From an uncultured delta proteobacterium (lineage in GTDB: Bacteria > Myxococcota > UBA727 > VGSZ01), in assembly GCA_963775425.1 (NCBI GenBank), contig CAVZJB010000008.1, positions 320,001 to 384,000 on the forward strand: a DNA stretch of 64,000 nucleotides, in the 5' to 3' direction. The notes below the pieces were generated by a model. That model did not search any database. It was given only the letters and a program-made list of their open reading frames with translations, and was not told the DNA's origin. Position numbers and translations under genes: made by a program. Every line of letters begins with the position of its first letter. Position 1 is the stretch's first letter. This document shows positions 1 to 64,000 of this stretch, in pieces.

Positions 1-320
1 TCGAACACCGACGCCTTGCCGGCCTCGGCGGTGTGCGCGCTCGTGGCGCCGCCTCCGCCGTCGTCGCCCGCCGCAGCGGCGCCCGCGTCCGTCGCGCCGT
101 CGCGCGGGGGCTCGTCCGCCGCCGGCGCGGCGCCCGCGTCCGTTTCTTCGTGGCGCGGGGGCACGTCCCCCGCCGGCGCGCCGGCGTCGTCGTCGGTCGT
201 CGTGGCGGCGCCGGCGTCGGCGGACGCCAGCGCGCCGTGGCCGGCGTCGACGGCGGGCTCGGTCTTGCAGGCCAAGAGGCTGAGCGCGCCGGCCGCGGCG
301 AGGAGGTGCAGTCTCGTCAT
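1..320 (-). CDS. Putative lipoprotein (N-terminal part; runs off the window edge)
   Basis: Hand translation from ATG at 320: MTRLHLLAAAGALSLLACKTEPAVDAG..., a signal peptide with lipobox LLAC followed by low-complexity DAG-rich sequence. Not in the supplied ORF track. Confidence 0.65.
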   Translation of the reverse strand, partial: MTRLHLLAAAGALSLLACKTEPAVDAGHGALASADAGAATTTDDDAGAPAGDVPPRHEETDAGAAPAADEPPRDGATDAGAAAAGDDGGGGATSAHTAEAGKASVF

Positions 321-407
321 GGGCACGAGGGTGGACCAAACACCCGCCGAAGCTCAAGGCGCGCGAACGGGTTTGCCTTTCTCGACGCGGCGAACCACGA
401 CGGGTGG

Positions 408-2102
408 ATGGCCTCCTCCGGGCGCCGCCTGCCGCCGATCGCCACGCACCGCCTGCGCGCCGTCGCCGCCGCGCTCGAGCACCCGCGCGTGCACGCCCTC
501 GTCGCCGCGCCGCTGCGCCTCGCCCGCCGGCGCGCGGCCGCCGGCGACGTCGCCTTTCCGGCGCCGCCGCCGCTGCCGCCCGCGCCCGCCGGCGCCGGCG
601 ACGGCGACGACGACGGCAGCGCGGCGCGGCTCCTGCGCGCGCCGCCGCCGCAGCTCCGCACCGACGGCGGCCTCCCCTCCGGCGTCGACTTCGCCGCCGC
701 CTACGCCGCCGGCCGCGCGAGCCCCGTCGACGTCGCCGAGGCGTTCCTCGCCGCCGTCGAGGACAGCGAGCGCGGCGATCCGCCCATGCGCTTCTTCATC
801 TCCCTCGACGCCGGCGATGTGCGCGCGCAGGCCGCGGCGTCGGCGCAGCGGCACCGCGAGGGCCGCCCGCTGTCGCTCCTCGACGGCGTGCCCGTCGCGG
901 TGAAGGACGAGATCGATCAGCGCGGCTACGTCACCACGCTCGGCACCCGGTTGCCCGGGCTGCGCCGCGCGAGCCGCGACTGCGTGGCGGTCGGGCGCCT
1001 GCGCGCGCAAGGCGCGCTCCTCGTCGGCAAGGCGAACATGCACGTGCTCGGCGCCGGGCCGCAGGGTGGAAACGCGGACTTCGGCACCGCGCGCAACCCG
1101 TGGAACCCCGCGCACTTCCCCGGCGGCTCGTCGAGCGGCTCGGCGGCGCTCGTCGCGGCGGGCCTCGTGCCGCTCGCCGTCGGCTGCGACGGTGGCGGCT
1201 CCATTCGCATCCCGGCGTCGTTCTGCGGTGACGTCGGGCTCAAGCCGACGTTCGCGCGCATCCCCAAGGCCGGCGAGACCCCGCCCATCGCCCACAGCGT
1301 CACGCACATCGGGCCCATCGGCCGCACCGTCCACGACGTGGCGCTCGGCCTCGCCGCTATGGCCGGCGCGCTCGCGCCGGGTGAGGCCGCCGGCCTCGTC
1401 GACGGGGACGTGGCCGGTGTCGCGGCGCCGCCGCCGTCGCTGGACGGCTGGGATTGGGAGGACCTCGCCGGGCTCACGGTCGGCGTCGTCGAGGCGTGGT
1501 GGGCGGACGCCACCCGCGAGGTCGCGCGGGCGTGCGAGCGCACGCTGGGCGCGCTCGAGGCGCGAGGCGCGCGCGTCGTCGACGTCGAGGTCGAAGGCCT
1601 CGACGAGGTGCGCGACGTCCTCGTGGCCACCATCGGCGCCGAGGTGCAGCACAACGCGTGGTTCCTCGACGCGGCGGCGCGCCGCACGCTCCCGCCCGAC
1701 GTGCGCATCGGGCTCGCGGTCGCTCGCCACATCGGCCGGAGCGAGTACGCCGCCGCGCAGCGCGTACGCGCGGGCATGGCGGCGTCGATGTGGCGCTTGC
1801 TCGAGCGCGTCGACGTGCTCGTGTCGCCGTCGACGGTGCGCACCGCGCCGCCGGTGCCGCGGGACGACGTCGCCGACGTCGCGCAGACCGTGGAGCTCAT
1901 GCGCACCACCGCGCTCGCCAACCTCACCGGGCAGCCGGCCATCTCGGTGCCCGCCGGCTTCGACAAGGACGGGCTGCCCATCGGCTTCCAGGCGATGGCG
2001 CGCCCCTGGGATGAGGCCGTGCTCCTGCGCGTCGCCCGCGCGGTCGAGCGCCCCGTCGAGCGAGCCCCGCCGCGCTCGTGGCGCGTGCTGCCCTCGAGCT
2101 AG
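408..2102 (+). CDS. Amidase signature family protein (fatty acid amide hydrolase-like)
   Basis: LDGVPVAVKDE, GKANMH, PGGSSSGS and GCDGGGSIRIPAS motifs give the Lys-Ser-Ser triad; C-terminal GLPIGFQ. Start placed at ATG 408. Confidence 0.9.
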   Translation: MASSGRRLPPIATHRLRAVAAALEHPRVHALVAAPLRLARRRAAAGDVAFPAPPPLPPAPAGAGDGDDDGSAARLLRAPPPQLRTDGGLPSGVDFAAAYAAGRASPVDVAEAFLAAVEDSERGDPPMRFFISLDAGDVRAQAAASAQRHREGRPLSLLDGVPVAVKDEIDQRGYVTTLGTRLPGLRRASRDCVAVGRLRAQGALLVGKANMHVLGAGPQGGNADFGTARNPWNPAHFPGGSSSGSAALVAAGLVPLAVGCDGGGSIRIPASFCGDVGLKPTFARIPKAGETPPIAHSVTHIGPIGRTVHDVALGLAAMAGALAPGEAAGLVDGDVAGVAAPPPSLDGWDWEDLAGLTVGVVEAWWADATREVARACERTLGALEARGARVVDVEVEGLDEVRDVLVATIGAEVQHNAWFLDAAARRTLPPDVRIGLAVARHIGRSEYAAAQRVRAGMAASMWRLLERVDVLVSPSTVRTAPPVPRDDVADVAQTVELMRTTALANLTGQPAISVPAGFDKDGLPIGFQAMARPWDEAVLLRVARAVERPVERAPPRSWRVLPSS

Positions 2103-2163
2103 GGCGGGCTCGTCCCCCGCGTCGAGGTCGATGGCCGGCACGATCGCCGCGCGGAGTCGCCGC

Positions 2164-4263
2164 TCAGCTCCGCCGCTCGAGGGAAGGCCGCACGAAGCGC
2201 TCCCAGAACGCCGCCAGCGCCGGCCGCGCGCCGATGCGGGTGAGCGGCGGCAGGGTCTCGAGGAAGACACGGCCGTAGCGCTTCTTGCGCAGGCGTCCGT
2301 CGAGGACGGCGACGATGCCGGCGTCGTCGACGTCGCGCAAAAGCCTCCCCGCGCCCTGCTTGAGCGAGAGCGCCGCCTCCGGGAGCGCGATGTCGTTGAA
2401 GGGATCCCCGCCTCGCTGCCGGCACAGGTCCGCGCGCGCGCGCCGCAGCGGATCCGTGGGCACGTCGAAGGGCAACCGGTCCATCACCACGAGGCGCAGC
2501 GCGCGGCCGCGCACGTCGACGCCCTCCCAGAACGAGCGCGTCGCACACAACAAGGCGCCGGTCTCGCCGTCGTGCGCGCGCAGCTCGTCGAGGAGCTTCT
2601 TCTTTTGCATCTGCCCTTGCTTCAGCACGGGCACGCCGAGCGCCGCCGCCGCGGGCAAGAGGGCCGCGTGCGCCTCGTCGAGCGCGGCGTTGCTCGTGAA
2701 CAAGAAGAGCGCGCCGCCGCGGGTGGTCTCGAGGAGGAAGCGCATCTCGTCGAGCAGCGCCTCGCCGTACTTCGCGTGGTTCGGCTCCGGCATCTCCTTC
2801 GGGCAATAGAGCGCCGCGCGCCTGGCGAAGTCGAAGGGCGAGGGGAGCACGGCGCTCCTGGTGCCGGCCGCGGCCCCGATGCGCGCGAGGAAGGGCGCGA
2901 CGTCGCCGGCCACGGCCAGCGTGGCGCTCGTCATCACCACCGGCTGCTCCATGCGAAACAGCGACGACGACAGCGCCGCCGCCACGTCCACGGGCGCCGC
3001 CGTCACCACCGCGCCGCGCCGCGTGGGCTCGCTCACCACGACGTAGCGCGGGTCCTCGAGCGCCTTGTGCAGCACGAACTCGATCTCGCCGCGCGCGGTG
3101 TAGGCCCGCTCGAGGAGCCGCAGCCGCTCCGCCATGCGCGTGGCCGCGTCGGGCCCGCCCGCGAGGTTCTCGTCGGGCAGCGCGTCGAGCACGCCGTGCA
3201 GCGACGCGAGCGCCTCCGCCGCGCCGTCGATGAGCGACCGCGCCGACGACGGCAACACCAGGCGCGCCCGCTCGCGCTCCCGCGACGGCACCGACGCCAT
3301 CAACCGCTCGACGCGCTCCTCGGCGCCGATCATCGCGTCGAGCACCGCGGCGCGGTTGTCGCCGCCGAGGCCGTCGGCGTGCTTGCGCACGTCGCCAAAC
3401 AGACGCATCAGCGACGCGCTCCCCACCGAGACGCCGAAGTAGTCGCTCGCCACCTCGGGAAGCGCGTGGGCCTCGTCGATGACGTACGCGTCGACGTCGG
3501 GGAGCACGTGGGCCAGCGCGCCGGCCCAGGTGCTCTCCCCGCTCTCGCCGTCGGAGGATGCGTCGCCCACCGGTGTGGCCGCGAGGCGCAGCCGCATGTC
3601 CGCGCACAGCAGGTGGTGGTTGGCGATGACGAGGCGCGCGCCCTCGGCCCTTCGCTTCATCTGCACCACGAAGCACTTCTCGTAGTGCATGCACCGCGTG
3701 CCGATGCACGTCTCGCTGCCGCAGTCGAAATCGCTCCAGGCGACATAGGGATCGGGCAGGCCCTCGATCTCGGCGCGGTCGCCGGTCGTGGTGCGCTCGG
3801 CCCAGCGCTGGATCTGCACGAGCTCCTTCGCCTCCGCCGAAAACGCGAACGTCGGTTGCAGCGAGAAGCGCTCGAAGCGCAGCTTGCACAGATAGTTCTG
3901 CCGGCCCTTGACGAGGACGGCGTCGCGCTCGGGGTCGAGGCCGTCGTGGTCGCCGAGGAGGTCGGCGACGGCGGCGAGCGCGAGCGGGACGTCCTTGGTG
4001 TAGAGCTGGTCCTGGAGGGCCTTGGTCCCCGTGGTCACCACCACGCTCTTTTCGGCGAGCAGCGCGACGGCGAGGTACGCGAGCGACTTGCCCGTGCCGG
4101 TGCCGGCCTCCACGGCGAGGCGGCGGCCGCCGCCGCCGGTGAGCGCGTCGGCGACGGCGTGCGCCATGTCGATCTGCGCGGTGCGCGGCTTGTACCCGGT
4201 GAGCCGCTTGTGGAGCGGGCCGTCCGCGGCGAAGAACGCGTCGACGGCGCCGTGCAGCGTCAC
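2164..4263 (-). CDS. ATP-dependent DNA helicase, DinG/YoaA family
   Basis: Walker A VEAGTGTGKS, DEAH box, Fe-S cysteines, SFWEGVDV, KQGAGRLLR. The GTG start overlaps the upstream stop (GTGA). Confidence 0.93.
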   Translation of the reverse strand: MTLHGAVDAFFAADGPLHKRLTGYKPRTAQIDMAHAVADALTGGGGRRLAVEAGTGTGKSLAYLAVALLAEKSVVVTTGTKALQDQLYTKDVPLALAAVADLLGDHDGLDPERDAVLVKGRQNYLCKLRFERFSLQPTFAFSAEAKELVQIQRWAERTTTGDRAEIEGLPDPYVAWSDFDCGSETCIGTRCMHYEKCFVVQMKRRAEGARLVIANHHLLCADMRLRLAATPVGDASSDGESGESTWAGALAHVLPDVDAYVIDEAHALPEVASDYFGVSVGSASLMRLFGDVRKHADGLGGDNRAAVLDAMIGAEERVERLMASVPSRERERARLVLPSSARSLIDGAAEALASLHGVLDALPDENLAGGPDAATRMAERLRLLERAYTARGEIEFVLHKALEDPRYVVVSEPTRRGAVVTAAPVDVAAALSSSLFRMEQPVVMTSATLAVAGDVAPFLARIGAAAGTRSAVLPSPFDFARRAALYCPKEMPEPNHAKYGEALLDEMRFLLETTRGGALFLFTSNAALDEAHAALLPAAAALGVPVLKQGQMQKKKLLDELRAHDGETGALLCATRSFWEGVDVRGRALRLVVMDRLPFDVPTDPLRRARADLCRQRGGDPFNDIALPEAALSLKQGAGRLLRDVDDAGIVAVLDGRLRKKRYGRVFLETLPPLTRIGARPALAAFWERFVRPSLERRS

Positions 4264-5056
4264 CCGCGCTCGCCCCTCGCGATGCGGCGGCGCTTGACGA
4301 CGACGGCGACGGCGATGGCGGCGCCGAGGACGGCGATGCCCGCGCCGCTCGCGATCGGGACCACCCGCTGTCGCCGCGGCGCGAGCGCGAGCCCGCTCCG
4401 CTCGACGAGGGCGCGCAGGCCCTGCGGCGCGACGGGCTCTCCCTGCACGTGCTCCTCGACGTGCTCGCCCTGCTTGAAAGAAAAGCCCGCGAGCAGCGCC
4501 GTGAACGCGGCGTCGTCGGCGGTGTCGGCGCGCGGGCGCGTCAAGGTCACGTGCACGACCCCGTGCCGCCCGAGGATCGCGCGGTGGACGTTTTCGTCGC
4601 CGCCGTGGGCGACGCGCCACGAGAGCGTGTGCGCCGGGATGTCGTAGACCGGCCGCTCGCCGCCCCCCTCCCCGACGGGCGCGTCGGCAGGGGTGAAAGG
4701 GTCGTCCTTGTCGACGGTGACGAAGCCGAGCGGCGCGTACTCGAACAGCACCTTGCCGCCGCCCGGCAGCCCGACGAGCGCCACCTCGAGGCCGCTCTGC
4801 GGGTTGTGCGTGAGCGCCTCCCACGCCTTGGCGCCGTCTTTGCCGGTGGAGACGTCGCCCTCGGGCACCTCGAGCGTGGCGACGCCGAGGTCGGCGCTGA
4901 GCGGGCCCTCGCGCAGGCCGAGCTTCCGGTTTTGCGCGTCCTGCTCCGGCGGATGCGGCCCCGCCGCTCCCGCCGCCGCCGCGACGAGCAACGCGCCCAC
5001 GGCGGCCGCGCGCGCCACCGAGGCGCGCCCCACGACGAGAGGGTCGCCGCAGGGCA

Positions 5057-5057
<1 letters not shown>
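4260..5057 (-). CDS. DUF2167-like membrane-anchored secreted protein
   Basis: Signal peptide; ATLEVPEG, HNP, FEYAPLGFV, PVYD..HTLSW and RAILGRHGV resemble DUF2167; C-terminal TM segment followed by basic residues. Confidence 0.6.
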
Positions 5058-7165
<2,108 letters not shown>

Positions 7166-7231
7166 CTGCCTGGTTCTCCCACGCCGGCCCCGACGAAGGA
7201 AGCGCCCGCCCGGTCGGGACGCCGCAGGGTT

Positions 7232-7999
7232 CTACGGGTTGATCGGCTTGCAGATGTTGGTGCCCGCCTGGCAGCGGAAGCCCTGTTGGCAGCCGTCGTC
7301 GGGGGTGGACGTGTTGCAGCGGCTGCCTTCGTCGCCGGGGGCGCCGCAGCTCACGCCGGTGGTGAGGTCGCCCACGAAGCACTCGAAGCCCGAACCGCAG
7401 TTGACGCGGACGGGAGCGCACGCGTCGTCGCCGGGCGTGAAGCAGGGCTCCCCCCTCACCGGCGCCGCCACGCACGTCAGCCCGCACTGACCCGCCTGGC
7501 GACACGATTCGCCGGCGCCGCACCCGTTGATGCACTCGTTGACGACGCAGACATGGCCGCTGCGATCGGCGAGCGTGCCGCAGTTGACGCTCGCGCAGTC
7601 CGTCGGCGAGGTGCAGGCGGCGCCGAGCGTCCCCGCCGTGACGCACGTGGCGTCGGACGAGCACGCGAGGCCGGCGGCGCAGCCGTCGTCGGGCGGGTTC
7701 GGTCCGTCCACGGTGGGAAAGATGCACGGGCCGCCCAACGCCGACGGCGCGACGCACGCAAACGCGCCCGCGCCCTCCGTCGACGCCGCCGCGCACTCGA
7801 GCCCGCTGTCGCACGCGCGGCTGACGATATCGGAGCGGCAGGTCTCGCCGGCCTGCGCCGGCCCTTGTGGCCCTGCGTCGGCGGGCGGCGGCGGCGGCGG
7901 CTCCTCGGGCGGGGGGCAACCGGCGCTGAAGAGCAGGGCGAAGACCGCGGCGAACGCGGCGAGACGGGGAGCCACGACGCGATCGTACCGCGTTCGCAT
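7232..7999 (-). CDS. Cysteine-rich lipoprotein
   Basis: Signal peptide with lipobox (FSAGC), Pro-rich linker, repeated G.xC...DDGC..G..C modules. Confidence 0.75.
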   Translation of the reverse strand: MRTRYDRVVAPRLAAFAAVFALLFSAGCPPPEEPPPPPPADAGPQGPAQAGETCRSDIVSRACDSGLECAAASTEGAGAFACVAPSALGGPCIFPTVDGPNPPDDGCAAGLACSSDATCVTAGTLGAACTSPTDCASVNCGTLADRSGHVCVVNECINGCGAGESCRQAGQCGLTCVAAPVRGEPCFTPGDDACAPVRVNCGSGFECFVGDLTTGVSCGAPGDEGSRCNTSTPDDGCQQGFRCQAGTNICKPINP

Positions 8000-8036
8000 G
8001 GCGAATGAGCACGCCGGCGCGCGGCGCGGCGGTCCG

Positions 8037-10244
<2,208 letters not shown>

Positions 10245-10332
10245 TCGTCCTCGTCGCCGGAGGCCGGCGGGCATCATTGTCGACGCCGCCTCCACCCTTG
10301 GCAAGCGGCGGGCACCGATGCACGCTCGCTTG

Positions 10333-11694
10333 ATGACTCAGACTCCGCGCGGCGCCACGATCGTCGTCAAGTCGGGCGGCGGGCTTTCGCTCGAGCGCCC
10401 GACCTTCGAGCTCCTCGAGCAGACCGGCGGCAAGAAGCACCGCTTCGACGCCATCGCCGTGCGCATCGGCGCCGGCCGTGGCAACGACCTGCTGCTCGAC
10501 AACCTCACAGTGTCCTCGGTCCACGCCGAGATCCAGGCCACGCCGCGCGGCTTCAAGCTCGTCGATCTCGGCAGCACCAACGGCACCACGGTCAACGGCG
10601 TGCGCATCGTCGAGGCCTTCCTCGAGGACGGCTGCACCGTCGGCATCGGCGAGGTGATGCTGCAGTTCAAGCTCGGCAAGGAGAACGTCAGCCAGCCGAT
10701 GAGCGAGGCCACCGAGCTGCACGGCGCCGTCGGCGCGTCGCCCGCCATGCGCGCGATCTTCTCGCGCATCGACCGCGTCGCCAAGACCGACGCCACCGTG
10801 CTCATCCACGGCGAGACGGGCACCGGCAAGGAGGTCGTCGCCTGGTCCATCTACGAGGCGAGCAAGCGCAAGGACGGCCCCTTCGTCGTCGTCGACTGCG
10901 GCGGCATCGCCCCCACCCTCATCGAGAGCGAGCTGTTCGGCCATGAGAAGGGCGCCTACACCGGCGCCCACACGAGGCGCCTCGGCGCCTTCGAGCGCGC
11001 CCACGGCGGCACGCTCTTCCTCGACGAGCTCGGCGAGCTCGGCCTCGATCTGCAGCCCAAGCTGCTGCGGGCGCTCGAGCGCCGCGAGATCCAGCGGCTC
11101 GGCGGCGACAAGCCCATCGCCGTCGACGTCCGCATCGTCGCCGCCACCAACCGCGACCTGCGCGGCATGGTCGCGCGCGGCGAGTTCCGCGAGGACCTCT
11201 ACTACCGGCTCGCCGTCGTCACCCTCGAGATCCCGCCGCTGCGCGAGCGCAAGGAGGACATCGAGGTCCTCGTCGATCACTTCCTGAAGGGCCTCGGCCT
11301 CGATCGCAAAGCGCTGCCCGAGGGCGCCGTCGCGCGCTTCCTCGAGCACTCCTGGCCGGGCAACGCGCGGGAGCTGAAGAACGCCGTGGAGCGCGCGGTG
11401 GTGCTCGGCGAGACCAAGTTCCTCACGGGTCCCGGCGACGCGCCGAGGGCGAGCGGCGCCGCGCCGGCGGCCGAGGGCGCCACGGGGACCTACGTCGTCG
11501 ACGCGAGCGAGCTGTACAAGGACCAGAAGGCCAAGGTGGTCGCCGACTTCGAGGAGCGCTACGTGCGCCTGTTGATGAAGGAGCACGCGGGCAACGTCTC
11601 CGCCGCCGCCCGCGTCGCCGGGATCGACCGCATGAGCCTGCACAAGATCCTGGCCCGCTACGGCCTCGACGCCCGCGCGCTCGCCAAGACCTAG
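10333..11694 (+). CDS. FHA-domain sigma54-dependent enhancer-binding protein
   Basis: FHA motifs ([20 protein letters not shown]), [40 protein letters not shown]-terminal Fis-type HTH. Alternative start at 10318. Confidence 0.93.
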
Positions 11695-11704
11695 GGCGAG
11701 CGGC

Positions 11705-12154
11705 TCAGGCCGGGACGAGCGCCCCAATCTCGCGCTCGTGGCCGGCGGTCCAGCGGCCGAACAGGGAGGCCTCGACAGCGAGGTGCTCCTGGATCTCGTC
11801 CAACAGGTGGCCCAGGCGCCGCATGATGGGGAGGTCCCCGTCGACGTCGCGGCAGGCGGCGCGCACCTCCTCGACGGCGGCGAAGAGCTTGCGCGCGTCC
11901 TCCGCGTGCGCCTGTCGCAGCGTGGCCGGGCAGGGGCTGCCCGCGTCGAACGACGGGAACAGCCGCATCTCTTGCAGCAGGTTGTGGGCGAAGAGGCGCT
12001 CGCCGAGGCGGTCGAGGCTGCGGCGGAGCCCGCGGATCGGGCCGCTCTGCAGGCGGTCGCGCACGACGCGGAGCTCGTCGTCGAAGGCGCGGTGGTAGCG
12101 CTCGGTGAGGAAGTCCGTGTCGACGTCTCGGCGGCGGCGGGGTTCGGGGATCAT
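11705..12154 (-). CDS. Hemerythrin/HHE-like domain protein
   Basis: YH, AHNLLQEMRLFP, AH and EHLAVEASLF pattern; GAGGAG RBS upstream of ATG 12154. Confidence 0.6.
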   Translation of the reverse strand: MIPEPRRRRDVDTDFLTERYHRAFDDELRVVRDRLQSGPIRGLRRSLDRLGERLFAHNLLQEMRLFPSFDAGSPCPATLRQAHAEDARKLFAAVEEVRAACRDVDGDLPIMRRLGHLLDEIQEHLAVEASLFGRWTAGHEREIGALVPA

Positions 12155-12188
12155 CGGGCGCTCCTCGTCGGGGTCGGTGCCGCCTGCG

Positions 12189-12206
12189 CATCGAAAACCG
12201 TGCCAG
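12189..12206 (-). promoter_or_regulatory. Possible sigma54-like promoter (imperfect -12)
   Basis: Minus strand reads CTGGCACGGTTTTCGAT: perfect TGGCAC but GA instead of GC at -12, shortly upstream of the hemerythrin-like gene. Confidence 0.25.
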
Positions 12207-12346
12207 CCGGCCGGACGCGCCCGCTGGTGTCGAGCGCGGCTTCGGGCGGAGGCGGTGCGTGCGGGCCGGCACACACCGCCTGTGCAGTCTGACCCTGATC
12301 TTCGCGAGCGCCCGTCCTGGTCCCCGCGTCGCGGTAGCATCGCGCG

Positions 12347-13093
12347 ATGTCGGTGCGCCTCGACGCCAGGGACCGCCTGCCGCGGCGCGTGGTGAGCGCC
12401 GGTATCGCGGCGATGGCCGGTGCCGAGCAGATCGCGAGGGCCGTGCGGCGCTTCGGCGTCGAGGGCGCGCGCGCGCTCGGCCACGCGCCGCTGCGCGGGG
12501 AGGAGCTCGAGGGGCTGCTGTTGTCCGTCCCCTACCGCGACCGCGACGTGTTCGTCGACGAGCTGCTCGGCTTCGCCGCCCCGCCGCCCGACGTCGCCGA
12601 TCTCCCGCGCGGGGCGGTGCCGTACCTGCCGTGCGGCGTCGAGGAGATCCTCGCCATGGGTCGGGAGGCGCCGCTGGCGCCGCACGACGAGCTGGTGGAC
12701 CTCGGCTCGGGCGTCGGCCGCGTCGTCATCCTCGCGCACCTGTTGTCCGGCGCGCGGAGCCGCGGCGTCGAGATTCAGCGCCCCCTGGTCGACCTCGCCG
12801 AGCTCCGCGCCGCCGAGCTCGGCCTCACCGGCGTCTCCTTCGTGCACGCCGACGCCGCCGAGGTCGCGCTCGACGGCACCGTGTTCTTCCTCTACGCGCC
12901 GTTCAACGGCGACATGTTGACGCGCGTGTTGCGGCGCCTCGAGGACGTCGCTCGCCGACGGCGCATCAAGGTGTGCACCGTCGGGCTCGAGCTGCGCGAC
13001 GTGCCCTGGCTGCGCTCGCGGCCGAGCGCGTGCGTCTCGCTGAGCCTCTATGACTCGCTCCCGCTCAGCGGGCGGCAGCGGGGGCGTAGTTGA
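12347..13093 (+). CDS. Class I SAM-dependent methyltransferase (DOT1-like)
   Basis: VPYLP, LVDLGSGVGRVV, GVEI, FVHAD, VFFLYAPF. Confidence 0.8.
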   Translation: MSVRLDARDRLPRRVVSAGIAAMAGAEQIARAVRRFGVEGARALGHAPLRGEELEGLLLSVPYRDRDVFVDELLGFAAPPPDVADLPRGAVPYLPCGVEEILAMGREAPLAPHDELVDLGSGVGRVVILAHLLSGARSRGVEIQRPLVDLAELRAAELGLTGVSFVHADAAEVALDGTVFFLYAPFNGDMLTRVLRRLEDVARRRRIKVCTVGLELRDVPWLRSRPSACVSLSLYDSLPLSGRQRGRS

Positions 13094-13824
13094 TGGACGC
13101 GGGCAGCACCAGGCCGGCGGCCGGCTCGTCGACCTCGATCTCGTCGTCGGGGATGAACGGCGGGCGGTCCACGCACAGGAGGCTCTGCTCGTCGCCCGTC
13201 GGGTTGTCGTAGCGGTGCGGGAGCTCCTTCGGCCAGTGGTGCGCGACGCCCGCGGGCACGGCCCTTCGCTGCAACAAGAATCCCGTCGGTGAGCACGAGC
13301 TCGTGCTCGTCCATCACCCGGTGCACGTGCGTGGCGATGGCGCGCCCGGGGGCGATGCGCAGGCGATAGATGCCGCAGTCGCGCGCGACGTAGACGACGT
13401 CGACGGCGCCGAACGCCTTGTCCTCGACGGTGAAGGTCTCGTCGGCGGCCGCGCGCTCGATCTCGAGCGAGGCGAGCGCGCCGCCCGCGAGCGCCTCGGG
13501 CTTGGTGAGCTTCACCCGCACCCGCGCCACCGCCGGCCGCGACGGCCCCGTCGTCGCCGGCGGCAACAGCAGCCAGCGCGCGAGCGCCTCGGCCGCGGTC
13601 TCGATCAGGCGGAAGCGGCTGCTCTCGAGGAGGAAGCGCAGCTCGCCGGCCACGCGGCCGTAGTCCACGGTGGCCGAGAGCGTCTCGCTCCGCGCCGACG
13701 CCCGCGTGTCGAGCCAGAGGTCGACGTCGACGACGAGCGGCTGCGGGATGTCGCGCTCGCGCGGAAAGACGCCGACGATGCAGGCCACCTCGAGGTGCCG
13801 GATGGAGAGCACGTCGAGCGTCAT
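13065..13824 (-). pseudogene. folB: Dihydroneopterin aldolase-cupin fusion with an apparent 1-nt frameshift near 13282 (or a sequencing error)
   Basis: FolB motifs IVGVFPRER..QPLVVDV, TVDYG, LIETAAE, KLTKPEA; cupin start THVHRVMDEHE. The cupin continues (HHWPKELPHRYDN...CVDRPPFIPDDE) only in another frame, ending at 13065. Confidence 0.75.
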
Positions 13825-13846
13825 CGGCTGCTCCCGGGCGGCGTCG

Positions 13847-14626
13847 TCACAGCACCGCCGCGCGGCCGCCGTCGACGGGGAGGACGGCGCCGGTGACATA
13901 GGGCGAGCGCGCGAGGAAGACCACGGCGCGCGCGACGTCCTCGGGCGTGCCCTCGCGTTGCATCGGGACGCGCTTGAGGACGGAGGCGCGCTGCGCTTCG
14001 GTGAAGCCCGGCGGAAACGCCACGGTGCCCGGGGCCACGGCGTTCACGCGCACGCGCGGCGCGAGCTCGACGGCGAGGGCCTTGGTGAGCATCACGACGC
14101 CTGCCTTGGACACGCTGTAGTGGGCGTAGCCACGCACCGGGCGCTCCGCCGCGATGTCGGCGACGTGCACCACGCACGGCCCACCCGTCGACGACGAAGC
14201 GCCGGCGCGCTCGAGCGCGGGCATCAAGCGCTGCGTGAGGAAGAACGGCGCCTCGAGGTTCAAGCGCTGCATCGCCCGGTAGCGCGCGCGGTCGATGTCC
14301 GCGAACGGCAGCTTCTCGAAGGCGGCGGCGCTGTGCACGAGGACGTCGACGCCGCAGGGGCCGCCGCGCCCCGCGGCGATCGCGTCGACGCGCGCGGCGA
14401 ACGCGTCGACGCCGTCGTCGTCGCCGAGGTCGGCGCGCTCGACATAGGCGCGCCGCCCATGGGCCTCGACGGCGCGCGCGGTCTCCTGGGCGGCGCCGCT
14501 CGAGCGGTGCGCGTGCACCACGACGTCGAAGCCGTCGCCCGCGAGGGCGACGGCGATGGCGCGCCCGACGCGCACCCCGGCCCCGGTGACGACGGCGAGC
14601 GGTCCGGGAGCACCCTCGGGAGACAC
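13847..14626 (-). CDS. SDR oxidoreductase, pteridine reductase/FolM-like
   Basis: TGAGVRVG, HAHRS, YSVSK, VNAVAPG, VDGGR; adjacent to folB. Confidence 0.85.
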   Translation of the reverse strand: MSPEGAPGPLAVVTGAGVRVGRAIAVALAGDGFDVVVHAHRSSGAAQETARAVEAHGRRAYVERADLGDDDGVDAFAARVDAIAAGRGGPCGVDVLVHSAAAFEKLPFADIDRARYRAMQRLNLEAPFFLTQRLMPALERAGASSSTGGPCVVHVADIAAERPVRGYAHYSVSKAGVVMLTKALAVELAPRVRVNAVAPGTVAFPPGFTEAQRASVLKRVPMQREGTPEDVARAVVFLARSPYVTGAVLPVDGGRAAVL

Positions 14627-14637
14627 GCGCGGGCCGC

Positions 14638-16605
14638 CTACTTGAGCCTGGCCTTCAAGAGGTCGCCGAGGGTGCCGAGGCCGCCGCCGCCCGACTTGTC
14701 GGACTTGTACTGGTCGACGAGGGCGCGCTCCTCGGCCTGCTCACGCGCGGTCTTTGAGACCTTCAGGCGGCCGCGCTCGTCGACGTCGATGACCAGGAGC
14801 TGGAGCTTTGTCCCCAGGGGGAACGCCTTGTTCAGGTCGGAGCCGCGCGGGGTGCCCGTCTCCGACGCCGGCATGAACGCGCTCTGCCCGGCGAGCTCCG
14901 CCGGCGCCTCGATCTTCACGAAGACGCCGAAGCGCTCCACGCGATCCACCGCGGCGTCGACCTGCGCCCCGCGCGCCACGCGCCTGCCGCCCGAGCGCCC
15001 GCGGCCCTCGGAGACGTCGGCGAGCTCCGGCGGCGCGTCCTTGAGCGACAGCGAGATGCGGTGCGCCGCCTCGTCGACGGAGATCACCCGCACGCGCACC
15101 TCCTCGTCGACGTTGAGCACCTCTTTCGGGTGCCCGATGCGCCGATCGGCAATCTCGCTCACGTGCACCAGGCCCTGAACGCCGGGCCACAGCTCCACGA
15201 ACGCGCCGAACGCCTCGAGCTTCTTCACGGTGCCCACGAGCCAGTCGCCGGCCGCCATGTCGTCGAGGTGCTCGATGAAGGGATCCGGCTGCGCCGCCTT
15301 CAACGACAGCCCGATGCGGGCCTGTCCGGGACGCTTCGGGTCGTCCTCGATCTTGGTGACCTCGACGGTGACGAGATCGCCGGTCTTCAAGACCTCGCCG
15401 GGATCCTTCACGTGCCCCCAACCGAGCTGCGACAACGGGATCATGCCGTCGACGCCGCCGATGTCGACGAAGGCGCCGAAGGGCTGAAGCCGCGTGACGG
15501 TGCCCTTCACCATGGCGCCCACGGCGAGCGTGGCCATGGTCTTGTGCGCCTGCTCCTTCTTCTGCTTTTCGACGAGCGCGCGCCGCGACAGCAGCACGTT
15601 GCGCCCGTTCTCCTTCACCTCGCGCACGATGAACTCGAGGGTCTTTCCGACGAGGGACTGCGGATCGTCGACGAAGCCGGCGTCGATCTGCCCGAGCGGG
15701 CAGAAGCCGCGGGCCGAGCCCGACAGGGACACCTCGATGCCGCCCTTGTTCACGCCCGACACCGTGCCCTGCACCGGCATCTGCGACGCCTTGGCCTGCT
15801 CGAGCATGCCGACGTCGATCTGGTCGCGGCCGAGCTTGGTGGACAGGAGGATGCCCTCGGACAGCCCCACCACGAACGCGTCGATGACGTCGCCGACGTT
15901 CAGGCGCAGCTCGCCGTCCTCGTCGAGGAACTCCGCCGTCGGCGCATGCGCCTCCTGCGTCCGCGACAGCTCGAAGAAGGCCGAGTCCGTGCCGATGTGC
16001 ACGCAGCGGGCGCGCACCTTGTCGCCGACGCGCACGTCGACGCGGTCGATGGGGCCGGTCTCCGCGAGCATGGCCGCGAAGTCGCCCGGGTCGCCCGTCT
16101 CGACGACGACGGGCGCGATGTTGGCGAAGTCACCCGGTCCCGCGCGGGGCCCGCGCGGCCGCCCGCCCCGGTCGTCGCTCCGTCCGCGCCCGCCGCGGGG
16201 CCGCCCGCCCTCGGGGCCGCGCCCGCCGCGCCCCGCGCCGCCGGCGTCGTCGACCATGGGCCGCTCGACGGTGGTGGCGTCGGAGGCGGGCGCGCCCTCG
16301 ACGGTGGCGGCGTTTTCGAGGGAGCCCTCGGTGGTGCCGCGGGGCGTCACGTTGGTGGGCCCGTCGTTGGGCCTGGGCTTGCGGTAGATCTCCGGCTCGC
16401 GGCGCTTGCCCTTGGCCTCGCGCCCGCCGTCGCGGGAGCGGCGCACGGTGGACGGCGGCGGCTGGAGGTGGGTGGGGTCCACGCGCTTGCCCGTGTCGAC
16501 GGCCGTGATCTTCACGTCGTCGGGGGCGGCCGGGGGCTCGCTCGCGGGGGCGTCGCCGGCGGGGGGCACCTCCGCCGTGGTCTCGGTCTTGTCGTCGACG
16601 GGCAT
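14638..16605 (-). CDS. rpsA: 30S ribosomal protein S1-like multi-S1-domain RNA-binding protein (possibly a second paralog)
   Basis: Five S1 repeats (e.g. GTVTRLQPFGAFVDIGG, GLVHVSEI, RISLSLK), C-terminal GTLGDLL, long disordered RGG-rich N-terminus. Confidence 0.8.
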   Translation of the reverse strand: MPVDDKTETTAEVPPAGDAPASEPPAAPDDVKITAVDTGKRVDPTHLQPPPSTVRRSRDGGREAKGKRREPEIYRKPRPNDGPTNVTPRGTTEGSLENAATVEGAPASDATTVERPMVDDAGGAGRGGRGPEGGRPRGGRGRSDDRGGRPRGPRAGPGDFANIAPVVVETGDPGDFAAMLAETGPIDRVDVRVGDKVRARCVHIGTDSAFFELSRTQEAHAPTAEFLDEDGELRLNVGDVIDAFVVGLSEGILLSTKLGRDQIDVGMLEQAKASQMPVQGTVSGVNKGGIEVSLSGSARGFCPLGQIDAGFVDDPQSLVGKTLEFIVREVKENGRNVLLSRRALVEKQKKEQAHKTMATLAVGAMVKGTVTRLQPFGAFVDIGGVDGMIPLSQLGWGHVKDPGEVLKTGDLVTVEVTKIEDDPKRPGQARIGLSLKAAQPDPFIEHLDDMAAGDWLVGTVKKLEAFGAFVELWPGVQGLVHVSEIADRRIGHPKEVLNVDEEVRVRVISVDEAAHRISLSLKDAPPELADVSEGRGRSGGRRVARGAQVDAAVDRVERFGVFVKIEAPAELAGQSAFMPASETGTPRGSDLNKAFPLGTKLQLLVIDVDERGRLKVSKTAREQAEERALVDQYKSDKSGGGGLGTLGDLLKARLK

Positions 16606-16710
16606 CGCGGATCTCCTGCTCGGGGAGCCATGCCGTGTCCGCCGTCTGTCGGCAACGGCCCGCGTGGACCCCGCCGCCTTCGACGGGGTCCAAGGCGGTC
16701 GTCGCGCCGC

Positions 16711-17214
16711 TCAGATCGTGAGCTGGCCGGAGCGCAGCAGGTAGGCGAGCTGCCTCCTCTGCTCGGCGTCCAGCATGGCGTGGGTGCGCTTGAGCGCCTT
16801 GACCACGGCCTCCCGCAGCCGCTCCGCGCTCTTCACGCGGGCGCCGGCGGCGGACTTGGCGCCGTCCTCGTCGAAGGCGTCGCCGGCGAGGCAGTCGGCG
16901 AAGGAGCCGACGCTGCGCCGGTGATCCACCGAGGCCTGCGCCCGCTCGGTCTTCAGCTCGTCGAGGATGGCGGCGAGCTCGGCCACCTGGCTCTCGTTGA
17001 GCTCGAGCCTGTGGGCCATGAAGCGCAGCGGCCGGCGCACGCCGAAGCCGCCGCCGCCGTCCTCCATCGCGAACCAGCTCTCGACGTCCTCGCGGGACCG
17101 CCGCGCTTGCCGGCCATAGCCGTACGCGGGGCCGCAGCCGGCGCCGCAGGAGGCGCCCCCCTGCTGGGATTGGCGCTGTTGCTCTTTCCACCAGTGCATG
17201 AAGCCTGGATGCAT
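16711..17214 (-). CDS. Spy/CpxP-like helical protein
   Basis: RPLRFMAHRLELNESQ and HAMLDAEQRRQLA resemble LTxxQ motifs; AGGAG RBS before MHPGFMHWW. Confidence 0.6.
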   Translation of the reverse strand: MHPGFMHWWKEQQRQSQQGGASCGAGCGPAYGYGRQARRSREDVESWFAMEDGGGGFGVRRPLRFMAHRLELNESQVAELAAILDELKTERAQASVDHRRSVGSFADCLAGDAFDEDGAKSAAGARVKSAERLREAVVKALKRTHAMLDAEQRRQLAYLLRSGQLTI

Positions 17215-17301
17215 GCTGACTCCTTCTCGCCCGGGCATGGCCGCGGGCGGGGACTTCGACCCGGGCGACATGCCGCGGGTCCCCTGGATTGTAGGCAGGC
17301 G

Positions 17302-17712
17302 TCAGCGCCGGGCAACGGCGGATTGGCGGAGCTTCCCGGGGAGCGCGACGTCGAGGGCGCGGAGCAGATCTCCATACCCGAGGGGCTTTGTGAGATACGC
17401 CGTGGCCCCGATGCGCAGGCCCCGCTCGACGTCGGCGGCATGGCCGAGCGTGGTGATGATGATGATGGGGAGGTCCTTGAGCCGCGGGTCGTTGCGCGCC
17501 TGGTCGAGGACCTGCAGGCCCGTCACCCCGGGCATGTGGATGTCGAGGAGGGCGGCGTCCACGGGGGTTTGCTGCAGCAGGGCGAAGGCCTCGGTGCCGG
17601 AGCTCGCCTCGATCACGGAGAAGCCCAGCCGCTCGAGCCAGGTGCGCAGCAACATGCGCATGACGCGGGCGTCGTCGGCGACGAGGACACGGGCGCGCGG
17701 CGGCTCGCTCAC
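17302..17712 (-). CDS. Single-domain response regulator (CheY-like)
   Basis: VLVADD, LLDIHMPGVTG, PIIIIT, GATAYLTKP; GTG start. Confidence 0.9.
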   Translation of the reverse strand: MSEPPRARVLVADDARVMRMLLRTWLERLGFSVIEASSGTEAFALLQQTPVDAALLDIHMPGVTGLQVLDQARNDPRLKDLPIIIITTLGHAADVERGLRIGATAYLTKPLGYGDLLRALDVALPGKLRQSAVARR

Positions 17713-17803
17713 ACAGGCTTGATACCCCGGCCGGACACGAAAAGACCACGCCTTGCCCCCGGCGGCCCGCTTGCTACGGTGCTTGTCTCGTCGAGACGGA
17801 GCC

Positions 17804-18385
<582 letters not shown>

Positions 18386-18388
18386 GCG

Positions 18389-19555
18389 CTACGGGCGCAT
18401 CAACACCTTGATGCAGCCCTCGCGCTTGTGCCGGAACACCTCGTACATCTCGGCGGCCTCGTCGAGGCGCCGCCGGTGCGTGACCACGAACGAGGGATCG
18501 AGCTTGTCCTCGAGGATCAGCGCGAGCAGCTTCTTGGTGTAGCGCTGCACGTGCGTCTGCCCCGTGCGGATGGTGAGCGCCTTGTTCATCGCCGCGCCGA
18601 AGGGAAGCCGGTCGACGCCGCCGTAGATCCCGGGCACGGAGACCACGCCGCCCTTTCTGCAGAGGCGCAGCGCCATGCGCAGCACGTGGGCGCGGTCGTG
18701 GTCGATGTGCACGGCCTGGCGGACGATGTCGCCGAGGGCGTCGGCGGAGAAGCCGTGGGCCTCCATGCCGACGGCGTCGATGACGGCGTCGGGGCCGAGG
18801 CCGCCGGTGAGCTCCTTCACCTTGCCGGTGACGTCCTCGTTGTCGTCGAGGATGACGTCGGCGCCGGCGAGGTCGCGCGCGGCCGCCAGTCGCTCGAGCA
18901 CGCGGTCCACGGCGACGACGCGCCCGGCGCCGAGGAGCTTGGCGCTCTTGATGGCGAGCAGGCCCACGGGCCCGCAGCCGAAGACGAGCACCGTCTGGCC
19001 GGGCTCGATGTCGCACTGCTCCGCCGCCATGTACCCGGTGGGAAAGACGTCGGTGAGCATCAAGAGCTTGTCGTCGGGGACGTCGCGCGGGAGCACCACG
19101 GGGCCCACGTCGGCGAAGGGCACGCGCACGTACTCGGCCTGCCCGCCGGCGTAGCCGCCGGTGAGGTGCGAGAAGCCGAACAGCCCCGCCGTCGACGTGC
19201 CGAGCACCTTCTCGGCGAGCGCCGCGTTGGGGTTGGTGTTGTCGCAGCACGAGTACAGGGAGCGCCGGCAGAAGAAGCACTGCCCGCACGCGATGCAGAA
19301 GGGCACCGCCACGCGATCGCCCTTCTTGAGCTTGGTCACCGCGGGGCCGACGTCGACGACCTCGCCCATGAACTCGTGGCCGAGGATGTCGCCGGGGCGC
19401 ATGCCCGGCATGTGGCCGCCGTAGAGGTGCAGATCGGAGCCGCAGATCGCCGTCGACGCCACGGCGACGATGCAGTCGTGCGGGTTCAACAGCTTCGGGT
19501 CCGGCACGGTCTCGACGCGCACGTCCTTCTTGCCGTGCCAGACCACCGCCTTCAT
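18389..19555 (-). CDS. Zinc-dependent alcohol dehydrogenase (formaldehyde dehydrogenase-like)
   Basis: [34 protein letters not shown]. Confidence 0.93.
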
Positions 19556-20166
19556 GCGTCACCCCCTCGCCGGGCGGGATCGTCGAGGAGCAGGCCACGG
19601 CGACCGGCGCCGACGGACTGCCCCTGCACCGTGGGCGCCTCGCCCGTCTCGAGCTCGGCCTTGAAGCGCCGCAGGTCGTCCTTCGCCGCGGCGACCAGGC
19701 TCCGGTCGAAGCGGCCGGCGGCGGGCTCGTAGCCGAGCTCGACGTGCAGCACCGTTCCGCCGGGGACGGCCTCGAAGCGCAGCGTGCCGCTCGCACGCAA
19801 TTCGGGCGCGGGGATGGAGCGCCAACTGAGCTGCTCGCCCGGCCGGTCCTCGGTGATCGCCGCGTCCCACTCGAGGGCGTCGGCGTTGGCGCCGGCGAGG
19901 TGCGCCTTCCAGTGGAAGCGCCCGTCTCCGAGATCGGCGACGTCGTCGACGTGGCGCAGCACGCGCGGCAGGCGGGTCAGGTCGCGCCACGCGCGGTAGA
20001 CGTCGTCGGGCGAGCGCGCGAGGTGCAGCGAGGTGCGGATGGAGATCACACGCCCCTTCTTCGGCCTGCGGGCGGCGACGCGGCGGACGGCGAAGAGCAC
20101 GAGCGCTCCGCCGGACGCGGCGTAGATCAGGCGGCGGGCGAGGGTGCCGGCGGTGAGCTTCGCCAT
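19552..20166 (-). CDS. SRPBCC/polyketide cyclase family protein
   Basis: [44 protein letters not shown]; the usual neighbour of this ADH type. Confidence 0.85.
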
Positions 20167-20231
20167 GGGAGTGCCTCCGTCTTGGAGCTAACCAGTCCGA
20201 CGCGTCGCGGCCGGATCGATAAAATGACGTC

Positions 20232-20750
20232 ATGCTCACGGCGGTGCTGATCATGACGACGCAGTTGGCGACCGAGCCTCCGATGACCGTGACCACCTCG
20301 TCCTTCCAGGATCACGCGGCGATCCCGAAGGAGCACACGTGCCAGGGCAAGGACCAGAGCTGGTCGTTGTCGATCACGGGTGTGCCCAAGGAGGCGAAGA
20401 GCCTCGCCGTCGTCGTCCACGACCCCGACGCCCCCGACCCCAAGGCGCCGCGGCCCGGCGGTTGGACGCACTGGGTGCTCTACGATCTGCCGCCGTCGAC
20501 GACGGAGCTCGCCGCCGGCGTCTCCGCGGCCGCGCTGCCGCACGGCACGCTCCAGGGCAGAAACGACTGGAAGAAGCCCGGCTTTCGCGGCCCCTGTCCC
20601 CCGGTGGGCAGGCACCGCTACGTCACCACGGTCTACGCCGTCGACACGGTGCTCGGGGACCTCAAGGAGCCCCCACGGGAAGCGCTGCTCAAGGCCATGG
20701 ACGGCCACGTCGTCGCCAAGGCCGAGCTCACGGGCACCTACCAGAAGTAG
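20232..20750 (+). CDS. YbhB/YbcL family Raf kinase inhibitor-like protein (PEBP)
   Basis: HDPDAP, WTHWVLYDLP, GPCPPVGRHRY. Start may be 20283. Confidence 0.92.
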   Translation: MLTAVLIMTTQLATEPPMTVTTSSFQDHAAIPKEHTCQGKDQSWSLSITGVPKEAKSLAVVVHDPDAPDPKAPRPGGWTHWVLYDLPPSTTELAAGVSAAALPHGTLQGRNDWKKPGFRGPCPPVGRHRYVTTVYAVDTVLGDLKEPPREALLKAMDGHVVAKAELTGTYQK

Positions 20751-20802
20751 CCCGCTGCGCCGGCGGCGCCGTCGGAGCCTGAGCGCGCGGTATCGTGCCC
20801 CC

Positions 20803-21729
20803 ATGTCCCTCGTGGATCCCCACTTCGAGCGCATCGCGCGCCGCCTGCGCACGCTGACGCTGTGCGCGCCCGACGCCGAGGACGGCTCGCTCGAGGAGCG
20901 GCCGGGCTCGCCGTTCGGGCGGGTGTCGCCGCGCCTGGTGGGGCAGTACACGGCGAGCGGCCTGCGCGCGGCCATCGGCGAGTACGGCCTGGCCAAGAAG
21001 CTCGAGGACAAGGGCCTCGGCGACTTCCAGGTGGTGATCAGCGAGGAGGACGCGTTCCGCCAGCGCCTCGAGGTGCTGCTGCCGGAGGGCAGCGCCCCCG
21101 ACCGCCACCTCATGGATCTGCGCCTGCATCTGCGCTCGGTGACGCTGCCGCCGCCGTCCGGCGCCCCGCCGGCGGCCGCGCCCGCGCCGCTCGCCGTCGT
21201 CGTCGTCGAGTGGCTCTTGATGCAGAACCCCCGCGCGCGCTTCACCAAGGAGCGCCCGCGGCTGCCGGGGCAGGAGTACCCGGGCACCGGCCTCGGCGGC
21301 GCCGTCGCCCAGCTCCTCGTCCTCATGTGTCGCCGCATCGGGCGCGACGGCCTCATCGTGGTGCCCGCGCGCTTCCACCTCGCCGAGCTGTACACGCGCG
21401 CCGGTTGGCTGGCCCCGGGCCCCAGCGCCGACCGCGACTTCGAGGATGTGCTGGCGGCCGCGCGCAAGCTGACGTTCCCGGCGCGGGCGTGGGCGACCGA
21501 GCGCGGCTTCGTCATCGACGAGGACGGCGCCCCGTTCGTGTATCACCCCGAGGAGCGGGCGCTGCCGGTGTCGGACCGCATGGCCAAGGCCCTCGCCCCC
21601 GGCGGCTTGTTGTGGCTGGCCCGGCTGCTCGAGCCGCGGCGGAGCTTCGCCGTCGACGTCGACGGCCTCGCCCGCTCCCTGCGCACCGATCCCGTCGAAG
21701 GCATGGACCCGGGCGCGCTCGTCCAGTAA
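20803..21729 (+). CDS. Hypothetical protein resembling the C-terminal domain of myxobacterial deacetylases
   Basis: WLLMQNPRARF..ERPRLPGQEYPGTGLG and RRIGRDG....PARFHLA motifs; the similarity is recalled, not searched. Confidence 0.6.
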   Translation: MSLVDPHFERIARRLRTLTLCAPDAEDGSLEERPGSPFGRVSPRLVGQYTASGLRAAIGEYGLAKKLEDKGLGDFQVVISEEDAFRQRLEVLLPEGSAPDRHLMDLRLHLRSVTLPPPSGAPPAAAPAPLAVVVVEWLLMQNPRARFTKERPRLPGQEYPGTGLGGAVAQLLVLMCRRIGRDGLIVVPARFHLAELYTRAGWLAPGPSADRDFEDVLAAARKLTFPARAWATERGFVIDEDGAPFVYHPEERALPVSDRMAKALAPGGLLWLARLLEPRRSFAVDVDGLARSLRTDPVEGMDPGALVQ

Positions 21730-21739
21730 GTCCCCGCAG

Positions 21740-22380
<641 letters not shown>

Positions 22381-22384
<4 letters not shown>

Positions 22385-23622
22385 CCCCGCTCGTCGCCCT
22401 GGCGCTCGCCCTCGGTGTCGCCGCCACGCCGCCGTCGTCGCCCGCCGGGTCCGCGGCGCCGGCGCGGCCGGCGGTGCCCTGGGGCGAGGGGGGCGAAAGC
22501 AACGCCGCGGACCTCACCGTGAGCCTGGTGACCTTTGGTCCGGGCCCGGACATCACCGAGTGGTTCGGCCACAGCGCCATCATCGTCGAGGACAAGCGGC
22601 TCGGCGAGGCGCGGCTGTACAACTACGGCGAGTTCTCCTTCACCGACGACACCATCGTCCAATACGCGCTGCACGCGCTCACCTTCCACGTGGGCGAGCG
22701 CCAGGTGCTGCCCACGTTCCACCGCTACGAGGGCGAGGGCCGCGCCATCCGCGTCGACGAGCTCGCGCTCACGCCGGAGCAGCGCATGAGCGCCGCGCGC
22801 TTCCTCGCGAACAACGCGCTCCCGCAAAACGCGCTCTACGTCTACGACCACTACCTGCAAAATTGCGCCACGCGCCCGCGCGACATCATCGATCGCGCCT
22901 CGGGCGGCCGCCTGCGCGCCATCGTCAAGGCCGGGCGCATGACGTTGCGCGAGCACACGCGACGCATGACCGGCGTGAGCCCGGCGATGTCGGTGCTCAT
23001 CGACTTCCTGGAAAACGCGAGCGTCGATCGCCCGGTGACCACGTGGCAGGAGGCGTTCCTGCCCGCGGAGCTGTTGCGCCAGGTGCGCGCCGCCGGCCTG
23101 GTGAAGCGCGAGCAGGTGATCTTCGCGGGGACGCGCCCGGCCATCGCCGCGCGGGCGCCGGTGTACGCGCCCGCGCTGCTCGCCCTCGGCGTCGTCGTCG
23201 GCGGCGTCGCCGTCGCGCTGCGTCGCCGGCGCGCTCTGCGGGCGGCGTGGTCGCTGTTGTCGGGCGTGGTGTTGGGGGTGCCGGGGACCGTGCTCGCGCT
23301 CATGTGGCTCATCACCGACCACGACGTCGCGCACCGGAACGCCAACCTGTTCGTCGCAAACCCGCTCACGCTCGTGGCCGCCGCCTTGTCCCTCGCCGTG
23401 GTCATCGGCGCCTTCGCGCGCCGCAGCGCCTCGGCCCCCGCGCCCGGGGGCGGCACCCGCGTCGAGCGCGCGCTCGGCTGGCTGTGGGTGGCGCTCGTCG
23501 TCGCCGGCGTCGTCGGCGTGCCCGTCGCCCTCGTCGCCGGCCAGGACGTCTGGCAGACCTACGGCTTCGCTTTGCCCGTGCTGGCCGGCAACGCGGCTGC
23601 GTTCGCGCTCCCGAAGGTCTGA
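22381..23622 (+). CDS. DUF4105/Lnb-like membrane protein
   Basis: FGPG..WFGHSAI, YNYGEFSF, YDHYLQNCATRPRD, FLP, several C-terminal TM helices; GTG start coupled to the udk stop. Confidence 0.8.
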
Positions 23623-23689
23623 ACGTCCATTCTTTTCGACACCGACGTGCGCGTCGATCACGTCGTCGACATGATAACCGCGGTGCATC

Positions 23690-26482
23690 ATGGCCGCGAC
23701 CGATCTGGATCTGACGGACGCGCACTTCCGCTTGTTGGTGGAAGCGGTCCAGGACTACGCCATCTACTTCATCGACCCGAACGGGATCGTGCGCTCGTGG
23801 AACAAGGGCGCGCGCCGCCTCAAGGGCTACACGGATCGCGAGATCATCGGCCGCTCCTTCTCCGTGTTCTACACACCCGAGGACGTCGCCCGGCACAAGC
23901 CGGAGCGCATGCTGTCACTGGCGTTGGAGCGGGGCTCGCTCGTCGACGTCGGGTGGCGCGTGCGCAAGGACGGCTCCCGCTTCTGGGCGCGCGTGGTCAT
24001 CACCGCGCTCCGGGACGCCAACGATCGTCACGTCGGCTTCACCAAGGTCACGCGTGACCTCACCGACGAGGGGTACCGCGAGTTCGTCGAGGCGGCCCAC
24101 GCCATCGTATGGACCACCGACGCGGCCGGGCGGCCCAACGCGGACTCGTCGTCGTGGCGCGCGTTCACCGGCCAGAGCGAGGAGGCGTGGCGCGGCCAGC
24201 ACGGCTGGGATCCCGTGCACCCGGACGATCTGCACGAGGTGGCGAAGGCGTGGGCGACGGCGACGGCGGAGGGGTCGCCGTTCGAGGCGGAGTTCCGTCT
24301 GCGCCGCCACGACGGCGTCTACGCATGGATGGCCACGCGCGCCGTGCCGTTGAAGCACGAAGACGGACAGGTGCGCGAGTGGTTCGGCGTCACGTTCGAC
24401 ATCAGCGCGCGCAAAAAAGCGGAGGAGGAGCGCGAGGCCTCGCTCAACTGGTGGACGACGACGGTGAGCAGCATCGGCGACGCCGTCGTCGCCACCGACG
24501 CCGCAGGCAGCGTTCGCTTCATGAACGCCGCCGCCGAGCGCGTCACGGGCGTCTCCGCCGCCGTCGCCGTGGGCCGGCCGGTCGAGGACGTCTTTACCCT
24601 CGTCGACGCGCACACGCGCGCGCCCGTCGTCAACCCCGCGCGGCGCGTGCTCGAGGACGACGAGCCGATGTTGGCCGACGACGCGATGCTCCTGCGCCCG
24701 GGCGGCGGCGAGGTGGCGGTGCAGTCGAACGCGGCCGCCATCCGCGTGGGCGAGGGCCGGCTCGACGGCGCCGTGCTCGTCTTTCGCGACGTCACGCGCG
24801 AGCGCGCGGCGCAGGAGCGGCTCGCGTTCCTGGCGCGCGTGGGCGAGGTGCTGATGGCCACCGACAGCTCCCAGGACGCGCTGCAGGCGTTCGCGCAGCT
24901 CGCCGTCCCGCGCCTCGCCGATTGGTGCACCGTGCACGTCGTCGACGCCGCGGGCGTGCTGCGGCCGGTGGCGGTGGGGCACGCCAATCCGTCCCTCGTC
25001 GCGCTGGCCCGGCGGCTCGCCGAGCGCTACCCGGCGCCGGCCGACGCGCCGCGCGGCGCGCCGCACGTCGTGCGCACCGGCGAGGTCGAGCTGTACCCCG
25101 AGGTGCCCGCGCAGCTCGTCGAGGAGGCCGCCCTCGCCGAGGAGGACCGCGACGTCGTCCGGGACCTCCACCTCCGCTCCGCCGTCATCGTGCCGCTCAA
25201 GGGGCGCGAGGGCATCTTCGGCGCGCTCACCCTCATCTACGCCGAGTCGGGCCGCCACTATTCGCAGGAGGACGTGTCGTTCGCCGAGGTGCTCGCGCGC
25301 CGCGCGTCGCTGGTCATCGAGCGCCGCCGGCTCGAGGAGGCGGCGCAGGCGGCCAACCGCACCAAGGACGAGTTCCTCGCCACCATCAGCCACGAGCTGC
25401 GCACGCCGCTGCAAGCGGTCCTCGGCTGGGCCACCATCCTCGCGCGTGGCAAGGCGCGCGATCCGCAGAAGGCCGTGGGCGCCATCGTCAGGAACGCCTG
25501 GGCGCAGGCGCGCCTCATCGACGACATCTTCGACGTCTCCGGCATCATCAGCGGCAAGCTGCGCATGCACATGGCGCGCATCGAGGTCGCCACCGTGGTG
25601 CGCGCCGCGCTCGACGCGGTCCGCCCCGCCGCCGCGGCGCGCGGGGTGCGCGTGACGGAGCAGATCGATCCGGCCGTCGGTGAGATGCTCGGCGATCCCG
25701 ATCGCCTGCAGCAGGTGGTGTGGAACCTCGTGAACAACGCCGTGAAGTTCACCGACGCCGGCGGCGAGGTGATCGTCCGGGCGACGCGCGAGGACGCGCT
25801 CGTGCGCATCGCGGTGAAAGACACCGGGCGCGGCATCAAGCCGGAGGACCTGCGCGTGATCTTCGAGCGCTTTCGCCAGGTCGATTCGTCGCCCACCCGC
25901 ACGAGCGGCGGCCTCGGCCTCGGCCTCGCCATCGTGCGCTACCTCGTCGAGGCGCACGGCGGGATTGTGGAGGCGGACAGCCCGGGGCCCGGGCAGGGCT
26001 CCACCTTCACCGTCGTGCTCCCCGCCACGCCGCCCGCGGTGGCGCCCGGCGCGGCGCCGCCCGCGCGCGCGCCCTGGGACATGCCGCTCGCGCACGTGCG
26101 CGTGCTGGTGGTCGACGACGACGAGGACTCCCGCGAGATCATCGGCGACGTCCTCGCCGACGCCGGCGCCGACGTGGTGCGCGCGTCCAGCGCGTCCACC
26201 GCGTTCGCGAGCCTCCTGCAGGGGCCGCCGCAGGTGCTGGTGAGCGACATCGGCATGCCCGGCGAGGACGGCTACGGGCTCATCGCGCGCATCCGGGCGC
26301 TGCCGCCGGAGAAGGGCCGCGACGTCCCCGCCGTGGCCCTCACCGCGTACGCGCGCGGCGGCGACAAGCGGCGCGCGGAAGAGGCCGGCTTCCAGGTGCA
26401 CCTCAAAAAGCCGGTCGAGCCGACCGCGCTCGTCGACGCCGTGCGTGAGCTGTGCGGCGCGCGGGAGCCGGCGTCGTCGTGA
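23690..26482 (+). CDS. Hybrid sensor histidine kinase (PAS x3-GAF-HisKA-HATPase-REC)
   Basis: RKDGSRFWA, VHPDD, ADWC, SHELRTPL, NLVNNAVKFT, GLGLGL, SDIGMP. Confidence 0.95.
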   Translation: MAATDLDLTDAHFRLLVEAVQDYAIYFIDPNGIVRSWNKGARRLKGYTDREIIGRSFSVFYTPEDVARHKPERMLSLALERGSLVDVGWRVRKDGSRFWARVVITALRDANDRHVGFTKVTRDLTDEGYREFVEAAHAIVWTTDAAGRPNADSSSWRAFTGQSEEAWRGQHGWDPVHPDDLHEVAKAWATATAEGSPFEAEFRLRRHDGVYAWMATRAVPLKHEDGQVREWFGVTFDISARKKAEEEREASLNWWTTTVSSIGDAVVATDAAGSVRFMNAAAERVTGVSAAVAVGRPVEDVFTLVDAHTRAPVVNPARRVLEDDEPMLADDAMLLRPGGGEVAVQSNAAAIRVGEGRLDGAVLVFRDVTRERAAQERLAFLARVGEVLMATDSSQDALQAFAQLAVPRLADWCTVHVVDAAGVLRPVAVGHANPSLVALARRLAERYPAPADAPRGAPHVVRTGEVELYPEVPAQLVEEAALAEEDRDVVRDLHLRSAVIVPLKGREGIFGALTLIYAESGRHYSQEDVSFAEVLARRASLVIERRRLEEAAQAANRTKDEFLATISHELRTPLQAVLGWATILARGKARDPQKAVGAIVRNAWAQARLIDDIFDVSGIISGKLRMHMARIEVATVVRAALDAVRPAAAARGVRVTEQIDPAVGEMLGDPDRLQQVVWNLVNNAVKFTDAGGEVIVRATREDALVRIAVKDTGRGIKPEDLRVIFERFRQVDSSPTRTSGGLGLGLAIVRYLVEAHGGIVEADSPGPGQGSTFTVVLPATPPAVAPGAAPPARAPWDMPLAHVRVLVVDDDEDSREIIGDVLADAGADVVRASSASTAFASLLQGPPQVLVSDIGMPGEDGYGLIARIRALPPEKGRDVPAVALTAYARGGDKRRAEEAGFQVHLKKPVEPTALVDAVRELCGAREPASS

Positions 26483-26485
26483 GGG

Positions 26486-27820
26486 TCAGGGCAGCGCGCG
26501 CACGCGAATGCCCGACAGCGGCCGCAGCGTCACCGTGGGCAGCGGCACGATGCGCTGGCCCTCGACGAGTCGCAGGCGCACCTTCGGCAACAGCGCCGCC
26601 AGGATGATCTTGGCCTCGAGCATCGCGAAGAAGTCGCCGATGCATTTGCGCGGGCCGCCCGAGAACGGAAAGTACGCGTAGCGCGGGCGGGCGCCCGGCG
26701 CCGACGCCTCGGGCTCGTCGACGAAGCGCTCGGGCAGGAAGCGCCGCGGCTCCGGCCACAGCCTCGGGTGGCGGTGCACCACCCACTGCGACATGAAGAC
26801 GATGTCGCCGGCGTGCACGCGAAAGCCGCCGAGCACGTCGTCGCTCTCGGCGTAGCGCGCCAGCGTCCACACCGGCGGGTACAGCCGCATGGACTCCTTG
26901 AGCACGGCGTCGAGGTACGGCAGCCGCATCAGCTCCTCGAGCGGCTGCGCGCCGTCGCCGAGCTCGGCCCGCAGCTTCTCCTCGGCGTCCGGGTTCTCGG
27001 CGAGCAGCATCACGGTCCAGGACAACAGGTTGGCGGTGGTCTCGTGGCCGGCGACGAAGATGGTCATCACCTCGTCGCGGAGCTGGGCGTCGTCCATGCG
27101 CTCGCCGGTCTCCTCGTCGACCGCGTGCAGGAGCATCGACAACAGGTCGGGCTTGTCCACGCCGGCGCGCCGCTCGGCGATGACGCCGAGCACCACGCGA
27201 TCGAGCGTGGCGAGCGAGCGCTTGAAGCGCCGGTTCGCCGGCGTGGGGACGACGTCGGGCAGGAGGAACAGGGATTGCGTGCGCTCCTTGGCCTGGTGCA
27301 ACAGCTCGGTGAGCGCGACGCCGACCTCGTCGGCGTCGGCGGTGACGTCGGTGGACAAGAGCGCCTCGCCGACGATGCGCATGGTCACCCGCATCATCTC
27401 GGCGGTGACGTCGAACGGGGTGCCGTCGCGGGGCACGCGCGCGACCATGTCGTCGGCGGCGCGCCGCATGAGCGCCGCGAAGCCCGCGATGCGCTCGCGG
27501 TGAAACGCGGGCTGCGCGATGCGTCGCTGGCGCAGCCAGAAGCTCCCCTCGCTCGTGACCAGGCCGTTGCCGACGAGCTTTCTGAGCGTGTCGTAGCCGC
27601 GCGTCTTCTTGGTGTAGTTGCGCACGCGGTCGACGAGGACCTGCTCGATCCACCGCGGGTCCGACACCGCCACGCCGTGCCGCGGACCGATGGCGACGCG
27701 CGCGACGTCGCCGTGCTCGTCGCGGATGCGCTCGAAGAAGCCGAGCGCGTCCCGCTGCAGATCACGGATGCTTCCGATCAGGGGGAGGCCGCGAACGAGC
27801 GGCGCTTCAGCGGCGACCAC
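26486..27820 (-). CDS. Cytochrome P450
   Basis: AGHETT, ESMR (ExxR), PERF, heme motif FSGGPRKCIG. Confidence 0.96.
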   Translation of the reverse strand: MVAAEAPLVRGLPLIGSIRDLQRDALGFFERIRDEHGDVARVAIGPRHGVAVSDPRWIEQVLVDRVRNYTKKTRGYDTLRKLVGNGLVTSEGSFWLRQRRIAQPAFHRERIAGFAALMRRAADDMVARVPRDGTPFDVTAEMMRVTMRIVGEALLSTDVTADADEVGVALTELLHQAKERTQSLFLLPDVVPTPANRRFKRSLATLDRVVLGVIAERRAGVDKPDLLSMLLHAVDEETGERMDDAQLRDEVMTIFVAGHETTANLLSWTVMLLAENPDAEEKLRAELGDGAQPLEELMRLPYLDAVLKESMRLYPPVWTLARYAESDDVLGGFRVHAGDIVFMSQWVVHRHPRLWPEPRRFLPERFVDEPEASAPGARPRYAYFPFSGGPRKCIGDFFAMLEAKIILAALLPKVRLRLVEGQRIVPLPTVTLRPLSGIRVRALP

Positions 27821-27837
27821 GCCGCAGGTATAGCGCC

Positions 27838-28203
27838 TCAGCCGCTTGCGAGGAGCGCCTCCAGGCGGGCGGCCGCGTCGTCGTCGCTGTCGTCGAACAC
27901 CAGCGCGACGGCCGCGGGGACCGCCACGCCCCGCTCGCGCCCGCCCCAGCGCACGCGGACCACGCGGGCCCCGCGCGTGACGACCGCGTCCCCGTGCCGC
28001 ACCACCGCGCTGCCGTGCGCGGCGAGCGCCGGCGGCGCCTGCCCGGGGAACAGCTCCACGAGCACGCCGCCGACGGAGACGTCGACGACGCGGGCGACGG
28101 AGACGGCGTCGCCGCCGATGACGACGTCGACGGCCACCGGCGCGGGCACGCGGGCATGGCGCCGGCGGTCCGAAGCGCTCGCCTGCTCGGCGTCGTCGCT
28201 CAC
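27838..28203 (-). CDS. PilZ domain protein
   Basis: RRRHAR and DVSVGG c-di-GMP-binding motifs; GTG start overlaps the upstream TGA. Confidence 0.8.
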   Translation of the reverse strand: MSDDAEQASASDRRRHARVPAPVAVDVVIGGDAVSVARVVDVSVGGVLVELFPGQAPPALAAHGSAVVRHGDAVVTRGARVVRVRWGGRERGVAVPAAVALVFDDSDDDAAARLEALLASG

Positions 28204-29657
28204 AACTGGTGCGGGTCGAACGTGCGCAGGTGGAGCTCCTGCCGCGTGCCGGGGAAGGAGAACCAGGCCTGATCGGTGCTCCCCGGCACGGGCACCATGC
28301 CGTTTGGTCCCTCGGTGAGGTCGAACTCGACGGTCGCGCGCGCGACGAAGCTCGTGAGGTCCTCGTTGCGGTCCACCGGCGACGGGAACGACCAGGCGTG
28401 GTCCGATTGGGTCAACGCATAGAAGATGCGATTGCCGCTCGTGCTGAGGAGGATGCGATCGCCGGCGGGCGGCAGGACCTGCTGCTGGTCGCTCGATTGC
28501 AGGCTCAGCGGTTGGAAGTTGGAGGCGTCGCCGAAGGTGCCGGTGCCGCTCGTGAGCTCGGTCTCCCAGCGGGCGAACGTGACCGCGCCGTCGTTGTCGT
28601 TGGCCGTGGGCCGCAGGACCACGAGGTTGGTCTGCTCGTCCTGCGCGCTGTCGGTGGAGAGCCCCGACAGATCGATGGCGGGCTGGAGGGCGGCGTCGAA
28701 GAGCACGGCGTGCGTGTCGTCGGGCAGCTCCAGGGGGACGAGCCTCGTGTTGACGCCGCCGTCGAGCGGCGCGCCGTGCCACGTGACCTCGCCGAAGTTG
28801 CGTTGGAGCGGAACGAGCGCGGGAGGCGTCGAGCGGTCGAAGACGAGCACGATGTCGCCGACCTGGTTGTCGCCGGTGATGAGCGTGAAGATCTGCTCGA
28901 TGTGGGTGAACGTCACGCCGCTGACGGCCTCGGTCTGAAACGGGGCGTCGACGGAGTCGAGGTTCTGGTTGCGGAGCTCGACGATCTGCAGTTGGCTCCC
29001 TCCGCGCACGGCGGCGAGCGCGCGCGCCTTGGTGTCGAGGCCCTCGTTGGGGTTCGTCGTGAGGAAGTGCACGATCTCGCCGGTGGTGGGGGGGCTGGTG
29101 GTGACGTAGGGCTGGTTGAAGTCGCCGCCGTACTGGATGCGAAGGACGTTGGCGCCGCGGCAGCTGAACCACGTCTCGTCCTCACCGAGGGGGAGCGTGG
29201 TGCCGAGCGCCGCTTGTTGCACGCTCACCACGGTGTCGATGCCGCAGCCGCTGGGGTTCGTGAGCGAGGTGAAGTCACCGAACTCGAGGCTGGAGTCGAG
29301 CGTGCCGGCGGCGAGGTCGAGCCGCTGGATCTGATCGATCGCGGCGACGCCCGAGAAGAGCCCGACGAGCGCGGTGCCGGGCTGCGTGTCGTCGGGGAGC
29401 AGCATGGTGATCGGCGCGTTGGTGGTGATGACCTGCTCGCCCTCGCCCTCGCCCTCGCCCTCTCCTTCGCCCTCGCCGGGGCGGGGCCCGGCGTCGATGC
29501 CCACGGGCGGCGGGGGCGCGTCGACGCAAGAGCCGTCCTTGTTGCAGACCTTGCCGATCGAGCAGTCGTTCTGGTTGGTGCACTCGAGCGGGGGCGGGCA
29601 CCCCCACAGCGCGAGGACGATGGCGCCGACAATGGGCAGGAAGATCAGGGCACGCAT
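28200..29657 (-). CDS. Lipoprotein with Cys motif and GE repeat
   Basis: Signal peptide with lipobox (LWGC), C..DC..G.VC...G.C motif, (GE)7, beta-rich body. Confidence 0.75.
   Translation of the reverse strand: MRALIFLPIVGAIVLALWGCPPPLECTNQNDCSIGKVCNKDGSCVDAPPPPVGIDAGPRPGEGEGEGEGEGEGEQVITTNAPITMLLPDDTQPGTALVGLFSGVAAIDQIQRLDLAAGTLDSSLEFGDFTSLTNPSGCGIDTVVSVQQAALGTTLPLGEDETWFSCRGANVLRIQYGGDFNQPYVTTSPPTTGEIVHFLTTNPNEGLDTKARALAAVRGGSQLQIVELRNQNLDSVDAPFQTEAVSGVTFTHIEQIFTLITGDNQVGDIVLVFDRSTPPALVPLQRNFGEVTWHGAPLDGGVNTRLVPLELPDDTHAVLFDAALQPAIDLSGLSTDSAQDEQTNLVVLRPTANDNDGAVTFARWETELTSGTGTFGDASNFQPLSLQSSDQQQVLPPAGDRILLSTSGNRIFYALTQSDHAWSFPSPVDRNEDLTSFVARATVEFDLTEGPNGMVPVPGSTDQAWFSFPGTRQELHLRTFDPHQL
29436..29477 (-). 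repeat. (Gly-Glu)7 coding repeat
   Basis: GGCGAG-type hexamer repeats with synonymous variants. Confidence 0.85.
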
Positions 29658-30289
29658 GGCTTGTTCTCCTCGCACTTGGCCTTGACGTCGTCGCACGTGG
29701 GCGTCAGATCGTCGGGGTAGGTGGGCAGCGTGGCGAGCTGCACCTCGACGAAAGACGTCGCGCCGAGCTTGTCAGCGGCCTCCTTTTGGTCGTCTTTCAG
29801 TTGCTCTTTGTCGCCGAAGACGTCGGCGACGGTGCAGCCGCGCATGATGGCCGTGCCCTGGAAGTCCACGGCCTCGGCGAAGAACACGCGCCGGCCGACG
29901 TCGATGTCGTCGAAGGTCACGCCGCCGTCGAGGAGCTGACAGGCGCTGGTGTTGCCCGAGCTCTTCAGGGCCTGCACGCCCTCGGGCGCCACCGAGGTCT
30001 CCACGGAGAGCGCGCGGCAGATGGCGTCGGGGCCTTTGTCGCCCTGGCCGTCGCCGTCATAGACGTCGACGGTGACGGTGTTGGTGATGAGGAAGGTCTG
30101 CTGGGAAGGGAAGCGCAAGCGGATCCCCACCACGGGCTGGCTGCAGCCGGCGCCCAGCCCCGCGGCGGACAGCCCCGCGGCGCACAGCGCGGCGCCGCAC
30201 AAGAGCGCGGGCGCGCGGCGCGCCGGGCGACCGCGAGGAGCGGCCGCGCGCGATCGACCCGGCGCGTCATCGGGGCGGGAGACGGGCAT
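29645..30289 (-). CDS. Putative lipoprotein
   Basis: Hydrophobic stretch ending GAGC; paired cysteines; overlaps the start of the next gene. Confidence 0.65.
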   Translation of the reverse strand: MPVSRPDDAPGRSRAAAPRGRPARRAPALLCGAALCAAGLSAAGLGAGCSQPVVGIRLRFPSQQTFLITNTVTVDVYDGDGQGDKGPDAICRALSVETSVAPEGVQALKSSGNTSACQLLDGGVTFDDIDVGRRVFFAEAVDFQGTAIMRGCTVADVFGDKEQLKDDQKEAADKLGATSFVEVQLATLPTYPDDLTPTCDDVKAKCEENKPCVP

Positions 30290-30413
30290 CGAGCGCAAGT
30301 GTAGAGCGCCCCGACCGAAAAGCGAGCAACGCGCCCGGCCGAACGCGGTCCGCTGCGGGCAAACGCGGCGGGTCGGGGTTCATCTCGCGTCCCTTTGCGG
30401 ATACTGCGGTGGG

Positions 30414-31523
30414 ATGAAGATCGTCCGGCTCGAGACGCGTCCCCTGTCGATCCCGCTCGCCGAGCCGTTCGTCATCGCGAGCGGCCGCGTGGAGACCACG
30501 CGCGCGGCCCTGGTCATCGCCCGCCTCGTCGACGACGGCGGCGCCCGCGTGTCGCGCGGCATCGGCGAGGCCGCGGCGCTGCCGCCGGTCACCGGCGTGG
30601 ATCAGGCCGACGTCATCATGAGCCTGCACCGCGCGCACGGGCACCTTGTCGGGCAGAGCTTCTCGGGCCACTCGTCGCTGCAGGCGCTCCTCGACGACGC
30701 CCTCGACGACGACCCCGTCGCCCGCGCCGGCGCCGAGGCGGCCCTCATCGACGCGTGGGCGCGGCTCGAGGAGGTCCCCGCGCACCGCATCCTCGGGTCG
30801 GAGCCCCAGGGGCCGTTCCACCTCGACAGCGACATCACCATCCCCATCGCCGACCCGGCCCACATGGCCGAGCTCGCCGTGCGCTGGCGGGCCAGGGGCT
30901 TCACCGCGTTCAAGGTCAAGGTCGGCAAGAACCTCGACGACGACGCCCGCGCCCTCGAGCTCATCCACAAGGCCGCGCCGGACTGCGCCTTGCGCCTCGA
31001 CGGCAACGAGGGCCTCGCCGCGCGCGACGCCATGACGCTCGTGTCCATCGCGCGCAGCCTGGACGTCACGCTCGAGTGCTTCGAGCAGCCCTGCGCCCGC
31101 GACGACCTCGAAGGGATGGCGCACGTCACCGCCCTCGCCGGCTGCACCGTCGTCGCCGACGAGAGCGTCAAGACGGCGGAGGACGTCGAGCGGCTCGCCC
31201 ACAAAAAGGCCTGTAGCGGCGTGAACCTCAAGCTCGCCAAGCACGGCGGCCTCGTCGAGGCCGGCCGCGTGGGCCGCGCCGCGCGCCGCGCGGGCATGAA
31301 GGTCATGGTCGGCGCCATGGTGGAGACGCGCCTCGGGCTCTGCGCCATGGCGCACGTGGCGCGCGCGCTCGGCCGCGTCGACTTCGCCGACCTCGACACC
31401 GCGCACCTGCTCCGCTGGGATCCCTTCGACGGCGGCTACACCGTCGACGCGCACAACGCCGCGCGCATGACGCTCGACGACGAGCCCGGCTTCGGCGTCA
31501 GCGAGGCGCCGCCCGCGGCTTGA
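30414..31523 (+). CDS. Dipeptide epimerase (L-Ala-D/L-Glu epimerase, enolase superfamily)
   Basis: PFVIASG, GIGEA, FKVKVG, LDGNEG, FEQP, ADES, NLKLAKHGG, GAMVET, DLD. Confidence 0.9.
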   Translation: MKIVRLETRPLSIPLAEPFVIASGRVETTRAALVIARLVDDGGARVSRGIGEAAALPPVTGVDQADVIMSLHRAHGHLVGQSFSGHSSLQALLDDALDDDPVARAGAEAALIDAWARLEEVPAHRILGSEPQGPFHLDSDITIPIADPAHMAELAVRWRARGFTAFKVKVGKNLDDDARALELIHKAAPDCALRLDGNEGLAARDAMTLVSIARSLDVTLECFEQPCARDDLEGMAHVTALAGCTVVADESVKTAEDVERLAHKKACSGVNLKLAKHGGLVEAGRVGRAARRAGMKVMVGAMVETRLGLCAMAHVARALGRVDFADLDTAHLLRWDPFDGGYTVDAHNAARMTLDDEPGFGVSEAPPAA

Positions 31524-32667
31524 CGCCGAGCACCTTGCGCACGGCGCCGTTGCCGTAGTCGACGAGCCACACCTCGCCGGCCTCGTCCTGGCCGAAGCTC
31601 GACACGGCGATGTGCGACTCGAACGCGGGCGCCACGACGAAGCCGGCCGCGTCCTTCTTCATCTCCCACAGGCGGCCCGAACAGAAGTCGGCGAAGACGT
31701 AGGTGCCTGCGAGCGCCGGCTGCGCCTTGCCCCGGTAGACGGCGCCGCCGGTGACGGAGCAGCCGTCCTTGTGGGAGTACTCGAACACCGGCATGACCAC
31801 GCGGCCGCACTGCTCGTCCTTGTCATAGCGGTGCGTCCCCTCGAAGCAGCTCCAGCCGAGGTTCAGCCCGGGCGTGGGCGTGACGACGTCGATCTCCTCC
31901 CACTTGTCCTGGCCGACGTCGCCAATCCACAGCTCGCCGGTCTCTCCGTCGAAGGAGAAGCGCCACGGGTTGCGCATGCCCTTGAGGAGCACCTCGGGCC
32001 GCGCGCGGGCGTTGCCGGGGAGGTTGTCGACGTCGAGGCGCAGGATCTTGCCGAGGAGGTTGTGGTCGTCCTGGGCGCTGCGGTGGGGGTCGCCGGCGCC
32101 GCCGCCGTCGCCGGCGCCGATGACGAGCTTGCCGTCGGGCGCGAACGCGAGCATGCCGCCGTTGTGGTTGGAGGCGAAGTCGGGGATGGCGAAGAGCACG
32201 CGCACCGTGCCCGCATCGGCCTTGGCCGCGGACGCGTGCACCTCGGCGACGGCGTCGTTTTGTCGCGCGTCGGTGTAGGCGATGAACAGGCGGCCGTTTT
32301 GCTTGAAGCGCGGGTGGAACGCGAGGCCGAGCAACCCCTGCTCGCCGCCGACGCGCCCGAGCAAGGAGCGCACGTCGAGGAAGGGCGCCGCCTCGACGCG
32401 GCCGTCCTTGTCGACGACCTTCACGACGCCGTCTTGCTGCACCACGAACATGCGGCCGGTGCCGTCGCCGGCGTTGGTGAGGAACACGGGGGTGGTGAAG
32501 CCGCCGATGGGCGGGCCGAGGCTGACGTCGACCCAGGGCGAGACGGCGCGGGCCCCCCCTCCGCCGGGCTGGTCGGCGGGTCGGGCGGCGCCGCCCTCGG
32601 CGGCGGCGGGGCGCGCGTGGCAGCTCGCGCAGGCGGCGACGAGGAGGACTGCGGCGCAGCGCATCAT
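31498..32667 (-). CDS. PQQ-dependent sugar (glucose/sorbosone) dehydrogenase family lipoprotein
   Basis: EQGLLGLAFHP, NHNGGMLAF, GDGG, GKILRLDV, GMRNPWRFSFD, DVGQ..WEEI. Confidence 0.9.
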   Translation of the reverse strand: MMRCAAVLLVAACASCHARPAAAEGGAARPADQPGGGGARAVSPWVDVSLGPPIGGFTTPVFLTNAGDGTGRMFVVQQDGVVKVVDKDGRVEAAPFLDVRSLLGRVGGEQGLLGLAFHPRFKQNGRLFIAYTDARQNDAVAEVHASAAKADAGTVRVLFAIPDFASNHNGGMLAFAPDGKLVIGAGDGGGAGDPHRSAQDDHNLLGKILRLDVDNLPGNARARPEVLLKGMRNPWRFSFDGETGELWIGDVGQDKWEEIDVVTPTPGLNLGWSCFEGTHRYDKDEQCGRVVMPVFEYSHKDGCSVTGGAVYRGKAQPALAGTYVFADFCSGRLWEMKKDAAGFVVAPAFESHIAVSSFGQDEAGEVWLVDYGNGAVRKVLGVKPRAAPR

Positions 32668-32755
32668 CCTGGAGCATAACGGCGCCGCCGGTGGCAGGAG
32701 GTCGCTAAACGAAGAATTCTCGATCACGCACCGGACCGAATGCACGCTGGCCGCC

Positions 32756-33052
32756 ATGAAGACGTTGACGATCTCCGCCCCCGAAGTCCTGCGCGCTCCC
32801 TCGATGACCGCGCCACAACTGCGCCGCGTCGTGGACGCGCTGTGGGCGGCGGCGGAGCACCCGGGCGATCGCCGCGCCAAGATCGCGCTCGCGCTCCTCG
32901 ACAAACAGGGCGCCCTCGACTGCCCCGCCTGCGGCGCGCACTTCGACGTCGCCGACTACCGCGGCACCCGCACCGCCTTCCACGGCCGCGACGCGCTCGT
33001 GTGCAACGGGTGCCGGACGGCGTTCGTCGTCGAGGATCGGCAGACCGCGTAA
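32756..33052 (+). CDS. Small zinc-finger protein
   Basis: CPAC...CNGC; GC3-rich codon usage. Confidence 0.65.
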   Translation: MKTLTISAPEVLRAPSMTAPQLRRVVDALWAAAEHPGDRRAKIALALLDKQGALDCPACGAHFDVADYRGTRTAFHGRDALVCNGCRTAFVVEDRQTA

Positions 33053-33088
33053 CGATCGTGTGAGGCTTGCGCCCCGCAGGGAAGGCCT

Positions 33089-33115
33089 GCGAACCTCCGC
33101 AGGTTCGCCTGTGTC
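33089..33115 (+). promoter_or_regulatory. Inverted repeat overlapping a possible ECF promoter
   Basis: Perfect 8-bp IR GCGAACCT-ccgc-AGGTTCGC containing GAACC, with GTC about 18 nt downstream, just before the ECF gene. Confidence 0.3.
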
Positions 33116-33123
33116 GGACCCGC

Positions 33124-33774
33124 ATGAGCGCCGAAGCCGCCCCCCGTCTGCCCGACGCCCCTGCCACGCGGGGGGCGCGCGACGCGCGCACGGACGAAGA
33201 GCTCATGGCGGCCTACAAGACCGGTGACCCGGCCGCGTTCCGCGCGCTGGTCGAGCGGCACCACGCCCCGGTCTATCGCTTCTGCCTGCGCGCCATCAAA
33301 AACCCGGAGGCGGCGGCGGACGCGGCGCAGGAGGTGTTCCTGCGGGTGGTGAAGAACGCGCCCACGTGGGAGCCGAAGGCCAAGTTCACGACCTGGGTCT
33401 ACACCATCGCCAGGAACCACTGCATCGACGAGGCCCGCAAGGCGCGCTTCCGCCACACCGAGTCGTTGAACGAGTCCTTGTCCAAGGACGGCGACGAGGG
33501 CGATCAGAAGATCGACAGGGTGGCGTCGCCGCTGCCGCAGAGCGACGACGTGGCCCACGGCACCCGCCTGCGCAAGGCCGTGGACGCGGCGTTGGCCACG
33601 CTCCCCGAGGAGCAGCGCGAGGTGTTCCTGCTGCGCGAGGTGTCGGGGCTGGCCTTCAAGGAGATCGCCGAGGCCACGGGTGTGGGAGAGAACACCGTCA
33701 AGTCGCGGATGCGCTACGCGCTGACCGGCTTGAAGAAGGCGCTCGTCGCGGCAGGCTTCACGGACACGGGATAG
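33124..33774 (+). CDS. ECF RNA polymerase sigma factor (operon 1)
   Basis: DEELM, AFRALVERH, QEVFLRV, FTTWVYTIARNHCID, LPEEQREVFLL, EIA, TVKSRMRYA. Confidence 0.95.
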   Translation: MSAEAAPRLPDAPATRGARDARTDEELMAAYKTGDPAAFRALVERHHAPVYRFCLRAIKNPEAAADAAQEVFLRVVKNAPTWEPKAKFTTWVYTIARNHCIDEARKARFRHTESLNESLSKDGDEGDQKIDRVASPLPQSDDVAHGTRLRKAVDAALATLPEEQREVFLLREVSGLAFKEIAEATGVGENTVKSRMRYALTGLKKALVAAGFTDTG

Positions 33775-33870
33775 GCCGTCCGGGAGGGGGGGCGGCGGTT
33801 TAGATCCGCCGGACCCGTGGCGCGTTTGCAGTTTCATAACATCGAAGACGGATGGGAGTGACGGAAGTCA

Positions 33871-35562
33871 ATGGCAACGACCGAGGAGACCGAGGCCCTG
33901 ATGCTCGCCTATGTGTACGGCGAGCTGTCGGCGTCCGACGCGCGCGACTTCGAGCGGCGCATGGGCGCGGACGCGGAGCTTCGCGCCGAGGTCGAGGGCA
34001 TGCGGGCCGTGCACGATCTCTTCGGCAGGGATCAAGAGTACGGCCAGCGCTCCCTGGTCGACGCGCCCCCGCCCCACCTCGTCGACGCCATCTGCCGCGC
34101 CGAAGCCCTGGCGCGCCCGCCGCAGGTGCGCGAGGCCATGGTCAAGCGCGCGGCGCCGTCGTCGACGTGGACGGCGCGGATGGCGCGCTGGCTCCTGGGC
34201 GGCGGCCTCGTCGTCGGCGCCGCGGCCGCCTTCCTCTTCGTCGTGACGCGCTCCGCGGACAAGGCGGAGATGGCGATGGCGCCGGCGCCCGTGGTCGCCG
34301 CCGCCGACGTGCCCCGCGTGGCCAAGGACAGCAAGCCCATGGGCGGCGCGCCCGCGCCCGAGACCGTCGCTCGAGCGGGCGCCGAGCAGGGACGGGAGGG
34401 AGGGGCGGTCGATCGCTCCGCGGCGGCGAACGAGGCGCCGCCCGCCACCGGCGGCTTCTTCGCCGGTGAGAAGGCCGACCAAAAGGGGGACGTCGCGCTC
34501 GAGACCGAGAGCCGCGCCGCCAAGACGGCGGGTCACCTCGACAGCGCCGCCGACGACGCCAATGACGGGGTCGTGGAAGACCTCGAGGGCATGCGCCTCG
34601 CCGAGAAGCAGGACAAAGCGTCGTCGTCATCGGCGAGCGCGCGTCGCGCCGATGGGCCCGCCCGCGCCCGTACACAGGCGCACGCGTCGCCGGCGTTGCG
34701 CGACGCGCCGGCGGAGATGCCGGACGAGGCCAAAGAAGAAGCGACGGCGAAGAAGGCGCCGCGCCGCGCGCCCGAGGCGAAGGCCAAGGACGTCGCCTCG
34801 CCCGAGCTCGACAGCCTCTCGGGCGCGTCGTCGAACGGCTACGACTACAAGGTCGGCGCCGGCGGGGCCGCGGCGGAGCCGATGCCGTCGTCGGCGATGG
34901 CGCCGCCGGCCGCGCCGCCTCCGCCGCCGGCGAAGGTGGCCGAAGCGGCGAAGCCCGCGGCGCAGAGCGCGCCCGCCGGCGTGGTCTCCAGCGACGAGAT
35001 CGCACGCAAGCGCAACGCCGTGTTGCAGAAGCGGCTCGAGCGCGCCGAGACATCGCCGCGCGCCGCGCAGGCCGACCGCGAAAAGCGCCTCGAGCAGGCG
35101 AACCTCACCTTGGCGTCCGCGCAGCGCGAGCTCGCGCGCAAGGACTACGTGGCCGCGTACGACCTGATGACGAGGGCGGAGCACATCGACATCGACGGCG
35201 CCCTCGGCGCCGAGCCGCAGACGGGCGAGATGAAGGCGCTCCTCGGGCTCAAGCGGCCCGCCGACGCCGCGGCCATCGCGCGGCGCGCGCTGGGCCGGAG
35301 CGTCAAGGTCGGGGGCATCGCCGACGCGTGGCTCATCGGCGTGCAGGCCGCGCAACAGATCGGCGACACCACGCTCGAGCGCGATCTCTGGACGCGGCTG
35401 CTGAAGGTGCCCGCGCACCGCCGCGAGGCGCGCCGGGCCCTGCGCCACCTGAGCGCCCCCGCGGTGCGTGAGAAGGCCGACTTCGACGACGAGGTCGTGG
35501 CGCCGGCCACCACCGCCGCCCCGCGCGCCGCCGCCCCGCCCGCCGACGCCTCCAAGCGCTGA
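33871..35562 (+). CDS. Transmembrane anti-sigma factor with a low-complexity middle and TPR-like C-terminus
   Basis: LAYVYGELS...FE (zinc-less anti-sigma domain), one TM helix, Ala/Pro-rich linker; directly downstream of the ECF gene. Confidence 0.8.
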   Translation: MATTEETEALMLAYVYGELSASDARDFERRMGADAELRAEVEGMRAVHDLFGRDQEYGQRSLVDAPPPHLVDAICRAEALARPPQVREAMVKRAAPSSTWTARMARWLLGGGLVVGAAAAFLFVVTRSADKAEMAMAPAPVVAAADVPRVAKDSKPMGGAPAPETVARAGAEQGREGGAVDRSAAANEAPPATGGFFAGEKADQKGDVALETESRAAKTAGHLDSAADDANDGVVEDLEGMRLAEKQDKASSSSASARRADGPARARTQAHASPALRDAPAEMPDEAKEEATAKKAPRRAPEAKAKDVASPELDSLSGASSNGYDYKVGAGGAAAEPMPSSAMAPPAAPPPPPAKVAEAAKPAAQSAPAGVVSSDEIARKRNAVLQKRLERAETSPRAAQADREKRLEQANLTLASAQRELARKDYVAAYDLMTRAEHIDIDGALGAEPQTGEMKALLGLKRPADAAAIARRALGRSVKVGGIADAWLIGVQAAQQIGDTTLERDLWTRLLKVPAHRREARRALRHLSAPAVREKADFDDEVVAPATTAAPRAAAPPADASKR

Positions 35563-35755
35563 AAGGCTGACGAAGAACAAGGCTCGTAGCACTCGGCGAG
35601 ACCAGGGCGCGCTTGGGCGCTCGGAATCAGCGAAGGCTAGACAACGTCGCCACCGCCGGAGCTCCTTTCCGCTCCGCCGTGTGGCCGGAGCACCGTCCCC
35701 TTCCGGGTGGCTCGGATCAACGGTCCATCGGGCCAGCCCTTACGCGTCAGCCTCT
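35559..35755. repeat. Two-block non-coding element, copy 1 (structured RNA or MITE)
   Basis: Block A 35559-35599 and block B 35640-35694 recur at 53024-53064 and 53201-53255. A 9-bp IR (AGGCTGACG 35564 / CGTCAGCCT 35745) closes this copy. Confidence 0.85.
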
Positions 35756-35881
35756 TGAGCCAAGCGACGAGGGGGGCGGGTGTCGACGTGCTAGCGTCGG
35801 GCCCGTGATCGCAGCGAGCACGACGTGCAGCGCCCGGCGCGGAGCGGACACCGCCCAGCGGCGGGCGCGGGGGGAGCACGC

Positions 35882-37780
35882 GTGACCAAGGGCAGGCGGG
35901 CGGCGGACCGGCGCCGGGAGCGCGGGGGCAATGATCTCCTCGACGACGGCTCCGGCACGCGGCCGGGGGAGATCGTCGATCCACTGCCGTCCGACGAGGA
36001 TGACGACGACGACCTGCCCCTGGTGAGCCAGGTGCGCGAGGTGGAGTCGTCGCAGCCGGTTGAAGGCACCCGCCCGGCCCAGCGCTCGACGCGCGACACC
36101 GGCCCCGAGAACGATCCCGAGGCGTCCTTCGTGAAGGCGGTGCGGCGGTCGTCGCGGGAGACGCACCCGGGCGCGGGGGAGTCGACGGCGGCGCGGGCGG
36201 CCCCCGATCGTCCGCCGCGCCGCGGCGCGCGCGTGATCGTCCTCGAGGGCGCCGACCAGGGCGGCGAGGCGGACATCGAGCTGACGCCGACGCTCGTCGG
36301 GCGCACGGAGTCCGCCGAGATCGGCCTGACGGATCCATGCGTCTCGCTGCGCCACCTCGAGATCCGCTGGTCCGACGACGACGGCTTCACCCTCGAGGAC
36401 GTCGGCTCGCGCTCGGGCACGCTGTTGAACGGCCGCGTCGTCGTCGACGAGGTAGCGCTGCGCCACGGCGACGTCATCGCGCTCGGAAAGACCGAGCTGC
36501 GCTTCGTGCGCGGCGACAAGATCCCGCAGCCGCGCCCCGCGCCCGAGCCCGAGCAGCCGCAGATCGAGCCCACCGAGCGCCTGCCCACCCGCGAGGCCAC
36601 GCGCACCCGCCGCGGGACGGTGCTCGCGCCGCTGGCGCCCACCCAGCGCGTGGTGGAGATGCGCGAGAAGATCCGGCGCACCACGGTGCGCGTGATCGCC
36701 GGCAGCGCGCTGCTCCTCGTCGTCGCCGTGGCGGCCAAGCTCGTCCACGACCGCTTCTTCACCGACGAGGCGCCGGCGCAGATCCGCGCGCAGGTGGCCG
36801 AGCTCCTCGCCGACGGGCGCAACCGGCTGCGCGCGCAGGACGTCGACGGCGCCCGCGCCGCCGCCAACACCGTGCTCGCGCTCGACGACAACAACGACGA
36901 GGCGCAGAGCCTCTTGAAGATGGCCATCACGGAGACGGAGGCGCGCGACGCCATCTCGCTCGCGCTGCGCCTCGGCGACGAGGAGCGCGACGTCGAGGCC
37001 GAGCAGATCTTGAAGCGCGTCCCCGACGCCAGCGTGTTCGCGCCCACGCGCGATCGCCTGCGGCAGACGCTCGACGAGCGCGGCCAGGTGCGGTCGCGCC
37101 GGCACATCGAGACGCTCCTCGATCAAGGCCGCGTGAAAGAGGCCCTCGAGGCGGCCGAGAAGCACATGGCGACGTGGCCCGAGGACGAGGAGGCGCGCGC
37201 CATCTTCGAGCGCGTGAAGGCCGCCCAGGCGGCGATGCCCAAGCACCCGGGCCTCGCCTCGGCGCGCGCCGCGTTCGCCGCCGGCGACCTCGCGCGCGCC
37301 AAGCAGATAGCGCTCGACAACGGCCTCACCGGCTACGCCCACGACGTCGACGACTTCCAGGCGTCGGTGCACAACGGCAAGGCCGCCCTCGCGCGCTTCG
37401 ACGACGCCGCCGCCGACACGCTCGACCGCGCCTTCCGCCTCCTGCACGCGCTCGGCGGCGACGCGTCGTCGCCGGTGTTCGCCGGCGTGCGCAAGCCCTA
37501 CGCCAAGGCGCTGCTCGTCGCCGGCACCGCCAAGCTCGACAAGAACCCCTGCGCGGGCGCGCGGCAGCTCTACCGCGCCGCCCGCGTCACGCCCGACGAT
37601 CCGGCGATCGAGGCCAAGCTCAGGGACCTCGACGCCCGCGCCGTCGCCGCCCTCGACCGCGCCCGCGCCGCCAAACAGGACGACGCCGAGCGCGCCGCCG
37701 CCATCGCCCGCGAAGGCGTCTGCCTCGCCCGCGTCGGCTCCAGGACCTACGAGGCGCTCCGCTCCCTCTCCCGCCTCTGA
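35882..37780 (+). CDS. FHA-domain membrane protein with a helical/TPR-like C-terminus
   Basis: LVGR, DPCVSLRH, EDVGSRSGTLLNG, GDVIALGKT; one TM helix. Confidence 0.85.
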   Translation: MTKGRRAADRRRERGGNDLLDDGSGTRPGEIVDPLPSDEDDDDDLPLVSQVREVESSQPVEGTRPAQRSTRDTGPENDPEASFVKAVRRSSRETHPGAGESTAARAAPDRPPRRGARVIVLEGADQGGEADIELTPTLVGRTESAEIGLTDPCVSLRHLEIRWSDDDGFTLEDVGSRSGTLLNGRVVVDEVALRHGDVIALGKTELRFVRGDKIPQPRPAPEPEQPQIEPTERLPTREATRTRRGTVLAPLAPTQRVVEMREKIRRTTVRVIAGSALLLVVAVAAKLVHDRFFTDEAPAQIRAQVAELLADGRNRLRAQDVDGARAAANTVLALDDNNDEAQSLLKMAITETEARDAISLALRLGDEERDVEAEQILKRVPDASVFAPTRDRLRQTLDERGQVRSRRHIETLLDQGRVKEALEAAEKHMATWPEDEEARAIFERVKAAQAAMPKHPGLASARAAFAAGDLARAKQIALDNGLTGYAHDVDDFQASVHNGKAALARFDDAAADTLDRAFRLLHALGGDASSPVFAGVRKPYAKALLVAGTAKLDKNPCAGARQLYRAARVTPDDPAIEAKLRDLDARAVAALDRARAAKQDDAERAAAIAREGVCLARVGSRTYEALRSLSRL

Positions 37781-37801
37781 CGCGCCGCCGCGCGCGCCCA
37801 G

Positions 37802-38569
37802 CTACGGCGCGCGCAGGGGGGCGACGCCCACGCGGCGGGCGCTCGCTTCGTAGAAGGGCGCGCACAGGCGCTCGTCGATGGACGCGCGCGCGCGCCGCTC
37901 GGCGACCCAGTACGCGCCGCTGTCGTCGACGTCGCCGGCGGCGAGGAGCACCGAGGTGCGCGCGCCCTCGTCGAGGCTGTCGGGGCCGTTCATGTCGAAG
38001 CCGGCCTTCAGAAGCTTGGTGGAGACCACGCCCGGGTGGCAGGCGTTCACCTTCACGCCGGGGGCGCGCCGCGCGAGCTCCACGGTGAACAGCACGTTGG
38101 CCAGCTTGGACGCGGCGTACGCGCCGTAGGCCGAGAACCCGCGCGCCATGTCGATGTCGTCGACGTCGATGCGGCCGCGGGTGTGGGCGACGGAGCTCAC
38201 GTTCACCACGCGCGGATCCTTCGACGCGCGCAGCCGCGCCAGGAGCAGGTGCGTCAGCAGGAAGGGAGCGTCGTGGTTGACCGCCATGCTCATCTCGCGA
38301 CCGTCGGCGGTGAGCGCGCGGCGCTTCATGTAGACGCCGGCGTTGTTCACGAGGACGTCGAGCGCTTCGATCTGCCCGGCGAGCGCGCGCACGGCGTCGA
38401 GCGAGGACAGCTCCGCCGCCACCGCCCGCTTGGCGTCGACCTCGGCGCGGGCGCGCTCGGCTTTCTCCTGCGTGCGCCCGTGGACGACGACGTCGAAGCC
38501 GCGCGCGGCGAGCTTGCGGGCCGTCTCCTTGCCGATGCCGTCGGTGGCCCCCGTGACGAGCGCGATCAT
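37802..38569 (-). CDS. SDR family oxidoreductase (retinol dehydrogenase-like)
   Basis: TGATDGIG, NNAG, VNVSS.AH, YAASK, HPGVV; GGAGG RBS. Confidence 0.92.
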   Translation of the reverse strand: MIALVTGATDGIGKETARKLAARGFDVVVHGRTQEKAERARAEVDAKRAVAAELSSLDAVRALAGQIEALDVLVNNAGVYMKRRALTADGREMSMAVNHDAPFLLTHLLLARLRASKDPRVVNVSSVAHTRGRIDVDDIDMARGFSAYGAYAASKLANVLFTVELARRAPGVKVNACHPGVVSTKLLKAGFDMNGPDSLDEGARTSVLLAAGDVDDSGAYWVAERRARASIDERLCAPFYEASARRVGVAPLRAP

Positions 38570-38665
38570 GATGCCTCCCGCCGCCAGCATCCCACGGGGC
38601 GTGACACAGGACACGCCGCCGCGCGCGGGCGCGGCCGGACGCGGTCTCTCCGCCCGCGGAGCGGC

Positions 38666-38694
38666 TTGCATTTGATATGCACGCTTATCATAAT
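38666..38694 (+). promoter_or_regulatory. Sigma70 promoter with an overlapping palindromic operator (likely MarR)
   Basis: TTGCAT-N17-CATAAT; IR TGATAtGC-ac-GCtTATCA at 38673-38690, in an AT-rich island. Confidence 0.7.
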
Positions 38695-38719
38695 AGATCT
38701 TACCAACCAGGAGGCGGTC

Positions 38720-39352
38720 ATGAAGGTGCTCATCATCGGCGCGACGGGAGCCACGGGGGCGATGGCGGTGCAGCAGGCGCTCGACGCCGGGCACGAGGTG
38801 GTGGCGCTCGCGCGCGCGCCCGAGAAGCTCGCCGTCACCCACGCGCGGCTGACGGTGGTGCAGGGTGACGCCACCCGCGCCGGCGACCTCGCGCGCGCGC
38901 TGCCCGGGGTCGCGGCCGTCGTCGCCATCCTGAGCCCGCGCAGGAAGGACGACGCGGTGCGTTCGCAGGCGGCGCGCGCGCTCGTCGAGGAGATGAAGCG
39001 CGCGGGCGTGGCGCGCCTCGTCTGGGTGAGCGCGTCGGGCGTCGGCGACAGCCTCGCGCAGGCGGCCAGGTCGTCGTTCGTGTTCGGGCGCGTCATCGTC
39101 CCGCTGTTCATGAAGGCGCAGTTCGCCGACGCCGCCGTCGCCGAGGAGGCCGTGCGCGAGAGCGACCTCGACTGGACCGTGGTTCGCCCGGTGCAGCTCG
39201 TGAACGCCCCCGCGCGCAACGACGTCGGCGCGTCGCTCGACGGCGAGAAGCTCACGCGCCTTCAGATCCCACGCGCCGACGTCGCCGCGTTCCTCGTCGC
39301 GCAGGTGACGTCCGACGCGTACGCGCGGCGCATGCCGGTGATCCATGGCTGA
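38720..39352 (+). CDS. NAD(P)-binding oxidoreductase (flavin/biliverdin reductase-like atypical SDR)
   Basis: IIGATGATG, SDLDWTVVRP, IPRADVA; AGGAGG RBS. Confidence 0.9.
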   Translation: MKVLIIGATGATGAMAVQQALDAGHEVVALARAPEKLAVTHARLTVVQGDATRAGDLARALPGVAAVVAILSPRRKDDAVRSQAARALVEEMKRAGVARLVWVSASGVGDSLAQAARSSFVFGRVIVPLFMKAQFADAAVAEEAVRESDLDWTVVRPVQLVNAPARNDVGASLDGEKLTRLQIPRADVAAFLVAQVTSDAYARRMPVIHG

Positions 39353-39803
39353 GCCGCGGCCTACGGAGACGGGCGGCCCCCTGGCCAGCCCGGGGTGGCA
39401 CCTTTGGCAGGCGGCGCTGCGCTGGAAGAACGCCGTGCGCACCGCACTCGCGCCGCACGGGCTCACGCCCACGCAGTTCTTCGTGCTCGGCGCCGCCGGC
39501 TGGATGGAGAGGACCGCGGGCGCGCCCCGCCAGAAGGACGTCGCCGCGCTCGCCGGGCTCGACCTGATGACGACGTCGCAGGTGGTGCGCGCCCTCGACA
39601 AGGCCGGGCTCCTCGCGCGCCACGACGACCCAGACGACGCGCGCTCCTGGCGGCTGTCGCCCACGCCGGCTGGCCGCGCCGTCCTCAAGAAGGCCGCCGC
39701 CGCCGTGCGCGCCGCCGACGCCGCGTTCTTCGCGAAGATCCCCGCGCGCTTCGTCGACGCCGTCGACGGGCTCGGCGAAGAGCCGTCGATGGCTCGCTCT
39801 TAG
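39345..39803 (+). CDS. MarR family transcriptional regulator
   Basis: SPGWHLW, GLTPTQFFVL, QKDVA, TSQVVRAL, DDARS..L.PT.AG. Confidence 0.92.
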   Translation: MAEPRPTETGGPLASPGWHLWQAALRWKNAVRTALAPHGLTPTQFFVLGAAGWMERTAGAPRQKDVAALAGLDLMTTSQVVRALDKAGLLARHDDPDDARSWRLSPTPAGRAVLKKAAAAVRAADAAFFAKIPARFVDAVDGLGEEPSMARS

Positions 39804-40921
39804 AACGCGCCGCCGAAGCGGATGAGCGTCCCCGGCGGCGCCTTGTCGACGTCGTGCATGTCCGGGATCTCGCGGGTCTGCCCGTAGCGGGCGAGGACGT
39901 CATCGCGCCAGTTCTTCACGGCGTCGCGGTTGTGGCGGTAGGCGCCGGCTACGGCGCCGAAGACGCCGCCGGCGTACCAGCCGAGCTCGAACACGGTGAG
40001 CACCGCGGCCACGGCGAAGTCGCCCGTGAGCCACGCCGACGCCGCCGCGAAGATGAACAGGGAGTTCCACACGAGCGAGGTCACGCCGGTGCCCCACTGC
40101 CCCAGGTAGAAGTGGCCGAGGCCGGGCACGATGGACAACACGCCCGCGAGCAGCGGGTCCTTGAGCTCGACGTCGTCCTTGGCGTCGATGGCCTTCACGA
40201 TCCCGAGCGCGTCCTTGGCGTGCATGCCCTTTTGGTCCGCGAGCTCCTGGAAGTAGACGCGCGCCTGATCGAGCTCGCCGGCGTCGAAGTGGCCCCACGC
40301 GAGCAGCCACCTGGACTGCACCTTCAGCGTCTTCGGCGTGCCGCCGTCCTCGACGAGCAAACGGAAGCGCGGCTTGGCGAGCTCCGGGCGGTTGTCGAGC
40401 AGGTACGCGCGGCCCGCGCCGAACAGCGCCGCCTGGCGAAGGTCGATGGTGCCCGCGCGCTGCGCGACGCCGTCGAGCTGACGGCCCGCGGCGTCCCACT
40501 GCTCGCCGCGCGCGAGCGCCTCCCCGATGGCGAGCGCCGCGCGCTCGGCCTCGTTCCCGACGCCCTTCACCTGCCACAGATAGCGGCGGTACTCGGTGAT
40601 GGCCCGATACCAATCGCCGTCGCGAAACAGGTGGTCCGCGAACGCCAGCGTCTGCAGTTGCTCCGCCGTCGGCTCGGGCGCGGGCGCGACCGCGCTCGTC
40701 GCCGGGGGCGGCGCCGCGTCGCTTGGCGCGGGGGCCGGCGCGTCGCTCGTCGCGGGGGCGGACGCGTCGGTGGCGGCGCCGTCGGCCGCGGGCACGGCGG
40801 CGGCCTTGTCCGCGGGCGCGGGCGCGGCGGGGGCCTTGCCGGCGGGCGCGGCGTCGTGCGCAGGCGTGTCGGCGGCGGCGGGGGCGGCGCTCAAAAACAG
40901 GGCGGTGGCGATGGCGATCAT
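39800..40921 (-). CDS. Secreted TPR protein with a TM2-like C-terminal region
   Basis: Signal peptide, FADHLF..GDWYRAITEY, KDPLLAGVLSIVPGLGHFYLG. Confidence 0.75.
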   Translation of the reverse strand: MIAIATALFLSAAPAAADTPAHDAAPAGKAPAAPAPADKAAAVPAADGAATDASAPATSDAPAPAPSDAAPPPATSAVAPAPEPTAEQLQTLAFADHLFRDGDWYRAITEYRRYLWQVKGVGNEAERAALAIGEALARGEQWDAAGRQLDGVAQRAGTIDLRQAALFGAGRAYLLDNRPELAKPRFRLLVEDGGTPKTLKVQSRWLLAWGHFDAGELDQARVYFQELADQKGMHAKDALGIVKAIDAKDDVELKDPLLAGVLSIVPGLGHFYLGQWGTGVTSLVWNSLFIFAAASAWLTGDFAVAAVLTVFELGWYAGGVFGAVAGAYRHNRDAVKNWRDDVLARYGQTREIPDMHDVDKAPPGTLIRFGGAF

Positions 40922-41652
40922 GGCGTCTCGTGCGGGTGATCGGAGGCGTCGCTCTTGGGGAGCGCAATCGCGGGGAGGGTCGCGCGGGCGAGCTTCTTTT
41001 GGGGCAGCGGCGGCAGCTCGAGCGGCTGCTCGTCGGCGTGCGGGGGCAAGCCGGTGAAGCGCTCGGCGTGCCAGAACTCGTAGTTGGTGATGGGGTCGTA
41101 CACGCGCGTGCCGCCCCAGCCCTCCACCTCGGGGAAGCGGCGGATGGGCGTGGACTCGCTCGGCGCGATCACACGGTCGAGGGTCATCACGATGCCGAGC
41201 AGGCCGTGGCGCGCCACCGCCTGCGCGCCGAAGCGCGAGCAGGTCGGCAGGTGCGTGCAGCGCGGGCCGTCGATCTTGGTGATGAGGTTCGCGTATCCGA
41301 GCGACGCCAGGTACAGCGGGCTCGACGACAACCCCGGCCCCACGACGTTCGGCCCGCGCCCCGGCCCCTTGTCGAGCGCGAGCTCGGGGATGTCCGGGTC
41401 CATGCGCAAGGGCGGCGGCGGCGGCCCCTCGCCGGGCACCTTGGCCGCGTCGCCCACCGCGGGGTGCGCGTGGCGCGCCTTGCCCTTTTGCCCCTGGCGG
41501 ACGACGTCGCGGACCGCGCCGGCGTCGAAGGGCCCAAACGGCTGTTTGTCCTCGGCGCGCGCGCCGGCGGCGAAGAGCGCGACGGCGCACCCGGCCAGCG
41601 CGCAACGCGACGCGCGTGTGGGCCACGACGGGAGGGAGCGGCCGCCGCTCAT
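40918..41652 (-). CDS. YidD-like domain protein with a signal-like N-terminal extension
   Basis: GPRCTHLPTCSRFGAQAVARHGLLG...DR and YDP. Confidence 0.7.
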   Translation of the reverse strand: MSGGRSLPSWPTRASRCALAGCAVALFAAGARAEDKQPFGPFDAGAVRDVVRQGQKGKARHAHPAVGDAAKVPGEGPPPPPLRMDPDIPELALDKGPGRGPNVVGPGLSSSPLYLASLGYANLITKIDGPRCTHLPTCSRFGAQAVARHGLLGIVMTLDRVIAPSESTPIRRFPEVEGWGGTRVYDPITNYEFWHAERFTGLPPHADEQPLELPPLPQKKLARATLPAIALPKSDASDHPHETP

Positions 41653-43457
41653 CGCTGGCCCGGCGCCGCGTTCGTCGGCGGCGACGCGTTCGTCGGCGGC
41701 GGCGCGGCGGGGCTCGGCTGCGGCGCGCCCTCGCCCTTGTCCCTGCGGCGCCGGCCGTCGGGATCTTTCTGGTCGGCGCGGGCGCGCGTCACCGCCTGCT
41801 TGATCGGCTCACGATCGTCCTTGATGGCGTCGAGCGCCTTCCTGGCCTCCGGCAGCGGCGCCGCGCCGAGCGCGTCGATGACGCCGACGAGGTCGGCGAC
41901 GCACAGCTTGGGCCCGGCGCCGTCGAGCGCCTTCACGGCGTTCTTCGCCTGCTCCTCACCCGACGACGCCATGGCGGTGACGGCGCGGCAGACGCGGCAG
42001 GTGGACGTCTTCGCGAGCGGCGCCAGCGCCTTGCCGACGAGCTTCGGCGACTTGCGCACCAGCGCCCGCCGCGCGGCGCGCACCCGGTTTGCCCCCTCGT
42101 CGCCGCCGGCGACCACCTTTTCGCCGGTCCTCTTGGCGAGCGCGGGATCGAACGGCGAGGCGCGGAACGCTTCGTCGAGCGCTTCGGTGGCGTCGACGTC
42201 CGCCTTGCCCACGAGGTGCGCCGCCGCGCGCGTGACGTTCAGCCGGCCGTAGTCACCGTCCATCGCCACCGCCCGCTGGGCCGCGCGGCCCATGCAGCCG
42301 GTGTCGCCGAGGCCTGCGCAGGCGTCGGCCAGGAGCCACGAGATGTCCTCGTCGACGGGCAGCCGCGGCGGCCCCTTGATGAACGGGTTCAACAGCTCGG
42401 CGGCCGCCTTGTAGTCGCCCTTCTTCTGCGCGAGCAGCGCCTTGAGCGCCGCCGTCTCCTTGGCGTAGCCCGCGCGCGGCGAGAGCGTGGAGAGGATGGT
42501 CTGCACCTCGGCTTCGTCGCCGTCCTTCCGGGTCAGCGAGCGGCCGAGCCAGTAGAGCACCTCGCCGCGCCGGCCCTCATCGAGGTTCTTTTCGGAGCCC
42601 TTCAACAGCGCGATGCCCTCGTCGATGGACCTGGGCGTCCCCTCGAGCACCAGCGCGCGCCCGCGCACGGCGTCGAGCCACGGGTGGCTCTTGACGGCGG
42701 CCGCCTCCTTGACCGCCTCGGGGTAGAGCCCGACGTCGAGATAGAGCTCCGCGAGCAGCGCGTGCGCGCGCGCCGAGTCCGGGCGCGCCGCGAGCACCTT
42801 CTCGAGGTCGCCGTGGACGTCGTCGAGCGTGCCGCCCGTCATCTTCTGCGCGAGCGCGAGGAAGAGGTGCGGGTCGGCGGTGGCGGTCGGCGTGCTCTCG
42901 ACGAGCTGCACCAGCGTCTTGGCGTTGGCGAGCGAGCCGACGGCGGCGTCCACGAGCGCGCGCGCTCCCTGGCCCACCGGCGACGCCGCGTTGAGCGTGG
43001 CTGCATAGGTGGCCAGGCCGCGCGCGTCGGTGAGGCGATCCTTGTACCCGGTGACGGTGGGCTCGAGGACCAACGAGGCGGCGAGGAGCGCCACCGCCTC
43101 CGAGCGGTCGATGTCGGTGGCGGCGGACTTGTACCAGGAGACCGCGAGCTCGCCGGCCCGCTTCTCCGAGCCGGGCGTCAGCTCGTGGAACGCGTCGAGC
43201 ACCGGGGTCGCCGACGTCACCTTGGCGGCGTCCGCCGGCAGCGCCTGCACGCGCTTCTCGAGCACGCGCTGCCCCCAGGCGGGCGTGGCCATGTTGGGGA
43301 AAGGAGGGCGCGTGTCGCCGTCGACCGGCTTGGGCGCCTTGGGTGTCCCCGCGTCGACCACCTTCGACGGCGACGACGGGCAAGCGGAGAGCGCGAGCGC
43401 GCCGCCGGCGGCAACGGCGACGACGACGCGGGCGAGGAGCGGTCGGAGGGGTCGCAT
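41649..43457 (-). CDS. TPR-containing lipoprotein
   Basis: Lipobox LSAC; helical TPR-like repeats (ARAHALLAELYLDVG). Confidence 0.75.
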   Translation of the reverse strand: MRPLRPLLARVVVAVAAGGALALSACPSSPSKVVDAGTPKAPKPVDGDTRPPFPNMATPAWGQRVLEKRVQALPADAAKVTSATPVLDAFHELTPGSEKRAGELAVSWYKSAATDIDRSEAVALLAASLVLEPTVTGYKDRLTDARGLATYAATLNAASPVGQGARALVDAAVGSLANAKTLVQLVESTPTATADPHLFLALAQKMTGGTLDDVHGDLEKVLAARPDSARAHALLAELYLDVGLYPEAVKEAAAVKSHPWLDAVRGRALVLEGTPRSIDEGIALLKGSEKNLDEGRRGEVLYWLGRSLTRKDGDEAEVQTILSTLSPRAGYAKETAALKALLAQKKGDYKAAAELLNPFIKGPPRLPVDEDISWLLADACAGLGDTGCMGRAAQRAVAMDGDYGRLNVTRAAAHLVGKADVDATEALDEAFRASPFDPALAKRTGEKVVAGGDEGANRVRAARRALVRKSPKLVGKALAPLAKTSTCRVCRAVTAMASSGEEQAKNAVKALDGAGPKLCVADLVGVIDALGAAPLPEARKALDAIKDDREPIKQAVTRARADQKDPDGRRRRDKGEGAPQPSPAAPPPTNASPPTNAAPGQR

Positions 43458-43546
43458 GCGCGGGTGTGCTTGCACGTCGAGCGCGCCAAGCCAAGCCGCG
43501 CCGCCGCCGAGGAGGGGCGGGGACACGGCGCCCCGTGGCGGGCTCC

Positions 43547-45007
43547 TCACAGGGCCCTCTCGATCCGCTCGCACAGGAGGCCCAGCACCTCGAGGCGGGC
43601 GGCGCGCTTGTCCTCGGCGGCGACGAGGTTCCAGGGGGCGATCTCCGTCGACGTTCTCGCCACCATGTCGTGCACCGCGAGGGTGTACGCGGGCCACTTC
43701 TCCCGGTTCCGATAGTCCTCGGCGGTGATCTTGTACCGCTTGAAGGCGGTCTTTTCGCGCTGCTCGAACCGGCGGAGCTGCTCGGCGGGGTCGATGTGCA
43801 GCCAGAGCTTGGTCATCACGACGCCGTTGTCGACGAGCTGCTCCTCGAAGTCGTTGATCTCCTGGTACGCGCGCTGCCACTCGTCGTCACGGGCGAAGCC
43901 CTCGACGCGCTCCACGAGGACGCGTCCGTACCAGGAGCGATCATAGATGGTCATCGCGCCGCGGCCGGGCAGCCGGCGCCAGAAGCGCCACAGGTAGTGC
44001 TGCGCGCGCTCCTCGTCGGTGGGGGCGGCGATGGGGATCACGCGGTAGTCGCGCGCATCGAGCGCCTCGGTCACCCGGCGAATGGCGCCGCCCTTGCCCG
44101 CGGCGTCCCACCCCTCGAACACCGCGATGGCCGAGCCTCCCTGCCGCCGCAGCCTGGCGAAGGCGTGGTTGAGCCGCCCCTGCAGGCCCTCGAGCTTCCT
44201 CTCGTAGCCGTGCAGGTCCGCGCGGCGCGACAGGTCCACGGTGTCGAGGATGGTCTTGCCGTCGACGGGCGCCGGCATCGCCCGGTGGGCCCGCGGCGGC
44301 GGCTTGCGGTCGAGGCGCGCGCGCAGCGCCGCGGCGATGGTCTCGCCGACGGCGAGGTCCCGAAAGCGGTGGTCGGTGGCCTCGACCACTGTCCACGGGG
44401 CCGGCCCCGTCGACGTCTCCCGGAGCGCCCGCTCGCTGACGTTCCTGAAGCGGCGGTAGTGCGCGCGGTTGCGCAGGTCCTCGTCGGTGACGCGCCAACG
44501 CGTCCGCTTGTTGCCGATGAGCTCCGCGTACCTGCGGCCCTGCTCCTTCTTCGACAGATGGAACCACAGCTTGATGATGAGGGCGCCGTCGTCGACGAGG
44601 GCCCGCTCGAACCCCATGATGCGCTCGAGCGCGGCGATGAAGGCGCTCTTGCCGATCTCCTTGTGGACGCGATCGACGATGGGCCGCGTGTACCAGTTGC
44701 CGAAGTAGATGCCGATGGTGCCCTTGGGGGCGAGGTCCCTCCAGAAGCGCCAGTATTCGGGGCGCTCCCGCTCCTCCTCCGTCGGGTCCCGCATCGCGAA
44801 CGTGCGCAGGTAGCGCGTATCCATCCACTCGTGCAGGAGGTTGACGGCGTCGCCCTTGCCGGAGCCGTCGACGCCGTTGATGAGGATGAAGACCTGGAAG
44901 TCCGCGAGCCTCTCCTGCAGTCGCAGCAGTTGCGTCCGGAGCACGGGCACGCGCTTGTCGTAGTCGGCCTTCTGAACGGATCGATTGAGCTCGGCGGTCT
45001 CGAACAT
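43547..45007 (-). CDS. pap: Polyphosphate:AMP phosphotransferase (two-domain PPK2, class II)
   Basis: MFETAEL start; two PPK2 domains (GVDGSGKG and [10 protein letters not shown]); [15 protein letters not shown]. Confidence 0.95.
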
Positions 45008-45045
45008 CCCGCGAAGCTACCAAAGCCGGGCTAGTCTTCGGCGCC

Positions 45046-46077
45046 ATGCGACCCGACAAGCAGCGGCTGGTTCATATCACGGAGACCACGCTCGACGAGC
45101 CGCGCCTCTGGGTGACCGAATACGGCGAGGCGGACCACCGGGTGCGCGAGGTGAAGCCCGAGGAGCTCGCCGGCCTCACCACCGGCGACGGCGTCGTGTG
45201 GGTCAACGTCGACGGGCGCCAGGACGAAAAGACCGTCGCCGCCCTCGGCGAGCGCTTCGGGCTCCACCCGCTGCTGCTCGAGGACGTCACCAACATGGAG
45301 CAGCGGCCCAAGCTCGAGGAGTACGTCGGCCTGGTGTTCGTGGTGATGAAGATGCTGCGTACGGACCCGGACGCCGAGCGCATCTACGTCGAGCACATGA
45401 GCCTCATCCTCAAGGACAAGCTCGTCATCACGTTCCAGGAGCGCGTCGGCGACGTGTTCGACGACGTCCGCAAGAGCCTCAAGAACGCCACCGGCAAGAT
45501 CCGCAAGCTCGGCGCCGACTACCTCGCCTACCGCCTCGTCGACGCCATCGTCGACAACTACTTCGTCGCTGTCGACGCCATGGCCGAGCTCGTCGAGACC
45601 ATGGAGACGCAGATGACCGAGGACCCCAAGGGCATCGAGGCCAACGAGCTGCACATGCTCAAGCGCGAGAGCCTCTTCCTGCGCAAGGTGGTGGTCCCCG
45701 CGCGCGAGATCATCGCCACCTTCTCCAAGCTCGAGGACACCGCGCTCATCCAGCCGGTCACGCACGTCTACCTGCGCGACGTCTACGACCACACCGCGCA
45801 GGTGGCCGAGAACCTCGACGTTCAGCGCGGCATCCTCGCGTCGATGACCGACGTGTACCACGCGTCTTTGTCCAACCGGCTCAACGAGGTGATGAAGGTG
45901 ATGACCATGGTGTCCACGATCTTCATCCCCTTGAGCTTCATCGCGGGCGTCTACGGCATGAACTTCCGCTACATGCCCGAGCTGCACGAGCGCTGGGGCT
46001 ACCCCGTGGTGCTGGCGGTGATGATCGTCGCCGCCATCGGCATGCTCGCGTTGTTCAAGCGCAAGCGGTGGTTCTAG
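45046..46077 (+). CDS. corA: Magnesium/cobalt transporter CorA
   Basis: [39 protein letters not shown]. Confidence 0.96.
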
Positions 46078-46088
46078 AACGGTTGTCG

Positions 46089-46251
46089 GGGAGCGGGGAG
46101 CGGTCACGTGTACGGCAAGCGCGTGCGGCGCACGTGCGCGGTCACGGTGAGGGGGACCGCGAGCGCTCCCGTGACCGCGAGTCGCAGGAGCTGCCCGTCC
46201 GTCGCCGCGCACGCGCGTGGCCGTGGACGGCGGCTGCAGCCGCCCGCTCCC
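46089..46251. repeat. Nested imperfect palindrome (REP/MITE-like)
   Basis: GGGAGCGGG (46089) / CCCGCTCCC (46243) outer IR; perfect 11-bp inner IR at 46137-46147 / 46169-46179; further pairings between them. Confidence 0.5.
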
Positions 46252-46338
46252 GCAGCGCGCCTGGCGTCGTCCATCTCGTGAAGCCCCGGATCGACAGGCC
46301 ACGTTGGCACGCCCGGCGCCGACCGCTACAGGGGGGCG

Positions 46339-47457
46339 ATGGCGGACACGCTCGTGGTGGCGATCATGGCGGGGGGCGCGGGCACGCGCTTCTGGCCGGC
46401 GTCCACCGAGCGGCGGCCCAAGCAGTTCCTCGCGCTCGCCGGCGAGCGCACCCTCCTGCAGCAGAGCTACGACCGCGCCCGGGCGCTCACCGACAAGATC
46501 TTCGTCGTCACCAACGCCGCGTTCATCGGGCTCGTCGGGGAGCAACTGCCGCAGCTCGGGCCCGGCGACGTCGTCGGCGAGCCCGAGCGCAAGGACACCG
46601 CCGCCGCCGCGGTGCTCGCCACGCTCCTCGCCGAGCGGCGCTTCCCCGGCTGCACGCTCGTGATCCTCACGAGCGACCACGTCATCGGCCCCGTCGACGA
46701 ATTCGCGCGGACGGTGCGCGCCGCCGCCGCCGACCTCGCCGCCGGGGCCGGCGACGCCCTGTACACCCTCGGGATCCCGCCGGCCTTCCCCGCCACCGGC
46801 TACGGCTACCTCGAGCTCGGCGCCCCCGTCGACGACGTCGAGTCGGCGCCGTCCGGGCCGGCCGGCGTCGTGCGCCGCTCGGCGGTGCAGCGCTTCGTGG
46901 AAAAGCCCGACGCGGCGACCGCGAAGCGCTACGTCGACGGCGGCCGGCACCTGTGGAACAGCGGCATGTTCGTGTGGCGGGCCGCCGCCGCGCTCGCGCA
47001 GATGCGCGAGCACCTGCCGCAACACGTGGCCGCGCTCGAGCCCGCGGCCGCCGCCCTCGCCGATCCCGCGGCGTCGGACGCGGCGCGCGCGGCGGCGATG
47101 GCGCAGGCGTTCGCGGCGGTGCCCAAGGTGTCCGTCGACTACGGCCTCATGGAGAAGGCCCGCAACGTCCGCTGCGCCGCCGCCACCTTTTCGTGGAGCG
47201 ACGTCGGCTCGTTCGCCGCCCTCGCCGAGCACATGCCCGAGGACGCGCAGCAAAACGCGCACCGCGGCCGCGTGGCCTCGCTCGACGCGCGCGGCAACGT
47301 GGTGTGGTGCGAGGACGACGGCGAGCTGGTCGCGCTCCTCGGCGTCGACGACCTCGTCGTCGTCCGCGCCGGCAAGCGCACGCTCGTGACGCGCAAGTCC
47401 CGGGCCGAGGACATCAAGAAGCTCGTCGACACGCTCGACAAAGGGGACCGCTCATGA
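46339..47457 (+). CDS. manC: Mannose-1-phosphate guanylyltransferase
   Basis: [13 protein letters not shown]...[46 protein letters not shown]. Confidence 0.93.
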
Positions 47458-48818
47458 CGCTCAAGTGCTTCAAGGCCTACGACATCCGCGGCAAGGTCCC
47501 ATCGGAGCTCGACGAAGACCTCGCGCGCAACATCGGCCGCGCCTACGCGCAGCTCGAAAAGCCGCGCCGCGTGGTCATCGGGCGCGACATGCGCCTGTCC
47601 TCCGAGGCCATCGCCGGGGCCCTCGCCGACGGCTTGCGCGAGGCCGGGGTCGACGTCGTCGACATCGGCCTCGGCGGCACCGAGCTCGTCTACTTCGCCG
47701 CGTTCCACCTCGAAAAGGACGGCGTCGACGGCGGCATCGCCGTCACCGCCAGCCACAACCCCGCCGACTACAACGGCATGAAGCTCGTGCGCAGAGGCGC
47801 CGTCCCCATCAGCGGGGACACGGGCCTCAAGGACATCGAGCGCCTGGCCGAGCAGGGCTTCGCGCGCGCGGCGCCCACGGGCAAGCGCGAGACGGTCGAC
47901 GTGTGGCCGGCGTACATCGAGCACCTCTTGTCGTACGTGGACGTCAAGGCGCTCGCTCCGCTCAAGATCGTCGCCAACGCCGGCAACGGCTGCGCCGGCC
48001 TCGTCGTCGACAAGCTCGAGGCGCGGCTGCCGTTTTCCTTCATCAAGGTGCACAACGAGCCCGACGGCACCTTCCCGAACGGCGTCCCGAACCCCATCCT
48101 GGTCGACAACCACCCCGCCACCGCCGACGTCGTCCGCGCCCACAAGGCCGACCTCGGCCTCGCCTGGGACGGCGACCACGACCGCTGCTTCTTCTTCGAC
48201 GCCGGCGGCGCGTTCATCGAGGGCTACTACATGGTCGGCCTGTTCGCCTCCGAGCTGCTCGCCAAGCAGCCCGAGGGCACGGCGGTGGTGCACGACCCGC
48301 GGCTCGTGTGGAACACCATCGACCTCGTCGAGCGGGGCGGCGGCCGCCCGGTGATGTCCAAGACCGGCCACGCCTTCATCAAGGAGCGCATGCGCAAGGA
48401 GAACGCCGTCTACGGCGGCGAGATGAGCGCGCATCACTACTTCAGGGAGTTCGCCTACTGCGACTCCGGCATGATCCCCTGGCTGCTCCTGACGTCGACG
48501 ATGTCGCGCACCAAGAGCTCCCTCGCGGAGCTCGTGGCGGACATGCAGCAGCGTTTCCCGGCGTCGGGCGAGGTGAACCTCACCATCGCCAATCCCAAGG
48601 CGGCCCTCGACAAGGTGCGCGCGACGTTCGGCCCGGGCGCCGTGCGCATCGACGAGACCGACGGCATCTCCGTGGAGCACGAGACCTGGCGGGTCAACGT
48701 GCGCTCGTCCAACACCGAGCCCGTGGTGCGCGTGAACGTCGAGTCCCGCGGCGACGCCGCGCTCATGCGCGCAAAGACCGACGAGGTGCTGGGCCTCCTC
48801 CGCGGGCTCGCGGGGTGA
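47454..48818 (+). CDS. manB: Phosphomannomutase (CpsG/ManB)
   Basis: [37 protein letters not shown]. Confidence 0.95.
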
Positions 48819-49294
48819 ACCCGCTCAAGCGCGCCGGCGACGCGTACCAGCGCGACGCGATCATCCCGCACTGCGCGAGCTGCGCGCGGCCCTGCTGCAA
48901 GCTCGACGACGTCGTGCTCGACCTCGACTGGAAGCGCGCGCAGGCGCTCTACCAGATCAAGTCCTCGCGGCGCGCCTTCAATCGCTCGCTCCACGACGGC
49001 AGCGGGCCCACCACCATCCAGGAGCACCACGGGCGCTACTACGCCCACGGCGCGCCCTGTCCGGCCTACGACGGCGGCGGCCGCTGCCGCGTCTACGGCA
49101 CCGACGTCAAGCCGCCCTCGTGCAGCGACTTCCCCGTCTACCTCGACGGCGACGGCCTCACCGCCGACACCCGCTGCGAGGCCGTCGACGTCGACGCCCT
49201 CGAGGCCCACCTGCGCGCCGCGTTCCCCGCCAAGCGCGTGCGCCGCGCGGTGGACCCGAGCTTCCCGATGTTCGTCACCTTCGACGTCGAGTGA
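48815..49294 (+). CDS. YkgJ-like cysteine-cluster protein
   Basis: [19 protein letters not shown]...KPPSCSDFP. Confidence 0.75.
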
Positions 49295-49385
49295 GGGCGC
49301 GGCCTCGCGGGAGGTCCCACGCGGTGTGCCGCCGGTCACGGCCGGCGGGGTTGAATATATCACTCGTTCTATTACCCGGGGTCAC

Positions 49386-50834
49386 ATGATGATGCGCCCC
49401 CTCGCCCTCGCGTTCCTGTTCGCGCTCCCCCTCGCCGCCGCCTGCGATCCCGGCGGCGCGGGCGAGGGCGAGGGCGACGCCGCCGAAGGAGAGGGCGAAG
49501 GCGACGCCGGCGAGGGCGAGGGCGAAGGCGAGGGCGAAGGAGAAGGGGAAGGAGAGGGCGAAGGCGAAGGAGAGGGCGAAGGAGAGGGCGAAGGAGAGGG
49601 CGAAGGAGAGGGCGAAGGCGGCCTCTGCGAGAACACCTGCGCGCTCGACTTCAGCTTCGGCGGCTGCGACGACGGCTACTCCGATCCGGACTTCCAAAGC
49701 TGCTCCTACGGCACCGACTGCGCCGGCTGCGGCACGCGCCCGTTCCCCACCGCCGACGCGCCGTCGACCTGGACCGCGACGTTCTTCGGCGGCATCGACG
49801 TCGGGCCGGTGGGCACCGGCAACACCCCGCTGCGCGCCGCGTTCGCGCGCGGCTACGTCGACGGCGGCGGCCGCCTCGTCACCACCGCCGAGGTGCAGTC
49901 GTCGTCGGGCACCACGGAGCGCGAGGTGCTCGTGTTCGACGCCACCACCGGCGCCCCCATGTGGCGCGGGCCCACCGCCGACATCGCGCTCGCGCACCCG
50001 TCGGGGGACATCGTCACCGTGAGCGGCTTCGACGTCCGCCGCGTCACGGCGCGCCACGACAACATCTGGCGCGCGCCGCTCGCCGACGTCATCGCCGCCG
50101 CCGGCGGCTCCGGTGGGCAGTCCCTGGAGGACGCCTTCGTCGACGCCCAGGGCCACGTGTGGGTCCTCGCGTTCGCCTTCAGCGGCAGCACCTTCGTCCT
50201 CGAGCTCGACGGCGAGACCGGCGACGGCGTCGACGCCTGGGAGCTCCCCGGGCGCGCTGGCGGCGCCTTCGCCCAGGAGACCTCCTCGGGCCGCGTCCTC
50301 GTCTTCGACGCCGAGACCGACGGCGCCGCCGCCACCATCAGCGCCGTCACCCCCGGCAACGCCAACGTCGACGAAGACGTCGCCACGCTCGCCGTCGCCG
50401 GCTTCCCGCGGGTCGCGGTGGCCGCCGGCGCGCGCGTCGTCGTGGCGGTCGACGACGCCGGCGCGTTCTCGCTGGCCTCGCTCGACGCGAGCCTCGCCGA
50501 GCTCGACGCCCCGGTGGACCTCTCGGGCGCGCCGGCCACCGTGGAGTCCGCGGACCCGCCGCGCCTCATCGCCGAGGGCGACGGCGTCCGCTGGGTGCAG
50601 CCCTTGAGCTACCTGCAAGGCGACGGCGGCGGCGTGGTCGTCGACGTCAGCTACGGCGGCATGCTCCAGAGCTGGGCCGCGGACCTCACGCCGGGCACGC
50701 CCTCGTTCATCGGCGCGGACCGGAACCTCTCGCTCGACGACGTCGTCGACGCCGACGGCGGCGTCGTCACGCTCACCACGGACGGCGGCAACTTCCTCAT
50801 CCTGCACCGCGGACCCGCGCCCGTCCTCGAGTAG
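49386..50834 (+). CDS. Lipoprotein with a long GE repeat, Cys motif and beta-propeller-like body
   Basis: Lipobox AAAC; (GE)18; CENTC...CDDG...C..GTDC..CG; acidic beta-rich domain. Confidence 0.8.
   Translation: MMMRPLALAFLFALPLAAACDPGGAGEGEGDAAEGEGEGDAGEGEGEGEGEGEGEGEGEGEGEGEGEGEGEGEGEGEGGLCENTCALDFSFGGCDDGYSDPDFQSCSYGTDCAGCGTRPFPTADAPSTWTATFFGGIDVGPVGTGNTPLRAAFARGYVDGGGRLVTTAEVQSSSGTTEREVLVFDATTGAPMWRGPTADIALAHPSGDIVTVSGFDVRRVTARHDNIWRAPLADVIAAAGGSGGQSLEDAFVDAQGHVWVLAFAFSGSTFVLELDGETGDGVDAWELPGRAGGAFAQETSSGRVLVFDAETDGAAATISAVTPGNANVDEDVATLAVAGFPRVAVAAGARVVVAVDDAGAFSLASLDASLAELDAPVDLSGAPATVESADPPRLIAEGDGVRWVQPLSYLQGDGGGVVVDVSYGGMLQSWAADLTPGTPSFIGADRNLSLDDVVDADGGVVTLTTDGGNFLILHRGPAPVLE
49509..49616 (+). 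repeat. (Gly-Glu)18 coding repeat
   Basis: GGN-GAR hexamers with mixed synonymous codons. Confidence 0.9.
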
Positions 50835-50850
50835 CGCTTGATCGACGCGC

Positions 50851-50881
50851 AAAAAGAGAGGGCGCCCGACGGCGCCCTCTC
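50851..50881 (-). terminator. Rho-independent terminator
   Basis: GAGAGGGCGCC-cgac-GGCGCCCTCTC perfect 11-bp stem with an A5 run on plus (U5 on minus), between convergent genes. Confidence 0.85.
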
Positions 50882-50907
50882 CCACACACACGGACGATCG
50901 GAAATGG

Positions 50908-51231
50908 TCAGACCACGCTCACCGGGCGGTTGTTGGAGGGCGCGCTGGGGGCCGAGGCCACGGGAGCGACGTCGGGCTCCGTAGGCTTCAGCTTCTTGAT
51001 GTTGTCCACGATGGCGGAGACCATGTTCTTCACGCGCTCGCTGATGGCCTGCTGCGGCGGGGGCTGCTTGGCGACCTTCTTGCGGGCGTCGGCGCGGAGG
51101 CCCTCCATCACGTCATCCTGGTTGAAGCCGGGGCGATCGCGGCGCTGGGCCTGGGCGATCGGCATGCTGATGTCCTGCGAGGGGGCCTGAACCTTGTGGC
51201 AGCCGCCGGAGTTGCAAACCTTGTGGCACAT
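50908..51231 (-). CDS. Small hypothetical protein with an N-terminal CHKVC..GGCHKV repeat
   Basis: GGAGG RBS, ATG, 107 aa, followed by a terminator; divergent from ECF operon 2. Confidence 0.7.
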   Translation of the reverse strand: MCHKVCNSGGCHKVQAPSQDISMPIAQAQRRDRPGFNQDDVMEGLRADARKKVAKQPPPQQAISERVKNMVSAIVDNIKKLKPTEPDVAPVASAPSAPSNNRPVSVV

Positions 51232-51388
51232 GAGGGACCTCCAAATCGGCGTTGTGGGTTGTTTGCCGAAGACAAGTTGGTTCTCGGTCTCGCTGCCTCG
51301 GTGCATCTTTCGGGCGATCCCCCGATAGGACCGGGTCCTACGTGTAGGCTTTGCGGGCGGCCCCGCCCGCGGGTCGAGGAGTGACGTG

Positions 51389-52030
51389 ATGGCGCAGAGC
51401 GCACCCCTCCTGGCCGCAGAGGCCGTCCCCCCGCGGCCGAAGGACCCGTTGCGGGCCCTGTTCGAGCAGGCCCGCGGGGGCGACGCCGGGGCCCTCGAAC
51501 GCCTGTGCGCCGAGATGCGCCCCCGGCTGTACCGGGTGGCCTGGGCCATCGTGAAGGACGCCGACGAGGCCGACGACGTGGCCCAGGAGGCCCTCATCCG
51601 GGCCCTGAAGCGGCGCTTCCTGTTTCTCGGCAAGGGCAGCGTGGCGGGGTGGATGACCCGCATCGCCCAGAACCTCGCCAAAAACCGGCTGCGCGACGGC
51701 AAGCGCCGCCGGGAGATCCTGGAGGCCGCGCTCCCGGACGAACGCAGCGTCCGGGGGGCGGAGGCGCAGGCGCTCCACGCGCCCGACGCCGTCGCCGCAC
51801 ACAAGCAGGCGCGCGCCCGGCTGATCGCCGCGGTGGACGCCCTCCCCGAGCGCCAGCGGGACGTCGTGCGCTTGCACGCCGTCGCGCAGCTCGAGTTCGC
51901 CGAGGTCGCCGAGGCGCTCGGCATGACCGAGGCCAACGCGCGGGTCACGTTCTCCAACGCCAAAAAGAAGCTCGTCGCCGTGCTCGGAGAGGCCGCCGCC
52001 CCCTCCGCCACGAAGGAGAAGTCGCCATGA
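51389..52030 (+). CDS. ECF RNA polymerase sigma factor (operon 2)
   Basis: GDAGALERL, ADDVAQEALIRA, WMTRIAQNLAKN, LPERQRDVV, EVAEALG; GAGGAG RBS. Confidence 0.93.
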   Translation: MAQSAPLLAAEAVPPRPKDPLRALFEQARGGDAGALERLCAEMRPRLYRVAWAIVKDADEADDVAQEALIRALKRRFLFLGKGSVAGWMTRIAQNLAKNRLRDGKRRREILEAALPDERSVRGAEAQALHAPDAVAAHKQARARLIAAVDALPERQRDVVRLHAVAQLEFAEVAEALGMTEANARVTFSNAKKKLVAVLGEAAAPSATKEKSP

Positions 52031-52425
52031 CCGACCGCGATCCCATCGAGACCGAGCTCGCCGCGCTCGCCCCGCCGCCGCGCCGCACCGACGCCGCGTT
52101 CGCGCGCGCCGTCGCCGCCGGCGTCGCCCGGGGCAAGAGCGCGGGCCGCGGCTCCCTCTTCGCCCTGCCGGCGTTGGCGGCGGCGGCGGCGGCGTTCGCC
52201 CTCGTCGTCACCGTCGGCAACCCGGAGCGTTCCGTCGTCGACGCCGGCGTGCGCGTGGCCGTCGCCCACCCCGTCGCCCATCCCGTCGCCGCGCCCGCCG
52301 AGCAGATCGACGCGTCCTGGGACGACGAAGACGACTTTGCGCTTCCGTCGCTCGACGGGTCTTCGGATGAAGAGCTCGCGCGCCTCGATCGAGCCCTCGA
52401 CGAGGCGCTCAAGAACAAGCCCTGA
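52027..52425 (+). CDS. Small membrane protein, probable anti-sigma factor
   Basis: ATGA overlap with the sigma gene; one TM helix; acidic C-terminus. Confidence 0.7.
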   Translation: MTDRDPIETELAALAPPPRRTDAAFARAVAAGVARGKSAGRGSLFALPALAAAAAAFALVVTVGNPERSVVDAGVRVAVAHPVAHPVAAPAEQIDASWDDEDDFALPSLDGSSDEELARLDRALDEALKNKP

Positions 52426-52436
52426 GGAGAGAAACC

Positions 52437-53027
52437 ATGCGCCGCACCCTGCTCGTCACCGCCCTCGCCACCGCCCTCGCCGGCGCCGTCGCCATGCCCG
52501 CCTTCGCCGACGCCCCACCGCCCCCCGGACCGGGCATGCGCGCCGGCGCGCACGGCGGCCCCGGCGGACCCGGCGGCGCCCGCCGCGAAGAGATGCGCGC
52601 GCGCGTGCAGCAGAAGGTGCAGGCGTTCCTCACCACCGAGCTGCAGTCGCGCGTCGGGCTCGACGCGACCAAGAGCGCCAAGCTCTCCGACGCCATCCAG
52701 GCGCACATGGAGCGCAAGCACGCGCGCGCCAAGCAGTTGCGCGAGGAGATGAAGAAGCTGCGTGGCCTCGTCGACGGCAAGGCCAGCGACGCGCAGATCA
52801 AGGCGCAGCTCGACCGCGTGCTCGGCGCCTCCAGCCGCGACGACGACGCGCAGGCCTTCATCGGCGACACCTCGAAGTTCCTCTCGGTGCAGGAGCAGGC
52901 CAAGCTCGCGCTGGCGTTGCCCGACGTCCTCAAGGAGGTCCACCACATGATGCGCTCGTCCCACCGCGAGATGCGCGGCGGCCGCGGCGGCTTCGGCGGC
53001 AGGGGACCGGCGGACGACGAGGACTGA
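52437..53027 (+). CDS. Periplasmic Spy/CpxP/heavy-metal-sensor-like protein
   Basis: Signal peptide (AFA), Gly/Pro-rich segment, helical body with LSVQEQAKL; GAGGAG RBS. Confidence 0.75.
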   Translation: MRRTLLVTALATALAGAVAMPAFADAPPPPGPGMRAGAHGGPGGPGGARREEMRARVQQKVQAFLTTELQSRVGLDATKSAKLSDAIQAHMERKHARAKQLREEMKKLRGLVDGKASDAQIKAQLDRVLGASSRDDDAQAFIGDTSKFLSVQEQAKLALALPDVLKEVHHMMRSSHREMRGGRGGFGGRGPADDED

Positions 53028-53255
53028 AAGGCTGAAAAACAAGGCTCGTAGCCGCACTCGGCGAAGCCGCCCACAAGGTGGCTCGCCGCGCGGAGTACGC
53101 GGCGAGGCACGTCGGCGCGCAAGAACCGCTGCAGGTTGTGAGGAAACGGCGGGTCCGAGCGGTGTTGTGATCCCGCTATCAGCGCACGTGGCGGGTTCGT
53201 GACAACGTCGCCACCGCCGGAGCTCCTTTCCGCTCCGCCGTGTGGCCGTAGCACC
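53024..53255. repeat. Two-block non-coding element, copy 2 (structured RNA or MITE)
   Basis: Block A 53024-53064; block B 53201-53255 is 54/55 identical to 35640-35694; hairpin-rich 136-nt insert between them. Confidence 0.85.
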
Positions 53256-53290
53256 CGCTCTCGCGGCGCCGCAGATGGCGCCGGCTCCGC

Positions 53291-55129
<1,839 letters not shown>

Positions 55130-55142
55130 GGTGCTGCTCCGG

Positions 55143-57695
55143 TTACTCGGCGGCGCGATGTTCGCCCACTGCGCCTCCAGGGGGCAACTCGGGCTCGGCG
55201 GGGAGGCCGACGGCGAAGGTGGTGCCTTGCCCCTCGACGGAGCTGACCTTGACGTCGCCGCCGTGCGCGTCGACGACCGCCTTCACGATGGCGAGCCCGA
55301 GCCCGGAGCCCTGGCCCGCGTGCGCGTTGGTGGGCACCTGGAAGAACGGCTCGAACAGGCGCGGCAGCGCCTCCTCGGGAACGCCGCACCCGTCGTCCTT
55401 GATCTCGACGAGCAGGCGGTGCGGCTCCTCGCCGCGCTTGAGCGTCACCGACACGCGGCCGCCGCGCCCGGTGAACTTGAGCGCGTTGTCCACGAGGTTT
55501 TGCACCACCTGCCCGAGGCGGTCGGGGTCGCCGCGCACCAGCGCCGGCGTCCCCTCCTCGACGTCGAGCACCAGCTCGACGCCCGCCTCGCGCGCGCGGC
55601 CCTCGAGGTCGGCGACGAGGCGCCGCGCGATGTCGGCGACGTCGACCTTCTCCTGCGGACCCGCGCGGTGCTTGAGCTTCTGCAGATCGAGGAGGTTGGT
55701 GCACAGCGCCGTGAGCCGGTCCTCCTGCCGCGAGACGCCCTCGAGGAAGGCGCGCACGTCGTCCCTGTGCATGCGCGGGAGGTCGCGCAGGATGGTCTGC
55801 ACGTTCTGGCGGATGACCGCGAGCGGCGAGCGGAAGTCGTGCGAGATGGTGGCGACGAGCTCGTCCTTGCGCTCGTTCAACAGGTTCAGCTCGTGATTCT
55901 TCTGCTCGAGCTCGGCGGTGCGCGCGACCACGCGCTTTTCGAGCTCGCGGTTGAGCCGCTCCACGGCCTCGAAGGCGAGCGTGTTGACGAGGGCGGCGGC
56001 GAGCGGACCGGCGAGCGCGCCGACGAAGCTGACGTCGCCGTCTTCGTACGGGGTGCCCTCCGGGCGCACGCTGACGACGAGCAGGCCCACAGGCTCGTTG
56101 GCCACGGCGAGGCGCACGGCGAGCGCCGGGTTTTGAAAGCCGGCCTCGACGGCGCCGGGCGCGGGCATCTCGTCGTCGATGACGATGGGGTCGGCGCGCT
56201 CGAGCCACGCTTGGACGCCGTAGTCGACGTCGATGATGCGCGCGCGCACCTGCGGGATGAGCCGCTTCTCCCCGCGGTCGAGGCGGTACAGCTCGAAGGA
56301 CGCCGGCGCGATGGAGCTTTGGAACGTGGACTTGAGCGTTTCGATGACGGCGGCGAGGTGCGTGGACGTCGACGCGCGCGCGGTGAAGTCGGCGACCAGG
56401 CGGCTGGCGTCGTAGCGCCGCGAACGCAGCAGGTCCTCGACGTGCGTCTGCACGCGGTGGGTGAGCGGCGCGGCCACCGCGAACAGGAGCGCGGCGAGCG
56501 CGACCATGGCGGGCGCGTCGTCGAGCTTGAGGAACTGCACCGCCGCCCACAGCACGAGCCCCAGCGCCATGCCGACGACGGCGGCGACGGTGAGCCCGCC
56601 GACGAGGCGCCGCGCCGTGTGGTTCAGGCGAAAGAGGTCGTGGCGGACGATGGCGTCGGCGGTGGAGATGGGCACGAGCAGCAGGAAGCCGTTCCAGATG
56701 AGCGAGAGCGGCGACAGGTGCAGCACGTTTCCGAGGAAGAGGTTGACGATGGGGATGCCGGCGCCGACGGGCCAGGCCCACAGGATCTGGCGGATGCGCG
56801 CGCGGCGCCGCGGAGAGCGGCCGCGCACGTACGCGACGGCGAGCAGCCCGAGGTTCACGGTCATGCAGACGGCCAGCCAGGTGTAGAAGGCGGAGTCTGC
56901 GACGACGTAGCGATGCACGTCGCCCATGCTCGTGAGGAGGAGCGCGGAGATGACGCCGGACACGAGGAGGCTGCCGACGGTGAGGGCCCACATGCGCCGC
57001 TGGGGCGCCCGCCGCGTGTCGAGGGAGAACCCCGTCTCGCCGACCTCGGGCGCGCCCTCGAGCGCGCGCGCGCCGTCGAATTTGGTGTAGCCGCGGGTGA
57101 TGACGCCGACGAGGATCATGCCGAGCGTGCCGAGGAACGGACCGACCATCGGGAAAAACGGTGGCAGCCGCCACAGCATCGTGAGGTCCACCACCGACGA
57201 CATCGCCACGCCGAGCGGCGCGAAGAACGCGAAGAAGCTCCACGCCTCGGGCGTGCCCGGCCGCAGGAAGTAGAGCAGCACGGCGACGACGACGAACACG
57301 AGCCCGAGCAGCGCCTGGCTCGTGTGGCTCTTGATGAGGTCGCTGGCCGTGAACGTGCGCGTGGGGAGCTCGACGAAGCGCGCGTCGCCGTCCATGCCCT
57401 CGACCTGGTAGGTGATCTCGCTGCCGACGGGCCGCGCGAACGCGTGCTCGAGGATGCCGTCCTTGGAGAACACCACCTCGCCGTCGACGGCGATGATGCG
57501 GTCCCACATCTTGAAGCCGGCGTCCTGCGCCCCCCAGGACTGCAGCCCCACGGGGTTCACGAGGCCCTCCTCGACCAGGGAGAAGCCGATGAACGGCCTG
57601 CCCACGAGCGCGAACACGCCGACGACGATGCTGCCGCACACGAACAGCGCCGCGGCGGCGAGGACGGCGAACACCGAGTGCCCGAGGACACGCAC
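55143..57695 (-). CDS. Multi-pass membrane sensor histidine kinase (PDZ-like, TM bundle, GAF, HisKA, HATPase)
   Basis: AGF..WDRIIAVDG, many TM helices, SHDFRSPL, NLVDNALKFT, DDGCG, GSGLGL. Confidence 0.92.
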   Translation of the reverse strand: MRVLGHSVFAVLAAAALFVCGSIVVGVFALVGRPFIGFSLVEEGLVNPVGLQSWGAQDAGFKMWDRIIAVDGEVVFSKDGILEHAFARPVGSEITYQVEGMDGDARFVELPTRTFTASDLIKSHTSQALLGLVFVVVAVLLYFLRPGTPEAWSFFAFFAPLGVAMSSVVDLTMLWRLPPFFPMVGPFLGTLGMILVGVITRGYTKFDGARALEGAPEVGETGFSLDTRRAPQRRMWALTVGSLLVSGVISALLLTSMGDVHRYVVADSAFYTWLAVCMTVNLGLLAVAYVRGRSPRRRARIRQILWAWPVGAGIPIVNLFLGNVLHLSPLSLIWNGFLLLVPISTADAIVRHDLFRLNHTARRLVGGLTVAAVVGMALGLVLWAAVQFLKLDDAPAMVALAALLFAVAAPLTHRVQTHVEDLLRSRRYDASRLVADFTARASTSTHLAAVIETLKSTFQSSIAPASFELYRLDRGEKRLIPQVRARIIDVDYGVQAWLERADPIVIDDEMPAPGAVEAGFQNPALAVRLAVANEPVGLLVVSVRPEGTPYEDGDVSFVGALAGPLAAALVNTLAFEAVERLNRELEKRVVARTAELEQKNHELNLLNERKDELVATISHDFRSPLAVIRQNVQTILRDLPRMHRDDVRAFLEGVSRQEDRLTALCTNLLDLQKLKHRAGPQEKVDVADIARRLVADLEGRAREAGVELVLDVEEGTPALVRGDPDRLGQVVQNLVDNALKFTGRGGRVSVTLKRGEEPHRLLVEIKDDGCGVPEEALPRLFEPFFQVPTNAHAGQGSGLGLAIVKAVVDAHGGDVKVSSVEGQGTTFAVGLPAEPELPPGGAVGEHRAAE

Positions 57696-57808
57696 GCCTC
57701 GAGTATAGGGCGGCGCTCCGGGCGTGGGGCGCCCCCGCGGCGCGCCCGGTTTGCCGGTTCGGCACGCGTGACCTTCTGCCCGGGGCGCTGGTGGGCTACG
57801 TCTCGTGC

Positions 57809-58732
57809 GTGACGTCGTCGAGCGCCCCGGGGCGAAGGCGGCCGCTGTTCGGCGGCGCCGTGATCCTCGTGGCCGCGCTCATCTGGGGCTACGCCTTCGT
57901 CCCCCAGAAGATGACGGTCATCGCGCTGCCGCCGCTGTCGGCGACGGCGCTGCGCTTCTGCATGGCCGCGCCGCTCGCGTGCCTGCTCGCGAACCGCCGG
58001 CTGCTCCACCCGGGCGTGCGCATGCGCCACGCCGTCGGCCTGGGCGTGGTGCTCACCGTCGTGTACCTCACGCAGACGGCGGCGCTCGTGTGGGCGCCGG
58101 TGGCGCGCGTCTCGCTGATCACCGGCATGTACGCGGTGTTCGTCCCGCTGTTCGCTCCGTTGCTGCGGCAGCCCCGGCCGACGGCGGGGCACTGGGCGGG
58201 CGTGGTCCTCGCCGTCGCTGGCCTGCTCGCGCTCACGGGCGTGCTCGACCGTGGCGGCTCGGCGGCGGCGGGCGTGCCCCTCAACATCGGCGACCTCCTC
58301 GTCCTCGTCCACGCCGTGGTCAGCGCGTTCCAGGTGCTGTTCGTCGGCAGGCTCGCGCGCCACGCGGACCCCTTCGCCCTCAACGCCGTGCAGCTCGTCG
58401 TCGTCGCAGTGATCTCGGTGCCGGCCGCGCTCGTCGTCGACGGCGTCCCCCACCTCGGCGCGCTCGGCGGGGACGCGTGGGCGGCCTTCGGCTACCTCGC
58501 GGTGTTTTCGACGGTGGTGGCGTTCACCTGTCAGATCGTCGGCCAGCGGCACGCGTCGGCGCCGACGGCGGCGCTCATCATGCTCCTCGAGGCGCCGCTC
58601 GGCGTGGCCGCCGCGGTGGTGTTCTTCGACGAGGCCATGCGGCCCGTGCAGTGGCTCGGGGCCGCCATCCTCCTCGGCGGCGTCGGCGTCTCGCTCGCGG
58701 CCGAGGTGCGCCGCGCGCGCGGCGGGCGGTGA
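57809..58732 (+). CDS. DMT/EamA family transporter
   Basis: IWGYAF, ALRF, GDLLVL, YLAVFST, EAP; about 10 TM helices. Start uncertain (57791 possible). Confidence 0.9.
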   Translation: MTSSSAPGRRRPLFGGAVILVAALIWGYAFVPQKMTVIALPPLSATALRFCMAAPLACLLANRRLLHPGVRMRHAVGLGVVLTVVYLTQTAALVWAPVARVSLITGMYAVFVPLFAPLLRQPRPTAGHWAGVVLAVAGLLALTGVLDRGGSAAAGVPLNIGDLLVLVHAVVSAFQVLFVGRLARHADPFALNAVQLVVVAVISVPAALVVDGVPHLGALGGDAWAAFGYLAVFSTVVAFTCQIVGQRHASAPTAALIMLLEAPLGVAAAVVFFDEAMRPVQWLGAAILLGGVGVSLAAEVRRARGGR

Positions 58733-58735
58733 GCT

Positions 58736-59596
58736 TCAGCGCAGGACGGGCACCGCCGCGGGCGTGACGACGACGATCTTCACCGCGCCAACCGACGCGA
58801 ACGACGGCACCTTCTTCAGGCGGTGCACGAGCTCCTGGCTGCGGAGCTGCACCTCGTGCGCGAGGAGCGTCGAGCGCACCTCGACGAGCACGCGGGTCTC
58901 GGCGCGGTCGGCGAAGCCCACCGGACGGCACAGGCTCCACAGCTCCTCGCCGACGGCGGGCCGCACCACCTCCTCGGAGAAGCGCGCGGCGCGCCGCAGC
59001 ACCTCGCCGAAGGGGGTGTTCCGCGCCGCGCCCGCGATGCGCATGCGCACGTCGTTTCTGGGCAGCGCCACCTTGCCGCGCGCGGGGACGTCGAGGAGCG
59101 CGCGCAGGGGATCGCCGTCGTCGAGGGGAAGCTTGGCCACGCCGCGCGACTTCTTGCGCTCGCGCACGGCGCGCGCGACGGCGCGGCGCACGTGGTCCTC
59201 GCTGTCCTTGGCGCGCGTCGCCTCGGCGTAGAGCGCGGCGCGCGCGAGGGTGCGCAGGCTGCCGTCGACCGCCTCGTCCATGCGTGCGCCGGGGTGGCGC
59301 GGCGTGGTGGCGAGCGTCCAGGCGGCGTCGCTGCAGTTGCGCGCGAACTGCAGGAGCTCGCGCGGCTGGGTGAGGTCGTGGATGGCGCGCGCGAAGCGCG
59401 TGACGACGTCGCGAAGCCCCGCGCGCTGCGTGACGCCGAGCTTCTTGGCGGGGCCGCCCGGTCGCATGAGCTGCACCATCGCGATCTCGGCGGCGTCCTC
59501 GACGGAGAAGCGCCCGCGCTCGAGCGCGTGGCGCAACGCGCGCACCACGAGGCGCGTGCTCTCCTCGGCCCGATCGCCGGCCCGCCGCCCCGTCAC
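58736..59596 (-). CDS. Protein with a C-terminal DUF721/DciA-like domain
   Basis: VG..LW..CRPV....VLVEVRST.LAHEVQL..QELV.RL; GTG start coupled to the upstream stop. Confidence 0.6.
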   Translation of the reverse strand: MTGRRAGDRAEESTRLVVRALRHALERGRFSVEDAAEIAMVQLMRPGGPAKKLGVTQRAGLRDVVTRFARAIHDLTQPRELLQFARNCSDAAWTLATTPRHPGARMDEAVDGSLRTLARAALYAEATRAKDSEDHVRRAVARAVRERKKSRGVAKLPLDDGDPLRALLDVPARGKVALPRNDVRMRIAGAARNTPFGEVLRRAARFSEEVVRPAVGEELWSLCRPVGFADRAETRVLVEVRSTLLAHEVQLRSQELVHRLKKVPSFASVGAVKIVVVTPAAVPVLR

Positions 59597-60318
59597 TGAA
59601 AGCTCCACGTGCCGCCGACGTCGACGCCGGCGTAGATCGCGGAGAATGGGCCCGCGTCGCCGGCCCGTTGAAACGGGCTCGATGAGGCGCCGGCGCGGCC
59701 GCCGACGACGCCGCGGGCCTCGCCGGTGAAAGGCCCGATGGAGTAGCGGAAGGCGAGCGCGGTGCCCATCTCGCCGCCGAGCGCGACGGTGCGCTCCTGC
59801 ACGCTCGGCAGGTCGGCGAAGACATAGAGCGACGGGCCCGAGTACAGATCCCACAACAGCGAGAAGCGGTTCTCGCGCACGAGGTCGTAGCGGATGCCCG
59901 TGATGAGCGACGCCACCGACGACGCCGTGGTCCCCGCGGCCGGGACGCCGTCGAGCCCGACGTACGTGCGCCCGCCGAACACCACGGCGAGGCGGTCGAC
60001 CGGGTAGTAGCGGCCGACCCCGTTGAGCACGATGCCGCCGATGGTGGGCAGCTTCAGCGCCGGCTGCACCGCCCCGAACGCCGCCTCGCCGCCGACGAGC
60101 ACGCTGATTTCGAAGCGCTGCCCCCGCCGCGGGGCCCAGTACGGCTCCTTCGGATCGAGCCAGCGACCGGCGAAGAGGTCGTCGAGGAAGGTGTCGAGCT
60201 TGCTCGGCTTGTCCTTGACGACGCCCGCGGCGCCCGTCTCTTCGTCGTCGCCGCCGGGCGGCGCGGCGAGCGCCGGCGCAGCGACGGCGAGGAGCAGGGC
60301 GCAAAGGACGGGACGCAC
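59593..60318 (-). CDS. Secreted protein, probable outer-membrane beta-barrel
   Basis: Signal peptide (ALA), amphipathic strands, C-terminal GGTWSFQ. Confidence 0.6.
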   Translation of the reverse strand: MRPVLCALLLAVAAPALAAPPGGDDEETGAAGVVKDKPSKLDTFLDDLFAGRWLDPKEPYWAPRRGQRFEISVLVGGEAAFGAVQPALKLPTIGGIVLNGVGRYYPVDRLAVVFGGRTYVGLDGVPAAGTTASSVASLITGIRYDLVRENRFSLLWDLYSGPSLYVFADLPSVQERTVALGGEMGTALAFRYSIGPFTGEARGVVGGRAGASSSPFQRAGDAGPFSAIYAGVDVGGTWSFQ

Positions 60319-60327
60319 GAAAAAACC

Positions 60328-62343
60328 TTAGCGTGTGTGCCGGCTGCGGCGCAGGGCCTTCGTCGCCCGCCGGACGGCCCCCTTGTCCGGCGGCGCCCCC
60401 CCGAAGCGCTCGGCCTCGTACAGGGCGAGCGCGTCCGAAAGCGCCGCCCCGAGCGCGTCGGGCAGCGCGCCCGCGCCGTCCACCGCCTCTCGCAGCGTCG
60501 CCGCGTCCCTCACCGGCGCGTGGGTGACCCGGCCCAGCTCGTCGACGATGGCGCGCGCGAGCGGGTGGACGTCCGGCTGCGCGGCGCGGCGCCGGCGCCG
60601 GCGCCAGGCGATCGCGACGCCCGCGGCGGCGGCGGCGAGCACGAGGGGAGCGGCCAGCGCCCAGGGCGGCACGGGGCTCTTGCGCTCCACCTGGCGCAGC
60701 GCGTGGCGCGCGCGGTCGAGCGCGTCGGTCTGGTCGGTGAGCGAGTAGTCGAGCACCGTGTCGTCCCAGAAGCGGCGGGCGCGCTCGAGGACGGACGCCA
60801 TGCCGTGCAGCTCCTCGCGCGGCGCGGTGGCGAGCGGCGTGGCGTCGTCGACGATCCAACCGGCGTCGTCGTCCCACCACTCCACCCACGCGTGGGCGTT
60901 CTTCTCGGCGAACACGACGACGCCGTCGTCCCACGCGCCCCCCTGAAAACCGCCGATCACGCGCGCGGGCACCCCGGCGGCGCGCAAGAGCAGCGCGTAC
61001 GCCGCGGCGAAGTACTCGCAGTGCCCCTGGCGCTCCTCGAGGAGGAACGTCCGCAGCGGGGACGCCGCGAAGCGCGGCGGCTCCTGGCTGTAGCGGAACT
61101 CGTGCAAGAAGAACCCGCGCAGCGCGTTCGCCTTCTGCGCCGGCGTCCGCGCGCCCGTCACGACTCGCTCGACGAGCGCCCGCAGCGGGGCGTCGAAGCC
61201 CTGCGGCACCTGAAGGAAGCGCGCGCGCAGGTCGTCGTCGAGCGGGCGCGGCGTCCTCGCCGGGGCCTTCGGGATGTAGCCGGGCGCGGCGACGCCGCCG
61301 GCGACGGCGTAGCGCATGGCGGAGACGAGGGGCGCGGTGGCCTTGGTCTCGTCGAGGATGGTGCGCCGGTCGAAGTGCAGGGGCGTGTTGGGGTTCGCGT
61401 TGCCGCCCCCGAGCACGCGCAGGCCCTTGAAGTCGCCGAGCGTGAGCATGGTGTCGCCGACGACCGGCATCACGGTGAGCTCGTAGTGCGCGTCCTCGGG
61501 GGCCGGCGCGAGCCGGACCGCGCCGCGCGTGCGGAGCTTGCCTGCGTCGGAGCGCGAAAAGCCGTCGAGCGTGATGGTGTCGTAGACGGCGCCGCGCAGA
61601 TAGAGCCCACGGTCGAACGCCTCGCGCGACACGAAGCGCGCGCGCGCGACGACGGTGGTGCCGCCGGACAGCCGCGGGTCGCCACGCAAGCCGACGGCGC
61701 CGGGCAAGCGCGACTCCTTCTTCAGGAACGCGCCGATGTCGCCGAAGCCGACGCGCGGAAACGCCGCGAACACCAGCGCGGCGCTGGCGAGGACCACCAG
61801 CGCGATGGCCGCGGTGGCGACGAAGAACGCGGGCGTGACGACGTCGGTGCGGGCGCGGATCGCGGTGCGCTCGACGTCGACGGCGCCGGCGAGGAGCTGC
61901 CGCGTGGACAGCGCCCAGACGGCGGAGACGGCGTAGACGACGAAGACGACGATGTAGCTGAGGCTGACGTTCAAGACGGACCCGGCGAGCACGAGCAGCA
62001 GCGACAGGGAGAGGGCCTGCATGTCGTGTGCGGGCGTCCTGCGCACGAGGAGCCGCGCGGCGAGCAGGCCCATCAACACCTCGGCGCCGGCGAGGACGGC
62101 GGTGTCGATGCCGCCTTGCGCGATGGTGACGCCGCCGAGCGCGATGCTGGCGAGGCCGACGAGCGTGGCCGACAGCGCCGGCGGCGTGATCCCCTTCGCC
62201 GCGAGGAGGAAGGACACCGCCGGCGCGAGGCACACGAGCCACGCGAAGTCGGGCAGCGCGCCGCCGAGGAGCACCACGGCGATGGAGGTGGTGGTGGCGC
62301 CGGCGAAGCCGATCTCGTGCGCGAGGCCGAGCGGCAACCTCAC
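60328..62343 (-). CDS. Transglutaminase-like membrane protein (TgpA/DUF3488 type)
   Basis: N-terminal TM helices, YLRG..YD, GHCEYFA, GVPARVIGGFQGG, AHAWVE, DATP. Confidence 0.92.
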   Translation of the reverse strand: MRLPLGLAHEIGFAGATTTSIAVVLLGGALPDFAWLVCLAPAVSFLLAAKGITPPALSATLVGLASIALGGVTIAQGGIDTAVLAGAEVLMGLLAARLLVRRTPAHDMQALSLSLLLVLAGSVLNVSLSYIVVFVVYAVSAVWALSTRQLLAGAVDVERTAIRARTDVVTPAFFVATAAIALVVLASAALVFAAFPRVGFGDIGAFLKKESRLPGAVGLRGDPRLSGGTTVVARARFVSREAFDRGLYLRGAVYDTITLDGFSRSDAGKLRTRGAVRLAPAPEDAHYELTVMPVVGDTMLTLGDFKGLRVLGGGNANPNTPLHFDRRTILDETKATAPLVSAMRYAVAGGVAAPGYIPKAPARTPRPLDDDLRARFLQVPQGFDAPLRALVERVVTGARTPAQKANALRGFFLHEFRYSQEPPRFAASPLRTFLLEERQGHCEYFAAAYALLLRAAGVPARVIGGFQGGAWDDGVVVFAEKNAHAWVEWWDDDAGWIVDDATPLATAPREELHGMASVLERARRFWDDTVLDYSLTDQTDALDRARHALRQVERKSPVPPWALAAPLVLAAAAAGVAIAWRRRRRRAAQPDVHPLARAIVDELGRVTHAPVRDAATLREAVDGAGALPDALGAALSDALALYEAERFGGAPPDKGAVRRATKALRRSRHTR

Positions 62344-63503
62344 GACGCGCCCCCACGTCGCGGCGCCGAAACGTCGGGGCGGGGCTCGTCGACGGCACCG
62401 GCCACCCGCGCCGCGTCGACGACGGCGGCGGTGTAAGGGGGCGCGGTCGCGCCGCGCGCGACGACGGCGACGACGACGGCGCGCCGCGCCGGCAGCGGCG
62501 GCTTCTCCGCCGTGGCGTCGAGGAGCGCGAGCCGATGCAGGAGCGCGCCGCGCTGGCGCGGACCCGGGGCAGGGGCGAGGGCGACGCCGGGCGCGCAGAC
62601 GCCCACGGCGTGGCCGGCGTCGAGGAGGTCCTCGGCGAGGCTGGCGGCGACGTCGATGGCGTGATCGACGTCTTCCGCGCGCGCGCCCGCGGCGCTGACG
62701 AGGTCGATGACGATGTCGTTGCTGCGCGCGGCCTCGGTCTCGCGCACCACCAGGCGCCCGGTGCGGGCGGCGCGGCGCCACGCGATGTGCCGCGGATCGT
62801 CGCCGGCGCGGAAGGGCCGCAGGGAGAACAGCTCGTCGCCGGGCCCGGTGCGGCGCGCGGGCGCCTCGCCGATGCGCGCGAGCAGATCCCGCGCGGCGCC
62901 GCCGACGTCGACGCGCGCGGGGAGCACGACGACGTCGAGCGGGGGATCGAGCGTGACGAGCTTGTCCTTCTCGAAGAAGCCGAAGGGGAACGCCGTGGAC
63001 GCGACCGCGGTGCGCACGGTGAGCCGCCCGCGTCGAAGCGGCGAAAACGTGAGCGCCACGACGCGCTCGCTGTGGGGCGCCACGCGCAGGTCGAAGCAGC
63101 GCGCGGGCGCGGGGACGGCGCGCGCGCCGCGCTCGAACGGCGCGCGCAGCTCGACGGCGAACGCGGGCAGCCGCCGCGCGTTTCGCACGAGGAACGACAG
63201 CGCGCCTCCGCCGCGCGCGCGCGCCTCGCCGGCGCCGCGCGGCTCGAGCCCGACCGAGCGCAGCGTCTGCTCGCTCAAGATCCCCGACACGACGATCGAC
63301 GACAACAGCAGGCCCCACCCGAAGAACAGCAAGTTGTTGCCGGTGTTGAACGCGGCGAAGCCGACGGCGAACGTGAGCGCGACGAGCGCGCGCCCCGACC
63401 CCGTCGCCCGCAGCCGCCGCCGCGGCCCGAGGCGGCGCCACCATGGCAGGCGCGCCCCTCCCTGACGCGGGCGGGCGCTGAGCGGCGCGACGTGCGTCGT
63501 CAT
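62340..63503 (-). CDS. DUF58 domain protein
   Basis: AAFNTGNNLL, FPFGFF, LRPFRAGDDPRHIAWRRAAR, LVVRE. Confidence 0.92.
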   Translation of the reverse strand: MTTHVAPLSARPRQGGARLPWWRRLGPRRRLRATGSGRALVALTFAVGFAAFNTGNNLLFFGWGLLLSSIVVSGILSEQTLRSVGLEPRGAGEARARGGGALSFLVRNARRLPAFAVELRAPFERGARAVPAPARCFDLRVAPHSERVVALTFSPLRRGRLTVRTAVASTAFPFGFFEKDKLVTLDPPLDVVVLPARVDVGGAARDLLARIGEAPARRTGPGDELFSLRPFRAGDDPRHIAWRRAARTGRLVVRETEAARSNDIVIDLVSAAGARAEDVDHAIDVAASLAEDLLDAGHAVGVCAPGVALAPAPGPRQRGALLHRLALLDATAEKPPLPARRAVVVAVVARGATAPPYTAAVVDAARVAGAVDEPRPDVSAPRRGGAS

Positions 63504-64000
63504 CGCGGCGCCGGCGTCCGCGCGACGATCTCGTCGACGACGCCCCGCGCGCGCTGCCGCGCCTCGGCGCCCTCGGGGACGCCGCGCACGGCGAGGCGGT
63601 GCACGAGGACGGCGTGGGCGGTGGCCTTGACGTCGTCGGGGAGGACGAACGCGCGCCCCGCGAGGACGGCCCGGGCGCGGCACAGCGCTGCCCAGCTCAA
63701 GGCGCCGCGCGGCGAGCACCCGAGCTCCACCGCCGGATGCGTGCGCGTGGCGTCGACGATGCGCAGGAGGTACGCGGCCACCGCGTCCGAGAGCGGGAGC
63801 GCCTTCACCTCCGCCTGCAGCGCGCGCACGCGATCCGGATCGAGGTGGGGCGCGAGCGCGCGGAGCGCGTCGTCGGCGGTGCGGTTCCCGACGAGGAGAC
63901 GGCGCTCGTCCTCCGGCGGCGGATAGCCGAGCGTGAGGCACACCATGAAGCGGTCGAGCTGGCTCTCGGGGAGCGGGTAGGCCCCGTGGTGCTCCACGGG
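63500..64000 (-). CDS. MoxR family AAA+ ATPase (C-terminal part; truncated by the window edge)
   Basis: YPLPESQLDRF, LGYP, GCSPRG, FVLPDDVK, VLVHRL. Confidence 0.93.
   Translation of the reverse strand, partial: PVEHHGAYPLPESQLDRFMVCLTLGYPPPEDERRLLVGNRTADDALRALAPHLDPDRVRALQAEVKALPLSDAVAAYLLRIVDATRTHPAVELGCSPRGALSWAALCRARAVLAGRAFVLPDDVKATAHAVLVHRLAVRGVPEGAEARQRARGVVDEIVARTPAPR

Follow-up and report, generated by a model that had tools for sequence, protein, structure and literature searches.

Introduction

Among insertion sequences (IS) located close behind genes, IS1272 of staphylococci was reported at distances of 3, 15 and 66 bp from the genes it follows (PMC5678879). IS1272 and its composite TnSha1 are described as entering hairpin targets without sequence specificity and in both orientations, with partial deletion of the target and no duplication (PMC4923244). 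ISPse1 from Paracoccus seriniphilus is a functional IS1182-family element of 1,653 bp with 16-bp inverted repeats and a 4-bp duplication, and the passages devoted to it mention neither a target sequence nor an association with gene ends (PMC3281130). Among non-autonomous elements, the enterobacterial RU-1/ERIC repeats are MITE-like, with inverted ends and a TA duplication, and some of them are joined to gene 3' ends, whose stop codon they supply or replace (PMC2759123).

The repeat family described here is represented by two copies in the window, which is the whole stretch of 64,000 nucleotides analysed. Like IS1272 and TnSha1, it has an NF033551-family transposase, short terminal inverted repeats and a seat just behind genes; unlike them, as far as the cited passages go, it lies exactly on TGA in one orientation, shows no palindrome enrichment, and its relatives carry TGA on both sides. 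ISPse1, with which it was compared by description only, is of similar size and also has a short target duplication, putative in the present case. The likeness to RU-1/ERIC lies in the lack of autonomy, the inverted ends and a short duplication, the last again putative here. However, in the portions of that report considered, RU-1/ERIC fusions are occasional and lengthen or truncate proteins, whereas in the present family 55 of 59 copies stand on the native stop with the protein apparently unchanged, and the parent IS is known.

Searches of the literature, ISfinder, TnPedia and subscription journals excepted, gave no report of IS1182-family elements or MITEs derived from them inserting specifically at stop codons, nor of any insertion sequence that targets the stop codons at gene ends. 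As a class of object, decayed IS copies are ordinary; what is uncommon is their precise, fixed-orientation seat on native TGA stops.

Results and Discussion

Two related copies in the window

The features of both loci are collected in Table 1. In each case the element starts directly behind the TGA of the last gene of an operon with an ECF-type sigma factor gene, as the preliminary description had reported; the TGA triplets occupy 35560-35562 and 53025-53027, and the starts that had been given, 35559 and 53024, are the C preceding each triplet. The 55-nt block described as common to both copies was recovered at the same 54/55 identity. It was likewise borne out that the genes terminating at the two copies are unrelated to each other (E = 1.5) and that the sigma factors are divergent, with 30% identity (53/178). 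The likeness between the copies is far above chance, since the sequence recurs at 85 BLAST loci of the 8.26-Mb genome.

Table 1. Coordinates of the two window copies, their parts and their neighbouring genes.
Feature	Position	Strand	Evidence
ECF-type sigma factor gene, operon 1 (context, outside the element)	33067..33774	+	Pfam Sigma70_r2 9.3e-19, Sigma70_r4_2 8.6e-16, Sigma70_ECF 7.4e-10
563-aa ORF without Pfam family; its TGA stop adjoins the left end of copy 1	33871..35562	+	ORF list, Pfam, sequence
TGA, stop of the upstream gene and left flank of copy 1 (putative target duplication)	35560..35562	+	Sequence
Copy 1, 192 bp, internally deleted IS derivative with both inverted ends retained	35563..35754	+	BLAST map to the C17 reference copy
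Left terminal inverted repeat of copy 1, AAGGCTGACG	35563..35572	+	Sequence
55-nt block B of copy 1, reference 1497-1519 joined to 1583-1620	35640..35694	+	BLAST map
Right terminal inverted repeat of copy 1, CGTCAGCCTC	35745..35754	+	9/10 complementary to the left repeat
Second TGA, on the right side of copy 1 (putative counterpart of the left TGA in a target duplication)	35756..35758	+	Sequence
ECF-type sigma factor gene, operon 2 (context)	51386..52030	+	Pfam Sigma70_r2 1.8e-14, Sigma70_r4_2 2.1e-12
196-aa ORF without Pfam family; its TGA stop (53025-53027) adjoins the left end of copy 2	52437..53027	+	ORF list, Pfam, sequence
Copy 2, 228-bp remnant, right end cut off at 53255, without right inverted repeat	53028..53255	+	BLAST map
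55-nt block B of copy 2	53201..53255	+	54/55 identical to 35640-35694
Sigma-54 activator/response-regulator gene, convergent, downstream of copy 2 (context)	53291..55129	-	Pfam Sigma54_activat 1e-38, Response_reg 5.5e-24

Copy 1 is MITE-like, being short, devoid of transposase and bordered by both terminal inverted repeats, which pair as the closing stem in the predicted fold. On its right flank, one base (T, 35755) separates the end of the element from the second TGA. Copy 2, in which the right repeat is absent, falls outside the MITE definition. Its flanking TGA closes a frame that is open for 218 codons upstream, with a GC3 of 0.98.

The parent insertion sequence

A single near-full-length copy was found in the genome (C17:334184-335912, 1,729 bp) and was used as the reference. 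Its ends are 10-bp terminal inverted repeats, AAGGCTGACG and CGTCAGCCTC, complementary at 9 of 10 positions. The minus strand, opposite to that of the upstream host gene, carries the transposase gene, which is preceded by a long hairpin. This gene is frameshifted, and three pieces of it match the NCBIfam profile NF033551 (IS1182 family transposase) at positions 26-183, 187-343 and 411-484 of 488, with E values of 2.4e-32, 1.4e-24 and 6.7e-13; since the gene is broken, none of the pieces reaches the 270-bit cut-off set for the whole protein. Pfam matches on this copy were DUF772 and DDE_Tnp_1_6. Judged by its sequence, the parent is an IS1182-family insertion sequence. Members of this family range from about 1.3 to 1.95 kb, and the length of the parent falls inside this range.

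A family search of the assembly, which is 94.55% complete, gave no intact cognate transposase gene, only fragments. Three intact IS1182-family genes on contig C14 belong to a separate lineage, with neither DNA similarity nor ends in common with the parent. Intact homologues of about 415 aa exist in metagenomes and are 60-82% identical to the 157-aa N-terminal piece.

Mapped on the reference, copy 1 retains positions 1-29, 363-382, 1468-1519, 1583-1666 and 1715-1729, and copy 2 retains 1-177, 1497-1519 and 1583-1620, with a degenerate left repeat from which 3 nt are missing. The stretches between the conserved blocks, which had been taken for variable inserts, are not foreign but differing retained parts of the parent (363-382 plus 1468-1496 in copy 1, 41-177 in copy 2). 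Block B corresponds to the long hairpin of the parent minus its interior, 1520-1582, with the deletion at a GGAGC repeat. The two window copies are very probably non-autonomous, internally deleted remnants of one IS1182-family insertion sequence, and their link with the two ECF operons is coincidental.

Copy number, deletions and distribution

BLAST with both window copies gave matches on all 18 contigs, and with the reference it gave 85 chained loci or fragments with about 60 left ends. The 1519/1583 deletion is common to 13 genomic copies, and the undeleted arm is present in 31. Further breakpoints, identified by eye, recur in three copies each (491/1384, about 286/1087 and 221/1468), while elsewhere most copies differ in their internal deletions. 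It may therefore be that many copies inserted at full length and decayed where they lay, rather than being MITEs that moved after shrinking. The deletions fall at repeats or hairpins, where independent recurrence is possible.

At the DNA level, relatives of the element were found in none of 30 related genomes, save for one marginal 32-nt match (E = 6.5e-4). A protein-level match was obtained in 3 of 37 other genomes of the class, and the best of them (51% identity) is a decayed fragment with no recognisable ends. For the analysis of ends and flanks, 80 related loci were retrieved with an alignment of 23 transposase homologues; with a single transposase piece as query, this search gave no match.

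Position at stop codons

TGA adjoins the left end in all 59 copies analysed, and the orientation is the same in all 59. In 55 of them this TGA closes a coding ORF in frame and serves as its native stop; any frame that stays open over 90 or more codons upstream and has a GC3 of at least 0.87 was counted as coding. Three of the four exceptions still lie 0-5 nt past a TGA stop. The proposal that the copies are a non-autonomous mobile element located at stop codons is thus supported, with an IS1182-family parent. When called genes were used instead, stops coincided with 46 of 59 left ends, whereas 13% would be expected if every non-genic TGA could serve equally (binomial p = 1.7e-29). For a CTGA, CTGAG, CTGAGC or GCTGAGC motif this expectation is 24-34%, so that the excess is about 3-7 times over the motif alone. 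These calls were crude (5,053 genes, 83% of the genome covered) and miss genes; the non-genic TGA count is therefore probably inflated, which makes the expected share at stops too low.

The upstream genes are varied and include DnaK, PolA, YchF and PyrG, among others. Terminal Pfam domains are complete 0-9 residues before the stop in the PolA, YchF, TauE, TonB_C, Fis-type HTH, Methyltrn_RNA_4, GATase and HATPase_c proteins. For YchF, 80 homologous loci were fetched, and in all 29 checked the stop comes directly past the residue aligned to the last one of the host protein; the best metagenome YchF loci are 53-62% identical and are informative only for the native C-terminus. As far as such alignments and domain boundaries tell, the native C-termini of the upstream proteins are intact and the element leaves the protein unchanged.

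Target site and flanks

The base preceding the TGA is C in 81% of the sites, compared with 42% of all TGA stops. On the other side of the element, among the 24 copies that bear a right end, the flank begins with TGA in 8, or in 11 when a shift of 1-2 nt is tolerated; no trace of TGA is seen in 8. In other genomes, 28 related IS copies had clade-typical ends, and in 27 of these TGA or TCA stood at both junctions. A duplication of the TGA target is suggested mainly by these relatives, because a right-flank TGA is seen in only 8-11 of 24 copies in this genome. Of the 28 full-length relatives, only 3 lie against a stop codon that ends a coding-like ORF, and the stop preference is therefore not general to the clade.

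A second repeat family in the genome, F2, has a left end (TGAGCGGCGTKACGAC...) that resembles the element's own inverted repeat. F2 itself sits on stop codons.

Possible targeting of gene ends and alternative explanations

In the mechanism proposed, a DDE transposase would insert at TGA, with C-TGA-G preferred, and insertion would duplicate the TGA, so that the host gene would keep its stop codon and remain unharmed. An added preference for gene ends would concentrate insertions on stop codons over other TGAs, with the end of translation or transcription, or the footprints of earlier insertions, as candidate cues. It is possible, though somewhat less likely than not, that this IS1182-type lineage and the second, related repeat family home to gene stops as a safe harbour, where a TGA at the gene end would be recognised in one orientation and duplicated with the help of a cue beyond the short motif. 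If targeting rather than survival is at work, a DDE transposon would here follow a novel safe-site strategy, which might also serve as a tool for tagging gene ends.

A simpler explanation is that the target is merely TGA, in the context C-TGA-G, and that insertions inside genes were purged by selection, the excess at stops being made of survivors. The relatives point in this direction, with TGA or TCA at both junctions and mostly away from ORF stops, as do the growth of the expected stop share with motif length, up to its maximum of 34%, and the inflation of the non-genic count by missed genes. Nevertheless, even that maximum stays far from the observed 55/59, or 46/59 with called genes, and three of the four exceptions lie just past a TGA stop. 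Moreover, no copy breaks a recognisable gene, although CTGAG occurs 3,093 times inside genes and 546 times at stops. On this evidence, survival alone is a rather unlikely origin of the pattern.

Recognition of a hairpin, for instance a terminator, in the manner of IS1272 and TnSha1 would involve cutting in the stem and partial deletion of the target, and the TGA would then be carried by the element. According to the passages on these elements, many of the hairpins they enter are terminators (PMC4923244, PMC5678879). The absence of TGA from the right flank in about half of the copies would fit such a process, and convergent downstream neighbours are slightly over-represented (25 convergent and 21 co-directional, compared with 1,509 and 2,243 genome-wide, p = 0.07, a comparison confounded by spurious ORFs inside elements). 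However, no excess was seen of perfect palindromes that are 5 bp or longer and start no more than 8 nt from the right end, with 6 in a set of 36 pattern matches, some of which are not element ends, compared with 19% of 3,728 ordinary TGA stops. The orientation is fixed, whereas TnSha1 is described as inserting both ways; the relatives have clean TGA or TCA on both sides, and in the present family the insertion point coincides with the stop codon instead of falling at a variable distance past it. Hairpin recognition is accordingly an improbable explanation for the present family.

The element could also be drawn to the TGA at the left edge of F2, in which case F2, and not the stop, would be the target. 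A clear F2 signature was present within 300 nt downstream in 10 of 59 loci, compared with 91 of 5,053 genes, and by eye at least 10 of 24 right flanks start F2-like, that of the full-length copy included. Since the other 49 loci have no recognisable F2 downstream, and attraction to F2 only shifts the question to why F2 sits on stop codons, this explanation is given little probability.

Relation to ECF operons and regulatory RNA

The preliminary description had proposed, as one of two readings, a 3'UTR-derived structured regulatory RNA family serving ECF stress operons. In favour of it are the two window copies behind sigma-factor operons, a third ECF operon elsewhere that ends in a copy, and the hairpins present in the sequence. 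Among 32 ECF-type sigma loci (Sigma70_r4_2), however, only 3 are followed by a copy on their own strand at a distance of up to 5 kb, and the other 57 of 60 copies stand behind unrelated genes and not at the ends of ECF operons. No sigma or anti-sigma Pfam domain was found in the 56 upstream ORFs scanned, a set that did not include the ORF of copy 1. Without the two copies that prompted the analysis, one further ECF case among 58 is at chance level (P(at least 1) about 0.25-0.31), and the suspected ECF enrichment disappears. That 2 of about 60 copies came to lie behind ECF operons in the window is a coincidence.

Rfam 15 gave no match at gathering scores over the whole window and none around copy 1 at E values up to 1. 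Around copy 2, the only match at E values up to 1 was a chance-level Yfr1 (53264-53318, 17.4 bits compared with a gathering score of 38, E = 0.44), which lies outside the element. The folds of the two window copies have z-scores of -1.18 and -2.24. In the 55-nt block, the 13 genomic copies differ at four columns, each variable in a single copy, and no compensatory change or covariation appears because the copies are near-invariant. Promoter and terminator consensus scans found no site in either window copy. With the sequence being the end region of a transposase-bearing IS, a regulatory RNA family is very improbable. The finding of an IS1182 transposase and of inverted ends led to the rejection of other candidates, namely an integron attC site, a SECIS element, a group II intron and an IS200/IS605 end.

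Annotation of GC-rich genomes should thus allow for the possibility that a conserved "structured 3'UTR element" is a transposon end. Through these repeats, dozens of 3' untranslated regions come to share the same sequence, from which rearrangements between gene ends can arise.

Identification of the Repeats

BLAST searches with copies 1 and 2, the two repeats in the window, gave matches on every one of the 18 contigs of the genome (8.26 Mb, 72% G+C). When one copy was searched together with its flanks, a sharp left border was observed, with the match count rising from 1–5 to more than 50. The longest copy (1,729 bp, contig C17), taken as the reference, ends in AAGGCTGACG and CGTCAGCCTC, which are complementary at 9/10 positions, and has TGA flanks on both sides. 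Its minus strand carries three IS1182-family transposase pieces, each in another frame, which match positions 26–183, 187–343 and 411–484 of the 488 in NF033551 (E = 2.4e-32, 1.4e-24 and 6.7e-13) and contain the Pfam domains DUF772 and DDE_Tnp_1_6. Its transposase, ends and size place the parent in the IS1182 family. Using the reference as query, 85 loci were found in the genome; all except the reference derive from it by internal deletion, at breakpoints that are numerous and varied but in some cases shared. The genome contains no intact copy of the element's transposase gene. Three intact IS1182-family genes at the start of contig C14, two of them within a 2.47-kb tandem duplication, are related to this family neither in DNA nor in ends.

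Copy 1 retains reference positions 1–29, 363–382, 1468–1519, 1583–1666 and 1715–1729, with both inverted ends present, and is MITE-like. Copy 2 retains 1–177, 1497–1519 and 1583–1620, has lost the right end and is a truncated remnant. Since both copies map onto these segments, block A, the first of their two shared blocks, is the left (transposase-distal) end of the insertion sequence (IS). Block B, the second, corresponds to the long hairpin of the parent after loss of the hairpin interior at a GGAGC repeat; 13 copies carry this variant, and 31 retain the undeleted arm.

The preliminary description of two look-alike stretches at operon-end stops was confirmed, both beginning at the TGA of the last gene, as was the 54/55 identity of the 55-nt block B. 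Where it placed the starts there is indeed a TGA stop, but the base given is the C preceding it. The genes ending at the two copies are unrelated, as described, and the two ECF-type sigma factors are divergent (30% identity). The "variable inserts" are other retained segments of the same IS.

Coordinates of the features (window positions unless a contig is named; G000 is the window's own genome)
Feature	Position	Strand	Remark
ECF-type sigma gene upstream of copy 1	33067-33774		Pfam
Upstream ORF of copy 1, 563 aa	33871..35562	+	stop TGA 35560-35562
Block B of copy 1	35640-35694
ECF-type sigma gene upstream of copy 2	51386-52030		Pfam
Upstream ORF of copy 2, 196 aa	52437..53027	+	stop TGA 53025-53027
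Block B of copy 2	53201-53255
Longest copy (reference)	C17:334184-335912
Third ECF-type sigma locus	G000:C18:212707-214229	-	downstream 446-aa ORF ends at element copy
Intact IS1182-family transposase genes	G000:C14:935-2413, 3403-4881; 5137-6639	+; -	contig start
F2 (second repeat family), examples	G000:C8:280744, C12:260085, C17:424561		outside the window
Sister element, examples	G000:C9:234453(-), C14:161650, C17:424952(-)

Association with Stop Codons

The left-end survey, anchored on a 28-nt stretch, covered 59 copies; outside it are two further matches lacking the anchor, and copy 1, which does not match the 28-mer. TGA directly precedes the left end in 59/59 copies, and in 55 of them its frame stays open over 90 or more codons upstream and has a GC3 of 0.87 or higher, the signature of real genes in this genome (other frames, about 0.4–0.8). 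Three of the four exceptions sit 0–5 nt past a TGA stop (TGATGA twice, TGAgcTGA). The stop-codon association is real and general, and support goes to the alternative reading in the preliminary description, that of a non-autonomous element located at stop codons.

The upstream proteins are not truncated, and the genes keep their native stops. In at least eight of these proteins the terminal Pfam domain reaches completion 0–9 residues before the stop. For YchF, 80 homologue loci were fetched from metagenomes, and in all 29 checked the stop comes right after the residue aligned to the last residue in this genome.

Absence of a Link to ECF Regulation

The reading preferred in the preliminary description, an ECF-linked regulatory RNA, is refuted. 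Rfam gave no matches at gathering scores in the whole window and none up to E = 1 around copy 1, and around copy 2 a single chance-level match up to E = 1, outside the element. Fold z-scores (−1.18 and −2.24) are unremarkable for the composition, and the closing stem of the copy 1 fold is its pair of inverted ends. Among the 13 copies of block B there are four variable columns, each differing in one copy, so covariation is impossible. No promoter-like or terminator-like consensus sites were found in either copy.

Upstream ORFs long enough for a Pfam scan (56 from the 59 left ends) gave diverse families in 37 cases, including Hsp70, DNA polymerase I, YchF, CTP synthase, methylmalonyl-CoA mutase, TauE, TonB, kinases, PilZ and radical SAM, and no sigma or anti-sigma domains in any of the 56. 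Of the 32 Sigma70_r4_2 loci in the genome, only 3 (both window loci and one on C18) are followed by a copy where the operon ends. Excluding the two prompting copies, one ECF case among 58 is at chance level (P about 0.25–0.31).

The weak Rfam match is to cyanobacterial Yfr1 (window 53264–53318, +) and scores 17.4 bits, where the gathering score is 38 (E = 0.44). It sits in the interval separating copy 2 from the convergent gene and was taken as chance.

Target Site in Relatives

Metagenomes commonly contain intact transposase homologues of about 415 aa that share 60–82% identity with the N-terminal piece. An alignment of 23 homologues used as query gave 80 loci from genome records, with the clade-typical inverted ends (GAGCCTGTGAA...) recognisable in 28. 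Junctions in 27 of these 28 relatives are C-TGA|IS|TGA-G (16) or the TCA reverse complement (11), and multi-copy relatives with different flanks keep a constant junction type (3/3 and 2/2). This pattern supports a putative 3-bp TGA duplication in fixed orientation. In the window's family, 24 copies retain the right end. TGA forms the right flank in 8 of them, or in 11 when offsets of up to 2 nt are also counted; another 5 begin with TG, and in 8 no trace is seen.

Among the 28 relatives, only 3 adjoin the stop codon that closes a long ORF of high GC3, about the untargeted expectation; therefore, the strong stop-codon bias is a property of this genome's family and not of the whole clade. ISPse1, also of the IS1182 family, makes a short target duplication of 4 bp, according to an excerpt of PMC3281130.

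Candidate Causes of the Bias

A crude gene call gave 5,053 genes covering 83% of the genome, and the junction TGA is a called stop in 46/59 copies, compared with 13% expected were all TGAs outside genes equally probable as sites (p = 1.7e-29). Tentatively, the element itself may target gene ends, which we consider a plausible cause. Convergent gene ends, tested as a separate cause, are only weakly over-represented among insertion loci (p = 0.07).

It is rather unlikely that a TGA motif plus selection alone accounts for the bias. C precedes the junction TGA at 81% of sites, versus 42% for all TGA stops, and longer motifs give expected shares at stops of 24% (CTGA), 32% (CTGAG), 34% (CTGAGC) and 29% (GCTGAGC).

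The remaining probability is shared by attraction to resident elements, hairpin targeting and causes not considered. F2 lies within 300 nt downstream in 10/59 loci versus 91/5,053 genes, in line with attraction to a resident element, but 49 loci are not accounted for in this way; F2 is itself frequently found next to stops. Hairpin targeting is described in excerpted accounts of IS1272/TnSha1 (PMC4923244, PMC5678879), in the IS1182-family IS1272 without duplication, whereas palindromes beside the site are not enriched in the present family.

The object is an ordinary kind of mobile-DNA remnant, unusually precise for stop codons, and the genome-wide count of copies at native stops is what the analysis adds to its identification as an IS1182 remnant. 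MITE-like repeats are occasionally fused to gene 3' ends in enterobacteria, according to an excerpt of PMC2759123. Systematic, oriented insertion on native stops was not found reported in the literature searched, which lay outside ISfinder, TnPedia and many journals.

Other Repeats

F2 begins on the left with TGA(nn)TGAGCGGCGTKACGACATTCACGGCGG... and runs on through ...GACGACGTCGTGCCCCGCCGCGAATGTCTACGCCGCG...; the first TGA often serves as in-frame stop for the gene upstream, and this left end is similar to the inverted repeat that bounds the studied family. F2 occurs genome-wide, with 30 copies by a strict 19-mer and 92 matches, including false ones, by a loose 5'-end pattern. A sister element, also genome-wide, terminates on the right in ...GATGGATCACGTTGCGCGTCACCCTT, beyond which come TGAGC and F2. 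It has the appearance of a third related family that entered at this same border TGA.

Several 8-mers, among them CGCTCCCT, CTCCGGTC and TCCGGTCG, are enriched 11–12 times just after stops (within 33 nt after 40–58 called stops, genome-wide), an indication of one more repeat located behind stops. A GC-rich short palindromic repeat, CGGGGGACAAGCCCCCGCC... (G000:C8:178940-178985), found by BLAST in about 70 other places, looks REP-like. The common tail ctgTGAgacgtcctgtgtcaaccaccgcGCTGCGTCACGC at four gene ends (G000:C4:511155, C12:77296, C12:121801(-) and C18:248343) represents a gene end that has been repeated or else one more small repeat. The end of G000:C16 (about 1333435) and the start of C17 (about 134) share identical sequence; a repeat probably interrupted the assembly there.
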